64,000 bases of DNA from contig CAWCIZ010000003.1 in NCBI GenBank assembly GCA_963795855.1, forward strand, positions 96,001 through 160,000. The letters run 5' to 3'. This document shows, piece by piece, positions 1 through 64,000 of this stretch. Below the pieces are notes generated by a model, which was not told where the DNA came from, did not search any database, and saw only the letters and a list, made by a program, of their open reading frames with translations. Position 1 is the first letter of the stretch. Each line of letters begins with the position of its first letter. Source of the DNA: Vulcanimicrobiota bacterium. Lineage in GTDB: Bacteria > Vulcanimicrobiota > Vulcanimicrobiia > Vulcanimicrobiales > Vulcanimicrobiaceae. A program made the translations under genes and the position numbers.

Positions 1-720
1 CGGATCCCAGTGCAGCGTGTAAAACAACACGATTGGCAGCACGGGCGTTATCAGCGCAAACCACGGAACGTTCCGTTCCGCCGGTCGATCCGCGCGCACG
101 GCCCACGTCGCATAAGCGCGCGAGCGGCTGAACGAGACGGCCGCGTAGACGATTAATGCAATGAGATCAACCGCCGCCAGCACGAGCGCGTAGCCGTACA
201 TCTGCTGCTGGCTGACGCCGAACAGTTGAATGTAAAATTTCCAGTTGACGAGATTGAAAATGAATCCGAGCGCGAACGCCATGAGAAACAGCGTGGCGGC
301 GATCTTACGCGGCACGCCGGTCGTCATCATGATCGGCAGAACAATCGAGCCCACCATAATGATCGCGCCCAGGCCGTTGAGGGAGACGAACAGCACGGCA
401 ACAACCGCGCACAGCAGCAGCGCGAGCACCATCGGTTGCTCGCCGCCGAACTCCGCGGCAAAGTTCACGATGCTCTTGGCGATGCCCGTATCCAGCGTGA
501 CGCGCCCGAGCATCGCACCCAGGATAACCGTGACGTAGACCCCGGCAAGCGCCGACGCACCTTTCACGACGATATCGCCGACGCCCGCGGCCGGCACGCC
601 GGCGACGAACGCCATGACGATTGCCATCGCCGGGACGGCAAGCAACGCGGGCATGGTGCGCGTGTACATCAGCGACGCGAAAATCAGGAAGACCGCGAGA
701 ATCGCGATCGGCAGAATCAC
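1..720 (-). CDS. Ion-transporter (IT) superfamily permease, CitMHS/GntP-like; 3' end runs off the window
   Basis: Not in the ORF track; translated by hand. GTG start at 720 overlaps the upstream TGA. Reads VILPIAILAVFLIFASLMYTRTMPALLAVPAMAIVMAFVAG...ILGAMLGRVTLDTGIAKSIV...GLGAIIMVGSIVLPIM, with many TM helices. Confidence 0.7.
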   Translation of the reverse strand, partial: MILPIAILAVFLIFASLMYTRTMPALLAVPAMAIVMAFVAGVPAAGVGDIVVKGASALAGVYVTVILGAMLGRVTLDTGIAKSIVNFAAEFGGEQPMVLALLLCAVVAVLFVSLNGLGAIIMVGSIVLPIMMTTGVPRKIAATLFLMAFALGFIFNLVNWKFYIQLFGVSQQQMYGYALVLAAVDLIALIVYAAVSFSRSRAYATWAVRADRPAERNVPWFALITPVLPIVLFYTLHWDP

Positions 721-2664
721 GGTTTGCCCGCCGCGCCTCCGAGCAGCGCGTCCAGCGGCGGCAGCGTGCCGCCTGCGAAGTAATCCAGCGATGCGGCGTA
801 CACCGCGTCCGCGCGCTCGATGTTGCGCTGCGCCGCGAGGCCATACCGCTCGAGGTTGGACGCGAGGTGACTTTCACGATCCTCGTAACGCCATGCCGAT
901 GCGTAGAGCGGCTCGAGTTCTTCGTAACCGTCGCGCAGCTCCCAGAACCAGTATTTCACCCAATAAAGATCGCGCCCCGAGGGGCTGCCCTTTTTGTGCG
1001 CATGAGCCTGCGCGTCGGTATAGTAGGCATCGATTTCTTTCGCCGCCTGAAACTTTCGCCCGATGAAATCGTCCTTGCGCGCGGCCAAAAACATGACGCG
1101 CGCCGCATTCGCGTGCAGCGGCGGAACGTTTTGGAGCAGATGCTCTTGCACGGCTTCAGCTTCCAGGCGAACCGGCCGTATGTCGACCGCGCTCATGTGC
1201 CGCGAGGCGCGCGGATCGAACGGGTCGGCCCACATCAGATAGTCGCTGCTGTAATCGTACGCGTCGGCGATTCGCGTCTGAATATCGGCTAGTTTGGCGA
1301 CGTCGTCGCCGTAGCGCGAATCGCTGCTGCCGAAGAACGCATACGGAAAATCGTTTTGGAAGCGAGCCGGGTCGACACTGCCTTGCTCCCACGCGCTCAC
1401 GCCCGCGTACAGAACCGGATACCACGTAGCTTCGAACAGTGATTCACCGTCGTCGTTCCAAACCGTCTGAAAAAGACCGAGCACGTGAGCGGCTTTTCCT
1501 TCGTCGATGAAGGTGCGCTCGTTGCGCATCGCGGTAGCGACGTCCGGAAAAATCTGATTCCAATTGCTGTCCCCGGGCGAAATCATCTGTTCGAAGCCGC
1601 CCTTGGCGAGCAGCGATATGTACGGAACGAAGGTTTTTTCCGCGCCGTAATGCCAGTTCACGACGACCGCGTTGCGCGGAATCAGCTTCATGATGGCCGG
1701 ATCGTTTTCGATGCCGTCGTCCCAAAGCATCAGGCGCGCTCCCGACGGTTTGATGATGTCGTTCATCTGACGAATGTGCTCGGCGTACACCTGCGTTTTG
1801 CCGCGCTGCGCAACCATCGCGCTCGTCTGCCCCGCACCGAGCGTCGACGTTTCGTCGGAGCCGATGTGAAAGAACGGCGGATGCGGTACGGCCCGCAGCT
1901 CGTCTTCGATCACCCGCTTCACGTACGGGACTGAAATCGAGGAAGCGGGACTCAGCAAGAACCCGTGCGGCAGTTCGGCGGCAGGCGCATATTTTTCGTA
2001 GCGCAGCGTGTTGTGCATGTGCGCGAACGTCTGCTGTTCGGGAATGAACGTTACGTGGAACCGCCGCGCGTACGCGTCGAGCTGCCGAAGCTGCGCGGGC
2101 GTGATGCCGTCGAGCGGCGCGGGCAGCGGGTCCTGCGGAGCGACGAATACGTGCTCCATGTACGGCGAGTAGCCGTTCATCTTGAACGCCGCAATCGTTC
2201 GAATGCGCTCTTCGAAATAACGCATCGTCGGCAGCGGGCCACGCGACACGTCGTCGGAAAGGACGCGCCAGTGCAGTGCCGGAGCGTCGCTAATGCTCAC
2301 GCACGGCAGGCGCCATTCGCCGCTTACGCGCTGCGGCGAGCTGCGCGAGCGTCATCGCACCGTAAAAGGCGCCGTCGCCGTCGCGCGCGACGATGGTCAC
2401 CTTGCCGTCGGCTCGCGTCTGCAGCTGATAGGCTTGCGGAGCGAGCGCAGCGTCGCGCACGATGCGCACGTCCGCGCGGCGCGCGAATGCGACCGGCACC
2501 GGAATGCCTAGTGCGCGCCACCGCTCGTCGATTTCCTCCAAAGCGCCGGGGTCGAAGCCGCGCTGAACGCGCAGCGCGCGTTTGAGAGGAAACGAGCAAT
2601 TTTGCACTGCAACGGTCTGCGGTTTCGGCAGCAAGTGCAAAACCAGTGCCGCGGCGGCGATCAT
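717..2664 (-). CDS. Glycoside hydrolase family 20 (beta-N-acetylhexosaminidase), split by one frameshift at about 2338
   Basis: N-terminal GH20b-like domain (LLPKPQ...AYQL...GAFYGAMTLAQL, ORF 2290..2664) joins the catalytic domain (DAPALHWR, FHIGSDET) in ORF 717..2300. Confidence 0.85.
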
Positions 2665-3054
2665 GAATGCAGCATAGCGGCGTCGCGCTTGTCGAATGCG
2701 TCGCTCAAACGCGCAAGCGAGCCGTCGAGCTTTTCGCTTCCCATCGCGCGAATTCGTGCGGCGGTCTCGACGACGTCCGCATCCGCGTTCAGCGTCGCGT
2801 CAATGCGCTCCGGCGACGGATCGCCGTCAAAAGCCCGAAACGCCGGCTGGTTGAGGAATTCGCACCGAAGCAAGATCCGGTCGTAGGCAGACCGCTCGTC
2901 CGCCGAAAGATTGTCGACGTCCGTCTGCGGCAGGCTCGGCCAGCGTCTCGCCGACAAAGGCCCGGATTTGCTCGTCCGAGCGCAGACGCTGGGAGGCGTC
3001 GAGATAACCGCTAAACCCGTCGATAACAGAACGAATCCGTTCGAGCGCATTCAT
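2661..3054 (-). CDS. Hypothetical helical protein, frameshift at about 2934
   Basis: ORF 2827..3054 (MNALERIRSVIDGFSGY...) and ORF 2661..3050 (LPQTDVDNLS...) join into one protein after removing one base. Its stop overlaps the GH20 start (ATGA). Confidence 0.6.
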
Positions 3055-3110
3055 CGGCGACGAGCTACGACGGTAATCCCCGCAGGCCTCCCGGCCGAAA
3101 ACCCGATCGG

Positions 3111-4055
3111 ATGGTCATGGCTGTGCTCGTGGGCGTGCTGGCCGCCGGCGGACTCGCGGGCCTGGCGGTGTTCGCTTTACGCTATGTGAACGAACGCGAC
3201 GAAATGCGGCGGCTGCGCTCGCTGTTTTCGCGTTACGTGCCGGAACACGTCGCCGACGAGATTCTCGCGCGCCGCGATTTGCATCGCCTCTGGGCGCAGC
3301 GTCACTACGCGACCGTTCTCTGCTGCCGCATTCGCAACTTCGGTTTTTTCTCCGAGGATTTGAGCGCCGAAGAGACGTTGCGGCATCTCAATGAATTTTA
3401 TGCCGTTGCGGGACGAGCGATCGTGCGGCACGGCGGCGTCATCGAACGCCTGCACGCCGACGGCATCACCGCCGTTTTCGGCGTCTTGACCGCGGACTCG
3501 TTCCAAGAGGAGCGCGCGCTCCGCGCGGCACTGCGCATCGTCCGCCTTGCGAACGCAATGAATGCGCGATGGCACGCGCAAGGGCGCAGACCTTTCCAAG
3601 TCTACGCCGGCGTGAATTCCGGCGCGGTCGTTGCGGGCGAAGTCGGCTTTGCGCAGCGGCGCGAATTCGCGATCGTCGGAAATCCGGCCCACGTCGCTTC
3701 ACGTCTGCAGCAAGCGGCGGAAGAGATCAACGCGTACATCCTGGCGGCCGCCGCAACGTACGAACCTGTTGCGGAGCAGTTCGTGGCGCTCGCCACGAAC
3801 ACGCTGCCGCTGCCTGGGTTACGGCGCCTACAGAAGGCGTACATCATTCGCGGCTTGGCACGGCGCGAAGAGGAAGAGCTGCTGCACTTGCCGCCCGAAA
3901 TCGCCGCCGTGCAGACCGTCATCGAAGACCCGCCGGCGGTTGCACCGCCGGTCGTAACCATCGCACCGCATTTCTCCGGCGTCGACAACGCTTTCCCGGC
4001 CATGCCGGAGCTGCCGCCCATTTCGGGCGACTATCAAGCGCCCCAAAGCTTCTAG
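3111..4055 (+). CDS. Membrane-anchored class III adenylate/guanylate cyclase-like protein with degenerate active site
   Basis: N-terminal TM, then LFSRYVPEHVA, TVLCCRIRNF, ADGITAVFG, GVNSGAVVAG and IVGNPAHVASRL, which follow the cyclase fold motifs. Confidence 0.8.
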   Translation: MVMAVLVGVLAAGGLAGLAVFALRYVNERDEMRRLRSLFSRYVPEHVADEILARRDLHRLWAQRHYATVLCCRIRNFGFFSEDLSAEETLRHLNEFYAVAGRAIVRHGGVIERLHADGITAVFGVLTADSFQEERALRAALRIVRLANAMNARWHAQGRRPFQVYAGVNSGAVVAGEVGFAQRREFAIVGNPAHVASRLQQAAEEINAYILAAAATYEPVAEQFVALATNTLPLPGLRRLQKAYIIRGLARREEEELLHLPPEIAAVQTVIEDPPAVAPPVVTIAPHFSGVDNAFPAMPELPPISGDYQAPQSF

Positions 4056-4127
4056 CCGCCTGCCTGCAATCCGCGGCCGCGCCACGCACGTTGTCACGGG
4101 GAAGCTCCCAATGAAGCGAAGCACGCA

Positions 4128-4661
4128 GTGGTGGAAGACGCAGCCCGGCTCATGGCGCGCGTGCGGGAACGCGACGCCCGCGCATTCGAGGCGTTGTACG
4201 ACGCACATCATCGATTGGTGTACGGAGTCGCCATGCGCATGCTCGGCGACGTCGCCGCGGCCGAGGATCTCACGCAAGGTGTCTTCCTCAAAATCTGGAG
4301 CGCACCGCATCTGTTCGAAGCGGGAAACTTCGCCGGCTGGATTGCGCGCATGACGCGAAATCGCGCGCTCGATGTACTGCGCAGCAAGTCCTACCGCCAC
4401 GACGAACTCTCGGAAACGCTGCCCGCCGACGATACGCCTGAGGATACTGCCTTTGCCAACATCGACGCCGACCGCGTCCGCGCCGCGCTCGTGCAGTTGC
4501 CGCCCGAGCAGCGCGAGCTCATCGAGATGGGATTCTTCGGCGGTCTCACGCATGACGAGATGTCGCGCCGCACCGCAATTCCGCTCGGCACGATCAAAAC
4601 GCGGATTCGGACGGGCTTGCGCAAACTGCGCGCGATTCTCGAGGACACGGTGACGGTATGA
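4128..4661 (+). CDS. ECF sigma-70 factor (SigK-like)
   Basis: AFEALYD, AAEDLTQGVFLKIW, RNRALDVLR (region 2); LPPEQRELIE...IPLGTIKTRIRTGL (region 4). Confidence 0.92.
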   Translation: MVEDAARLMARVRERDARAFEALYDAHHRLVYGVAMRMLGDVAAAEDLTQGVFLKIWSAPHLFEAGNFAGWIARMTRNRALDVLRSKSYRHDELSETLPADDTPEDTAFANIDADRVRAALVQLPPEQRELIEMGFFGGLTHDEMSRRTAIPLGTIKTRIRTGLRKLRAILEDTVTV

Positions 4662-5449
4662 CTTCGCACGAGTCCATGCTGGACGACGTCGCCGTTTACG
4701 CGCTCGGCTCTTTGCCCCGGCAACAGGCGGACGCCGTGCGGAAACATTTGCGCACCTGCGAGGACTGCCGTCAAGAATACGAGCAGCTCCGTCCGGCTGC
4801 GGACGCGCTTGCATATTCAGCAGAAGCTTGTCCTGACGAAGAGCGGGGAGCGGTCGTCGCAAGCCCGCTGCTCAAAGCGCGCATCATGCAGCAGGTACGG
4901 CGCGACGCGGCTGTGCCCCAGCGCGCAAACGTCGGCGAAATGCGCGCAGTTCGACCGATCGTGTGGCCTGCTTATGCGGTCGCGGCCGCATGTCTGATCG
5001 TTGCGCTGATAACCGGCATCATGAACATTTCGGTCAACGACCAGTTGCGCGAAAAGAATTCCGACCTCTCGCAGATTCAAACGCGCAGCAAGGTGCTCGC
5101 GCGCGAACTCGCGTATCAGCGCACCGCGCTGGCAGATCTCGTTGCGCCGGATTCACAACGGTACGACGTCAGCCACGGCCAAGTCGTCCGGCACGGAAAG
5201 CGTTTGTACTTGGCGATGGATGCATTGCCGATGCCGCCGCGGGGTAAAGTGTATCAGGCTTGGACGCTCGGCGCCGGCGCGACGCGCATGTCACCTTCGG
5301 TGACGTTCGTGCCCAACGGCAATGGCGTCGCGGTCGTGCAGCTCCCGGTCGATGCGTCCAATCTCACCGCGGTAGCGCTGAGCGTCGAACCGGAGGGCGG
5401 AAGCAAACAACCAACCACTACACCGACATTCGTACTCAAATTCAGCTGA
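4658..5449 (+). CDS. Anti-sigma factor, RskA type with zinc-binding (ZAS) N-terminus
   Basis: HLRTCEDC (HxxxCxxC), one TM helix, C-terminal YQAW...ALSVEPEGGSKQPT. ATGA overlap with the sigma gene. Confidence 0.9.
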   Translation: MTSHESMLDDVAVYALGSLPRQQADAVRKHLRTCEDCRQEYEQLRPAADALAYSAEACPDEERGAVVASPLLKARIMQQVRRDAAVPQRANVGEMRAVRPIVWPAYAVAAACLIVALITGIMNISVNDQLREKNSDLSQIQTRSKVLARELAYQRTALADLVAPDSQRYDVSHGQVVRHGKRLYLAMDALPMPPRGKVYQAWTLGAGATRMSPSVTFVPNGNGVAVVQLPVDASNLTAVALSVEPEGGSKQPTTTPTFVLKFS

Positions 5450-6276
5450 TGCAATCGGGAGTGCAGCGCCTCGTGCGTGCGCACGAGCGCGCCGCGCTCG
5501 CATATCTGGCGCAGGCTCCGTACGACAACGTGTTTTTGTCGTGGCTCATCGCCAGCGACAAATCGATGGCTGCGCGTTCGGGACTCCACGTGTATCTCGA
5601 CCTGCATGGCGCCGTGCGCGGCGTCGCGTTCTTCGGACGCCAAGTCGTGCTGGCGGCCGAGGACGAGGAAGCCGTCGACGCGTTCGCCGAGGTCGCCTCG
5701 AGCTTTCGTTTCGAACGAATGATCGTGGGGCCGCGCTTGACGGTCGAGCGTTTTTGGGCGCGCGTGAGCAAGTGGCATGCTCCGCCGCGACGCGTGCGCG
5801 AAAGCCAGCCGGTGCTTGCGGTTCATCGCCGCACTCTCGTTCGCCATCCGGGAAACGTCACCGTTCGGCGCGCGAACGCGTCCGAATGGGAAGTGGTCGC
5901 GTTCAATTCCGCGCGCATGATCGAGCACGAATTGGAGTACGATCCGCGCAGCGTCAGTGCAGAATTCAATGCAAACGTGCGAATCATGATCGACCGCGGC
6001 TTGTGGTGGGTCGGCGAACATGACGGCGAGATTTGCTTTTTCTGCAACGCCGGGCCGCGCAGCGAACAAACGATGCAGTTGCAAGGGATTTGGACGCCGG
6101 AGCATCTGCGCGGCCGCGGTTTCGCGCTGCAATCGCTCGGGGCCGTCTGTGCCGAACTGCTCGACGACGTTCCTTCACTGAGTCTGTACGTCAACGCGTT
6201 CAACGAGCCCGCGCTTCGCCTGTACGCCCGAACCGGCTTTCAACCGGCCGGCGAATTCGCCACGCTGCTGTTTTAG
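5449..6276 (+). CDS. GNAT family acetyltransferase (DUF4081-like N-terminus)
   Basis: ATG overlaps the anti-sigma TGA. C-terminal QLQGIWTPEHLRGRGFA...SLYVNAFNEPALRLYARTGF. Confidence 0.85.
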   Translation: MQSGVQRLVRAHERAALAYLAQAPYDNVFLSWLIASDKSMAARSGLHVYLDLHGAVRGVAFFGRQVVLAAEDEEAVDAFAEVASSFRFERMIVGPRLTVERFWARVSKWHAPPRRVRESQPVLAVHRRTLVRHPGNVTVRRANASEWEVVAFNSARMIEHELEYDPRSVSAEFNANVRIMIDRGLWWVGEHDGEICFFCNAGPRSEQTMQLQGIWTPEHLRGRGFALQSLGAVCAELLDDVPSLSLYVNAFNEPALRLYARTGFQPAGEFATLLF

Positions 6277-6282
6277 CTCACG

Positions 6283-7822
6283 CTAAAGCAGCGCGTTCGC
6301 CAGCGCCGTCAACGACTGCTGCGATTGCGACTGCGCGGTAGGGAGCAGCACGTCGACGGTTATTCCGTATCCGTCGACCGAACGGCCGTCGCCATATGCG
6401 TCCGTGCGGCTCAGCGCCAAGCGGAACGGCACGCGCGAGTGTGGCAGCACGAAGTATCCGGGCTGCGTAAATCCCATGACGCCGAACGTGCTCGTGCCCG
6501 CAATGACCGTGTCTGGCAATCCGGCCAGAACGTACGTCATGTATTCGCAATCGCTTCCGCAACCGCCGTCAACGAGCGCCACGATGCGGGTTTGCCCGGC
6601 CTGTTGCGGATGAATGCTGAAGTGATGGTCGCGCATGCTTCGATCGCTGCTTTTCACCTGGGGCTGCACCTCGCAGTTCGGCGTAGCGGAGCCGCGCAAC
6701 GCATCGACGATCTGCTGCAGTACTTGTTGCAATCCGCTGGATACCGGCGGGTGCAGTCCCGCGGCGAGTTGCTGCTGGAGTCCGAAAGAAAGCGCCGTCG
6801 TAAAACATGACGTGGTTCCGGATTGCGACATGCCGGAGGCGATCTCGATCGCGCTTTCAGCGAACCAATTCGTGAGAATGTCCTGCGGCGCGTTTCCGCC
6901 GTCATTGCCGCGCAGGTCGAATATCACGAGCCGCTCTCGGCCGAGGTTCGGCGATTTCGAGAGCGCGGCGCGAAGCGCCTCGTTGTTCGCGTCGGTAAAC
7001 GTCGGCAGCCGCAGATACGCGATGCCGTCGGCGAGGAACTGATACACCGGCTTTTGCGCCGGCGGCGTAACTTGCGGCGTGGGCGTAAGCGCGACGTTTT
7101 GCGCGCCGCATCGCAGGCTCGTGGGCGTTCCAAGGCGCTTGGGATAACTGACGTACCAACCGTCAGCAAAATGCGCGCCGTCCCAGACCTGCACCGCGTG
7201 CGGCTGTTGACCGGCATCGTGCAGCGCGAGTTTGGCCGAATGACCGTCCTGGAATCGCATCGACGAGCACGCCGACGCTGCCTGCGCGAGAGCCGCACTT
7301 GCGGATCCGCTCGTAAACGCGGTGAAGTCCGGAACGCCCGAATGATTGTCCAGTTGCACGTTTTCCAAGCGGCCCCAGGGAGCGAACGCGTCCCGCAATG
7401 ACAGACTTCACGTTGCCGCTCTTCGCGAGCTGCGCATCCCGACTGCGGAACATCGCATCCCAATTCCAACCTCGCGCGCTTGCGGGCTGATAGCCCGAAT
7501 AGGCCTTCTCCAAAAGAAAACGCAGCACGGGTAAGTCCCGGCGCAGCGCGGAGGCCTGCACCGGATAGTCTTTCTTCGCACGCAGTGCGTCATAGAAGGA
7601 GCGATACCACGCGAACGGCACGACGAACGATCGGTTCGAGTACGGCGGCGCGTACGGGTCCGACTTGATAATCCCGCCCGGCGGGAGCTTCACCCCGAGG
7701 GCGCGCCAGCGAGCGTCTTCCGCCTGGATCTGCGCCTGCGGCACGCGAACGGGCGGACCCGGAGCAGCGGCCATGAGCACGAGCAACGAAAGGCCGAGCG
7801 CGGCGGAACGCACCGATTTCAT
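6283..7822 (-). CDS. Secreted S41 family peptidase, frameshift at about 7405
   Basis: Signal peptide MKSVRSAALGLSLLVLMAAA, then IAYLRLPTF, IFDLRGNDGGN, LVDGGCGSDCE and DGYGITVD. Confidence 0.8.
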
Positions 7823-7897
7823 GCTCGGCGTGTTCGCCGCAGATTCGGCCGCAACTTTCCGATGGCGGACGTACGTCGTAGCGGCTAGGGTGGACGC

Positions 7898-8965
7898 ATG
7901 CTGAATGAAGACTTTTGCTGGAAAGCGCTGCAACAACGCGACAACTCTCAGGACGGACGGTTTTACTTCGGCGTGCTTACGACCGGCGTTTTCTGCCGGC
8001 CATCGTGTGCCGCCAGATCGCCGCTTCGCCGGAATGTCCGCTTTTTCGAATCGGCGCAAGACGCCCAAATCGCCGGGCTGCGCCCATGTAAACGCTGCCG
8101 CCCACTCGAAACACGCGATGCCGCCGCAGCGCGCATTGAGTCGATATGCCGATACATCGAAGCGCACAGTGAAGAAGCATTGTCTCTGGAAGAGCTTGCG
8201 CGCATGGCGGGTATGAGCGCGTTCCATTTTCAGCGCACGTTTCGCGCGCTGGTCGGCGTGACGCCCAAACAGTATCATGATGGGCACCGCGTGGAGAACT
8301 TGAAAACGCACTTGCGCTCGTCTCGCGACGTGACCGCTGCCGTGTACGATGCGGGGTATGGTTCGTCGAGCCGCGTTTACGAGCGCGCCGATACGCGCTT
8401 GGGTATGACGCCCAAGCAGTACCGCGCGTTGGGAAAAGACGTGCGCATAACGTTCGTTTCATTCGAAACGCCGCTCGGCTTGCTGATGGCGGGCGCCACC
8501 GACCGCGGGTTGTGCTTCGTGCAGTTCGGCGATACGCACGAGCAATTGGAGGCGCAGCTGCGGTCGGAGTATCCCAACGCGGGCTTCGAGGCGATGCGCG
8601 AGCCGCACGATCCGCGTTTCGTTGAATGGGCTGAAGCGCTGCGCCGCCATCTCGGCGGCGACCAACCGCATCTCGATTTGCCCGCCGATATCCGTGCAAC
8701 CGCATTTCAACTGCGGGTCTGGAAGTATCTGCAAAGCATTCCCTACGGCGAGGTCCGTTCGTACACCGAAGTCGCGGAGGGGATCGGAGCGCCCAAAGCC
8801 GCTCGCGCCGTCGCGCGCGCATGTGCGGGCAACGTGCTCGCGCTGGTCATTCCGTGCCACCGCGTGATTCGGGGCACCGGCGAACTAGGCGGTTATAAGT
8901 GGGGATTGCCGCGCAAACGCGCGCTGATAGACCGCGAGCGTCAGGAAACGACCGCGAACCGGTAA
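7898..8965 (+). CDS. ada: Bifunctional Ada regulator / O6-methylguanine-DNA methyltransferase
   Basis: Zn domain FCRPSC...RPCKRC, AraC HTH, and PCHRV active site. Confidence 0.95.
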   Translation: MLNEDFCWKALQQRDNSQDGRFYFGVLTTGVFCRPSCAARSPLRRNVRFFESAQDAQIAGLRPCKRCRPLETRDAAAARIESICRYIEAHSEEALSLEELARMAGMSAFHFQRTFRALVGVTPKQYHDGHRVENLKTHLRSSRDVTAAVYDAGYGSSSRVYERADTRLGMTPKQYRALGKDVRITFVSFETPLGLLMAGATDRGLCFVQFGDTHEQLEAQLRSEYPNAGFEAMREPHDPRFVEWAEALRRHLGGDQPHLDLPADIRATAFQLRVWKYLQSIPYGEVRSYTEVAEGIGAPKAARAVARACAGNVLALVIPCHRVIRGTGELGGYKWGLPRKRALIDRERQETTANR

Positions 8966-9816
8966 ATCGTCGTCGCCGTGAACGTTTCGCCGGGGCGCAG
9001 TATCGTATTCGGAAAATTGGGATGATGCGGAGAGTCGGCGAAATGCTGGGTCTCGAGGGCGAATGCGCCCGGCTTTCCGGTGTAGAGCTGTAAGCCCGGC
9101 TGCGTCGTTTCGACGATGAGACGCAGTCCGGAGCGAGCGTCCGACGCCTCCGCGACGCGCCGCAATTCACCATTCCACCCGTCTATTACGAAATTCACGT
9201 CGTATTTTTCGTTGCCGAGCGGACGCATCGTTCGAAAGTCGAGCGACGTTCGGGCAACCGATGCAATCTCTCCCGTCGGAATCAATTCCGCATCCAACGG
9301 CGTAAAAGTGGACGCGTCGACTTGCAATTCTTGCTCGGCCACGTCGCCTTCGCCATGCAAATTGAAATACACGTGATTCGTGAGGTTGATCGCCGTCGGT
9401 TTGCCGGTGGTTGCGGCGTACTCGATGCGCAGCGCGTGATCCTCGCTCCAGGTATATCGCACGCGGCATTCCATCGCGCCGGGGAAACCTTGATCGCCGT
9501 CCGGGCTGCGCAGCACGAACGATGCTTCGTCGAAGACGTCCCATTCGCGCTTGGAAAATCCGTCAGGTCCGCCGTGCAGCGTGTTCCCGTTTTCGTTCGT
9601 CAGCAGCGTGTACGCACTGCCATCGATCTCGAGCCGGCCGCGCGCGATGCGGTTCGCGTAGCGTCCAATCGTCTTGCCGGCGCTTCCGCCGGCCGGAACG
9701 GTAAGCTCGCCGGGATTGCCTTGCGCGTTCGGAACGATGATCGAGGTAATCGCCGCGCCGAGCGAGTTCAGCGTTACGCGCCCGCCGGCCGCATTTTGTA
9801 AAACGAAATCGGTCAA
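8941..9816 (-). CDS. galM: Aldose 1-epimerase
   Basis: IGRYANRI, NTLHGG, NLTNHVYFNL, QLYTG, ALETQHFADSPHHPNF. Confidence 0.93.
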   Translation of the reverse strand: MTDFVLQNAAGGRVTLNSLGAAITSIIVPNAQGNPGELTVPAGGSAGKTIGRYANRIARGRLEIDGSAYTLLTNENGNTLHGGPDGFSKREWDVFDEASFVLRSPDGDQGFPGAMECRVRYTWSEDHALRIEYAATTGKPTAINLTNHVYFNLHGEGDVAEQELQVDASTFTPLDAELIPTGEIASVARTSLDFRTMRPLGNEKYDVNFVIDGWNGELRRVAEASDARSGLRLIVETTQPGLQLYTGKPGAFALETQHFADSPHHPNFPNTILRPGETFTATTIYRFAVVS

Positions 9817-9955
9817 AGCGATGCCCGCGTCGCGACGGCTTTCCCGCCGTCACCGAGCGACGTCTTCATTTGTGGAAGAGTGGTCTGCGCTCGTTTCCAA
9901 AACATGCGAAAATGATGCCCGCACATCCGAGCGGCGAATCGCAAGCACGCGCTTT

Positions 9956-10948
9956 CTATACGCGCGGCGCCCGGCAAGGCGGACGATGTTGCGGATACCC
10001 GCTCTCGTTTAAAAACGCCGTGTAGTCTTTTACGTGCAGAATCGACGCAATCGCGTCGGCAGAGCGCCCGTGCGTTTCATAGTAGGTTTGCACGATGCGC
10101 GAACCGAGCCAATAGCCGATAAACGGCGGCGCGCCAAGCGGCCCCGGATCGTACGAAAACAACCATTTCGTCGCGACCGACGAATCCTTTGAGTTCATCT
10201 GCTGCGAGAAAGCCGACCAAAGCGCGTCCTCGTGCGCGCACCCGAACGACCACTCGGACTGAGGCACGTGGCTGGGTTCGACGATATCGGCCATGAAATC
10301 GGCCGTACCTTCATAAATCGTTCCGCCGAGAAGTGTATTCGCGTCGGCGTCGCTCTGGTTGTAATGCGTGAATTCGTGGACGACGTCACCGGGAATTTGA
10401 TCTACCGTAGCCAGTACGGCCGTTTGAAAACCGGGCATGGCCACGGACATTTTCGGAGGACGCGAAATCATTTCGCTGCCCATGACCATGCCGACCCCGT
10501 CGACAGACGTGCCCGCACTATTGAGCGCGCCGACGACAAAATACACGTTGGGAAAAACCGCTTGCGGGTACAGCGCTTTATAGCGGTATAGATCCGCAAT
10601 GATTTGCCGTTTCTCGCCGGAGATCTGCTCCATGTACGGCCGCGTGGCCTGATAATACGCGCGATATTTCGTAACGGTCCGAGCCAGATGAAACGGGCTG
10701 ACGAGACGGTCGGGAACGAAGCCCCACAGCCCCGTCGTTCCGGGCGCGAAGTATTCGTAGGCAAAGACTTTCGCCGGGTCCTTTGATTTTGCGGCGTCGT
10801 CAAACGCGTGCCAGAAGCGACCGATGTCTTCGGTCACGATTTGCACTTTAGCGGGATCTGCAGAACTCGCCGAGTCGGCCAATGCCGGAGCCGAAGGCAA
10901 CGCTATCGTCGCCGCAAAAAACAACGCGACCAGTTTTTGCGCACTCAT
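9956..10948 (-). CDS. Secreted putative Zn-dependent protease (DUF2268-like)
   Basis: Signal peptide, HEFTH zinc motif, YEGTADF, GYWLGSRIV. Confidence 0.7.
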   Translation of the reverse strand: MSAQKLVALFFAATIALPSAPALADSASSADPAKVQIVTEDIGRFWHAFDDAAKSKDPAKVFAYEYFAPGTTGLWGFVPDRLVSPFHLARTVTKYRAYYQATRPYMEQISGEKRQIIADLYRYKALYPQAVFPNVYFVVGALNSAGTSVDGVGMVMGSEMISRPPKMSVAMPGFQTAVLATVDQIPGDVVHEFTHYNQSDADANTLLGGTIYEGTADFMADIVEPSHVPQSEWSFGCAHEDALWSAFSQQMNSKDSSVATKWLFSYDPGPLGAPPFIGYWLGSRIVQTYYETHGRSADAIASILHVKDYTAFLNESGYPQHRPPCRAPRV

Positions 10949-11190
10949 ATCCGCATTCAATGCGTTGAATGCGCGACGTTTCCTCTCACGGTAAATGCAA
11001 CGTTACTTCGTACAGGTCAACTCGATGCGATAGTTAAGCATGGCCGGCTTTGTATCGCGCGACGTCAAAAGACACGAGCAACTTGCCCGGTTCGTTGTTC
11101 GGATATCGCCGTACCCCAGCGCGGGACGAGGTGTTGCTTCGCGTCCGCGGCGGACCAAGCGAGCATGCGCGACGAACGATTATTCGCCGC

Positions 11191-13315
11191 TCAGGTGCCT
11201 TTCGGCGCGCCGATGTAGCGGATCCACTTGAAGAAGAGCGCGTGCTGCGTGCTCAGCTGATTCGGATTGCCGTACACCACGTAAAACTCGTTACGAAGTG
11301 CGAGAAAATGAAACGCCGCCGTCAAATTCATCGCGTCGATTGGCGGAGTGCCGGCGGTCGGCACGTACCCAAACCCCGTGGGTGCGAAGATTCCGACGAT
11401 GCGGCGCGCACCGATATCCATCGACGCTCGGTGACTGAATTGCCAATCCAGCGACGCGCGCTCTAGCGTCTCGTTCGCGCCGATTTCGTTCCATGACGTG
11501 CCCGGACCGAATGCGGAGTACGGCGCGTAGTGTGTGCTGTCCGCCTCCAGTGAGAGAATCAACGGGCGCGCGAGCCGAATTGCAGCCGAACTGTACCAAC
11601 TCGCCAGGAACCCGTGATAGTAGTGGCCCTGCGAATACGTCGCGCTCGATGGCGTCGCGGTGTTCGCCCGGTATGAAAGCGAAACCCCGTTTTGGTTGAA
11701 CGGCAGCATCTCCCCATCCGGCATACGCAAATACGACGAGCCGCCGCCGACGCTAAACCCAAACAGCGACCGCGTACGAATGGACGCGGAGGCGTACTGA
11801 TCGTTCTGATTTGTTTGGCCGCCGTCATCATGATAGCGGTCCCACGAGGTGTTGAGCGATAGCTGCTGCAGGTACGACTTCGGCGAATAATTATAGGTTT
11901 TACTCGCGCTCACGCCGATACCGGTAATGCCCGGATGGCTTACGTATCCGTCGATTGGCTGGAACTGCGAGCCCACATGCTGGTAGTCGACGATGAAGTT
12001 CGACGTTTGATCGATGGCCCCGACGCCGTATTCTTGGTAGCCGCCCTGCGCAGGATCCGTAACGAACGTTCCGCGATCGGTTCCGGCATTGGCGAACGCC
12101 AGCAAATGATTATGCGAGAAGGAGTACCCGGTCACGATCGTGCTGGTTACGTCACGGATGCCCGGTGCGTCGACGCTGACCCGTTGCACGCTGACCTGCG
12201 CCTGATGATCGCGATTCGTTTGGAACAGGCCGAACGTTTGCGCGTCGTCGCTGCGCTGGGAACCGATCGCATCGAATGCGGCGAACGTTGCCGGCCCTTG
12301 GGTGCCTTCGACCGCGTACCCTTGACCGAACGCCGGAATGCTCGGAGTGTACAGCGTCGTCGGACAATTCCAGCAGCCGAAATGGCCGTTGAACTGCGAA
12401 CCGATCTGCGTGAAGAAGGGGCGCACCTCTTGATAGAACCGTGGAAACTCCTGCGGCGTTATCGACTGCTGATCGATTTCGACGTTCGAGTAATCGGGAT
12501 GCAGCGTCGCCACGAATGAGGCGGTATCCGTAATCGGCAGCGAGAAGTCGGCGCCCATGCGTGACGTGCTGCCGCCGGCAACCGGCGAGGCCATTTCACC
12601 CAGCCCGTACACTTGCAGTCGAGCCGGCGGGCGCGCGGCACCGCGCGCAACCTCAATACCGTTCAGCGTGCCGATGTAGTTTACGTCGATGTCGGCTTGC
12701 ATCGCCGGGTTGTCACTCCAGATGTTGCGGGATCCGCTCGCCGTGGTGATCCGCACGAACTGCGCGCGCCAGCCTCTTCGATCCGCCCGAACGAATCACG
12801 TCGAGCGGAATGCGCTCCGTTACCTGATATCCGTAAGAAGTGTTGTGGCCGGCGGATTCCCACTGCGGCGCGTATGCGCTGTTCTCGGTCGAACTCTGAT
12901 CGCGCGCGCCGTTTACGTTCGCCCGAAAGATGTACATGAAACCTTGCGAACCCTGCGGATAGAGCGCCAGCGCAACGTGATCGTCGTTGAGGACGGCGCC
13001 GCCGTTCGTGGTCTGTCCAACGGTGAGCGGCTCGCGCTGGCGGACGTCGAAAGCGAAGTAGAGCGCTTCATGCGACTGGGCGATGTACACCGTCGTCGGC
13101 TCGCTCGCCGCCCGGCGGTAGATGAAATCGTAAGGTAAGTTGATGCGCGCTGCTCCGTTCCACGACGCGTCGATGACGCCGTTTACATGAGGCGCGGTCG
13201 CGAGCTGCGGTACGGTGATGGACGGATCTGCAGAGGACGTGGCTGCGCGCGCCGTGCTCGTAAAGAACAGCATTGCGTACGCCAGCGTCGCCACCCGGAA
13301 TACGAAGCGGGACAT
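11191..13315 (-). CDS. Secreted CBM9-like plus DUF5916-like outer-membrane protein, frameshift at about 12773
   Basis: Signal peptide, APHVNGVIDASW, ALYFAF, ATLHPDYSNVEIDQ...FYQEVRPFF, beta-rich C-terminal half. Confidence 0.7.
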
Positions 13316-13452
13316 TGGCGACGTTTACGCCGCCGGGTTCATGTAAGCCTAGCGCCTGGGCGCGCGGCGGCATCTTTGACGGGCGAGTAAGCGTTTTTGG
13401 CATGAGCCGGTCGTTGCTTTGTGAAAGGCTCGTCAAGAGAGAACGCTGCATC

Positions 13453-13827
13453 ATGACACCGCGAATTCGGACAAAGCGCGCATACGAAGCGCCGAGCCGC
13501 ACCGACGGCTTTCGCGTGCTCGTCGATCGCGTGTGGCCGCGAGGCGTGTCAAAAGACGATCTACAGGCGGATATGTGGGCGAAAGACGTCGCTCCAAGCA
13601 CCAAACTGCGCACGTGGTTCGGCCACGATCCCGAGCGCTGGGTTGAATTTCAAAAGCGCTATCGAGCCGAACTGCGCGAGTCCCCAGCGCAAGAACGGCT
13701 GGACGACATCATCGCGAACGCCGGCACGCGCTCCAACATCACGCTGCTGTACGGCGCGAAGGACACCGAGCATAATCAGGCGGTCGTCCTCAAGGCGGCA
13801 CTGGAGCGCCTGATTTCGCGCAAATGA
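13453..13827 (+). CDS. DUF488 family protein (YeaO-like)
   Basis: IRTKRAYE...DGFRVLVDRVWPRGV...VAPSTKLRTWFGHDP...TLLYGAKDTEHNQAVVL. Confidence 0.92.
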   Translation: MTPRIRTKRAYEAPSRTDGFRVLVDRVWPRGVSKDDLQADMWAKDVAPSTKLRTWFGHDPERWVEFQKRYRAELRESPAQERLDDIIANAGTRSNITLLYGAKDTEHNQAVVLKAALERLISRK

Positions 13828-13861
13828 AACAGCCCGCGGACCGGTCGGGTATGTAGACGCA

Positions 13862-14077
13862 ATGGAATCGTATGCGTGGATCGGCCTTGCCGCAGTGGTG
13901 CTGCTCGCACTTTTCTTCATCTGGAGTTTTTTCATTCGGGTCGATCCCCGGGTCGTCAATCAAATCTCCTCCGATTCGGCCGGATATCGCAAGACGCGCT
14001 TGCCGCTGGATGCCGACACGCAAAAGTACTTGGGCAATGACGACTTGGATGCAACGCAACGCGGTCCACGAAACTGA
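13862..14077 (+). CDS. Small single-TM hypothetical protein
   Basis: 71 aa with an N-terminal hydrophobic helix (AWIGLAAVVLLALFFIWSFFI). Confidence 0.5.
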   Translation: MESYAWIGLAAVVLLALFFIWSFFIRVDPRVVNQISSDSAGYRKTRLPLDADTQKYLGNDDLDATQRGPRN

Positions 14078-14348
14078 GTTCTCAAATTTCCTGAATCCGT
14101 CGGGCACTTGAAATAGCGGAGATTCGCAGCGCCCGGCTTCACGGCACGGGAAGGTCCTGAGACATCAGGTCACGCGTCATGATAGGCGCCACTCCACCTC
14201 CATGCAGCGTCGCGCCGAATTCGCAGCGTTTCCACGCAGGATTTAGTGCAGAATCTTCGCGAATAGCCGTGCGGTCGAGAAGGAGAGTCACCTGCAGCAA
14301 CTCTTCGGGACGCTCCAGCAAACGATCGCCAAGGATCGCAACCGCTAG

Positions 14349-15972
14349 ATGAAGCGCTGGACGCTGATCGCCGCCGTGCTGGTGCTCTGCGCCTGCGGGC
14401 GCACGGGCGGCGGTTATCGTCCAGTGCCCGACACGCTCAACGTCGGCACGGCGATCGAACCGAACAGCCTCAACCCGCTGCTCACGAGCGAGTCGATCGA
14501 AAACGATCTCGACGGCCTGATCTTCAACGGCCTCACACACGAAGACGACCGCAACGTCACGCAGCCGGACTTGGCCACGGTCGTGCCGACGCAGCAGAAC
14601 GGCGGCATCAGCAAAGACGGCAAAACGATCACCTATCACTTGCGCAGGGGCGTGCGCTGGCAAGACGGCGTGCCGTTCACCTCGAGTGACGTCAAGTTCA
14701 CGTGGCAGGCAATCATGAATCCGAACACGCTGACCGGCAACCGCGTTCCGTACGATCAGGTCAGGAGCGTGGATACGCCCGATACAAACACCGTGGTCTT
14801 CCACCTCAAAGGGCCGTACGCGCCGTTCGTCGCCGAAGCGTTCAACAGCACGACCATCGAGTACATAGTGCCGCAGCATCTGCTCAGGAACTACCGCGAC
14901 CTTAACAAAGTGCCGTTCAACGTCAAACCCGTCGGGACGGGGCCGTACAAGGCTGGTGCGCTGGGCGCACGGCGATCGCATCGAGTTCACCGCGAATACT
15001 CAGTATTTCAGAGGCGCGCCGAAAATAGCGAAGATCGTCGTGCACGAGATCCCGGACGAAAACACCGGCATGAATCAGCTGCGCGCGCACGAGATTCAGT
15101 GGTTTCCGTACATCAGTGAGGCCTCGTACAACCTGGTCAAAGGCACGCCCGGCATTCGCATCGTTGTGACGCCGCAGAACGCGTACCGCGCGATCTACAT
15201 CAACACGGAGCGGCCGATTCTTTCCGATGTTCGGGTGCGTCAAGCCATCGCGTACGCCGTCGACAAGAAACAGCTCGTCGATAAGGTGACGCACGGCACG
15301 GGGATCGTTGCCACCGAAGATATGCCGGACTTCATGTGGGCGTACGATAAGAGCGTGCCCGTCTATGCTTACGATCCGGCGAAGGCGCGCGCGCTCTTGG
15401 ACGCGGCCGGCTGGCATGCCGGGCCCGACGGCGTTCGCGTGCGCAACGGGCGGCCTTTGGCATTCACCATGGCGCTGCGGCAAGGCGCCGCCGGCGATAG
15501 CTCGATGGCGGTGATGATCCAGTCGTGGCTGCGCGATATCGGCATGCAGATTTCGATAAAGTCGTATCCCGGCTCGATGCTGTTTGCGGTTGGACCCTCC
15601 GGTGTGCTGGAGCCGGGGAAGTACGAACTCGACATCAGCGGCTTTACGCAAACGGCCGATCCGGACAATTCCGCGACCTTCACGTGCGCAACGCGCCCGC
15701 CCAACGGGTTTAATTGGACGCGCTACTGCAGCGCGGAAATGGACCGGCTGCAGGCGCAAGCGATTTCGACGTACGATCGCGCCAAGCGCAAAGCCGTGTA
15801 CGCGAAGATCGAGGCGTTGCTCGCTCACGACGTCCCGCAAGTCTACATCTACTATCAGCCGCAGATTAGCGCGATTAGTGAGGATCTGCAGAACTTCAAG
15901 CCCAGCATGGTCACGCCGATGTGGAATGCCGAGCAGTGGAGCTTCGGGGGCCTTAAAGCGCGAGTTCCATGA
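14349..15972 (+). CDS. Peptide ABC transporter substrate-binding lipoprotein (family 5), frameshift at about 14952
   Basis: Lipobox LCAC, EPNSLNPL, YHLRRGVRWQDGVPFTSSDVKFT, PVGTGPY, DVRVRQAIAYAVD, NWTRYC. Confidence 0.9.
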
Positions 15973-16275
15973 CCGGCAGCGTGCCGCCGTTCCCGGCGCA
16001 GGACGGCACCTGCGCGACGCAGCGCATACCGAAGCGCTCGTAGAATGCTTGGGCATAAGGATCGGACTGCAGCGTTAACATTTTCGCTGCATTTGGCGCG
16101 CATACGCGAGCGCATGTTCCAAAAGCAATCGGCGGATGCCGCGTCCGAAGTAGTCGGGTTCGATGAACAGATCGCGCAGGAAGGCGTTCTCTGCGTCCAT
16201 CTGCAGCAGCAAATAGCCGCACCTGCGGCCGTCGACTTCAGCAACCACGCAGTATGCGTGCGCAATATCGTCCTG
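15953..16275 (-). pseudogene. 5'-truncated, frameshifted GNAT acetyltransferase
   Basis: Hand translation: QDDIAHAYCVVAEVDGRRCGY...LRDLFIEPDYFGRGIRRLL, then a frameshift at about 16090, then LTLQSDPYAQAFYERFG. An in-frame TGA lies directly upstream and no N-terminus is found. Confidence 0.7.
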
Positions 16276-16276
16276 T

Positions 16277-17847
16277 CATGCCACGATAACGGAGTCCCCC
16301 GTCTCCGATTGCACGCGACAAACGCACACCGAAAGCAAAACGCCAGCCAATTTGCGGGAAGTATCGCGCGGGCACGCCATCACTTGCGCTTGTGTAGCAC
16401 AGAAGATATAAACTGAAGCGCCACGATGATCGCGAGCCATCCAATTCCGAACGGAATACGCATGGTTACTAATGAAGGCACGACTAAGGTCGGGGGCCGT
16501 CACCCGTGGGTGCCGGGCTTCGGCATTATCCAGTATCGATAAATGGATGGAGACTGCCATGCAACAGAAGCGAGTTCAACGTAGTAAGCGCCGCCGACAA
16601 CACGGAACGGGATCGCTTCGTGAAATCGCTCCAGGCAAGTGGCAGCTCCGCTACAAAGGGGAATCCGATATCGCATTCGCAACGACGAAAAGCGCCGCTT
16701 CCGAAGCCCTGCAAGTTTTCGTAGACAGGGTACGGAACGGCGGAATAGCGTCTGGCGATCGCATAACGTTTGACCAGCTCGCCGACCTTTATCTCGAATC
16801 GAAATCTCGCTCGAAGGCACCCACATCACTGGCTTGGTATAAGCGCAACCTCAAGCAGCACCGTTCGACCAGCGATTGGTGCCATGAAGTTGAGAGACTT
16901 CGTGCCATCCATGTGCAGCGGATGCTCGATGGTGCTAAGGATAAGTCGCGAACGAGGCGCAAAGGGGAATTGCTCGGTGCGACGAGCCTGCGAAACTTAC
17001 TTGTGCTGGTGCGTGCGATTCTGGCATGTGGCATGAAGCAAGGAATCCTTCGTGAGAACGTTGCGAGCAAAGTTGAGCCTCCTCGCGCTGAGCACGTGGA
17101 GCGCCCGGCTCTCACGCCCCGGGATGCGGCAAACCTTCTTCGTGCAGCTCAGGGGACGGAACTATTCGCAATCATAGCGACTGCGATCGCTACGGGAGCC
17201 CGACGCTCCGACCCCTGCGCCCTGCGCTGGAATGATCTGGATCTTGAAGCAGGGACACTCGCCATTCGTCGCTCTGCCGCAAATGTCGATAAGCGCGTGG
17301 TCATCGGCGAAACGAAGACCAAAAACTCTCGGCGGACAGACCACTTGCCGGCGTTTCTAATAACGTTGCTCGACCAGCATCGGCACAGGCAGCTGGGCGG
17401 TTACAAGCACTATTTGGCGAGTTCGACGGACGGCGTCGTCAGCAGGATGGCTATGTTTTTACGACGCCGACGGGCGACATTTGGGACCCGAAGGAACTGT
17501 CGCGCCAATTCGCACGCTTCGTGCGTCGTGAAAAGCTCCCGCACTTTCGATTCCACGACATGCGGCCCGGTTTTGCCAGCCTCGCGTTCGCGGCGGGCGT
17601 ACCCCTCGCAGTCGTGAGCAAATCGCTGGGTCACGCGAGTATCGGCATCACTGCGAACGTTTACACGCATCTACTGACGGACCAGAAGCGCGAAAAGGCA
17701 GCCATCATCGACGCCTATCTCGGGGCTGCGATTGCGTCGAAAACAGAGCCCGCGTAGCGCGAAAACAAGCGCATAGTGGATGGTTATTGGATCGCGGAAG
17801 CATCCGTGCAATGAAAAGGCCCGTCAAATCGGCCAAAAAGGTGGGAC
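16277..17847. mobile_element. Remnant of an integrative element at the 3' end of tRNA-Sec
   Basis: The integrase ends 90 bp from the tRNA CCA end. The segment looks less GC-rich than its flanks, and the left neighbour is truncated. No convincing second att site; the left boundary is approximate. Confidence 0.6.
16559..17757 (+). pseudogene. Tyrosine recombinase/integrase (phage/ICE type), degraded
   Basis: GGAGA RBS; N-terminal RRQHGTGSL..GKWQLRY; ATGARRSDPCALRW; RFHDMRP; LGHASIGITANVYTH. Indels at about 16861, 16900 and 17398. Confidence 0.85.
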
Positions 17848-17941
17848 TGGCGGGAAAGTGTAGGAATCGAACCTACCAGCCGAGTTACCCCGGCCTCAGC
17901 AGTTTTGAAGACTGTGCGGGCCACCAGACCCGTACTCTCCC
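17848..17941 (-). tRNA. selC: tRNA-Sec (anticodon UCA)
   Basis: GGGAGAGTACGGGTCTGGTGGCCCGCACAGTCTTCAAAACTGCTGAGGCCGGGGTAACTCGGCTGGTAGGTTCGATTCCTACACTTTCCCGCCA. It has an 8-bp acceptor stem, TCA anticodon, long variable arm, GTTCGATT T-loop and encoded CCA. Confidence 0.96.
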
Positions 17942-18032
17942 ATAGTTGCCGTTTCGCGGGCTGTTAGCCACATCACCGCGCCGTCCTTTGCGAGAAGGAC
18001 GCGTTGCAGAAAAGCCACGAAATTACACCTAG

Positions 18033-18356
18033 ATGCGCTTATCGTCGTTCGCGGTATTGCTGATGTCCGCAGCGCTGCTCGCGACAGGTTGCGCAGGCGC
18101 AAGCTTCGGTGGTTGTCAGCTGCCCGCAAAACTGCCGAGTCTTGCCGGTACTCCGATACCGACGCAGCCGATTCCGGTTGCGGCCGGCACGACGAGTGCT
18201 GCGACCGTAGTCGTAAAAGTGGTCGTTGACTCGACTGGCGACCCGACCTCGACTTCGATCGAGCAAAGTTCGCAAAACAGCGTCATGGATGCGACCGCGC
18301 TTTCGCTCGTTCGGCAGTCGAAGTTCTTCGCAGGTGCAGCCGGACTTAGCGGCTGA
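18033..18356 (+). CDS. Lipoprotein with TonB C-terminal-like domain (possibly truncated)
   Basis: Lipobox LATGC, Pro-rich linker, TVVVKVVVDSTGDPTSTSIEQSSQNSVMDATALSLVRQSKF. Confidence 0.6.
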   Translation: MRLSSFAVLLMSAALLATGCAGASFGGCQLPAKLPSLAGTPIPTQPIPVAAGTTSAATVVVKVVVDSTGDPTSTSIEQSSQNSVMDATALSLVRQSKFFAGAAGLSG

Positions 18357-18750
18357 CGATCATCCACTCCGTGCCGAAGCGATCGGTGACCGTGCCGAAT
18401 TTGCCGCCCCAGAACGCGTCGCTGAACGGCTGCGATACCGACCCGCCTTCGGCGAGCGCGTTGAACACGCGTTCTGCACGCGACGCGTCGTCGATGCCGA
18501 GTGAAAGTGAGACGTTGCCTTCGTCGGGATCGACGCGCTTGGAAAGATCGCCGTCGGACGCCATGAACGAAAAACCGTCGCCGGTGAACGTAGCGTGCAT
18601 AACTTTGTTGCGAAGTTCCGGAGCGACCTGGTCTGCCATCGGCGAGCCTTCGAACCGGTTCAGTTCTATCGTGCCGCCGATCGCGTTTTTATAGAATTCG
18701 AGCGCTTCTTCGCAGGTGCCGTAGAAATAAATATACGGTTGAAGTTGCAT
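18346..18750 (-). CDS. VOC family protein (PhnB-like)
   Basis: MQLQPYIYFYGTCEEALEFY...VMHATF...FWGGKFGTVTDRFGTEWMI. Confidence 0.9.
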   Translation of the reverse strand: MQLQPYIYFYGTCEEALEFYKNAIGGTIELNRFEGSPMADQVAPELRNKVMHATFTGDGFSFMASDGDLSKRVDPDEGNVSLSLGIDDASRAERVFNALAEGGSVSQPFSDAFWGGKFGTVTDRFGTEWMIVSR

Positions 18751-18789
18751 GCGAGCGATTTCAAGCATAAGCGGCGAACATCCCTGTCC

Positions 18790-19525
18790 ATGAACGTGCT
18801 CCTCACCGGCGGTTCGCGCGGAATCGGCCGTGCTATCGTGTGCGCGCTGCATGACGCAGGCAGTTCGATCGTGTTCACCTACAATCGCGAAACCGAACAA
18901 GCGCATGCCCTGTGCGCGGAACTTGGCAGCCGCGTGTGGGCGCAGCAATGCGACGTCGCACGGCACGAAATGCTTCCGCCGCTGGTCGATGCGGCGCTGC
19001 AGCGGCTCGGTTCTATCGACGTGCTCGTGAACAACGCGGCAATCTTTTCGGAGAATCCGTTCTTCGGCACTGATTACGAGTCGTGGCGCGCCGGTTGGCA
19101 GCACACGTTCGACGTGAACCTGTTCGGAGCTGCGAATCTGACCTTTCTCGTGCTGCAGCACATGCGCCGGCGCGGGCGCGGCAAGATCTTGAACATCGTC
19201 TCACGAGCAGCGCATCGCGGCGAGTTGACGTTCGCGGATTACGGCGCCAGCAAAGCGGCGCTGACCAATTTGACGAAGTCGATCGCGCGTTCGTGCGCGA
19301 AAGACGGCATCGTCGCGATCGCGATTGCGCCCGGCTTCATCGAAACCGACATGGCGGCTCCGGATTTGGAAACGCGCGGCGAGGAACTTGCCGCCGAAGT
19401 GCCGCTGGGCTACATCGGCAAGCCGGAAGAGGTCGCGTCCATCGTCACATTCTTCGCCGGCGATGCGGCGCAACTACGCCAACGGCGCGACGATCGACGT
19501 GAACGGCGGCAGCTACGTGCGTTGA
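18790..19525 (+). CDS. Short-chain dehydrogenase/reductase, frameshift at about 19470
   Basis: TGGSRGIG, LVNNAA, YGASK, IAPGFIETDM; C-terminal YANGATIDVNGG lies in another frame. Confidence 0.9.
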
Positions 19526-19529
19526 TTGC

Positions 19530-20486
19530 TTACGCTTCGAGCAACGCAAGCCGCTTACGAATCGCCCACGCGCCGCGTTTGAATTCGCGGCTCAGCGCGG
19601 CGACGATCGCCGCCTTCGTCAAGCCTGCTGCGTGCAAGTCGCCGTATCGTTTGCGTAAGCGCTGCGATTCCGCGGCGCTCCACGCTCTGCCCCGATTTCG
19701 CACGACGTGCGGACGCGGCTCCGGCCGCAGCAACGAACCCGCTTCGACCGCGTCGATGCGTTTCACGCACGCTTCGTAGGCCTTCTTCGAAATTTCGAAA
19801 CCGGCGAAGCGGCGGTTCATGCCGACGGCGACTGCGCCGGTCGATCCGCCACCCATGAAAAAATCGCAAACGAGATCGCCCTCGTTGCTGCTGTACGCGA
19901 TCATTTTTTCTAAAAGCGCTGCGGGCAGTTCGTTTTTGTTCTTTTCGCGGCCTGGCTTGTACTCGCGATTAACGATCCAAACGTCCTCGCGATCCCGATA
20001 GTTGGCCGAGCCGCCGTCTTCTGCGCTCGCATCCAGCGGAAAGCGGGCTTGCAGATTGAACGTTCGGCGCGCGCCCGGCTTTGCGTAATAGAGAATGTGA
20101 TAGTGCGAGGACACGAATTTGACCGACGTGTACACGCCGAACGCGTACTTCCAAATCAAGTGATTGATCTCGACGAGGCTGGTAGCGCGCAGCGCGTCGA
20201 GCACGTCGTACAAATTCGTATAGCCCGAAACGACGTACAACTGTCCGCCTGGGCGCAGGACGCGCTCGGCCTGAGCGACCCAAGCGCGGCTGAATGCGTT
20301 GTAGGCATGCTTTTCCACCTCGACGTAGCCGTCGATCACAAAGCGCTCGTCGCGGTTGTAATGCCGATGCAGACGGTCGCCCTGAATACCATACGGCGGG
20401 TCGGTGATGACGAGATCGACGCTCGCGTCGGGCAGGTGACGCAATGCTCCCTTAACGCAATCCGCATTGACTAAAAGGCCGGCCAT
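19530..20486 (-). CDS. Orphan beta-class DNA amino-methyltransferase (N4-C/N6-A) with C-terminal HTH-like extension
   Basis: Catalytic DLVITDPPY precedes the SAM-binding DFFMGGGSTG...GFE. No nuclease gene is adjacent. Confidence 0.92.
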   Translation of the reverse strand: MAGLLVNADCVKGALRHLPDASVDLVITDPPYGIQGDRLHRHYNRDERFVIDGYVEVEKHAYNAFSRAWVAQAERVLRPGGQLYVVSGYTNLYDVLDALRATSLVEINHLIWKYAFGVYTSVKFVSSHYHILYYAKPGARRTFNLQARFPLDASAEDGGSANYRDREDVWIVNREYKPGREKNKNELPAALLEKMIAYSSNEGDLVCDFFMGGGSTGAVAVGMNRRFAGFEISKKAYEACVKRIDAVEAGSLLRPEPRPHVVRNRGRAWSAAESQRLRKRYGDLHAAGLTKAAIVAALSREFKRGAWAIRKRLALLEA

Positions 20487-20529
20487 AGGGGAAGCGTACT
20501 CCGAAGGCGCCGAAGTCTCCCACACGCAC

Positions 20530-21822
20530 ATGGCAACTCTCCGGGAAGAGACGCACGAGAGCCGCGTACTCCAGCGCCTTTTCGAGATCACGCAAGACAT
20601 TCTGCAGGCACAGGCGGCCGGGCCGGCGCTGAAGTCTATTGCGCGCGGGCTGAGCGATCTCTACGGATTCAAATACGTTTCCATCGTGGCCTCGGACCGG
20701 CCCGGAGGCGAGATGTACCGTCGCGTCATCATCGGTTTTCCCGAAGATGCGATCCGCGATCGGCGCGGCGAGCACATACCGCGCGAAGCGATGGTTGAAC
20801 TACTGCTTCCGGAATTCGAGGTCGTACCGCACTGCTATTACATTCCGGCCGAGCGCGAGCAGTTGTGGGCTTACAACATTTACATCGGCGACGCGCTGAG
20901 CGACCGCGTGCGTGCGCGTCCGAACGCATGGCACGAGCACGACTCGCTCACCCTGGTGCTGGCCGATCCCGAAGGCGAAATGATTGGCTACGTTTCGCTG
21001 GACGGTCCGCTCGACGGCCTGGTTCCCTCGCAGGAAACGCTGCGGCAGATGCAGCTCTTCGTCAATCTCGTCGGCCTCGCGCTCGGAAATATGCGCGGTC
21101 ATGCAATCGAAGTGGAGCGCCGCCAAATGGTGGAGCAAACCTCGCGCGCGCAAAGCAATTTTCTCGGGGTCGTCTCGCACGAGGTACGCTCGCCGCTTTC
21201 TGCCATTCGGGGCGCCACCATACTGCTCGACACACATTTCGATTCGCTCTCGGCGGAGCGGCGCAGCGAACTGCTCGCCGTCCTCACCTCGTCGACCGCG
21301 CGTCTCTCGGCGATATTCGAAGACTTTTTGCTGCTCTCGCGCATGGATGCGGGAAAACTTACCCTGCGCGCGCTTCGCGTCGATCCGATCGCGGTCGTCG
21401 AAGAGTCCGTCGCGCGCATCGAGAGCGAGAATTCGAACCGGCAGTTCCGTACCTTGTATCTCGAGCCGCTTCCGCCCGTATTCGCGGACGAAGGACGCAT
21501 CGTGCAAGTCCTTACGAACATGCTGTCCAACGCGGCGAAGTATTCGACCGAAGGTTCGGTGATCGTCGTAGAGATCAAGCCCACGGACGATGGCGTGCTT
21601 TTCGCCGTGAAGAACGAAGGCCCGGGCGTACCGGAAAACGAGCGCGACAAGCTCTTCACCCGCTTTGGTCGTATCGGGCGCGACAACGGCGACGCCTCCA
21701 TCGGTCTGGGCTTGTACATCTGCCACGAGTTGGTGACGATGATGGGCGGGAGCATCGGCTACGAGCGCGAGCCGAACAAGGTGACGACCTTCTGGTTTAC
21801 GCTGCCGCGTGCGGGCGAGTAG
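20530..21822 (+). CDS. Cytoplasmic GAF-domain sensor histidine kinase
   Basis: H-box SHEVRSPL, N-box QVLTNMLSNAAKY, NEGPGV, GLGLYIC. Confidence 0.9.
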   Translation: MATLREETHESRVLQRLFEITQDILQAQAAGPALKSIARGLSDLYGFKYVSIVASDRPGGEMYRRVIIGFPEDAIRDRRGEHIPREAMVELLLPEFEVVPHCYYIPAEREQLWAYNIYIGDALSDRVRARPNAWHEHDSLTLVLADPEGEMIGYVSLDGPLDGLVPSQETLRQMQLFVNLVGLALGNMRGHAIEVERRQMVEQTSRAQSNFLGVVSHEVRSPLSAIRGATILLDTHFDSLSAERRSELLAVLTSSTARLSAIFEDFLLLSRMDAGKLTLRALRVDPIAVVEESVARIESENSNRQFRTLYLEPLPPVFADEGRIVQVLTNMLSNAAKYSTEGSVIVVEIKPTDDGVLFAVKNEGPGVPENERDKLFTRFGRIGRDNGDASIGLGLYICHELVTMMGGSIGYEREPNKVTTFWFTLPRAGE

Positions 21823-21882
21823 GCTGCCCCCAGCCAAACCAGTAGCGCACAAGGCCGGTTCTATGGTAAGAACAGCACGACC

Positions 21883-23709
21883 ATGAAGACACGGCCCGAC
21901 ATCCGCAACGTCGCCATCATTGCCCACGTCGACCACGGTAAGACTACACTGGTGGACGCCATGCTCAAGCAGAGCGGCGTCTTCCGCGAAGGTCAGCACG
22001 TGCAGACGCGCGTGATGGATTCGAATCCGCTCGAACGCGAACGCGGCATCACGATTCTCGCGAAAAACACCGCTGTCCGGCACGGCGACTTCAAGTTCAA
22101 CATCGTCGACACGCCGGGTCACGCGGACTTTGGCGGCGAGGTGGAGCGCGTGCTGCAAATGGTTCAGGGCGTGCTTCTCCTGGTCGACGCAGCCGAAGGC
22201 GTGATGCCGCAAACGCGCTTCGTGCTGCGCAAAGCGCTCGAATTGGATCTCAAGGCGATCGTCGTCGTCAACAAAATCGATCGCAAAGATGCGCGGCCGA
22301 CCGAAGTCGTGAACGAAGTTTTCGACTTGTTCATCGAACTGGGCGCGAGCGACGAGCAGGCCGACTTTCCGGTCGTCTTTACCAACGGCAAACTCGGCAT
22401 TGCCAAACGAACGCTCGAGGATCCTAGCAATGATTTGGAACCGCTGTTCAAAGTTATCTGCGATCACGTTCCCGAAGCGCCGGCTGAAGACGGCGGCTTT
22501 CAATTGCTCGTCTCCGCAATCGATCACAACAAATACGTCGGCCGTATCGGCATCGGCCGCGTGTTTCGCGGCAGTGCGAAAGCGAACGCTCCGATCGCGA
22601 AGGTCGCGCGCGACGGCGCCGTTGAGACCGGGCTGCGCCTGACGAAGCTGCTGACGTTCCAAGGCTTGGAGCGCGTTGAAGTAGAGGAAGCAATCGCAGG
22701 CGACATCGTCTGCGTTTCCGGCATCGAAGGCTTGAACATAGGCGATACGATCGCAGACGTCGGCGCAGCCGAAGGGGTGCACGCGGTGGCCGTTGACGAG
22801 CCCACCGTTTCGATGTCCTTCAGCGTGAACAATTCGCCGTTCGCAGGCAAAGAAGGCAAGTTTCTGACCTCGCGTCAAATTCGCGCCCGGCTTATGGCCG
22901 AACTCGAATCCAACGTCGCGCTGCGCGTTTCCGACACGGAATCGGCCGACACGTTCGAGGTGCGCGGACGGGGCGAGTTGCATCTTTCGATCCTGATTGA
23001 AACGATGCGCCGCGAAGGCTACGAAGTGCAGGTCTCCAAGCCGCAGGTCATCATCACCGAGCGCGAGGGCAAGAAGTGGGAGCCGGTCGAGTACGTCGTC
23101 GTCGACGTACCGTCGGAATATGAAGGGCCGGTTATCGAAGCACTCGGCCGGCGTAAAGCGATCATGTCGAACATGATCAACGTTGGCGAATCGCGCCGGC
23201 TGGAGTACACGATGCCGACGCGCGCAATCTTCGGTCTGCGCGGCGAACTGCTGACGCTCACGCGGGGCACCGCCGTGATGTCGCACACGTATTACGATCA
23301 CCAGGAATGGCAAGGCGAGTTGCCCGGACGCAACGTCGGTGCGCTCGTGGCGAGCGACACCGGACGCGTAACCGGCTACGCACTCATGGGTCTGGAACAG
23401 CGCGGACGCTTCTTCGTGGGTCCCGGCGTGGACGTGTACGAAGGCATGGTCGTGGGGCGTGCCAACGACGACAAAGACATCGCGCTCAACGTCGTTCGTG
23501 AAAAGAAGCTCACGAATATGCGCGCTGCGGGATCGGACGAAAACATCAAACTGCCGCCGCCCGAAGATCTGTCGCTCGAACGCGCGATCGAATTCATCGA
23601 GGACGACGAATTAGTCGAAGTAACGCCGAAGTCGATACGCGTTCGTAAGCGCATGCTTAACGAAACCGACCGTTTGCGCGCCCGCAAACGCGAATTCAGC
23701 CGTACGTAA
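21883..23709 (+). CDS. typA: Translational GTPase TypA/BipA
   Basis: [47 protein letters not shown]. Confidence 0.97.
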
Positions 23710-23726
23710 AGCCGGCTCGCTCTGGT

Positions 23727-24209
23727 TCAGTAACCGAAGCGCAGCAGCACCATACAGAGCAGGATCGCAAGAAAGCCGGCCTGCTCGATCGCAATACTTT
23801 GCATGAGACGCGAAAACGCGGCCTGTTTTTCCGCCGGGGCGGCGGCGGCCATTTCATGCGAACGCTCCTTCACGCCGTACTGTCCCCAAACGTAGGTTCC
23901 GATTGCGATGGCAAGCGCTGCCAAAACCGTAACGCCGTACGCGTCACTGACGAACCCGTAAAGCGACGTGAAGCGCCCAGTGGCAAACGCTGTCGCGATT
24001 CCAAGCAGCACCGTCGCGATTCCGGCGACCGGCATGACGCGGGAGGCCTGTGCGCCCAAGCGCGGGCCGACTTCCGCCATCGCCCCTCCGCTCACTCCGG
24101 CGAAGGCGGGGCCGAGTACCAGCAGACTGAAGATTGCACCGCCGAACCAGGCGATTCCGGCCAGCACGTGCAGTCCATAGAGCACTGAAAGCAAGATTGG
24201 CATGGCCAC
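23727..24209 (-). CDS. Four-TM membrane protein (CopD/DUF2269-like)
   Basis: LHVLAGIAWFGG motif and four hydrophobic helices. Confidence 0.65.
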   Translation of the reverse strand: MAMPILLSVLYGLHVLAGIAWFGGAIFSLLVLGPAFAGVSGGAMAEVGPRLGAQASRVMPVAGIATVLLGIATAFATGRFTSLYGFVSDAYGVTVLAALAIAIGTYVWGQYGVKERSHEMAAAAPAEKQAAFSRLMQSIAIEQAGFLAILLCMVLLRFGY

Positions 24210-24238
24210 AGTATTGCACTGCGGCGTCTAGGGAGCGT

Positions 24239-25144
24239 CTAGCCGGACGTGAGATTCGGTTCGGGCGAGGCCGCCTCGGCGATGCAGTACGTCGCGCCGT
24301 TCGTCTGCGTATCGTCGTACTTGGAGTAAATGAGCTGCACCGTCCATGTATTCGCGCCGGCGGTGATGGTGCCGGTTTGCCCGTTGCAGATGTCGCCGTT
24401 TTCGCCGTTTTGCGGATCGTACCACGCGTTGAGTTGCGGATCGCTCGTCATTTCGGCAAACTCGTGGCTCGCAACTTGCGTGCGGCGCTGCTCTTGCGTT
24501 TCGGCGAGCTGCACGGAGCACGTCGAATCGCCGCCCGGGCATGATTCTTTGACGCACGTGTCGTCGAGCGCGGGAATGATCGCGTAGTAGAACGGATTGC
24601 CGGCTTTGGTCGTGAAGAAATCGTGATAGCCGAATGCGGTATCACCCGTCGGTTCGCAGAGTACGAGTCCGGCGGCGGTGTCCTTGATCTCGATGCTGGT
24701 ATCCAAGAAGACGATGAGCACGTCCGACGTATTGTTCGCAGGCGGCTCCGGAATCGTTCCGGCGTCGATTGCGCTTTGAATCGCCGCCTGCACGCCGGCG
24801 TTGTCGAGCTGAGGTGCCACGGTGGTCAGCGTCGAGCTGCTAACGTACGTTCCGGTGCCGGCGCCGGTTCCGACGCCGTATTGCGAGAGCACGTTCATAA
24901 ACTTCGACGCAAGCAAATCCTTGCAGTATTGCTGCAGGCGCGTTGCGGCGTTTTGCTGCGACGCGTCGCTCTGCCACGAAGCGCCCCAGAAACTCGAGAA
25001 AACGCGGGGCTTGGAAACGACCGGACCGCCGTTATAGACGAACGCGGGATACGCGCCGTTTGACGTGGGCGCGCGCGGAACCACCACCGTCGCACCGTGG
25101 AGCACCGGGCTGCGCCGCCTGGGGTTAACGCCTCCGTACGGCAT
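24239..25144 (-). CDS. Hypothetical protein resembling the Phi-1/EXORDIUM family
   Basis: YNGGPVV..FWGASW, FGYH, SHEFAEMTSDP..AWY...ENGDIC. ATG overlaps the clpB TAA. Confidence 0.6.
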   Translation of the reverse strand: MPYGGVNPRRRSPVLHGATVVVPRAPTSNGAYPAFVYNGGPVVSKPRVFSSFWGASWQSDASQQNAATRLQQYCKDLLASKFMNVLSQYGVGTGAGTGTYVSSSTLTTVAPQLDNAGVQAAIQSAIDAGTIPEPPANNTSDVLIVFLDTSIEIKDTAAGLVLCEPTGDTAFGYHDFFTTKAGNPFYYAIIPALDDTCVKESCPGGDSTCSVQLAETQEQRRTQVASHEFAEMTSDPQLNAWYDPQNGENGDICNGQTGTITAGANTWTVQLIYSKYDDTQTNGATYCIAEAASPEPNLTSG

Positions 25145-27777
25145 TACACCAGAACCGGTTCGTCGGAGTATCGCGATGTGAATGTCAGTGCGCCGCGCAC
25201 GTCGTCGTAGTCCACGACGACCCGCTGCCCATCGCGCACGTCACCGGCAAGTATCTTCCGTCCCAGCGGCGTTTCCAACTCCTTCTGAATCGCACGTTTG
25301 AGCGGGCGCGCACCATACACCGGGTCGTATCCGGTTTTCACCAGATGGCGTTTCGCCGCATCGGTTAGTTCCAAATGAATGCGCCGCTGCGCCAGCCGCT
25401 CGCGCACGCGATGCAATTGAATCTCGATGATCTCCGTCAGTTCTTCTTCGGTAAGCGCGTGGAACACGATCACCTCGTCAACGCGGTTCAGAAATTCGGG
25501 ACGGAAATGCTGACGCAGCTCGTCCAATACCGTCGCGCGCATCACCGCGTACTCGGCGCCGCCCATATCGCCCTTGTAGTCCAAAATGCGATGGCTGCCG
25601 ACGTTCGAAGTCATGATGACGATCGTGTTGCGGAAATCGACGGTTCGGCCTTGGCCATCGGTCAAGCGTCCGTCGTCGAGAATCTGCAAAAACACGTTGA
25701 ACACGTCCGGATGCGCCTTTTCGATCTCGTCGAAAAGAATGACGCTGTACGGACGGCGACGCACTGCTTCGGTGAGTTGTCCGCCTTCTTCGAAACCGAT
25801 GTATCCCGGTGGTGCGCCGAGCAGACGCGCGACCGTGTGTTTCTCCTGATACTCCGACATGTCGATGCGAATCATCGCGCGCTCGTCGTCGAAGAGATAC
25901 TCCGCAAGTGCGCGCGCTAATTCGGTCTTTCCGACGCCGGTTGGCCCGAGAAAAATGAACGAGCCGATGGGGCGGTTCGGATCCGCAAGTCCGGACCGCG
26001 AGCGCACGACCGCTTCGGCGACCGCGTCGACCGCTTCGTCCTGCCCAACCACGCGCTTGTGCAATTCCTCGTCGAGATGCAAGAGTTTCTGCACCTCGCC
26101 TTCGAGCATTTTCGAAACGGGTACGCCCGTCCAGCGGCTGATCACCTCGGCGATGTCCTCTTCGTCGACTTCTTCTTTGGAGAGCCGCGCTTGGCCGTCG
26201 CGTGAAGACAGACGCTCTTCCTCTGCCTGAAGCTGTTTTTCCAGGCTCGCGAGTTTTCCGTATTTCAATTCGGCGACGCGGTTGAGATCGTACTGGCGCT
26301 CGGCCTGCTCGATCTGCACCTTCGTCGCTTCGATCTGCTCGCGCAAATCGCGCAGTTTGACCGCCGCCGCTTTTTCGGCTTGCCAACGGGCCTGCAGCGC
26401 GCGCTGGTCTTCTTTGAGGTCCGCCAGTTCTTTTTCGAGCTGGTCCAAACGGCGTTTGCTCGCGTCGTCCGTTTCCTTGCGAAGCGCTTCGCGTTCGATT
26501 TCGAGCTGCATCACGCGGCGCGTAAGTTCGTCCAATTCCTGCGGCATGGAGTCGATTTCGGTGCGAAGTTTTGCCGCCGCCTCGTCGACGAGATCGATTG
26601 CCTTATCAGGCAAGAACCGATCGCTGATGTAACGGTTGGAAAGCGTCGCCGCAGCGACGAGCGCGGAATCCTTGATCCGCACGCCGTGGTGCGCTTCGTA
26701 CTTTTCTTTCAGGCCGCGCAGAATGGAAACCGTGTCTTCGACGCTCGGCTGATCCACGAAAACTGGTTGAAAGCGCCGCTCGAGCGCCGCATCCTTCTCG
26801 ACGTATTTGCGGTACTCGTCAAGCGTGGTCGCCCCGATCATGTGCAATTCGCCGCGCGCGAGCATCGGTTTGAGCAGATTGCCCGCGTCCATCGCACCCT
26901 CGGCTTTGCCGGCGCCGACGACCGTATGCAATTCGTCGACGAAGAGCAGAATCTGGCCCTCGGAGTTCTGCACGTCTTTCAGGACCGCTTTTAGCCGTTC
27001 TTCAAATTCACCGCGATATTTCGCGCCGGCGATGAGCGCGCCCATGTCAAGCGCAACGACGCGTTTGTCTTTCAAACCTTCAGGCACGTCGCGGCGAACG
27101 ATGCGCTGCGCGAGCCCTTCGACGATCGCGGTTTTACCGACGCCGGGCTCGCCGATCAGCACCGGGTTGTTCTTCGTGCGCCGCGAGAGCACTTGGATGA
27201 CGCGGCGTATTTCGTCGTCGCGGCCGATGACCGGATCGAGTTTTCCGCGCTCGGCTTCGAGGGTCAAATCGCGCCCGTAGCGCTCCAAACTCTTGTACGT
27301 GCCTTCCGGGTTTTGCGTCGTGACGCGCTGATTGCCGCGCACCGCGCGCAGCGCCACGAGCAGTTTGTCGCGCGTCAGACCGAGCTCGCGGAAGATGCGG
27401 CCTACGGCGCCGCTGTTCTGCGTCATCGCCAGCAGCAAATGTTCGACGGAAACGTAGTCGTCTTGGAGCTGCTTCGCGTCGCTTTCCGCTTGCGTGAAGA
27501 GCCGCGTGAGATCGGGCGCGACGGTAACGGTCGCCTGGTCGGCGCTCGATCCGGTCAAACGCGGCAAACGGCCGATTGCCTCGTCGGTTTTCGCGGCAAC
27601 CGTCTTCGGATCGACGCCGGCTTCCTTGACGACGTCCGGCGCGATGCCGCGGTCCTGATCCAACAGCGCCGCAAGCAGATGCTCGGGCGTGGTCTGCGTG
27701 TTGTGCTCGTGCAGTGCGCGCGTATATGCGGCGTTCAGAGCGTCTTGAACGCGCTCCGTCATGCGATCTACATTCAT
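25144..27777 (-). CDS. clpB: ATP-dependent chaperone ClpB
   Basis: Two AAA+ modules ([16 protein letters not shown]) and the coiled-coil M domain; 877 aa. Confidence 0.97.
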
Positions 27778-27836
27778 CGGTTCACTTGTCTAGACAGCAG
27801 GAACGCCCTTTCGGTTGCGCCTTGGGCTTGCTGCTC

Positions 27837-28862
27837 TTACGTACCCACGGCAGCGTCCGCGGATTCACCCGAGACCGCCGTTTGGACGGCGTCGAGGTAG
27901 TTGCGCTTCGCGCTCTCCTCGATGAACGACGCCTCGAACGAGTTGCGGGCAAGCCGCACGAGCTCGTCATCCGAAAGCTTCAGCGCGCTCGCGCTTTGCT
28001 CGAAATTTTCGCCGACGTAGCCACCGAAATACGCGGGGTCGTCGGAATTGATCGTGGCGACCAATCCGGCATCGAGCATGCTCCGCAGCGGATGTTGCGA
28101 CAGCGAGGGCACGACACGCAATCGCACGTTGGAAAGCGGACAGACCGTCAGCGGCGTGCGGCTGCGGCGCAAACGCTCGACGAGCTGCGGATCCTCCATG
28201 CTGCGCACGCCATGGTCGATGCGGGAGACGTGCAGCGTATCGAGCGCATCCCAAACGTACGCGGGCGGACCTTCTTCGCCGGCGTGCGCGACCGCGTGCA
28301 GGCCATGCGCGCGCGCCCGTTCGAAAACAGCGGCGAATTTGGACGGCGGATTGCCGAGCTCGGCGGAATCGAGCCCGACCGCGACGATGCGTTCCAGATA
28401 CGGAAGCGCTAGTTCGAGGGTCTCTATCGCGGAATGTTCCGGCTGATCGCGCAGAAAGCACATGATGAGCGAGCTGGTGATGCCGTAATCGCGTTCGCTC
28501 GTGCGTAAGGCCGACCATAAACCGTCGATCACGGTTTCGAAGTGCAAGCCGCGCTGCAAGTGCGCTTGCGGATCGAAAAAGATCTCCGCGTGCTTGACGT
28601 TCTGCGCCTGCGCGCGTTTCAAGTATGCAAGGGTGAGTTCTTCGAAGTCCCGCTCGGTACGCAGCGCCGACATCGCTTCGTAGTACAGGTCGAGAAACGA
28701 TTGCAGATCGGAAAAGCGGTACGCGGCTCGCAACGCTTCGACGTTCGGATATTTGAGCCGGACGCCGTTTCGTTCGGCGAATGCGAAGATCTGCTCCGGT
28801 TCGAAGGTCCCCTCGATGTGAAGGTGGAGTTCGGCTTTCGGCAACGCACCCGGTCTAATCAT
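27837..28862 (-). CDS. add: Adenosine/adenine deaminase (Add family)
   Basis: LPKAELHLHIEGT, AHAGEEG, RIDHG, NSDDPAYFGG. Confidence 0.9.
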   Translation of the reverse strand: MIRPGALPKAELHLHIEGTFEPEQIFAFAERNGVRLKYPNVEALRAAYRFSDLQSFLDLYYEAMSALRTERDFEELTLAYLKRAQAQNVKHAEIFFDPQAHLQRGLHFETVIDGLWSALRTSERDYGITSSLIMCFLRDQPEHSAIETLELALPYLERIVAVGLDSAELGNPPSKFAAVFERARAHGLHAVAHAGEEGPPAYVWDALDTLHVSRIDHGVRSMEDPQLVERLRRSRTPLTVCPLSNVRLRVVPSLSQHPLRSMLDAGLVATINSDDPAYFGGYVGENFEQSASALKLSDDELVRLARNSFEASFIEESAKRNYLDAVQTAVSGESADAAVGT

Positions 28863-30739
28863 GGGCGGCCGATTTCGCGCGCAGCATTCGGTAATCCCCG
28901 CTGCGCACGGTAATGCCGCGCGCGTCAAACCATTCCAGCAGCGGCACCGCATATTTGCGTGAGGTGCCGATCAAATCGCGGAACTGCGCCATCGTCATCT
29001 GCTTGTTGCTGCGCAAGAACTGCTCGACGCGTGCGTGAATCTGAGCGATCTGCGTGCCCCTGTAGAGATCGTCGCCGACCTTGACCAGCGCTCCTTTCGC
29101 GAGCAGTGTATCGAATGCCTTACCGATTCCCGCAATGCGCGATTGCTTTACCGCCGCGACGACCTGCGCGAGCGGCGTGGGTGTAAACGGCCCCGATCCG
29201 TTCCCCGGGACGTGTTCTTCGAAAAACGCTTGCTGCTCGGCGGAAATTTTTGGCGCGTGCTCCGCCAGCGCAAAATAGCCGGCGCGATGCGCGATTCTGC
29301 CCTCGTCGGCGTACGCTCCGAGAAGGCGCAGCACGAGCGGCTCGTCCACGCGAAGCGCGCGCGAGAGCGCAAGCGACGTGCTGCCCATCGCCCACGGCTC
29401 CGTGCGGTGCTGTGCGGCGAGATGTTCGTTCACACGTTCGAGCAGCGCCTGCGCGCTCGCCGCATCGACGAATGCAGCGGGCCGAGCAACCCGCACGACG
29501 TCCCCGCGTTCCGCCAGTGCCTCCAGCGCCGGCGCTATTGCGTCTTCTCGCAGATTCGCTTCACGCGCGATTTCCGCGCTCGCCATCGCGCGCAAACCCG
29601 CTTTTCGCAACACCGCCGACACCGCAGACTTCATGCGGATTGAGCGCCGGCTCCAACGCTCGTGAATCCGCGCTTTGCGCGCCCGAGCTGCCTTCGATCT
29701 TTCCGCCGCCGAGCAAATTCTTCGGCGAAAGCCGCCGCACTACGAAAGCCGTTCCAGGGTACGCGACCGTCGGCCGGCGCAGATAGACCTGCGCCTGCAA
29801 CTCGACCGGCTCTTGCGGAACGTCGCCAAAAACCAGCGTTCCGAGAATCTCTGCGGAGCCGATATATGCGCGAACGTCATTGCGTTTGCGCAGGATTGGC
29901 AACGCCTCCGCGAGCGGCGTAAAGCGCACCGTGAAAGAATCCACGTGTGCGAATTGCGGCGCGACCAGCATTTCGCCGCGTTCGATCTCGTGCACGTCGA
30001 CGGCCGGGATGTTGAGCGCTACCCGAGCGCCGCCTTCGACTTTCTCACGCTTCTCGCCGAAGCTTTGCAGGCTGCGCACGCGCACGTTCTTTTCCGACGG
30101 CTGCAGTTTGAGCGTGTCGCCGACGGCAATTCGCCCCTGCATCAACGTTCCGGTAACGATCGTTCCGAGGCCGGGAAGTGCGAAAACGCGGTCGATCGGT
30201 AAATATGCCGGCGCTTCGGGGTCGCGCGGCCGCAGGTTCTTCAACGCCTGATGAATCGCATCGCGCAGCGCGTCCATGTTCGCGCCGGTGACGGTCGATA
30301 CGGCGAAAATATAGGCGTTTTCCGCGATCGTGCCGCGCAGTTGACGGTGCACGCGCAAACAGGCCGCGCCGCCTTCTTCCGGCGGGATCAGATCCATTTT
30401 CGTCAGCACGACGATCACTTCGCGCACGTTGAGGTAGCGCAAAATCTGAAGGTGCTCGACGGTCTGCGGCATCACGCCTTCGGTGGCAGCGATGACGAGC
30501 AGCAGCACTTCCATGCCGGCGGCTCCCGCGAGCATATTGTGCAAAAAACGTTCGTGTCCCGGAACGTCGACGATGCCCGCTTCGACCCCGTCGTCGAACC
30601 GCAGGTGCGCGAATCCCAAATCCAGCGTCATCCCGCGCAATTGTTCTTCGAGCCAGCGATCGGGATTGGTTCCAGTGAGCGCGCTCACCAGCGTCGACTT
30701 GCCGTGGTCGACGTGTCCGGCGGTGCCGATGATGTGCAC
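28855..30739 (-). CDS. selB: Selenocysteine-specific elongation factor, frameshift at about 29628
   Basis: IGTAGHVDHGKS, RGMTLDLGF, DVPGHERF; C-terminal winged helix FRDLIGTSRKYAVPLLEWFD. Confidence 0.95.
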
Positions 30740-30740
30740 G

Positions 30741-32088
30741 TTAGTTCGTCAAATCTGCGAGCGCGCCGATGACGCGCAGATCGTCGCTCGGAAAAATCGT
30801 GCGCAGGTCCAGCAGCAGGCGGCCTTCGTCGATCCGTCCGACGATCGGCGTCGATCCGCGGCGTAACGCGTGTGCGGCTGCATCGGCGCCTTGCGGCGGC
30901 GCGAGCGCAACCGCGACGGACGGCAGCGCGCTTTCGGGCAGCGATCCACCGCCGACGTACGCGGTGGTCTCGACGACGCGGCAGTTCGCAATCTCATTTG
31001 CGTAGCGGTCCGCGCGCGAGCGCAGCGCGCCGATCGATGCGCCGAGCATCGCATAGAACGGAATCTCCGCCCGCGCGTCCGGTGTGAGGTAGAGTCTGAC
31101 GGTTTGCGCGAGCGCTGCGAGCGTCATTTTGTCAACGCGCAGCGCGCGCAGCAGCGGATTGCTCCGCAATCGCGCGATGAGCACGCTCTTACCGACGATG
31201 ATGCCGGCTTGCGGGCCGCCGAGCATTTTATCGCCGGAAAATGCGACGAGATCGATACCGTCCGACACCGCTTCCTGTACCGTACGTTCGTGCGGCAAGC
31301 TGATACTCCGCCAAATCGACGAGAGCGCCGCTGCCCAAGTCTTCCACGAGTGGAATGCCGGTGCGATTTGCCAGCGCGGCGAGGTCTTTCGCTTCGACCT
31401 CATGCGTGAAGCCGCTGATGCGGTAGTTCGAAGGATGCGAGCGCAGCAGCAGCGCGGTATCGGCGGTGAGCGCGCGTTCGTAGTCCCTCAGATACACTTT
31501 GTTCGTCGCGCCCACTTCGACGAGGCGCGCGCCGCTGCGCTGCAGCACGTCGGGCAGCCGAAAGCCGCCGCCGATCTCGATGAGTTGATTGCGCGAAACG
31601 ACGACCTCGCGATTCTTCGCGAACGTGTCGAGGATGAGCAGCACGGCGGCGGCGCAATTGTTGACGACCAGCGCGTCTTGCGCGCCGGTGACGGATTGCA
31701 AGAGCAGCGTCGCGCGCGCGTATCGCGAACCGCGCCCGCCGCGGTCCAAATCGTACTCGAGATTCGAATAGCCGCTTCCGGCGTCGTTCACCGCATCGAG
31801 CGCGGAGGCGGCCAGCGGCGCACGGCCGAGATTCGTGTGCAAAAGAATGCCGGTCGCGTTGACGACCGGAACGAGCATCTCGAACGCGCTTCGTTCCAAT
31901 TCCGCCAGCACTTGCGCGGAGAGTTCCTCGAAGCCGCCGGCGCTCTCGCGAACGCGCGCCGCATCGAGCGTCGCTCCGATGCTCCGTTTGACGTGCTCTT
32001 TTCCGAGCAGCGCTTCGTACCCGGCGATACGCGGCTCGGATAAAAAACGATGCACGGGCGGAATCCCGCGCAGCGTTTCATTGCTCAT
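30741..32088 (-). CDS. selA: L-seryl-tRNA(Sec) selenium transferase, frameshift at about 31298
   Basis: NATGILLHTNLGRAPL, VNNCAAAV, EIGGGFR, EDLGSG, FSGDKMLGGPQAG. Confidence 0.95.
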
Positions 32089-32110
32089 CGCGAGGCCGTT
32101 GCCTCGGTTC

Positions 32111-32438
32111 CTAGTTCAGGTGCTTGGAGAGCATCGACGTAATCGTCTGCTCCGACACGTAGCCGACGATCCGGTCGACCGGCTTTCCGCCTTTGAACAG
32201 AATCAGGCACGGGATGCCTGAGACTTGATATTCACCGGCAAGGTTCGGGTTGTCGTCCGTGTTGAGTTTGACGAACTTCGCGCGGCCGGCATGCGACCCC
32301 GCAACCTTCTCGACGACGGGGGCGAGCATTTTGCACGGGCCGCACCAGGGCGCCCAAAAATCGACGAGCACGGGCTGCAGCCGCGCCCAGCACCTCTTGT
32401 TGAAAATTCGTTTGCGATACGTCGGCTAATGCACTCAT
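32111..32438 (-). CDS. trxA: Thioredoxin, frameshift at about 32378
   Basis: MSALADVSQTNFQQEVL, frameshift, then PVLVDFWAPWCGPC. Confidence 0.93.
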
Positions 32439-32496
32439 ATTGCTCTCTAACATACCATGTCGCGTCCAGGTTTCGCGGGCAGGCTCCCCAGGCGCG

Positions 32497-35017
32497 CTAG
32501 ACGCCCGGGGCGGTTTCAGCCGGTTCGCCGGTGATCTCCGTAATCTGTGTGGCCTGTTTGCCCAAATTCGTGATGGCGATGACTTCATCGCCTTCGCCCA
32601 GCCGCTGCAGGCGGACGCCCTTGGTGGAACGGCCGGCTTTGCGGATGTCGGCGACGCGCAGGCGGATGACCTGATTGGACGAGGTAATCATCAGCATTTC
32701 GTCGTCCGGCGCGACGAGGAGTCTGGTCGACGACCTTGCCGATGTCCTCGCGCTCCTTGGCGAATGCCTTCACGCCCTTGCCGCCGCGCGAGGTGTGACG
32801 ATAATCGTCGATCGGCGTGCGCTTGCCGAAGGCCTGCGTCGTGACGAGCAGCACTTCCCGGCGGTTGTCTTCGAGCACGTCCATCGCGACGATGCAGTCG
32901 CCCTTGTCGAGCGTCATGGCTTTGACGCCGCGCGCGTTGCGTCCCATCGGGCGCACGTCTTTCTCGTTGAAATGCACGGCCATGCCGTTCACGGTACCGA
33001 GAATGATGTCGCGAGTTCCGTCCGAGAGATCGACCGCCAGCAGTTCGTCGCCTTCGTCCAAATTGATCGCATTGAGTCCGTTGCGGCGCACGTTCGAAAA
33101 CTCGTCGAGTTTCGTTTTCTTGATCACGCCGTTCTTGCGTGACCATGACCATGTAACGCTCGCCCTCGAAGTTACGCACCGGGAAGACTGCCGTCACCTA
33201 TTCGCCCGGCGGCAGCGTGAGCAGATTGACCAGCGCGGTGCCGCGCGCTTGCCGCGTCGTGTCGGGAATCTCGAATCCGCGCAGGCGGTACGCGCGTCCT
33301 TTGTTCGTGAAGAACAAGACGTGATCGTGCGTCTTCGTGATGAAGAAGTTGCGGACGACGTCTTCTTTTTTCAGATTCGAGATGCCGATGACGCCGCGGC
33401 CGCCGCGGTTCTGCGTCTTGAACGTGTCGACGGAAACGCGCTTGATGTATCCGCCGACGGTGTACGTCACGACGACGTCGATGTTCGGAATCAGCGCTTC
33501 GACGGAGAACTCGTCCTCGGCCGGAATGATCGCCGTGCGGCGGTCGTCGCCGAACTTCTTCTTGACCTCGAGAATCTCGGTCCTGACGATGCCGGCGATG
33601 CGGCGCGGGCTCTTCAGAATGTCTTGCAACTCGGCGATGAGTTTGATGAGTCCCGCGTACTCCTCCTCGATCTTCTGCCGCTCCAAACCGACGAGCGTGC
33701 GCAGGCGCATGTCGACGATCGCGCTCGCCTGCACGTCGGAGAGTTTGAATCGCGCGGTGAGTTTCTGCTTGGCTTCGTCGGTCGTTTGACTGCCGCGGAC
33801 GATTTCGATGACTTCGTCGATGTTGTCGAGCGCAATGCGGTAGCCTTCCAGCAGATGCGCGCGTTCTTCGGCTTTGCGCAGATCGTACTGCGTGCGTTTG
33901 GTGACGACGACTTTGCGGTGCGCGATGTAATGCTCGAGCAGTTGCTTGAGCGAGAGCACCTGCGGTTCGACGGCGATCGTTCCGTCAGGGCGCGGTTCGC
34001 CCACCGGCACCAGCGCCAGCATGTTGAAGCCGAAGCTCGACTGCAGCGGGGTGTGCTTGTAGAGCTGGTTGAGCACGACTTTCGGCGTCGCACTCTTCTG
34101 CAACTCGACCACGACGCGCATGCCTTTGCGATTGGACTCGTCGTGCAGCGCGGAGATGCCTTGAATGCGCTTCTCCGAATGCGCTTCCGCGATCGCTTCG
34201 ACGATGCGGCTCTTGTAGACCTGATACGGAATCTCGGTGATGATGATCTTCTGGCGGCCCTTGTCTTCGACGATCTCGGCCTTGCCGCGGATCGGAATGG
34301 AACCGCGGCCGGTGCGGTACGCTTCGCGGATCGCTTCCTGCCCCATGATGATGCCGCCGGTGGGGAAATCGGGGCCGGTGACGATCTCGGCGAGCGCGTC
34401 GTCGGTCACCGCAGGATCGTCGATGATTGCCGCAATCGCATCCGCAATCTCGTTCAAGTTGTGCGGCGGAATATTCGTCGCCATGCCGACCGCGATACCG
34501 CTCGAGCCGTTGAGCAGCAGCTGCGGCAGTTTGCCGGGCAGAACGCTCGGCTCCATTCCCTGATTGTCGAAGTTGGGCGTGAATGCGACGGTTTCTTTAT
34601 CGATGTCGCTCAGCAGTTCGAGCGATGGACGCGCCAAGCGCGCTTCCGTGTACCGGTACGCTGCGGGCGGATCCGGATCGATCGAACCGAAGTTGCCGTG
34701 CCCGTCTACGAGCGTATAGCGCAGCGTGAAATCCTGCGCCATGCGCACGAGCGCGTCGTATACCGAGTGTCGCCGTGCGGATGGAACGACTTCAATACCT
34801 CGCCGATGATACCGGCGCACTTGCGGTGCTGCTTGGACGGATCCATGCCCATCTCGCGCATCGCGAAAAGAATGCGCCGCTGCACCGGTTTGAGTCCGTC
34901 GCGCACGTCCGGAAGCGCGCGAGACGCGATGACGGACATGGCATAGGAGAGATAACTCTCCCGCATTTCGTCTTCGACGTTGATCTGCGAGATGATATCG
35001 TTATTGCTGGGGTTCAA
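32497..35017 (-). CDS. gyrA: DNA gyrase subunit A, broken by indels at about 34767, 33137 and 32722 and an in-frame TAG at 33198
   Basis: [36 protein letters not shown], GyrA-box QNRGGRG, C-terminal beta-pinwheel repeats. Confidence 0.95.
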
Positions 35018-35126
35018 TTATATGGCACTCCGGCCGAGCCTCCGCGCCCCCCGCGTTGCGGGGCCCGCAGAAGTCCGCCCATCGGTATGGAATCGCTGCT
35101 TGACGCCGCAACGATTCCTTTGTTGA

Positions 35127-35381
35127 CTATTCATCGAACTTGACAAGACCGCCGAGCGCAACTGCCGGAACGTCGAATTCGCGCGTCGCGAAAATCGGGT
35201 CCGTTTCGGGCAGCGGCTCGTCCTCGAATTCGGCTTGCGGCGCAAAGTCGTCGACCTGCATTTGCGGCTGCAAACGCATGACCCCGGCCTGCAATCGTTC
35301 GTGGGCGGCCGCCGCGGCGGCTCGCAAGTCTTCGAGATATGCTTGCGCTTGCGCGCTTATCTCGGCGCGGTGATCAGTCAT
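35127..35381 (-). CDS. Small hypothetical protein
   Basis: AAGGG immediately upstream of the ATG; 84 aa, helical then acidic; fills the gap between gyrA and tsaE. Confidence 0.5.
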   Translation of the reverse strand: MTDHRAEISAQAQAYLEDLRAAAAAAHERLQAGVMRLQPQMQVDDFAPQAEFEDEPLPETDPIFATREFDVPAVALGGLVKFDE

Positions 35382-35459
35382 CCCTTGAGGAGAGCCAGTA
35401 CCCACGCAAGAACACCGGCGACCTACGCACCTTCACGGAGCCCTATCTTCGCCAAAGCC

Positions 35460-35879
35460 ATGATTCGGACATTTCACAGCGAGCAAGACTTCCTCGATTT
35501 CGCCGCCGTCTTTGCACGCGATCTGCGGCCGGGGGACGTCGTCGGCCTTTCGGGACCGCTCGGCGCGGGCAAAACCGCATTCGTGAAGGCCGTCGTAAGT
35601 GAACGGCTCGGAACGGATCCCGCGAGCAGCCCCACGTTCACGTTCTGGCACCGCTACCCCGGAACGCCGCCGATCGATCATCTCGACCTGTACCGCGTGG
35701 ACGACCCGGCGGAAATCACCGAACTGGGTTTGGACGACGCTTTCGACGGCACGTCCATCGTGCTCGTCGAGTGGTGGCGTAACGCGCCGGAACTGTTGCC
35801 GCCGGTCCGCTATGAAATCGACATTCAAGGCAAGGGATCGGACGCGCGCTGCGTCACGCTGCGGACGCCCGCCGAATGA
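35460..35879 (+). CDS. tsaE: tRNA t6A biosynthesis ATPase TsaE
   Basis: GPLGAGKT, SSPTF, HLDLYR, VEW. Confidence 0.95.
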   Translation: MIRTFHSEQDFLDFAAVFARDLRPGDVVGLSGPLGAGKTAFVKAVVSERLGTDPASSPTFTFWHRYPGTPPIDHLDLYRVDDPAEITELGLDDAFDGTSIVLVEWWRNAPELLPPVRYEIDIQGKGSDARCVTLRTPAE

Positions 35880-36526
35880 TCGTTCTGGCTTTCGATGCGG
35901 CGCTCGGCGCCTTCTCGGTTGCGCTCACTCAGGACGGAAAGGCGATCGCGAGCGACGAGCGGCCGGGCAACGTCGCACTGGAACAAGGGCTTGCGGCAAT
36001 CGCGAGCGTCCTCCGCCAAGCGCACATCCCGCCGCAGCAGGTCGATCGCCTGGCGGTCGGCATCGGCCCCGGCAGCTTTACCGGCGTCCGCATCGCGATC
36101 AGCTACGCCAAGTCCCTGGCGCTCGGCTGGCGACGCCCGCTCACCGGCGTGAATTCCTTCGATGCAATCGAGGCGGGAACGAAAACGGCAGAACCGGTAC
36201 TCGCGGTCGTGCGCGGCCGCGCCGGCGTCATCTCGGTGCGCTATCGCCTCGGCGGCGAGGCACGGCGAGCATCCGGATACGTTGACAGCGTGCTTTCGGA
36301 GATTGGCCGCGGCTCAGGGGTGCTCAGCGTTCTAGGCGATGCGGAGGACGTGCTCGCCGGCCTTGCCGAACGCGGCTGGAGCGTGCAAAAAATCGACCGC
36401 GTCTTCTTGCCTCCTGCTCTTGCCGTCGCCGTGCTGGCGGCGGAGCGCGAACCTGCCCGCAGCTCGCACGAAATACGCGCTGACTACGGCGAGCAGCCCG
36501 CGGCGAAAGTGCCGAAGGGCTTGTGA
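35876..36526 (+). CDS. tsaB: tRNA t6A biosynthesis protein TsaB
   Basis: VLAFD, AVGIGPGSFTGVRI. Confidence 0.93.
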   Translation: MIVLAFDAALGAFSVALTQDGKAIASDERPGNVALEQGLAAIASVLRQAHIPPQQVDRLAVGIGPGSFTGVRIAISYAKSLALGWRRPLTGVNSFDAIEAGTKTAEPVLAVVRGRAGVISVRYRLGGEARRASGYVDSVLSEIGRGSGVLSVLGDAEDVLAGLAERGWSVQKIDRVFLPPALAVAVLAAEREPARSSHEIRADYGEQPAAKVPKGL

Positions 36527-37059
36527 AACTCGAGCCGCGTCCGGACTTGGGACAGCGATCGCCGCTGGTCATCGAACCGATGGCCGACGCGGACGTGAAA
36601 GACGTGCTGCGGATCGAACAGCATTCGTTCGCGACGCAATGGCCCAGCAACGCGTTTCAGCAGGAACTCCACGACAATAAACTCGCGCATTATTTCGTCG
36701 GACGCGTCGACAAGCAACTCGTTGCATACGGCGGCATCTGGGTGATTTTGGAAGACTCGCACGTCACGACGATCGCCGTTCACCCCGGCCATCGCGGGAA
36801 TAAATACGGCGAAATCATGCTGCTGCGTTTGCTGGACGAAGCCATGGCGCGCGGCGCTTCCTGGATGACGCTCGAAGTGCGCGAGAGCAATACGGTCGCG
36901 CAGAACTTGTACCGCAAATACGGCTTCACGACGGTCTCGACGCGCAAGGGCTATTACAGCGACAACAGCGAGAACGCGCTGGTCATGTGGGCCGGCAATT
37001 TGAAAAGCGCGATCTACAAGAACCGGCTGCACGCGCTGCGTTCCGCCGTTCTCGGATGA
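36523..37059 (+). CDS. rimI: Ribosomal protein S18 N-acetyltransferase
   Basis: HVTTIAVHP, LEVRESNTVAQNLYRKYGF, RKGYYSDNSENALVM. Confidence 0.93.
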   Translation: MKLEPRPDLGQRSPLVIEPMADADVKDVLRIEQHSFATQWPSNAFQQELHDNKLAHYFVGRVDKQLVAYGGIWVILEDSHVTTIAVHPGHRGNKYGEIMLLRLLDEAMARGASWMTLEVRESNTVAQNLYRKYGFTTVSTRKGYYSDNSENALVMWAGNLKSAIYKNRLHALRSAVLG

Positions 37060-37646
37060 GGTTCGCGCACCTCGCCGGAGGCGTGCGAGAACATCTCGGG
37101 CAGGAGTACCGCTACGCGCACTGCGTGCGCGTGGCCCGTATGTCTGAAAATCTCGCGCGCATTCACGGCGCGGATCCCGGCAAAGCGCGCCTTGCGGGCA
37201 TGCTGCACGATCTGGCACGGTTGTATTCTGCGCAACGGCTACTCGCGGAGTCGGCTTCATACGGCGTTCCGATAGACGCATACGCTCGCGCGTATCCCGT
37301 CGTTCTGCATGCGCCGCTTTCGGCGCGGCTGGCTGCCGCGATGTTCGGCGTCAAGGACGACGAAGTGCTCTCGGCGATTGCCAAACACACGCTTGCCGCC
37401 GGCGACATGTCGACGCTCGACTGCATCCTTTACCTGGCAGACGGACTGGAGCCAGGCCGCGACTACCCCGAGCGCCGCGAATTAGCGGCGTTGGCGGAGC
37501 GCGACCTGCGCGCGGCGATGCATGCAACGATCGCCTCCTCTCTGCGGTATCTTACACAGAGGCACTTGCCCGTCGCACCGCAAACCGCGGCGGCGATGCG
37601 CACCTTCGGCCTACGGGCCGACGCACTGGAGACCGGAACTGGCTGA
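37056..37646 (+). CDS. yqeK: HD-domain Ap4A hydrolase YqeK
   Basis: RYAHCVRV, AGMLHDLAR, LHAP, AIAKHT, LYLADGLEPGR. Confidence 0.9.
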   Translation: MRFAHLAGGVREHLGQEYRYAHCVRVARMSENLARIHGADPGKARLAGMLHDLARLYSAQRLLAESASYGVPIDAYARAYPVVLHAPLSARLAAAMFGVKDDEVLSAIAKHTLAAGDMSTLDCILYLADGLEPGRDYPERRELAALAERDLRAAMHATIASSLRYLTQRHLPVAPQTAAAMRTFGLRADALETGTG

Positions 37647-37980
37647 CATTCTCGAGATCGTTCGCGCCGCGGCGCTCGACAAAAAGGCGGAGGACTTCAC
37701 GGAAATCGACGTCGCGGGACGTACGATCATCGCGGACAAGTTCGTCATCATCACCGGACGCTCGAAAATTCAGACGCGTTCGATCGCGGACAGCATCACC
37801 GAAAAAATAAAGGAGCACCGCCTGCGCGTGTCGCGCGTCGAGGGCTACGCCGATGCGAACTGGATCTTGATCGATCTCGGACCGGTGGTGGTGCACGTGT
37901 TCACGCCCGAGCAGCGCGCGTTCTACAACCTCGAACGGTTGTGGGCAGCGGCGAAAGAACCGCAGGCCCAGACGTCATGA
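37639..37980 (+). CDS. rsfS: Ribosome silencing factor (probable CTG start)
   Basis: ALDKKAED, ADKFVIITG, WILIDLG, VHVFTPEQRAFYNLERLW. Confidence 0.92.
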   Translation: MADILEIVRAAALDKKAEDFTEIDVAGRTIIADKFVIITGRSKIQTRSIADSITEKIKEHRLRVSRVEGYADANWILIDLGPVVVHVFTPEQRAFYNLERLWAAAKEPQAQTS

Positions 37981-38120
37981 ACGCGCGCAGGCCGAGACCG
38001 CAAAACACGCGAGCGGCAAGGCGGCGCAAGAACGCGCTGCTGCGTGCCGGGGTCTGGATCTTTCTGGTCATCTTCGCGCTGAGCAGCGTCGGGTTCGTCT
38101 TGGGAGTTTTCGTGAAATGA
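37977..38120 (+). CDS. 47-aa tail-anchored membrane mini-protein
   Basis: Below the ORF-track cutoff. MNARRPRPQNTRAARRRKNALLRAGVWIFLVIFALSSVGFVLGVFVK, with ATGA overlaps at both ends. Confidence 0.75.
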   Translation: MNARRPRPQNTRAARRRKNALLRAGVWIFLVIFALSSVGFVLGVFVK

Positions 38121-39076
38121 ATCGCGTTTTCGTAGCGGCCGCCCTGGTGACCGCTTTTATTGCAAGCAGCGCACCGGCGCTCGCGGCGCAGTTCGTTCAG
38201 GACAATGCCGGATTGTTCTCGGCGGGCACCGTCGCGCAGTTGCAAACGCGCATCTCGAATTTTAATCGCCAGACCGGCAAAGAGATCGTCGTCGTGACGG
38301 TACCTTCCGCTCCGAACGGCAATGCGGCGACCGCGGCGGAAAACGTCTTCGCGCAGCAATCGGTAAATGGCGTCCTTATCTTCGTCGACAAAGGCGATCG
38401 GCAAAGTCGCGTGATTCCGGACCGCGCGGCGGTTCAAGCGGGCTGGTGGAACGCCCAAACGTCTTCGTCGGTGCTGGCAGCGATGAATTCGCAGTTTCAC
38501 GCCGGCAATTTCGACGCCGGCATCACGAACGCGGTCAACGCCGTGTTCGACGTCTACCGATCGCATCTCGGTTCGCTTCACTCGAATACGTCATCGGCGC
38601 CCGTTTCGACGCAACAAACCGCCGGCGGCGGAGTACATATCAGCATGTTCTGGTGGATCATTATCGCGCTATTCGTCTTCTTCATCATCCGTTCGCTCTT
38701 GCGCGCGCGCAGCGGCGCATATTACGGCGGCGGACAGGGGTACGGCCCCGGCGGTCCTGGCTACGGGCCGGGATACGGCCCCGGTTACGGAGGCTTGGGT
38801 TACGGCGGCGGCTGGGGCGGCGGTTTTTGGAGCGGTCTGCTGGGCGGTCTCGGCGGTGCGTGGCTCGGCAACGAGATGTTCGGCCACCAAAACTTCGGCG
38901 GCATGCAAAGCGGCATCGATCCCGGCGTCCAGCAAAACGCACCGGACGCCGGCGGGTGGCAAAGCGATCCCGGTCAAGCGGACATGGGCGGAAGTGCCGG
39001 CGGCGGCTGGGGCGGCGGTGGTGACCTCGGCGGCGGAGGCGGCTTCGGCGACGGCGGCGCCGGAGGCGGCTGGTAA
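38117..39076 (+). CDS. TPM domain protein with Gly-rich tail
   Basis: Signal peptide, VQDNAGLFS, EIVVVTV, GVLIFVDKGDR, TM helix, Gly-rich C-terminus. Confidence 0.88.
   Translation: MNRVFVAAALVTAFIASSAPALAAQFVQDNAGLFSAGTVAQLQTRISNFNRQTGKEIVVVTVPSAPNGNAATAAENVFAQQSVNGVLIFVDKGDRQSRVIPDRAAVQAGWWNAQTSSSVLAAMNSQFHAGNFDAGITNAVNAVFDVYRSHLGSLHSNTSSAPVSTQQTAGGGVHISMFWWIIIALFVFFIIRSLLRARSGAYYGGGQGYGPGGPGYGPGYGPGYGGLGYGGGWGGGFWSGLLGGLGGAWLGNEMFGHQNFGGMQSGIDPGVQQNAPDAGGWQSDPGQADMGGSAGGGWGGGGDLGGGGGFGDGGAGGGW
38738..38794 (+). repeat. Coding GYGPG-type tandem repeat in the TPM protein
   Basis: Encodes GYGPGGPGYGPGYGPGYGG with varied synonymous codons. Confidence 0.7.
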
Positions 39077-39148
39077 CCTTTAGCCGCTAACCGCGGCCAA
39101 TTATTGGGCATCGAGGGCGTCACTTGTGCAGCCGGGAAACGGCGAGCA

Positions 39149-42100
39149 ATGCGACGCTCTCTTTGCTTTGTACTCGCAGCGGCGATGCAGCTTCCGCTGC
39201 TTTCGCTCGCCGTGCCCGCTCGGGCCGCCGTGAACGCCGATCTCTTCGGCGGGCTGCGGTGGCGAAACATCGGCCCGCTGCGCGCGGGCCGCGCGATTAC
39301 CGTTGCCGGAGTGCCCGGTCAACCGGAAAAGTTTTACTTCGGCGCCGTCGGCGGCGGTATTTGGCTTACTGAAAACGCGGGCAGGACGTGGACGCCGATT
39401 TTCGACGCGGAACCGGTCGCGTCTATCGGCGCGATTGCCGTGGCGCCGAGCGATCCGAACGTCGTCTATGCCGGCAGCGGCGAGGCCGACATGCGATCGG
39501 ACATTCAGCACGGCGACGGCATGTACAAGAGCGTCGACGGCGGTAAGACCTGGTCGCATATTGGGCTCGACGACACGCGCCAAATCGGACGCATCGTCGT
39601 CGATCCCAAGGACGCGAACGTTGCGTACGTTGCGGCGCTCGGGCACCAATACGGGCCGAACGCCGAGCGCGGTGTTTTCAAAACGCTCGACGGCGGCAAG
39701 ACGTGGAGCAAGATACTCTACAAAAATGAAAACACCGGCGCGATCGATCTCGCGCTGAGCCCGTCCGATCCGAACATCGTCTTCGCCTCGCTTTGGCAAA
39801 CGCGGCGTCCGCCGTGGAACGTGTATCCACCCAGCAATGGTCCCGGAAGCGGGCTGTACAAAAGCACCGACGGCGGCAAGACGTGGGCGCAGATCGCGGG
39901 GCACGGTTTTCCGGCAGGCGTGCTGGGGCACATCGGCATTTCGATCTCCCCCGCGAATCCCAACCGCGTTTACACGATCGTCGACACGAACGAAGAGAAA
40001 ACCGGCGGGGTGTACCGATCGGATGACGGCGGCGCGACGTGGACGCACACCGACGGTGAAGGGCGCATCTGGAAACGCGGCTGGTATTTCGGTCAAATCA
40101 CCGCCGATCCGACAAACGCGGACGAAGTGTACGTGATGAACACGTCGACGTACCGTTCGACGGATGCCGGCAAATCGTTCACCGCGATCAAAGGCGCGCC
40201 GGGCGGAGACGACTACCACGCGTTGTGGATCGACCCGCACGACTCGAACCGCATGGTGCTCGGCGGCGATCAAGGCGTGGTGGTGTCCGTCGACGGCGCA
40301 AAAACGTGGAGTTCCTGGTACAACCAATCGACCGCGCAAGTCTATCACGTCATCACCGACAACCGCTTCCCGTATTGGGTGTATGCAGCCCAGCAAGACT
40401 CAGGTGCCGTTGCCGTACCGAGCCGCAGCATTCATAGCAGAATCTCCGCTTACGACTGGCGCCCGATCGACGCGGGCGGGGAAAGCGGAACGCTCGCGCC
40501 GGACGCACTCAAACCGGGGCACGTGTACGGCAACTCGCCGACGACGTACGAAAACATCGACACGAATTGGGAACTCTCGATCGATCCCACGCTGAAGTAT
40601 CCCGACACCGTTTGGCGCAACACGTGGACTCTTCCGATCGTGGTTTCACCGCAGAATCCGCGCGTGCTGTACACGAGTCGCCAGCGCATTTTTCGAAGCG
40701 CGGACGGGGGCCGCTCGTGGCAGTTAATCAGTCCGGATTTGACGCGACCGCTCAACGTCGTGCCGTCGAATCTCGATCCGGCGACCCGCGCGGACAGCAC
40801 CGGATTGGCGCGTCGCGGAGTCGTGTATTGGATCGCGCCGTCGCCGATTCGCGCGCATATGATCTGGGCCGGCACGGATGACGGCTTGGTCTGGATCACG
40901 CGGGACGAAGGCGCGCACTGGGAAAACGTCACGCCGCCATCGATTACGGCATGGAGCAAAGTGGGCGTCATCGACGCTTCGCATTTCGATGCGCAAACGG
41001 CGTACGCGGCGATCGACCGCCACCGGCTAGACGACAACCGCCCGTACATCTACAAAACGCACGACGGCGGCAAGCGTTGGTCGATGATTACGAGCGGCAT
41101 TCCTTCGAACGAATCGGTGAACGTCGTCCGCGAGGATCCCAAGCGCCGCGGCCTGTTGTACGCCGGAACCGAACGCCGGGTTTACGTCTCTTTCGACGAC
41201 GGCGCGCAGTGGCAGCCGCTGCAGTTGAACCTGCCGGTCGCGTCGATGCGCGACATCACATTCAACGGCGATGACGTCATCCTCGGGACGCACGGGCGCG
41301 GCATTTGGATTCTCGACGACGCATCGCCGCTTCGGCAGATCGCCGGGGTCAGCGGCACGACACTATTCAAACCGGCCGCGGCGTATCGAACGCGTCCAGG
41401 CTCGGACCAGGGCACGCCGCTGCCGCTCGATGAGCCCGGACTCCCGAACCCGCCGAACGGCGCCGCGATCGATTATTACATCGCGGGCGCCGGCACGCCG
41501 ATCGTGCTCTCGATCACGGATGCGTCGGGACGGACGGTACGCCAGTGGTCTTCCACGGACAAAGCGGTCAGCGTCGATCCGAGGTCGCTCGACATTCCGA
41601 TGTACTGGATGCATCCGCAGCTGCCGCCCTCCGCGCAGCGCGGTGCCCACCGGTGGATGTGGGACTTGCGTTATGCCGGAACCGGACGGGGCCGCTTCGG
41701 CCGAGGCGGCGGTCCGCTCGCGCCGCCCGGAACGTACGCGGTGCATTTGCGCGCGGGCGGCAAGACGTATTCGCAGGCGCTGATCGTGCGCCGCGATCCA
41801 ACGTATCCGGCGAGCGACGCCGATCTGCGCGCGCAGTTCGTGCTGGCCGAACAGATTGAAGCGGAATCGCAGGCGGTAAAGGCGGCGCTGCAGCGCGCCA
41901 AATCGCTGGAGAAGCAGCGACCGCAGCTTCGCGCGCTCGTCGGGGAAGCTCCGCCGACGACGCCCGACGATTCGGTTGGGAAGCCCGCGCAGGACTTCAA
42001 CAGCCTGCGCTACATCGGCGATGCGCTGCAAGGTTTGCAGAGTGCGGTCGACAGCGCCGATGCACGGCCGACGCCCGATCAATACGCGGCATTCGCAACG

Positions 42101-42151
42101 CTTAAGAACAAAGCCGCGAACGCGATGCGGGCACTCGCGTCAGTGCACTAG
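39149..42151 (+). CDS. Secreted BNR/Asp-box (VPS10/sortilin-like) beta-propeller protein
   Basis: LRWRNIGPLRAGR and many SxDGGxTW repeats; about 1000 aa. Confidence 0.9.
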   Translation: MRRSLCFVLAAAMQLPLLSLAVPARAAVNADLFGGLRWRNIGPLRAGRAITVAGVPGQPEKFYFGAVGGGIWLTENAGRTWTPIFDAEPVASIGAIAVAPSDPNVVYAGSGEADMRSDIQHGDGMYKSVDGGKTWSHIGLDDTRQIGRIVVDPKDANVAYVAALGHQYGPNAERGVFKTLDGGKTWSKILYKNENTGAIDLALSPSDPNIVFASLWQTRRPPWNVYPPSNGPGSGLYKSTDGGKTWAQIAGHGFPAGVLGHIGISISPANPNRVYTIVDTNEEKTGGVYRSDDGGATWTHTDGEGRIWKRGWYFGQITADPTNADEVYVMNTSTYRSTDAGKSFTAIKGAPGGDDYHALWIDPHDSNRMVLGGDQGVVVSVDGAKTWSSWYNQSTAQVYHVITDNRFPYWVYAAQQDSGAVAVPSRSIHSRISAYDWRPIDAGGESGTLAPDALKPGHVYGNSPTTYENIDTNWELSIDPTLKYPDTVWRNTWTLPIVVSPQNPRVLYTSRQRIFRSADGGRSWQLISPDLTRPLNVVPSNLDPATRADSTGLARRGVVYWIAPSPIRAHMIWAGTDDGLVWITRDEGAHWENVTPPSITAWSKVGVIDASHFDAQTAYAAIDRHRLDDNRPYIYKTHDGGKRWSMITSGIPSNESVNVVREDPKRRGLLYAGTERRVYVSFDDGAQWQPLQLNLPVASMRDITFNGDDVILGTHGRGIWILDDASPLRQIAGVSGTTLFKPAAAYRTRPGSDQGTPLPLDEPGLPNPPNGAAIDYYIAGAGTPIVLSITDASGRTVRQWSSTDKAVSVDPRSLDIPMYWMHPQLPPSAQRGAHRWMWDLRYAGTGRGRFGRGGGPLAPPGTYAVHLRAGGKTYSQALIVRRDPTYPASDADLRAQFVLAEQIEAESQAVKAALQRAKSLEKQRPQLRALVGEAPPTTPDDSVGKPAQDFNSLRYIGDALQGLQSAVDSADARPTPDQYAAFATLKNKAANAMRALASVH

Positions 42152-43686
42152 CGGACGCTCCAAGTCTCGGGCGCGACGGGGAAGCGCAGCATATTGCGCG
42201 CAAAACCGCGGACGCGTCCGGAGACGCCGTCGAAATACGTTTCGTAATAGAGCGGGATCACGGGAACGTCATCATGCACCATTTGCTGCATCGCGAGAAA
42301 ATCTCGCTTGCGCCGCGTAGTCTTCGCGGTGCGTTCCTGATCGCGAAATAGCGCTTCGAACCGCGGATTGCAATACCGCGAAATATTATCGCCGTCCGGG
42401 TTTGCTTGCGAGCAGAGAAAGACGACCGACTGTTCCGGATCGGCGCCGCCTAACCACCCGTCAATAGAAATGCTGAAGCGCGCGTTGCGAATCGGCCCTT
42501 CCGGCGCGTTGAAAAGGGCGGTTGGAAAGCGCTTTATCGTCGCGTGCATACCGGCGTCCGACAGTTCCTGTTGCACCACCGTGGCGATGCGGTTGTAGAG
42601 CGGTTCTTCGCTTGCGGTGACGATGAGCACGTCGACGCTCCTTCCGCCAAGCAAAGCGCGGGCAGCCCGAACGTCATGCGGATACGACTGTATGCCGGCG
42701 TCATGCCAAGGCAAAACCGGCGGCAAGAACGCCGCAGCTTGCGGATAGGCGTGCTGGTAGGCGCGGGCGATGGTTTGCATGTCGAGGGCGTATGCAACGG
42801 CGCGGCGTACGCGCAAATCGTTCGCCGGCGCGCGGCTGGTCTGCAAACTCAGCCAAAAGGTGGCATTCTCCGGCGTTCGAACGAGCGTTATCGTTCGGAC
42901 CTCGCGTGCTCTCGCGAGCATATCCGGGTAAATCGGCGCGACATCGACGTCTCCCGCGCGCAACGCATTGAACGCGGCGTCCGAATTGGGGATGATGCGC
43001 AGCACGATGCGCTTGAGATGCGGTGCAGGGCGAAAGTACGGATTCGCGTCGAGGACGATGCGATCGCCGCGATACCACCGGGCGACGCGAAATGGCCCCG
43101 TCCCGAACGGCCGCTGTTCCCACGCCGCGCGCTGCAACTGCGTGTCCGCAAACGCGTGCGCCGGCAAGATGCCGAACGCAAAATCGGACTGCGCAAAAAG
43201 GCGGGAAACCGCCGCATTCCACGGCTGCTTGAGTCTGACGACGACCGTATGCGCGTCCGGCGTGCTCAATGAATCGATTCGCTGATACGCGTCGACGGAG
43301 AGCACGTTGTTGCGCGGATCGACTATGGCGCGGTACGTGAACGCCACGTCGGCCGAGGTGAGCGGCCGGCCGTCCGCAAAGCGCACGTTGCGCCGCAGAT
43401 GATACGTGATTCGCGTGCCGTCCTGCGAAATATCGCCGTTGCGTCGCGACGGGATCCTGGTCACGAGCACGGGCGTCAAGCGGTTCGAGGCGTCCACGCC
43501 GATAAGCGTCTGACAGATGAGCAGGTCGTAGCCGATTGTCATCTGATCGTGCGCCAGGAGCGGGTCCAAGGACGGCGGATCGACCACGTCGGCAATGCGC
43601 AAAATGCCGCCGCCTGCGGGCAGCGTCGCCCTGGCGCAAGCGCACAGCAGCACGGCAGAGACGAAAAAAGCCCAGAACCGCCGCAT
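42148..43686 (-). CDS. Peptide ABC transporter substrate-binding lipoprotein (family 5)
   Basis: Lipobox LCAC, DPPSLDPL, YHLRRNVRFADG, PFGTGPF, NISRYC. Confidence 0.9.
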   Translation of the reverse strand: MRRFWAFFVSAVLLCACARATLPAGGGILRIADVVDPPSLDPLLAHDQMTIGYDLLICQTLIGVDASNRLTPVLVTRIPSRRNGDISQDGTRITYHLRRNVRFADGRPLTSADVAFTYRAIVDPRNNVLSVDAYQRIDSLSTPDAHTVVVRLKQPWNAAVSRLFAQSDFAFGILPAHAFADTQLQRAAWEQRPFGTGPFRVARWYRGDRIVLDANPYFRPAPHLKRIVLRIIPNSDAAFNALRAGDVDVAPIYPDMLARAREVRTITLVRTPENATFWLSLQTSRAPANDLRVRRAVAYALDMQTIARAYQHAYPQAAAFLPPVLPWHDAGIQSYPHDVRAARALLGGRSVDVLIVTASEEPLYNRIATVVQQELSDAGMHATIKRFPTALFNAPEGPIRNARFSISIDGWLGGADPEQSVVFLCSQANPDGDNISRYCNPRFEALFRDQERTAKTTRRKRDFLAMQQMVHDDVPVIPLYYETYFDGVSGRVRGFARNMLRFPVAPETWSVR

Positions 43687-43726
43687 GCACGACGGTTCTG
43701 CGCTTTACGCCGGCGCCCCCTTGGCG

Positions 43727-45247
43727 CTATTTACCGGAGAGCGTCTTGTCGTACCAGCGATCCAAGTCGGCTTTATACGCCGCTCGAGCGCTCGGGCTCA
43801 GATAGATCATGTGTCCCGATTGGTACGAGTGGAAGACGATGTTTCGCTGAAGCGCGGGCGCGACGTCGAGGTGTTCGAACGTATACTTCGTCGCGAAGTA
43901 CGGCGTCGCGAAATCGTAGTATCCGTTTGCCGAGAACACTTGCAAATGCGGATTCTGAGACATCGCTTGCGCGATATCGGGCACCACGTTCGCCGGCGGA
44001 TCCTGCCCGTTGTGGTGCATGTCCCACCGCGCGCCGAGCAACGGTCCGTAAGACGTCGGCCGGTAGAAGAGATTCGTGTTGTAGTGGAGCTGTTCGCGGA
44101 TGTACTGATTCCACGTGGAAACTACCGCGCTGTTCATGCCGACGTCCGATGGATCGTAATTCGGAAAGTCGCCCAGACGGTCTACACCGTAGAGCGCGTA
44201 GCGCGCATCGTACCGCCCCAGCACGATGTCCTTGTCGCGCATGAGTTCCTTTTCGAACGTGTAGTAAGGAACGCGCATGTGCGAGTTGCGCAGGTATTGC
44301 GTGGAAAGGCCGAGATAGTTGTGCAACTTGTTGATGACGTCCGCACGCGTCGATGCGTCGAGCGTATCGCCCGCCGTCAATGCGTGCAAATATTCCGTAC
44401 CCGCGAAGTTCTCCACGACTTGCAGGAATGAAGCCAAACTTCCGCGCTGCCCGGGGATGCGGTGATGATACCATGCCGTCGCCGCTTCGCTCGGCAGATA
44501 CAGCACGTACGCCCAGTCGCCGCCGCCGATCGGATCGAAACCGCCCAACCCGGTCAAACCAAAGTTCAGGACCGACGATTGAAAGACGACGCCGTTGATT
44601 TGCACGTTCGCGTCTTGAAGCATGTTGACGAGCACCGCATCGCGCGTCGTGCCGTAGCTTTCACCGAAGAGAAACTTCGGAGAGTTCCAGCGATTGAATT
44701 GCGTGAGGTACCGCTGAATGAATTGCGTAAAAGCGCGGCCGTCCTGATCGACGCCCATGAAGTCCTTCGGTTTGCCATAACCGAGCACGCGGCTGTACCC
44801 CGTGTTCGGCGCATCGACGAAAACTTCGTCGGTTTTATCGAGCAAGCTATCGTGGTTGTCGACCAGCGCGTACGGCGCGGGCGGAGTTGCGGCGCCGTTC
44901 GTCACGTTGACGCGCACCGGCCCGTACGAGGCCATGCGCAGCCAAATCGTCGAACTTCCCGGACCGCCGTTATAGAAGAACGTTATCGGCCGTCTGCCGA
45001 GATCCGCGCCGTCTTTCGTGTAGGCGACGTAGAACATGCGCGCGGTGATCTTATCGTCCTCGTTGCGCAGCGTTATCGTCCCGGCACGCGCGCTGTACGG
45101 AATCGTTTGGCCGTCGACGTGGTTGACGTGATGCGTCACCGCATCCGGCGTTGCAGGCGGAATGTATGGGTGCGGCGTCGGTTTGGGCGCCGGTGCGGCG
45201 GCAAGCAGCGCCACCGCGAGGATACTAGCGACGCAGCGCATTGTCAT
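43727..45247 (-). CDS. Secreted S10 serine carboxypeptidase
   Basis: FFYNGGPGSS, GESYG, GYYDFATP, SGHMIY. Confidence 0.92.
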   Translation of the reverse strand: MTMRCVASILAVALLAAAPAPKPTPHPYIPPATPDAVTHHVNHVDGQTIPYSARAGTITLRNEDDKITARMFYVAYTKDGADLGRRPITFFYNGGPGSSTIWLRMASYGPVRVNVTNGAATPPAPYALVDNHDSLLDKTDEVFVDAPNTGYSRVLGYGKPKDFMGVDQDGRAFTQFIQRYLTQFNRWNSPKFLFGESYGTTRDAVLVNMLQDANVQINGVVFQSSVLNFGLTGLGGFDPIGGGDWAYVLYLPSEAATAWYHHRIPGQRGSLASFLQVVENFAGTEYLHALTAGDTLDASTRADVINKLHNYLGLSTQYLRNSHMRVPYYTFEKELMRDKDIVLGRYDARYALYGVDRLGDFPNYDPSDVGMNSAVVSTWNQYIREQLHYNTNLFYRPTSYGPLLGARWDMHHNGQDPPANVVPDIAQAMSQNPHLQVFSANGYYDFATPYFATKYTFEHLDVAPALQRNIVFHSYQSGHMIYLSPSARAAYKADLDRWYDKTLSGK

Positions 45248-46775
45248 ACCACCTTCCCAGATCCGCCTTGTACGCGGCAAGCGCGGTATCGTCCAGATAG
45301 ATCATGTGCCCGGATTGATAGAAGCCGTACGTGATGTTGTTCTGCAGCGAGGGCGCGATTTCCAGATGCTGCAGCGTGTAGACCGTAGCGAAAAACGGCG
45401 TCGCGAAATCGTAGTAACCGTTCGCTGAGAACACCTTCAGATCCGGGTTCTGCGTCATCGCGTCCGCAAGGTCCGGCGCGACGTTCGTCGGCTGACGCCG
45501 GTTGTGGGTGAAGTCCCACGAACTGCCGTTGGAATAGATGATGCCGTAGATGTTGGCGCGATACGGAATCGGCGGATTGTATTGGAGATCTTCGCGCACG
45601 TACTGATTCACGGCCGTCGTATAGGGTGCATCGATTGAAGAATCGGTCGGATCCCACGGCGGACCTTCGTTGGACGCTTCGTGCAGCCCGTACGTCGTGT
45701 AGCGCGAATCGAGACGTCCGAAGACGACGCCTTGCCCGCGCAGCAGTTCGCGCTGATACCGATCGTACGGCACGCGCAGATTTGACTCTAAAACGTACGA
45801 CTCCGGAATTCCGAGGTAGTAGCTGAGCCTGCGAGCCACGGCGTCGCGCTGCGCCGATCCGATCGCATTTCCTTTGTACAGCGCATCCAGATATGCTCCG
45901 GTTGCGAAATGTTCCACGTCGCTCAGGAACGTTGAGAGATCCGCGGGCTTGTTCGAAACTTTGTTATGATACCACGCGGTCGCCGCTTCGGTGGGGAGGT
46001 AGAGCACGTAAGGCCAATCACCCGTCGCGTTCGGTTCGCCGTTGCCGTAGTCTAAGCCGAAATTCAAAATGCTCGACTGGAGCACGACGCCGTTGAGCGA
46101 GATACCGTGCTGTAAGAGATAATCGGCGAGCGCCGCGGAGCGCGTCGTACCGTAACTTTCGCCGAAGATGAATTTCGGCGAATTCCAGCGGTTGAATTTG
46201 GTGATGTAGTTTTCGATGAACTGCCCGAACGCCGCGACGTCTTGATCGACGCCGAAGAAGTCGCTTGGCTTGCCGGCGCCGACGAAACGTCCGAAACCGC
46301 TGTCCGGCATGTCGATGAACACCAGGTCGCTCTTGTCGAGTAAACTGTATGGATTATCTGAGATTCGGTACGGCGGCGGTCCCGACGGGCGTCCATTACC
46401 CGCGAGCACGCGCACCGGGCCGACCGAGCCCATACGCAGCCACATCGTCGAACTGCCCGGCCCGCCGTTGTATAAAAACGTTACCGGGCGCGTTGGCGAG
46501 TCGACGTTGTCGAGCGTGTACGCGGTGTAGAATACACGCGCCGTCGGCTGGCCTTGCTCGTTGGACAGCGTTATCGTTCCGGCGCGCGCGGAATACGCGT
46601 ACGACGTACCGCCGATCGTGTCGGTGTGATGCGTGACTGCATCGGGCATTTCGCCGGCGGCAGAGGCCGGCTGCGGCGATGGCGATGTGGAAGGTAACGG
46701 TGCCGGCGCTGGAGCCGCGCCCAGCAGCAACACTCCGGCAATCATCGCTGCCAGGACGTTTCTCGCAAAGTGCAT
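45225..46775 (-). CDS. Secreted S10 serine carboxypeptidase (tandem paralog)
   Basis: FLYNGGPGSS, GESYG, GYYDFATP, SGHMIY. Confidence 0.92.
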   Translation of the reverse strand: MHFARNVLAAMIAGVLLLGAAPAPAPLPSTSPSPQPASAAGEMPDAVTHHTDTIGGTSYAYSARAGTITLSNEQGQPTARVFYTAYTLDNVDSPTRPVTFLYNGGPGSSTMWLRMGSVGPVRVLAGNGRPSGPPPYRISDNPYSLLDKSDLVFIDMPDSGFGRFVGAGKPSDFFGVDQDVAAFGQFIENYITKFNRWNSPKFIFGESYGTTRSAALADYLLQHGISLNGVVLQSSILNFGLDYGNGEPNATGDWPYVLYLPTEAATAWYHNKVSNKPADLSTFLSDVEHFATGAYLDALYKGNAIGSAQRDAVARRLSYYLGIPESYVLESNLRVPYDRYQRELLRGQGVVFGRLDSRYTTYGLHEASNEGPPWDPTDSSIDAPYTTAVNQYVREDLQYNPPIPYRANIYGIIYSNGSSWDFTHNRRQPTNVAPDLADAMTQNPDLKVFSANGYYDFATPFFATVYTLQHLEIAPSLQNNITYGFYQSGHMIYLDDTALAAYKADLGRWYDNALRR

Positions 46776-46786
46776 GCGAGTCTATA

Positions 46787-47071
46787 CTACAGGGCTTTGC
46801 CGCTCTCCGTGGTGCCTGAGATTAGGCACGCATCCATGCCGAGCGGCGCGTCGTCCGGTGTGGTCATCGATTCTTCGGCGCTTATCTCGCTCGGGACGTT
46901 GAGTTCGTTCGTATGCCGGGACGAACACGCGACGCGCACGACGGCCTCGGCAGGCGGGTCCTCTCGCGTAAACGTGACCGGATCGCCTTGCGCGTCGACG
47001 ATGAACGAACGCGCGCCGGCCCGGGCGAGCAACTCGGAACATTCGGCGCATCGTAATTCCTTCAGATGCAC
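46787..47071 (-). CDS. Small zinc-ribbon protein (Com-like)
   Basis: GTG start 15 bp after the PadR stop; KELRCAECSELLARAG...VRVACSSRHTN. Confidence 0.55.
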   Translation of the reverse strand: MHLKELRCAECSELLARAGARSFIVDAQGDPVTFTREDPPAEAVVRVACSSRHTNELNVPSEISAEESMTTPDDAPLGMDACLISGTTESGKAL

Positions 47072-47085
47072 CAAACTCAAAAATA

Positions 47086-47478
47086 TCAAGGATATAATTC
47101 CCGTTTGAGATCGTCGACGGCTTCGGAGATCGCATCCAAATAGGGAAGCATGCCGCCCTTGATGCGCAGCAAGCGCGCCTCGCCTTCGGCTGTTATGTGG
47201 TAAATGCGGCGCGAGCGTTTGGTTGGATGGTCCCATGTGGCGGAAAGAAATCCTCGCTCTTCCAGTCTGCGAAGGAGCGGATAGATCTTGTTCGTGTTCA
47301 CGGCAATGAGGCCGCCGCAAAGGTCATCGATTCGCTGCATCAATCCGTAGCCGTGATCCGGATGTTTTTTCAACAAATGCAAAATCAGGACCGGAAAGAC
47401 CGTCTTGCTCTTGATCGGCCCTTTGAGGACCTCGTCGACGCGATGCGCGTGCGAATCGTGCGGATCGTTCGCGGTCAC
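47086..47478 (-). CDS. PadR family transcriptional regulator
   Basis: LILHLL..HGYGLMQRI, IYPLLRRLEERG, RRIYHITAEG. Confidence 0.9.
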   Translation of the reverse strand: MTANDPHDSHAHRVDEVLKGPIKSKTVFPVLILHLLKKHPDHGYGLMQRIDDLCGGLIAVNTNKIYPLLRRLEERGFLSATWDHPTKRSRRIYHITAEGEARLLRIKGGMLPYLDAISEAVDDLKRELYP

Positions 47479-49277
47479 TAGACGGCTGCCGGCGCAGCGT
47501 GCTCCGAGTAAAGGCGCGCGATTTCGGCGGCGTACCGCGCCTCGACGACGCGGCGCTTCACCTTGAGCGTGGGCGACAGCTCGCCGTTTTCGACGGTGAG
47601 TTCGCGCGGCAGCACGACGATCTTTCGCACTTGTTCGAATTTCGCCAAGTCGTCCGTGTTGCGGCGAACCTCGCGAGTCAAGAATTCGACGACGTCGGGG
47701 CGGTGCTCGAGATCTTGCACCGGTACATTCGCCGCGATGTTCAGCTCCATGCGCAGCAGATCCCAATTGGGCGAGACGAGCGCCACGGGGTGCGGACGGG
47801 AATCGCCGACCAGCATTACCTGATTGATGTACACCGAGCGTTTTATCGCGCCTTCGACGCGAGCCGGCGCGATGAATTTTCCGCCGGAGGTTTTGAACAA
47901 TTCTTTCTTGCGATCGGTGATCCGCAAATAGCCCTCCGCATCGATCGCGCCGATGTCTCCGGTATGATACCAGCCCCCTTCCATCGCTTGCGCGGTCGCT
48001 TCCGGATTCTTGTAATACCCCATCATCACGTTCGGTCCGCGCGCGAGCACCTCGCCGTCTTCCGCTATTTTGATCTCGACGCCGGGAATCGGCTTGCCGA
48101 CCGTTCCGTAGTGGTTGTCTTCCGAGACGTTTACGGTAATGACCGGCGAACATTCCGTCGGGCCGTATCCTTCGACGATCGGAATGCCGGCGGCAAGCAG
48201 CGTCATCGCGGTGTCGAAGTGCAGCGCAGCGGAGCCGCTCACGAAAAAGCGCAGGCGATCCAGGCCGAGCATCGGCCGCAATTTCTTCAGTACGAGCGCG
48301 CGGGCGATGCGGTATTGCAGCGCAAGCAGCGCATTCACGCTCTTTTTTTGCGTCTTGGCCGTCATATACTCGCGACCGGTTTCGAGGGCCCACGGAATGA
48401 GTTTTGCGCGCAAACCGCCGTGCACTTTCGCTTTGGTCGCAATGCCGGCCAGCACGCGTTCGAAAATACGCGGCACGGCAGTCATGGAAACGGGCCGCAC
48501 TTCACGCAGATCCGCTAGCAGCTCGTCGACATGGTGCGAGATGTGATGGTGCACGCCGGCGAGCATGTATCCGTAGAGGATGCAGTGCTCGTAGATGTGC
48601 GAGAACGGCAGCACCGAAAGCACGTCGCTTTCCGGCGCGATCACATCGAACGCGTGGCTGAACGAGGACTGCGCCGTAAAGCCGAGGTTGTAATGCGAGA
48701 GCATGACGCCTTTGGGCTCGCCCGTGGTTCCCGACGTATAAATGAGCACGGCCAGGTCGTCCGGCGATATTTGCGCTTCAAAGGCTTGCGGCCACTCCGG
48801 ACGCTGCGCGCGCACCTCCGCACCCCGCGCTTCGAAAGACGAGAGCGATTCGCCGCCCGCACTTTCGAACACGACCAGACGCGGCAATTGCATCGCCAGA
48901 CGGCGCAGGCGTTCCGCCGCTGCTTCCGTATCGACGAAGATCAGTTTCGCTTCCGAATTCTGCAGGATGTACTGGACTTGATCGGCGGCCTGCGTCGGAA
49001 AGATCGGAACGACGACGCACCCGGCGAACAACGTCCCGAAGTCGCTCACGATCCAGTTCACGCAATCCGCGGCGATAAGCGCGACACGATCGCCGGCGGA
49101 CAGACCCGCATCCCGAATAGCGCACGCGAGGTTCGCGCACCGCGTCAGCAGCTCGCCGGCCGACGTCGGCGTCCATTTGCCGTCCACGCGTTCAACCAAA
49201 GCGCCAGCGCGCGGGCGCGCGAGTGAGCGGCGGATGAGCGCGGGAAGCGTTTCTTTCGCCGGCAGCCGATTTTCCAT
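47478..49277 (-). CDS. fadD: Long-chain fatty acid-CoA ligase
   Basis: IYTSGTTGEPKG, LPFSHIYE, EGYGPTE, WYHTGDIG, DRKKELFKTSGGK. Confidence 0.9.
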   Translation of the reverse strand: MENRLPAKETLPALIRRSLARPRAGALVERVDGKWTPTSAGELLTRCANLACAIRDAGLSAGDRVALIAADCVNWIVSDFGTLFAGCVVVPIFPTQAADQVQYILQNSEAKLIFVDTEAAAERLRRLAMQLPRLVVFESAGGESLSSFEARGAEVRAQRPEWPQAFEAQISPDDLAVLIYTSGTTGEPKGVMLSHYNLGFTAQSSFSHAFDVIAPESDVLSVLPFSHIYEHCILYGYMLAGVHHHISHHVDELLADLREVRPVSMTAVPRIFERVLAGIATKAKVHGGLRAKLIPWALETGREYMTAKTQKKSVNALLALQYRIARALVLKKLRPMLGLDRLRFFVSGSAALHFDTAMTLLAAGIPIVEGYGPTECSPVITVNVSEDNHYGTVGKPIPGVEIKIAEDGEVLARGPNVMMGYYKNPEATAQAMEGGWYHTGDIGAIDAEGYLRITDRKKELFKTSGGKFIAPARVEGAIKRSVYINQVMLVGDSRPHPVALVSPNWDLLRMELNIAANVPVQDLEHRPDVVEFLTREVRRNTDDLAKFEQVRKIVVLPRELTVENGELSPTLKVKRRVVEARYAAEIARLYSEHAAPAAV

Positions 49278-49320
49278 GTGCCGAATAGGGATTCGCCCGG
49301 CTTTTCTCCGGGTCCCTTTG

Positions 49321-49920
49321 CTACGGCGGCGTGGTTACGATCGCGTACGCCGCCATCGCGTCGATTCGCCGCTGCGTCATGCCCGCGACGTCCGCGAGTT
49401 CGTCGAGCGATCCGAAGGGCCCGTTCAAACGGCGAAATTCGACGATGCGCGACGCGAGCGTCGGCCCTATGCCTGGTATTGCGGACAACGCGTTTTCGTC
49501 CGCGGCATTCACGTCGACGCGCAGCGGCGGTGCGGCTTTCTTGCGCCTGCGTCGCGACTGTGATGTTTTCCGGGCTGCAGCTTCTCCCAGACGCAAGACG
49601 CGAATTTCCTCGCCGTCGCTGACCCGCTCCGCCAAATTCACCGCCGCCGGGTCGGCGTCGGCACGCAGGCCGCCGGCGCGCTCCACCGCATCGTTCACGC
49701 GCGAGCCGCTTGACACGCGATACAAACCGGGACGGCCAACGGCTCCGACAACGTACACGAGACTCGTTTCGCCCGCGCTTGCGAACGCATGTCCTTTTCG
49801 CGGATGGCTCGCCATCGCGACAGCCTGCGGAACGGCGACGATCGGCGCCGGGGGCGCCGGATGATGCAGCGCCAATAAGACGGCGACTGCGGCACCCGCC
49901 AGGACAAGCAAACGCTTCAT
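49321..49920 (-). CDS. comEA: Competence DNA receptor ComEA (SLBB + HhH)
   Basis: VYVVGAVGRPGLY, VNLAERVSDGE, VDVNAA...IPGIGPTLASRIV..R..NGPF. Confidence 0.92.
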   Translation of the reverse strand: MKRLLVLAGAAVAVLLALHHPAPPAPIVAVPQAVAMASHPRKGHAFASAGETSLVYVVGAVGRPGLYRVSSGSRVNDAVERAGGLRADADPAAVNLAERVSDGEEIRVLRLGEAAARKTSQSRRRRKKAAPPLRVDVNAADENALSAIPGIGPTLASRIVEFRRLNGPFGSLDELADVAGMTQRRIDAMAAYAIVTTPP

Positions 49921-49990
49921 GTCCGCCCATCACGCGCCGCGCTCGTGCGGAAAGGGGTGCGGCACTGCATTTCCCTATAAAGTGCACCTT

Positions 49991-52459
49991 ATGGCCGAGA
50001 CCTACGATTACCGAACCACGGAACGGAAATGGCAGCAGCGCTGGGATGAAGACGGCATTTTCCGCGCTTCTGAAGACGCCTCGCGCCCCAAGTATTATGC
50101 CATGGAGATGCTTCCGTATCCGTCGGGCGATCTGCACGTCGGCCATGCGAAAAATTACACCATCGGCGATGCCGTGGCGCGCATGATGCGCATGCTCGGC
50201 TATAACGTTCTGCATCCGATGGGCTGGGACGCGTTCGGTTTGCCGGCGGAAAACGCGGCCATTCAACGCGGCGCCGATCCGAACGTTTGGACGCGCGAAA
50301 ACATCGCGAACATGGAGCGGCAAGTTCGCTTGATGGGAACCGGGTACGACTGGAGCCGGGAAATCGCCACCTGCGATCCGGCGTACTATCGCTGGAACCA
50401 GTGGCTGTTCTTGCGGCTTTACGAACAAGGATTGGCGTACAAGCGCGAAGCGCCCGTGAACTGGTGCCCGAACGATCAAACGGTGCTTGCGAATGAGCAG
50501 GTCGTCGACGGCCGCTGCTGGCGTTGCTCCGCGGTGGTCGAGCGGCGCAACCTCTCGCAGTGGTTCTTGAAAATAACTGCATATGCCGACCGCCTTCTCG
50601 ACGATTTAGAAAAACTCGAAGGGTGGCCCGAGCGTACCCGAACGATGCAGCGCAACTGGATCGGCCGCAGCCAAGGCACGCAGTTTTCCTTCGCTATCGA
50701 TAATTCCGAGGAACGCATCGGCGTCTTCACCACGCGCGTCGACACGATCTTCGGCGTTACGTATCTGGCTGTGGCGCCGGAGCATCCCGTCGTGGAAAAA
50801 ATCGTCACGAAGAAATATCAAAGCGCGGTGCGCGATTTCGCCGAGAGTTTGAAATCCCGATCGGAACTCGAGCGGACGAGCCTCATGGAGAAACAGGGCA
50901 TTTTCACCGGCGCGTTCGCGGTGAATCCGCTCTCACACGAACGAATCCCCATCTGGGTCACGAATTACGTGCTCGCCGAGTACGGGACCGGAGCGGTTAT
51001 GGGCGTTCCCGCGCACGACGAGCGCGATTTCGATTTTGCGAGAAAGCACGGTTTGCCGATCGCGCAAGTCGTCATCGCTCCCGGCGGCGGCGTGCAGGCG
51101 CCTCTACAATCTGCATACCTCGAAGACGGACGTTTGATAGCGAGCGGCGATTTCAGCGGCATGTCGAGCGGGCGCGCTCGCAACGCGATTACCGACCGCC
51201 TTGCCGCACTGGGCTTAGGGGAAGCGCAAGTCAATTACCGCTTTCGCGACTGGCTCGTCTCCCGTCAACGTTATTGGGGAACGCCGATCCCGATCGTCTA
51301 TTGCGAGCAGTGCGGCGAAGTCGCCGTCCCCGACGATCAGTTGCCGGTACTCCTTCCGCAGAACGTGCCGATCACCGGCGAAGGATCGCCCCTGGCTCGC
51401 GATCCGTCGTTTACAAATACGACGTGTCCGAAATGCGGCGGCGCCGCAAAGCGCGAGAGCGATACCATGGACACGTTTTTCGAATCGTCGTGGTATTATT
51501 TGCGCTACCTCGATCCGCACAACGATCGCGAACCATGGTCGCCGGCCAAAGCGCGGTATTGGATGCCCGTCGACCAATACATCGGCGGCTCCGAACACGC
51601 CGTACTGCATTTGCTGTACTCGCGGTTTTTCTACAAGTTTTTTCACGACCAAGGGTGGGTTGCCGGGCCGGATGAGCCTTTTACGCGTCTCTTTCATCAG
51701 GGCATGGTTCTGTACAACGGCGAAAAGATGAGCAAGTCGCGCGGCAACGTCGTCGGCATCGATTACACGGCCGACGCGAACGGCGTCGACGCGATGCGCT
51801 TATTCTTGCTTTACGTGACGCCGCCGGAAGATACGAGTGATTGGACGGACGAAGGAATCAGCGGACGCGTGCGTTTCATCAACCGGGTTTGGCGTGCGTG
51901 CGAACCGTTTGCCGAACGAGCGCGTCGCAGCGATCTGCATGCGCTGCCGCCGGTGGCGAGCCCCGAGGAAAAGGCGCTGCTTCGCGCCGTCCATCTTGCG
52001 GCAAAGTCCGCGATCGACGAAACGCTTTCACGCCGCTTCCACTACAACGCCACAATCGCGCGCTTGGACGAGTACGTGAACGCGCTGACGGCACTGGAAC
52101 AGACGAATCCGGACTCTCCTGTGGTCGCGTATGCCGTGCACGCAATCCCGCTCGTCATCGCACCGTTTGCGCCGCACATCGCCGAAGAGTTGTGGAGCCG
52201 CTTGGGATACACCGCTTCGGTGCATGTGGAACGCTATTTCGAACCCGCGGATGCCGCGCTTGCGGTCGACGAAATTACCCTCGTCGTGCAAGTCAACGGC
52301 AAGATTCGCGCGCGCGTACAGACTGCGCCCGGCATAAGTGAGGACGAAGCCTATGCGCTGGCCCTGGAGCAGGGCGCCGTCCAAGCGCAACTCGACGGCA
52401 AAGAGATTCGCAAACGCATTTACGTTCCGGGCAAGCTCTTGAATTTAGTCGTCGCTTAG
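49991..52459 (+). CDS. leuS: Leucine-tRNA ligase
   Basis: MLPYPSGDLHVGH, GTGAVMGVPAHDERD, KMSKS. Confidence 0.97.
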   Translation: MAETYDYRTTERKWQQRWDEDGIFRASEDASRPKYYAMEMLPYPSGDLHVGHAKNYTIGDAVARMMRMLGYNVLHPMGWDAFGLPAENAAIQRGADPNVWTRENIANMERQVRLMGTGYDWSREIATCDPAYYRWNQWLFLRLYEQGLAYKREAPVNWCPNDQTVLANEQVVDGRCWRCSAVVERRNLSQWFLKITAYADRLLDDLEKLEGWPERTRTMQRNWIGRSQGTQFSFAIDNSEERIGVFTTRVDTIFGVTYLAVAPEHPVVEKIVTKKYQSAVRDFAESLKSRSELERTSLMEKQGIFTGAFAVNPLSHERIPIWVTNYVLAEYGTGAVMGVPAHDERDFDFARKHGLPIAQVVIAPGGGVQAPLQSAYLEDGRLIASGDFSGMSSGRARNAITDRLAALGLGEAQVNYRFRDWLVSRQRYWGTPIPIVYCEQCGEVAVPDDQLPVLLPQNVPITGEGSPLARDPSFTNTTCPKCGGAAKRESDTMDTFFESSWYYLRYLDPHNDREPWSPAKARYWMPVDQYIGGSEHAVLHLLYSRFFYKFFHDQGWVAGPDEPFTRLFHQGMVLYNGEKMSKSRGNVVGIDYTADANGVDAMRLFLLYVTPPEDTSDWTDEGISGRVRFINRVWRACEPFAERARRSDLHALPPVASPEEKALLRAVHLAAKSAIDETLSRRFHYNATIARLDEYVNALTALEQTNPDSPVVAYAVHAIPLVIAPFAPHIAEELWSRLGYTASVHVERYFEPADAALAVDEITLVVQVNGKIRARVQTAPGISEDEAYALALEQGAVQAQLDGKEIRKRIYVPGKLLNLVVA

Positions 52460-53509
52460 CCGCGCCGCTTCCAAGATCGATTCCGGCGCGCCCGCGCGTA
52501 CGATGCGGTTCAGGCGCAAGTTCGCGCGACGGAAGAGATCGGCGAACTCTTCGCGCGTCCGTTCGCGTCCCGGCAGCATCGCAAGCATTTCGAGATCGCT
52601 GATGCGATCCTGGGTCCACCAATTGTTCGGCGCCGGCGCGACGGTTTCGTAAACGAGCACTCGCGCGTGTGTGGGCATTGTCTTACGCACGTTCTGCAGC
52701 ATCCGCACGCACGACGAGTCGTCCCAGTCGTGCAGCACGTGGCTGAAGATGTATGCGTCCGCCACGGGCGGCTCGCCGGTTAGAATATCGCCGGCGACCA
52801 CATCGAGGCGTTCGCCGGCCGGCACGCGTTCCGCCACGTTCTGCACCTCGAACACAGTGCCGCGCAAACCCGGAAAGCGCGCGAGAACCGTCGCGAGCAA
52901 CACGCCCGTGCCGCCCCCAACGTCGACGATATGATGCATCCGTGAAAAATCGTACGCTGCGGCGAACGCATCGGCAAAGAGCGGCGTGAGCGACTGCATC
53001 GCCGCGTCAAATGTTCGGCGCGCTTTCGGATGCGACTCATAGTAGGAAAACATCGGCACATCATGCGCCACGTCAAACCCCGGCCGATCGTCGCGGATGC
53101 CCGTCGCCATGTCGGCATACGCCGCCGTGTGCCACGGTGCGTTCGCGTAGAGCACCATCGGCGCCGCATTCCCTTCGCCCGTCAAGGCTTTGCCGAGATA
53201 TCCGAGCGCAAAACGTCCGCCCCCCTCCGATTTGACGACGTCGTATGCGGCAAGCGCGCGCAATAATCTAAACAACCGGTCGCGATTGCCATAACCGTTT
53301 GCGGCGAGATCCTCGGCCGTTCGCGCGCGTTGCGCGAGCGCGTCGGGTAAACCCAACTCGCAGAACGCCGCGAGACTGTGAGCCACCCACGACATGGTGC
53401 CGAGTTCGATAATGCCGAACCGCCGAGGAATGATGCGCCGCCGAACCTTCGCCAAGACATCCGCTGCACGCGAGATGGTGGCGGCAAGCCAGGGCGGCGG
53501 AGCGCTCAT
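52445..53509 (-). CDS. SAM-dependent O-methyltransferase (dimerisation + Methyltransf_2)
   Basis: VDVGGGTG, HVLHDWDD, GRERT. Confidence 0.9.
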   Translation of the reverse strand: MSAPPPWLAATISRAADVLAKVRRRIIPRRFGIIELGTMSWVAHSLAAFCELGLPDALAQRARTAEDLAANGYGNRDRLFRLLRALAAYDVVKSEGGGRFALGYLGKALTGEGNAAPMVLYANAPWHTAAYADMATGIRDDRPGFDVAHDVPMFSYYESHPKARRTFDAAMQSLTPLFADAFAAAYDFSRMHHIVDVGGGTGVLLATVLARFPGLRGTVFEVQNVAERVPAGERLDVVAGDILTGEPPVADAYIFSHVLHDWDDSSCVRMLQNVRKTMPTHARVLVYETVAPAPNNWWTQDRISDLEMLAMLPGRERTREEFADLFRRANLRLNRIVRAGAPESILEAARLSDD

Positions 53510-54441
53510 GAGACAGTCTGCAAGTTTTTGAAGTACTGGAACGTCTCGCGCATGCCGTCGACGAGTTTGGTTCGCGGTTCCCAGCCCAACTCGCGCTTTG
53601 CGAACGAGTAATCGAACTGCGCGTCACGGGCGTCGCCGGGCCGCTTGGGACCAGCTGTAACCTGCGGATGCAGACCGCTGATATCGCACAGCGTGCGGTA
53701 GATTTCATTCACGCTCGTGCGCCGGTTCGTTCCGATGCAATAGCACGTGCCGGAACCGCGCTCGAGCGCGATGCTGTTCGCTTCAGCGACGTCTTTGACG
53801 TAAACGTAGTCACGCGTCTGTTCGCCATCCCAATCGATGCGCACGCCCTGGCCGCTCAAAAACTTTCCGATGAAGATGGCGATGACGCCCGCTTCGCCGT
53901 TTGGATCCTGCCGCGGTCCGTACACGTTCCCATATCGCAGCGCCGTAAAGTCGAGCCCGTGCTCCGCTTTGTAGAAGCGAAGATACTGTTCGGAAACCAT
54001 CTTCGTTATGCCGTACGGTGATTCGGGGCGCTGAGGCGTGCGCTCGTCCATCGGAAGTCGATCCGGCGTGCCGAAGGTTGCACCGCTCGACGCAAAAAGC
54101 ACTTTTTTCACCTTACACCGCACGGCGTTGTCGAGCACGTTCAGCAGGCCCATCACATTCACGTCGGCGTCGTACTTGGGATCGCGAGCGCTTATCGCGA
54201 CGCTGTGCTGTGCGGCGTGGTGATTGACGATATCGGGTTTGAAATCGTCGAAGACTTGCCTCAGCCGTTCGTCACGCACGTCCACGTGCTCGAATTGCGC
54301 GCCGTCCGGCACGTTCGCGCGCCGTCCGCCGCCGTGCTCCCACAGGGAATCGACTACGAGGACGTCGTGTCCCGCCGACACGTACGCGTCCGCGACATGC
54401 GAGCCGATGAAACCGGCTCCGCCGGTCAGTAAAATGCGCAC
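53506..54441 (-). CDS. NAD-dependent epimerase/dehydratase (UDP-glucose 4-epimerase-like)
   Basis: TGGAGFIGSH, YGITK, RYGNVYGPRQ, TRDYVYV. Confidence 0.92.
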   Translation of the reverse strand: MRILLTGGAGFIGSHVADAYVSAGHDVLVVDSLWEHGGGRRANVPDGAQFEHVDVRDERLRQVFDDFKPDIVNHHAAQHSVAISARDPKYDADVNVMGLLNVLDNAVRCKVKKVLFASSGATFGTPDRLPMDERTPQRPESPYGITKMVSEQYLRFYKAEHGLDFTALRYGNVYGPRQDPNGEAGVIAIFIGKFLSGQGVRIDWDGEQTRDYVYVKDVAEANSIALERGSGTCYCIGTNRRTSVNEIYRTLCDISGLHPQVTAGPKRPGDARDAQFDYSFAKRELGWEPRTKLVDGMRETFQYFKNLQTVS

Positions 54442-54487
54442 AGCCTCTCCTCTAGTTCGTGTTTTGACCCGTCGCGATTGCCGGAGT

Positions 54488-56758
54488 ATGAAGACGCATC
54501 CGCTGCTGCTTCTCGGCGTCGCCGCCGCTGTCGGCGCGGCTGCCGTTCAGCCGGCGTTTCCCGGGCGCTGGCTCGCTTTGGGCGCGTTCACGTTGTGGCT
54601 CGCGTGGCCGTCGCGGCGCGATGAGGCTGACCGCATTCGTTCGTTCGCGGTGGCCGCCCTGGTCGCGGGAGCCTGCAGCGCGTCGCTTCATCTTTCCGCA
54701 GCCGGTCCGCCCGTTCGTACCCACACGCTTCGCGTTGCATGCACGGTGCTCGATGCAACGACTTGTGCGCTCGACCGCGGCATCACGATCGCCGTCGATC
54801 TGCAGGCGAATATGCCGCCCGCGGGAACGCACGTCGAATTACGCGGACGCATCGAGCCTTTCGACGCTCCGCGCAATCCCGGCGAACCCGACGAGCGCGA
54901 AATTGAACGCGAACGCGGCGTGCAAGCGCACATGAGCAACGCGCGGGTCCTCGCCGTATTGCCGCCGGGACCGCTTACGCCGGCAACAATCATTGCGCGA
55001 GCCCATGGATGGGCGCTCGCGCAATTGCAAATGCGCCTCGCGCAGCCTTACTCGGCGATCGTTGCAGGCGAATTGTGGGGCGAGCGCGCGACGCTCCCGC
55101 CCGATCTTCGCGCTGAATTTCAAGAAACGGGCACCGTGCACGTACTCGTAACGGCCGGCCTTCATTTGGGCGTCATTGCGCTCGCGGTGCTCACGTTCTT
55201 GCGGTTCTGCGCCGTGCCGCGCGTTGCCGCCTGCGCGATCGCTGCAAGCGTGCTCTGGACGTACGCGGTGTTCAGTGGGTTACATTTGCCTTCGATCCGC
55301 GCGGCCGCAATGGCGTCGTTTGCGCTTGCAGCGCACGCCGCGGGCGCGGCTTCACGCTCGTGGAACGCGTATGGCGCTGCGCTCGCAGTTATCGCGCTCT
55401 TCTGGCCCCTTTCACTTGACGGTGCGTCGTTCGCGTTGTCGTTTTCTTGCGTTGCGGCGATTCTGCTGTGCGCAGACGAAGTGCAGCGGCTGCTTCAAGG
55501 CTTTGCCGCGCCTCACCGAATTAGGGAAGCGCTCGCGTTGACGATTGCGACGCAACTTGGAACGTGGCCGCTTACCGCCGCGATATTTTTATTGTTTTCG
55601 CCGTACGCGGTCCTAGCGAACCTGCTCGTCGTGCCGGTCGTCGCCGCAACGATGCTCTTGGGCGGCGCGCAACTCGCGGCAGCGTCCATCGCGCCGCTCG
55701 CGCAAGCACTCGCGAATCTGAACGGCTGGCTTCTGGCGTGGATCGTCTCCAGCGTTCAGACCATCGCCGCGCTTCCTGGCGCATCCCTCGCCACGTCGCC
55801 CGCGCCGACATGGACGATTGCAGCCTACGATGCGGCGCTCGTGTCCGCCGTCGCCTGTTGGAAGCGTGGAGGCAAGACGCTTGCACTGGCGCTGCTTTTC
55901 ATGGGCTGCACGCTGGTCGCTACGCCGCCAATTCGTCCCGACCACCATCTGCGCATTACGGTTCTCGACGTCGGTCAGGCGGACGGCATCCTCATTCAGA
56001 CACCGCTCGGACACGCGATACTCGTCGATGCGGGTGGACGCCTCGAGCGCGGCGCGAACGGTGGATCCTCGGCTGAAAGCGTCGGCGAACGAATCGTCGT
56101 GCCGTTCCTGCGCCGCAACGGCGTGCGCCGAATCGACGCGCTACTACTTTCGCACCCGCACGGCGACCACGTCGGCGCCGCTGCTCCGATATTACGCGAC
56201 GGCTTTAGCGTGGGCGAACTCGCAGACAGCGGACAGCAGTATTCCGGTTATGCCTGGCGAGATGCCGTTGCCACGGCTCGCGCCGATCGCGTTCCGATCG
56301 TTTATCCGCGTGCAGGCATGGTTTGGCGCACGGAGGACGGTGTAACGCTGACATTCATCGGCCCCTCACTGCCCTTCATTGAAAGCAGCAACACGATCAA
56401 TGACAACTCGGTCGCGTTCATATTGCAATACAAGCACTTCCGCATGCTCTTCACCGGCGATGCAGGCGTTGCGGCCGAGCAGCGGTTCTTAAACGAGGGA
56501 ATCGATTTGCATGCAGACGTGCTGAAGGTCGGCCACCACGGATCCGCCTATAGCAGCTCACCCACGTTCATCGCCGCCGTCCATCCAAAATATGCCGTCA
56601 TCTCCGTAGGACGCCACAACATGTTCGGTCATCCGGCGCCATCGACAGTGGAAACGTTGCAGCGCTTCGGGGCACGCGTCTATCGCACCGATCGGGACGC
56701 CGCTGCATCCGTCGTCTCGGATGGGACAAACATTGCGATTTCGACAATGTTGCCGTAG
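54488..56758 (+). CDS. comEC: DNA uptake channel ComEC/Rec2
   Basis: TGTVHVLVTAGLH, LDVGQAD, SHPHGDH, LFTGD, KVGHHGS, FGHP. Confidence 0.95.
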   Translation: MKTHPLLLLGVAAAVGAAAVQPAFPGRWLALGAFTLWLAWPSRRDEADRIRSFAVAALVAGACSASLHLSAAGPPVRTHTLRVACTVLDATTCALDRGITIAVDLQANMPPAGTHVELRGRIEPFDAPRNPGEPDEREIERERGVQAHMSNARVLAVLPPGPLTPATIIARAHGWALAQLQMRLAQPYSAIVAGELWGERATLPPDLRAEFQETGTVHVLVTAGLHLGVIALAVLTFLRFCAVPRVAACAIAASVLWTYAVFSGLHLPSIRAAAMASFALAAHAAGAASRSWNAYGAALAVIALFWPLSLDGASFALSFSCVAAILLCADEVQRLLQGFAAPHRIREALALTIATQLGTWPLTAAIFLLFSPYAVLANLLVVPVVAATMLLGGAQLAAASIAPLAQALANLNGWLLAWIVSSVQTIAALPGASLATSPAPTWTIAAYDAALVSAVACWKRGGKTLALALLFMGCTLVATPPIRPDHHLRITVLDVGQADGILIQTPLGHAILVDAGGRLERGANGGSSAESVGERIVVPFLRRNGVRRIDALLLSHPHGDHVGAAAPILRDGFSVGELADSGQQYSGYAWRDAVATARADRVPIVYPRAGMVWRTEDGVTLTFIGPSLPFIESSNTINDNSVAFILQYKHFRMLFTGDAGVAAEQRFLNEGIDLHADVLKVGHHGSAYSSSPTFIAAVHPKYAVISVGRHNMFGHPAPSTVETLQRFGARVYRTDRDAAASVVSDGTNIAISTMLP

Positions 56759-56773
56759 GCCGTCGCAGGAAGG

Positions 56774-56957
56774 CTACATCTTGGCGATGCGCAGTTCGGC
56801 TTCAAGTTCGCGGACGCGCTCCACCGATTGCAATCGATGCAGCCGCCGCACCAGCCGCATAGACAAGTTCGCTTCGGAGTTCTTCCTCGTCGCCGTCCAC
56901 ATGCTCGCCGCTTCCATGCTTGCCGTACAGAGCGACGCCGATCGTGTGCCGTTGCAT
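56774..56957 (-). pseudogene. Possible C-terminal fragment of a GAF-like signalling protein
   Basis: MQRHTIGVALYGKHGSGEHVDGDEEELRSELVYAAGAA, frameshift, then VERVRELEAEL. No upstream body is present. Confidence 0.35.
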
Positions 56958-57037
56958 GTGAATTGGGGACGTTCACCTTTTTTGTTCTGCAAGCCGTAGC
57001 GCCTGGACCTCAGGCGGTGAACTCTGCGCGGCGGCAA

Positions 57038-58195
57038 CTATCGCAGCGGCGGCAGTCTGGCGATCCACGTGTTGACGTCGTTCAGGAACTGCTCTTTATT
57101 CGAGAGGAAGACGAAGTGGCTTGCGTTCGGTATGACGATCACTTTCGCGTGGGGCAGGCCGGCTTTGAAGCCTTTGATCGCCGCGGTCGTTTCGGCGTTG
57201 AATTCCTTCACTGCGGCTGGGGTGCGATCGGCGGGCGGCTCTCCCGAAAAGTCATGCGGATTGGCGAAGATTGCAAGGATCGGGACGTGGATCGGACCCT
57301 TGAAGCTGCTGGCGTTCTCAATAATCGCCTTTCCGACCGGCGGCATCGGAGGCTGCCCGGGAGCCGGCGTTCCCACCGGATCCTTCGGCTTGTTGCCTGA
57401 GTCGAACGCGTACCAATATCCGGCGTCTACGTATATCAACGCCGACACGCGATTCGGAAAACGCGTCCCGAGGTCGCTAAGTTCTTCGCCGGCGATCGAG
57501 TGGCCCATGACGATCGGCTTCTCGATCTTTAGCGCGTCCATCACGGCGATGACGTCGTCGCCGAGGCGGTCGGAGGAATAGTTCTCCGCGGTCGCAGCCG
57601 GTTTGCCCGAAGCGCCGAATCCGCGTCGCGTCATCGAATACACGTGATAGTGCTTGATCAGATTTGGCACGATCCCGTAGAAATCGTGTCCAGTGTTTCC
57701 AAGGCCGGCGAGCCAAAGAAGCGGACGTCCCTCGCCGCCCCAATCCAGAGCCTCGACGTTCACGCGGGGCTGAACTTCCACATACGTGACCTTTGGTTCG
57801 ACGATCGTCCACGTCGCATGCTTGACTTTTGTGTAGTTCATCGCGATCGGCGCGTAGTTTGGAATGTGCCATTTTCCGTCGAGCGTTTTGCCGCTGGTGC
57901 TGAGCGTTGCGTTGAACACGCGGTGATAATCGATCCACGGCCATGTGTGCATGTCGAACTTCATCGTCACGGCGTTTCCGTGAATCGACACATTCTTCGT
58001 CACGATTGGAACGTCCGATTCATCGAGGCTATGAATCACAACGTCGTATATGCCGCCTGTCTTCGTAATCTGCATGATGCGGTGCGACGGGCCCACAGGC
58101 CCCTTGATGATTCCTTGCCACGTACCGACGAGGCTGGGTTGCGGCGCCGAGGCCGCGAGCAGAAGCATAGACAGCGCGATTATGAGCGTGCGCAA
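57038..58195 (-). CDS. Secreted alpha/beta hydrolase with extra N-terminal beta domain
   Basis: GGAGG RBS before TTG, signal peptide, LAGLG, RRGFGAS, GHSIAG nucleophile elbow, NASHF. Confidence 0.88.
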   Translation of the reverse strand: MRTLIIALSMLLLAASAPQPSLVGTWQGIIKGPVGPSHRIMQITKTGGIYDVVIHSLDESDVPIVTKNVSIHGNAVTMKFDMHTWPWIDYHRVFNATLSTSGKTLDGKWHIPNYAPIAMNYTKVKHATWTIVEPKVTYVEVQPRVNVEALDWGGEGRPLLWLAGLGNTGHDFYGIVPNLIKHYHVYSMTRRGFGASGKPAATAENYSSDRLGDDVIAVMDALKIEKPIVMGHSIAGEELSDLGTRFPNRVSALIYVDAGYWYAFDSGNKPKDPVGTPAPGQPPMPPVGKAIIENASSFKGPIHVPILAIFANPHDFSGEPPADRTPAAVKEFNAETTAAIKGFKAGLPHAKVIVIPNASHFVFLSNKEQFLNDVNTWIARLPPLR

Positions 58196-58450
58196 AGCCG
58201 GACCTCCGATTAAAGCAATCAACGCGATCCTTCGACCGCATCGCTTACGTGCCTGCGCTTACGATGACGTTACACCGCAAGGTCTATAGATCGCAACGGC
58301 GCAAACGTCGTTGCTCGTTGCTAATAGTTCTTGTCCGAGCGCGATTTGCTGACACGTGCGAGCGTTTGAAAACATCTCATCGGAGCACACGAGCGTTGCG
58401 CGCAGACAGAACCAAAGGCTCAAACCATCCGATGTGGAACCGCCGCCGAT

Positions 58451-58927
58451 ATGAAATCTCGCCGTGCCCGTATTGCCGTAGTATTGGCGTGCCTTATGCT
58501 TGCTGCCTCGTCGCCTGCAAAGGCTGCGTCGCTCGTCGGGTTGCACTATCTCGTCGGTACGTGGAGCTGCACCTACCGCGCTGGAGCGTCACGCTTTGCC
58601 TACGGTGCCGTCTACACATATGATCGAAACGGCCACGTGTTGCGACAGATCGATTCATGGCCGGGCGGCGGCGGTGAAGAATTGCTGACCTATGACGCAA
58701 GGCGCGGCTGGACAGCCCTCATCCTCGACGACCAAGGAAACGCAACGATCATGCGCGCGCCAGGCAATGATCCGAACCACATTGCGTACCACAGCGTTTA
58801 CCCCGACGCAAGCATCGCTGAAAGGTTCGATACCGTCTCGGCGACGGAGTATACGCTGCACGCAAAGGTGCACGCGGGTGGAAAGACGACCGCATCAGTC
58901 GATACCTGCGTACGCCGAGCACGTTAG
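58451..58927 (+). CDS. Secreted hypothetical protein (lipocalin/DUF1579-like)
   Basis: Signal peptide, LHYLVGTWSC, C-terminal DTCVR. Confidence 0.6.
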   Translation: MKSRRARIAVVLACLMLAASSPAKAASLVGLHYLVGTWSCTYRAGASRFAYGAVYTYDRNGHVLRQIDSWPGGGGEELLTYDARRGWTALILDDQGNATIMRAPGNDPNHIAYHSVYPDASIAERFDTVSATEYTLHAKVHAGGKTTASVDTCVRRAR

Positions 58928-58969
58928 GTGCGGCGCGGGCTCCTATCGTTGGGTGAACGAGTCAGCGCA

Positions 58970-59617
58970 CTAGACCTCAGCCGGAACAACGTCTCTGAGT
59001 GGTTGCGTGTGAATGCCGCACTCTCCGCAGGCATTCGGCGTACCTTTCCACCGGCCGGCACGTTCGCTTTCCAATTCGTCTTCCTCGGGGAACGAGCAGA
59101 GGCCACAACCTAAACTGCGGTATCCGCGAGCGTACATCGGATTGACCGGAATCTCGTTCGTCGCTATGTATCTCCAAATGTCCAATTCGGTAAAGTCGAG
59201 AATGGGGTTCACCTTTACCAGACCGTTTTGTTCCTCCACGGGCTCGAAGTTCGCTCTGGTGATCCCCTCCGTCTTTCGGACGCCTGAGATCCAGGCGTCA
59301 TAATCGCGTAGCGCCTCTTTTGTTTTTTCGACTTTCGGTCTGCCGCAACACTTCTCGCCCTCTTCCTGGGAGAAAATGTATTCGGTGTAGTCGAGCCCGT
59401 ACCGTGCGGCGACGGATTTGGCGAATGCGTACGTTTCCGCAAACTCCGTATCGGCCATCACGCCGAACACCGGAATGTCGGGCTTCACCGAAAGGACTAG
59501 GTGCAGCGTCACCATCGAGTCTTTACCGAAGGAACAACCTAGGCAAATCGACGGATACTTTTCGATGGCGTCGATGACGAGCTGCCGGGCACTATCGATT
59601 TTATCGAGATACTTCAT
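58970..59617 (-). CDS. cysH: APS/PAPS reductase, Fe-S type
   Basis: SFGKDS, CC pair, WISGVR, KVNPI, GYRSLGCGLC, ERAGRW, ECGIH. Confidence 0.88.
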   Translation of the reverse strand: MKYLDKIDSARQLVIDAIEKYPSICLGCSFGKDSMVTLHLVLSVKPDIPVFGVMADTEFAETYAFAKSVAARYGLDYTEYIFSQEEGEKCCGRPKVEKTKEALRDYDAWISGVRKTEGITRANFEPVEEQNGLVKVNPILDFTELDIWRYIATNEIPVNPMYARGYRSLGCGLCSFPEEDELESERAGRWKGTPNACGECGIHTQPLRDVVPAEV

Positions 59618-59952
59618 GCGCAAACCTCGCGTGAAGTGTATAGCAAAATCAATCTCGTGCAGAGTGCGGATACCCCCGCCTCGGCTGCCCGATTGCCCTA
59701 ACCCGACGGCTCCAAACGCCCCATGTCACCGGCCACAGAGTTGCAGCGTTGGAAACACCGGCTCGCGCTCTACAAGAATAAGCGGAATGCCTGCCGTGAA
59801 AGACGCGCCGAACGATCTCCGGGCCGATCCGGCATGATGGGAGTTATTCGCGTAATCTGGGCTGCCGTCTGCGCGCATAACACACCCGCCCCAGCGCGTC
59901 TATTTGTCCGCAACGCGCTGACACGAACGCTGAAAAGGTCTATGATCCCATC

Positions 59953-60393
59953 ATGAATACCGCACAGGCGCAGACACGGCAGTGCATTTATCCTGCTCTA
60001 CGCTACGACGATGCCAAGTCGGCAATCGCGTGGCTCACCTCCGTGCTCGGTTTCGAGGAGCAGGTCGTCTATCCCGGCGAGGGTGAGAGTATCGCTCACG
60101 CGCAACTGAAACTGGGCCCCGACCTGATTATGCTGGGGAGCGTCGATGTAAAGAACGATCCTTACATGAAGAGCCCGAAAACGCTGGGCGCCGTTACCGG
60201 CGCAATATACATTGCGCTCGAAACGCCCGCGGACGTGGATGCGCTGTACGCACGTGCAAAAACAGCCGGAGCGGATATTTCCCGCGAACCTTCTGATACG
60301 GACTACGGTTCGCACGAGTTCGGAGTGCGCGATCCGGAAGGGCACGCCTGGAGCTTCGGTACGTATCGTCCGAGCGCAGATCGTCAGCCATGA
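59953..60393 (+). CDS. VOC/glyoxalase family protein
   Basis: YPALRYDDAKSAIAWL, HAQL, DTDYGSHEFGVRDPEGHAWSFGTY. Confidence 0.9.
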   Translation: MNTAQAQTRQCIYPALRYDDAKSAIAWLTSVLGFEEQVVYPGEGESIAHAQLKLGPDLIMLGSVDVKNDPYMKSPKTLGAVTGAIYIALETPADVDALYARAKTAGADISREPSDTDYGSHEFGVRDPEGHAWSFGTYRPSADRQP

Positions 60394-60536
60394 CGACGCC
60401 GAGTCATAGGTAACGGCGCTTGCGTCCGCCGGAACACGAGAGCAGCCGGCCGAAGTTCCGCGCAAACTTACGGAGAAATACGCACTCAGACGACCGCGGC
60501 ATTCCGCTGCGAAAGAGGGGTATCTCTTTTCGCTGA

Positions 60537-60573
60537 TCCGGTACCGGCGGTAGATGAAACCGCCGGTACCGGA
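60537..60573. terminator. Perfect 15-bp hairpin between convergent genes
   Basis: TCCGGTACCGGCGGT-AGATGAA-ACCGCCGGTACCGGA, about 10 bp past the stop at 60583; no U-tract. Confidence 0.55.
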
Positions 60574-60582
60574 GTCGTGGAA

Positions 60583-62264
60583 TTACGGCGTACCCAGATG
60601 ATCGAGCACGACCCGTGCGAGCGTTTCTGAAGTCGCCAGCACGGGTGAGCCGTTCTGGTGCACGAGCAACTGGAACGCCATACCGGCTTTCAGCACCGTT
60701 AGCCGGCCGTCTTTCCACGACGCCTTGTCGCCCAATCCCGCGATGAGTTGCGCGTCGTTAAATGCCTCTGAGAACTGCGCTGGAATGCCCGGAAGTCCGG
60801 GGAGATTCAGCACCGACTGCACGACATGCAGGCAGCTGAAACCGTGGCACGGCGCTGCGTGAACAGGCTGCATGACGAGGAGAATGTTTCGCGCCACGCC
60901 GTGCGTATGTGACGCGACCGCCCACGCGCACTCGTTCGGCGAGGGGTGCTGCGCGGCGCCCAACGATCCAACGCCTACGCCTAGTGCGGAAGCAACGTCG
61001 GGAGCACCGAGCATCGCGCATGGATCGACTTTCAAATTCGTACCGTTAGACGGAGGTTGCGCCGTCGTCGTCTGCTGCGATTGCGTTGCGGTCTGCGTTT
61101 CAGCTTGAGGTGCAGGTTGCGCTGCAGCAGCAGGCTGAGCCGGCGGCGGGGTATTCAACGACTCCCAGCCGGGTGCCATCGTTACCGTTCCGCCGCACGT
61201 CAAACTGATACGGAAGTTCGCCGGCATGCGGTACTGCGGAACGGGGATTGACACCATCTCCTTCTTCTGCGTGGCCGTGTCAAACGTCACGAGCAAACGC
61301 GTGGGCGCGTCTGCGGCATTAAAAACGCCGCCGCTGATCAGCTGATCGAACGTGTACGGGACGCCCGGAGGGAACGGAATATTTCGCGAACCGAGCGCAA
61401 ACCCACCGACCACGTTGGCCGACGAGGTGTTGTTACCGCTCTTCGTAGAGAGGAACTCGTCGCTCACGCTCGTGGGCGCGACTCGATCGCCGGGGTCGGC
61501 CACACTACCCGGAAAGACCTTACCGTGCGTGATGTTGACCCATTCTTGTCTGACGTGCCAACCAATTTGATCCCTTGCCTTCGTTCCGACGGGAAACGGC
61601 GTGACGGCAAGGACGCGCATTTTCCAGACGCCGTTCGACATCCATTGATTCATGCAGCCGCTGGTTGCGTTGAGCTGCGTGGAGCCGCCCTGCGCCTGTG
61701 CTGCGGCCCCGCTTGCAACGCAGCCGAGCTTGTAATGAAAGTTGTATTGCCTGCTCGAAAAATGCGGCTTGTTCGACGTTGAAACGACGGCGTTGTCGAA
61801 GACTGCGTCCACGCGCCCTCGGTTTGTCGTTCGGATCAACGCTCATGTTCGGGCCGAAATAGACGGCCCGGTACGTCAGTTCGCCGGAAGGCGCCATGTC
61901 ATCGAACGTAAGCCTGCTCGAAATTGTGCCCTTCTACTTGGAGTGCGGAGTTCGAGAGCTGCAAATCCATTGATTTCAATGACGAATCCGCCGGAGCGAG
62001 TTCGCGCGAGGTGCCGTTGCGCCACACCTCCGTGACTTGCCATCCGGTTTGTTTGGCGCCGTCCATGATCGGCTCGACCTTGGTAACTTTTGCGCGCCAA
62101 ACACCATTGAAGAGCCACTGGTTCAAGCAGCCCGTTCGCGCATTGGTTTGCGCAAGAGCCGGCGTAGGCAGTAAAAATTGAGCCAGCGCTAGGCTGGTTA
62201 TTAGAACGGCAGTCGTTATTCCGCGAAACGATCGCGTAAGTGCGACACGATCTCTGGGTGACAT
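60583..62264 (-). CDS. Secreted protein with two copies of an unknown domain plus a Cys-containing C-terminal domain; frameshifts at about 61913 and 61813
   Basis: Signal peptide; GCLNQWLFNGVWRAKV and GCMNQWMSNGVWKMRV; P/Q/A/T linker; VDPCAML...NECAW. Confidence 0.7.
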
Positions 62265-62348
62265 TTGTTTCCTTCCCTTCGCATGACGTATGCAAAAGGT
62301 ATCAGCCTGCCGTCCCGCAAGCGTCCCGCGCGCGGCTTACAGCGGCTG

Positions 62349-64000
62349 CTACGGCCAGGCGCCGCTCCGAGCCGCGGAAATGGCGCGTACGGACGGCAGC
62401 TCGCCGAACGCCTCGCGCGTCCGCTTGTCGGCCATCGCGCCGACTTGTACGTTTACGAGTTCCTGCGCGCGAGCGAGCGCGGCTGCCGCCTTGCTCTCAT
62501 TGCCTTGCTCGTGATAGACGCGTGCCGCCGCCCAGAAACAGTAGTGCGGCAAAACGGTGTTTTCGCCCGACGGGTCGGCGCGCTGCATGATATCGTCCGC
62601 CGTTCGCACCGCCGCCACGTCTCCGGCTTTCATCTGTGCCAATGCGAGATCGCCCAACTCTTCGAAGGTAGCCGAGTGGTTCAAGCGTTCGCGAATCGCG
62701 ATCGCCTCCTTCATGTGCGCGAGCGCTGCGTCCAACTCTCCCAATTCGCGTTCGGCGTTCCCCAGATTCGCGAGCGCGCCCGCCTCGATAACGGAGTTTG
62801 CGATCTCCCGCGAGGCGTGCAGGGCACCCAACCCGATCTCCTTGGCTTCTTCGGGGGCCAGCTGCAAAAGCCGCACCATGCTCAGGTTGGTCAGCGACGC
62901 TGCACGTCCGCGCATATCGTCGAACGCTTCAAATATTTCGAGTGCCTTGACCAGCGAGGACCTCGCGTCGTCCAGCAATCCCAGCTGGATCTGGCTTCCG
63001 GTTTGATTGAACAACAGATATGCGAGTTGAAGCCGGTTACCCAGAGCGCGATAAATGTTCGCGGTTGCTGCGAACTCTACCGCCGCCTCCTCGAAGCGCT
63101 GTTGGAACGAGAGCGCGGATGCAACGCGCGCGCTGGCTTCAGCCTCGCCTTCACGGTCGCCGATTTCGCGGTACCGGCGCTGAGCTTCGTGCGAGTCCGT
63201 AAGCGCGCGCGCAAAATCACGGCGCATGATCGCGACGCCGGCCGACGTCATCGCGACGCGAGCAATCAAGGATGGATCCGCCGCTGCTTTCCGCGCGGGC
63301 GCGCGCCTGCACCAGTTCTTCTTCCGCTTTGGAAGCTTCGCCGCGGTTGACTGCGATTTCCGAAAGTAAGCACAGCGCGTCAACTTCGCCGCCGGCGTCG
63401 TTGCACTGACGGTCGATCGCGACCGCGGCCTGCGCCGACGCGAATGCTTCAACATAGTGGCTGCGAAGCATTAAATTCCGCGCCGAGGCGCGATGACCGG
63501 CGGCTTGCCGCGCGAGATCGTTTGTCGCGAGCGCGCGTTGGGAGAAATACTCAAGGTAGCGCGCTTCGTCGCTAAGCTCTCCGACCGCGCGCGCCCACTG
63601 CGCCCGCCGCCACACGACGTCCATACGGCTGTCGTCGTCCCGCGCCAGCCGCTCGAGGCTCTCGATGTCCTCCCGTTGCGCGTCGCGATCGCCCAGGCGT
63701 CCCAGAATGCGCTCGCGCAAACCGAGCAAAGCGCGTCGCCGCTGGGGATCCGCGGCAAGTTCCAGACCGCGAGTCGCGCTTGCCAGCGCTTCTTGATTCG
63801 CGAAAATGGCAAAACTGCGCTGCGCGGAAACGAAATACTGCACGGCTGCTTTTTCACCGTCGCCCGCTTTGTCGTAATGATGCGCCAGCGTCCCGGCAAT
63901 GTCGCCCCGGTCGCTTGACAGGCGCGCGATCGTCGCGGCAACGCGGCGATGCCAATGCGCGCGCCGTGACGGCTCGATCTGATCGTAAATCGTCGATGCG
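62349..64000 (-). CDS. TPR-rich C-terminus of a large regulator (probably STAND/AAA-ATPase type); partial, frameshift at about 63279
   Basis: AGTLAHHYDKAGD and repeated GDREGEAEA / ALANLGNAERELG motifs; the 5' end lies outside the window. Confidence 0.75.

Follow-up and report, generated by a model that had tools for sequence, protein, structure and literature searches.

The AGCT-linked broken genes of this genome are assembly mistakes, a known kind of artefact; new here are a candidate methyltransferase and its test across genomes. We consider it likely that the genes are intact and that the breaks arose as errors in a long-read consensus, at AGCT sites methylated by an orphan enzyme encoded at 19530-20486 of the window (the whole stretch of 64,000 nucleotides analyzed).

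Enrichment of frameshifts at AGCT

By comparison with the genes of relatives, 190 frameshifts were mapped across 511 kb of the source genome (G000). Ranking of 4-mers over these frameshifts placed AGCT first, with a posterior mass of 28.6 vs 1.6 expected, and 64 of the 91 isolated breaks were AGCT-fixable, compared with 16% of simulated indels, 2,500 of which were run through the identical localization as a control for placement freedom. A clustering at AGCT had been proposed in the preliminary description from 15 indels in the window, together with a call for genome-wide frameshift mapping with a 4-mer enrichment test and a warning that freedom in indel placement might bias the count; the excess holds genome-wide with AGCT at the top, and it survives the simulated indels. 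In a reference-free scan of the genome, AG.CT had 124 of 4,297 flagged, a 3.9-fold enrichment, with the next motif at 1.2-1.8-fold. By both the reference-based and the reference-free tests, errors were concentrated on one motif above chance and placement bias. Taken by themselves, AG.CT 5-mer counts gave a weak signal only (O/E 1.13 and 0.92).

Among 70 insertions in AGCT, the inserted base was A in 26, T in 26, G in 10 and C in 8, and the codon phase (12/52/6) matched that of intact AGCT sites. The center of the errors lay at the G-C step rather than at A. A 3′ G was present at 53 of 77 AGCT breaks vs 37.5%, with a strand-symmetric context, and this 3′ G context accounts for the finding that the allele implied by AGtCT was synonymous in 19 of 26 cases, where 48% was expected. 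By extrapolation, about 6-7% of the AGCT sites in G000 would be broken, with about 300 of these in coding DNA.

AGCT-linked breaks in the window

All 11 strings quoted in the preliminary description were found at their positions, and its ratio of AGCT-linked indels (10 of 15) was close to that of our caller, for which 10 of 14 breaks were AGCT-fixable over the 45 kb of the window that could be aligned. Its observation that the ten indels avoid long homopolymers was also borne out, no run longer than 2 being present nearby. Nine of the ten breaks (2338, 2932, 7403, 12771, 29626, 31297, 32720, 34766 and 61911) were confirmed against the intact genes of relatives. The sites are as follows, with the posterior weight on the AGCT fix taken from the caller's localization against relatives:

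2338..2342, + strand: extra base beside AGCT, splitting a GH20 hexosaminidase-like gene; posterior 0.50
2932..2936, + strand: AGgCT insertion; posterior 0.54
7403..7407, + strand: AGaCT insertion, adjoining an S41-peptidase-like ORF (6283-7398); posterior 0.69
7441..7444, + strand: GACT where relatives imply AGCT, with loss of a Trp codon; single case
12771..12775, + strand: AGcCT insertion, splitting a DUF5916-like gene of about 720 aa
14950..14954, + strand: AGgCT, compatible with a +1 break bounded to about 14937-14972
29626..29630, + strand: AGaCT insertion in selB; posterior 0.60
31297..31301, + strand: aAGCT insertion in selA; posterior 0.46
32720..32724, + strand: AGtCT, break confirmed; posterior 0.04
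34766..34768, + strand: AG-T, one base absent in gyrA; posterior 0.31
61911..61915, + strand: AGcCT insertion; posterior 0.93

At the 12771 site, the break was placed at 12772 against the orthologs of G012 and G042, the former reading AGC TGG there. At the gyrA site, G103 carries an AGaCT insertion in the same place. A real +1 break near 14950 was flagged without reference at 14949-14969, and a frame of 638 aa opens when one base is removed; the break can be placed no more closely than the interval given above, which includes AGGCT. The break at 32720 is likewise real and G005 has AGCT there, but most relatives favor a different fix nearby. The proposed swap of AGCT to GACT at 7441 stands locally, since G002 and G005 both encode Trp, but it does not represent a genome-wide class: AGCT>GACT/AGTC swaps numbered 9 vs 4 in reverse, CGA CT codons were without excess, and the general class was rejected.

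A candidate methyltransferase and the distribution of the footprint

A gene overlooked in the preliminary description is located in the same window:

19530..20486, - strand: P0002, orphan beta-class N4/N6 DNA methyltransferase (PF01555, 318 aa), the probable AG(m4C)T writer

The PF01555 profile matched P0002 with an E value of 1.6e-35, the sole match to this profile in the genome. DPPY is located at aa 29 and an FxGxG-type motif at aa 209-216, so that the catalytic motif precedes the SAM-binding motif, the order by which the beta class of N4/N6 enzymes is recognized. It was also noticed that DPPY fails to separate N4-C from N6-A enzymes and that databases call the homologs of P0002 'adenine-specific'. 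In the neighborhood scored, the gene is accompanied by those for an SDR, a histidine kinase, BipA and a VOC protein, with no nuclease. P0002 was present in 8/8 genomes of the genus and 39/201 of the family; if a persistent gene is one found in 75% or more of the genomes of a taxon that has five or more, it is persistent at genus rank and not at family rank.

The closest relatives of P0002 outside the family, with 55-62% full-length identity, are from methanogens (Methanoculleus, Methanoregula, Methanospirillum, Methanofollis and Methanohalophilus). Its identity was 56-57% with a single methyltransferase in each of Methanoculleus chikugoensis, Methanospirillum lacunae and Methanohalophilus euhalobius, vs 23-26% for their paralogs, and it formed one clade with the methanogen orthologs (support 98/93); these orthologs are from congeners of the species whose AGCT enzymes have been characterized. 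Among the groups scored, this ortholog group was the only one common to the three methanogens, and the clade was matched to cluster 357/HG16 by taxon distribution, not by accession. Atlas matches, to be taken as a lead only, fell in Methanobacteriota and Nitrososphaerota clusters. Judged from these similarities, P0002 is the probable writer of the AGCT mark.

When assemblies of the family with 3 or more insertion errors were compared, the share of insertions at AG.CT per genome was 0.16-0.67 in the eight carriers of P0002 and 0-0.08 in the seven genomes without a match, the two sets being fully separated. Pooled AG.CT insertions were 31/84 in carriers vs 2/63 in genomes without a P0002 match, and carriers outside the genus had 19/59. 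The modification at AGCT suggested in the preliminary description is thus supported in that, from one family assembly to the next, the footprint goes together with a single methyltransferase gene; the carriers are kin and not independent, so any clade-specific gene could correlate with the footprint. AGCT is also the most depleted 4-mer in G000 (O/E 0.59), and it is depleted in the fragmented congeners as well (0.48-0.79). Depletion was rejected as evidence, the range in 20-100 kb samples being 0.48-1.11 in carriers and 0.63-1.25 in others; it is a matter of lineage history, not an error footprint.

The pile-up of errors on AGCT most likely arises because the host, by the names of its homologs a Vulcanimicrobiaceae / Ca. 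Baltobacteraceae bacterium, methylates this word. From its orthology to the HG16 group, P0002 is predicted to methylate cytosine in both strands of AGCT, the product most likely being N4-methylcytosine. On a presumed nanopore platform, the modified C would be misread in the reads of its own strand, as AGTT for one strand and as AACT for the other; were the consensus to keep one base from each, AGtCT or the mirror form AGaCT would result. Under a model of C>T miscalls, an excess of substitutions at AGCT might also be expected. No excess of AGCT>AACT/AGTT was seen among synonymous changes (152 lost vs 120 gained; control 1585 vs 1358; P=0.53) or, with low power, among non-synonymous ones (9 vs 4; P=0.17).

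It is unlikely, though to be taken seriously among the alternatives, that AGCT modification causes the breaks through a different writer or chemistry, such as a Dam-like D12 enzyme, a C5 enzyme of the AluI type producing m5C, or another clade-specific system. A D12 gene accompanies P0002 in 29/39 carriers, the kin have many genes in common, G000 is 86% complete by markers, and Ssp, BREX, Dpd or type IIG genes may lie beyond the direct writer search, which covered PF01555, D12, PF00145 and Dnd enzymes. Against D12, its product aligns with Dam and DpnM over the hairpin that we take to read the target in those enzymes, which points to GATC; G017, in which D12 found no match at 1e-25, has the footprint (4/25 insertions); and the center of the errors lies away from A. 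Against a C5 enzyme, PF00145 found no match in G012 and G033, two of the five genomes searched, both of which have the footprint. The C5 enzyme (PF00145) of G000 adjoins an NgoMIV-type nuclease. The orthologs of P0002 are, moreover, independently tied to AGCT. As for Dnd phosphorothioation, no DndC or DndD match was found in the incomplete G000 assembly, and two PAPS-reductase matches there resemble sulfate-assimilation genes.

A second class of breaks

Clustered breaks make up about half of the total and are weakly linked to AGCT (28/99). The dnaA gene is in four pieces, and neither AGCT nor AG.CT occurs at any of its three breaks; AGCT is also absent from the 1 kb upstream of dnaA, and an origin-linked cluster of AGCT errors was rejected on these grounds. 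Errors at GATC were 10.0 vs 7.8 in G000 and 13 vs 4.4 in pooled carriers, the latter being non-significant after correction for about 136 motifs. Non-AGCT insertions resembled two adjacent synonymous alleles in 50/80 and 31/43 cases (62-72%) vs a null of 45%, a two-allele pattern at clustered insertions that is suggestive only.

This above-chance pattern would also fit a population polymorphic at AGCT (AGCT with AACT or AGTT), in which the polisher writes both alleles next to each other and no basecalling error is required; when species are compared, AACT and AGTT are the variants most often found in place of AGCT. We regard this as very improbable for the AGCT sites: 13 of the 52 A/T insertions imply non-synonymous alleles, with codon phase as at intact sites; AGCT events are isolated and lie outside clustered tracts; their context bias is strand-symmetric; and genomes without P0002 have many clustered insertions with almost no AG.CT. 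Even if true, such polymorphism would require a motif-specific mutagenic mark.

Intact genes in relatives

The breaks are consensus errors, because two fragmented congener assemblies that carry the methyltransferase (G002 and G007) show none over 76.6 kb of syntenic sequence; a first contrast with G011, G015 and G031, with 0 breaks in 55 kb, carried no information on the question. Orthologs of gyrA, selA and selB are whole in related assemblies, which belong to different species in the genus or family and to strains other than that of G000, so the earlier reading of these genes as intact is the best one. Nine G002 events from an early contrast were rejected, as they look like mirror images of G000 errors, and they disappeared from the syntenic region under a two-sided polarity filter. 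The G094 stretch was hardly alignable (520 bp), and archaeal loci, used as a positive control, gave 18 noisy calls in just 16 kb, with polarity unfiltered.

An integrase-like region is located at 16472-17943 of the window and may represent real decay, but that the frameshifts in general are real, as pseudogenes or as programmed slippage or editing at AGCT, is scarcely credible with gyrA, selA, selB and dnaA all broken together, whole orthologs in the fragmented congeners, and each long-contig assembly broken at different sites.

Implications

If the breaks are errors at methylated AGCT, several hundred genes in G000 and related long-contig carrier assemblies are falsely split, distorting pseudogene calls, protein catalogues and probably completeness scores. 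For an uncultured bacterial clade on which our literature search found no methylome paper, the analysis supplies a candidate enzyme and a methylome call, AG m4C T, that can be tested. As a method, comparing the assembly errors of carriers and non-carriers needs nothing but public assemblies to connect a gene with a motif.

A common epigenetic role has been proposed for the archaeal pairing of AGCT with GATC (PMC10609329, in the part of the text available), a pairing that would, if our reading is true, extend to bacteria. More tentatively, a Vulcanimicrobiaceae subclade may keep AG(m4C)T and G(m6A)TC as Methanomicrobiales and Nitrososphaerota do, with an enzyme shared with methanogens serving housekeeping beyond defence, and insertion footprints could possibly assign target words catalogue-wide without raw signal; we offer this as a speculation that is rather less likely than its opposite.

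Comparison with known systems

In the available excerpts of the relevant papers, modified-site miscalls in R10.4.1 reads are strand-specific C>T/G>A (PMC11610603, Hammerhead), and modification-mediated errors are mismatches at GCAGC, GCTGG and GATC (PMC10687267, Modpolish; PMC11610603); the word AGCT is absent from the same excerpts of both. Like those errors, the present ones recur at a short motif, are tied to methyltransferase-carrying lineages and are detectable via homologs; unlike the mismatches described there, they mostly consist of one inserted base in the middle of AGCT, without a measurable substitution excess.

As for enzymes, excerpts of PMC3287169 give M.EsaBC1I as AG m4C T and M.AluI as AG m5C T, with AluI protection as the assay, and the target word of both is the one proposed for P0002; M.AluI, as a C5 enzyme, differs from P0002 in class. 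For M.Mma5219II, PMC6329791 gives AGCT with m4C. According to the available part of PMC10609329, HG16 comprises AG(m4C)T methyltransferases that persist as orphans in Methanomicrobiales, a beta-class group common to Methanoculleus, Methanospirillum and Methanohalophilus, and Methanohalophilus mahii is also in cluster 357. Compared with HG16 as described in that part, P0002 appears, from its sequence and gene content, to be similar in being a beta-class PF01555 orphan that is genus-wide and has a Dam-like companion, although a PD-(D/E)XK nuclease gene behind the Dam-like partner suggests that the partner may be a restriction system and not an orphan; it differs in that its host is bacterial (Vulcanimicrobiota).

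One-base frame breaks at AGCT in the window

The window is C3:96001-160000 of an assembly (3.06 Mb, 6 contigs, GC 62%, completeness 86%) for which names of close homologs indicated an affiliation with Ca. Baltobacteraceae/Vulcanimicrobiota, and the evidence on its breaks is comparative throughout. The preliminary description had listed ten one-base frame breaks in or beside AGCT, none in a long homopolymer; all the strings were found at their coordinates, and the longest run near the sites was two bases. DNA alignments with five relatives revealed one-base gaps at window 2338, 2932, 7403, 29626, 31297, 32720, 34766, and 61911, and the break at 12771 was borne out by two family orthologs. At 14950 the +1 break was real, but its placement was known only to within about 35 bases, while at 32720 the gap stood but its AGCT fix was weak (posterior weight 0.04). 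A possible AGCT>GACT swap at 7441 agreed with the Trp of two relatives, but no genome-wide class of such swaps was observed. The described pattern is almost certainly genuine, with the genes themselves intact, and AGCT modification very probably caused the breaks.

More +1 breaks, none of them AGCT-fixable, were located at window 19471, 32378, 33134, and 61810. A tyrosine-recombinase (integrase-like) gene (window 16472-17943) had three frame breaks (~16865, 16900, and 17394) with low AGCT posterior, which may be real decay. It was also noticed that a ~720-aa DUF5916-like gene (window 11191-13315) belongs to a multi-copy family (74 of 101 family genomes had a match, with as many as six in a single genome), and that a ~100-base intergenic element 3' of gyrA (window ~35025-35126), possibly a REP-like repeat, has several dispersed copies in this and same-genus genomes.

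Genome-wide distribution of frameshifts

From ~1.0 Mb of relatives' DNA, 976 genes were called; frameshift-aware alignment of 805 of them to the genome left 778 that passed. The 390 raw events were reduced by 165 (61 lay close to a second gap, 52 lay close to ends, 31 failed on polarity, and 21 had weak flanks), and the remaining 225 collapsed to 190 frameshifts (154 insertions and 36 deletions) across 511 kb. Each was placed by an empirical codon-pair model, with 2,500 simulated indels as the null. Among 4-mers, AGCT ranked first for these 190 events (28.6 vs 1.6 expected, 17.7-fold), followed by CAGC and GAGC, both overlapping AGCT. Under the looser criterion of the preliminary description, which counts any AGCT-fixable event, 92 of 190 events qualified vs 16% of simulated indels (isolated, 64/91; clustered, 28/99). 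Scanning codons across the complete genome without any reference recovered 73 of the 154 known insertions and flagged 124 of 4,297 AG.CT words (AGCT with one base inserted in the centre), 3.9 times background; extrapolation from this excess gives ~6.5% of AGCT sites broken, ~300 in coding DNA. The most depleted 5-mer of the genome was TGWCA (O/E 0.49).

A second class consists of motif-free insertions in dense tracts, among them C1:214000-265000, C3:996000-1003000, C4:225300-227700, and C6:130500-133500. Many of these insertions resemble two synonymous alleles placed side by side, which suggests mixed strains or shallow coverage; genomes lacking a P0002 match (see below) have comparable tracts. 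To this class belong the three breaks of dnaA (C3:397519-398832), which is in four pieces with none of the breaks at AGCT. Upstream of it, at ~397171-397338, are words that we take to be DnaA-box-like.

Form of the AG.CT error

The extra base in 70 pooled AG.CT events was A in 26, T in 26, G in 10, and C in 8, and their codon phase matched that of intact sites. In T/C-form orientation the 3' neighbour was G in 53 of 77 (37.5% expected), regardless of coding strand, and AGtCT and AGaCT are mirror images. Conceivably, reads of one strand would give AGTT and those of the other AACT, from which the consensus would write AGtCT or AGaCT; the lack of any substitution excess at AGCT in this genome counts against such a model. 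Motif-linked assembly artefacts are of an already known kind: modified bases give strand-specific C>T and G>A miscalls (PMC11610603), and methyltransferase-bearing lineages show motif-bound errors (PMC10687267). However, the errors in the available text of both are mismatches and AGCT is absent from it, whereas those described here are mainly insertions. In the literature searched, which covered few subscription journals, we found neither a paper on AGCT insertion errors nor a methylome study of Vulcanimicrobiota.

Candidate methyltransferase and its distribution

Modification genes found in the genome were as follows.

Window 19530-20486 (minus strand): P0002, 318-aa beta-class enzyme, sole PF01555 match; neighbours SDR, histidine kinase, and BipA
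C3:853679-857695 (L030): C5 methyltransferase (frameshift-split), HNH, Vsr, and NgoMIV-type nuclease in one cluster
C3:959828-961144 (and a second locus, L045:6628-7922): Dam-like D12 methyltransferase, then small PD-(D/E)XK (PF20472) gene

P0002 is probably the writer of the AGCT mark, and it likely makes m4C. The L030 cluster is a probable type II restriction system. The D12 enzyme, whose ortholog in relative G005 (82% identity) resembles Dam and DpnM and has a PD-(D/E)XK gene behind it, may be part of a restriction system. PF02384, DndC, and DndD had no match in the genome.

P0002 was matched in 8/8 genomes of the genus and 39/201 of the family, a tally including genomes marked unpublished (G041, a match, is one); 29 of these 39 also have the D12 gene. 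In two error-rich assemblies its ortholog is in two pieces (G012:C1:779639-780575 and G017:C20:43186-44131).

Thirty-nine family genomes (17 carriers of a P0002 match and 22 others), picked mostly for low contig number, were compared mainly in the clpB-gyrA region. Carriers (498 kb alignable) had 101 breaks, with AG.CT in 31 of 84 insertions, vs 79 breaks and 2 of 63 insertions in the others (566 kb). Five carriers and 10 others had no breaks and are uninformative on motif share; among these carriers, the fragmented congeners G002 and G007 had whole genes. Fifteen genomes had 3 or more insertions; their AG.CT share was 0.16-0.67 in the 8 carriers (six genera) and 0-0.08 in the 7 others. Because kin are not independent, both the pooled P value (3e-7) and the per-genome one (6e-4) overstate the significance. 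Two genomes with the AG.CT footprint, G012 and G033, had no C5 match.

Comparison with known AG(m4C)T enzymes

Of 585 loci in genome_contigs, the 80 best were compared, and of these the closest outside the phylum (54-62% identity, full length) belonged chiefly to Methanoculleus, Methanoregula, Methanospirillum, Methanofollis, and Methanohalophilus. P0002 was 56-57% identical to one PF01555 protein each of Methanoculleus chikugoensis, Methanospirillum lacunae, and Methanohalophilus euhalobius (paralogs, 23-26%), and these three orthologs form a single clade. Scattered orthologs (54-61%) were also seen in bacterial bins (L186, L190, L204, L217, L218, L228, L234, L237, and L242), the bins with such genes being of Bacteroidetes, Marinimicrobia, Anaerolineales, Pelagibacteraceae, Clostridia, Elusimicrobia, and Omnitrophota; L186 groups inside sequences of the Methanoregula type and may have been misbinned.

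HG16 is listed as an orphan AG(m4C)T enzyme that persists both in Methanoculleus and in the group of Methanoregula and Methanospirillum, and cluster 357 is also found in Methanohalophilus mahii DSM 5219 (PMC10609329); M.Mma5219II, which by our reading of its name belongs to DSM 5219, is listed as AGCT, m4C (PMC6329791). The clade may correspond to HG16, a match resting on taxon distribution because the supplement of PMC10609329 gives neither sequences nor motifs. Characterised AG(m4C)T enzymes include M.EsaBC1I (PMC3287169), and AGCT methylation is reported in other bacteria, as in Fimbriimonadia (bioRxiv 10.64898/2026.06.24.734251). GATC and AGCT marks co-occur in Methanomicrobiales and Nitrososphaerota (PMC10609329), a pairing echoed by the Dam-like gene co-occurring with P0002, although here that gene may be a restriction-system member.
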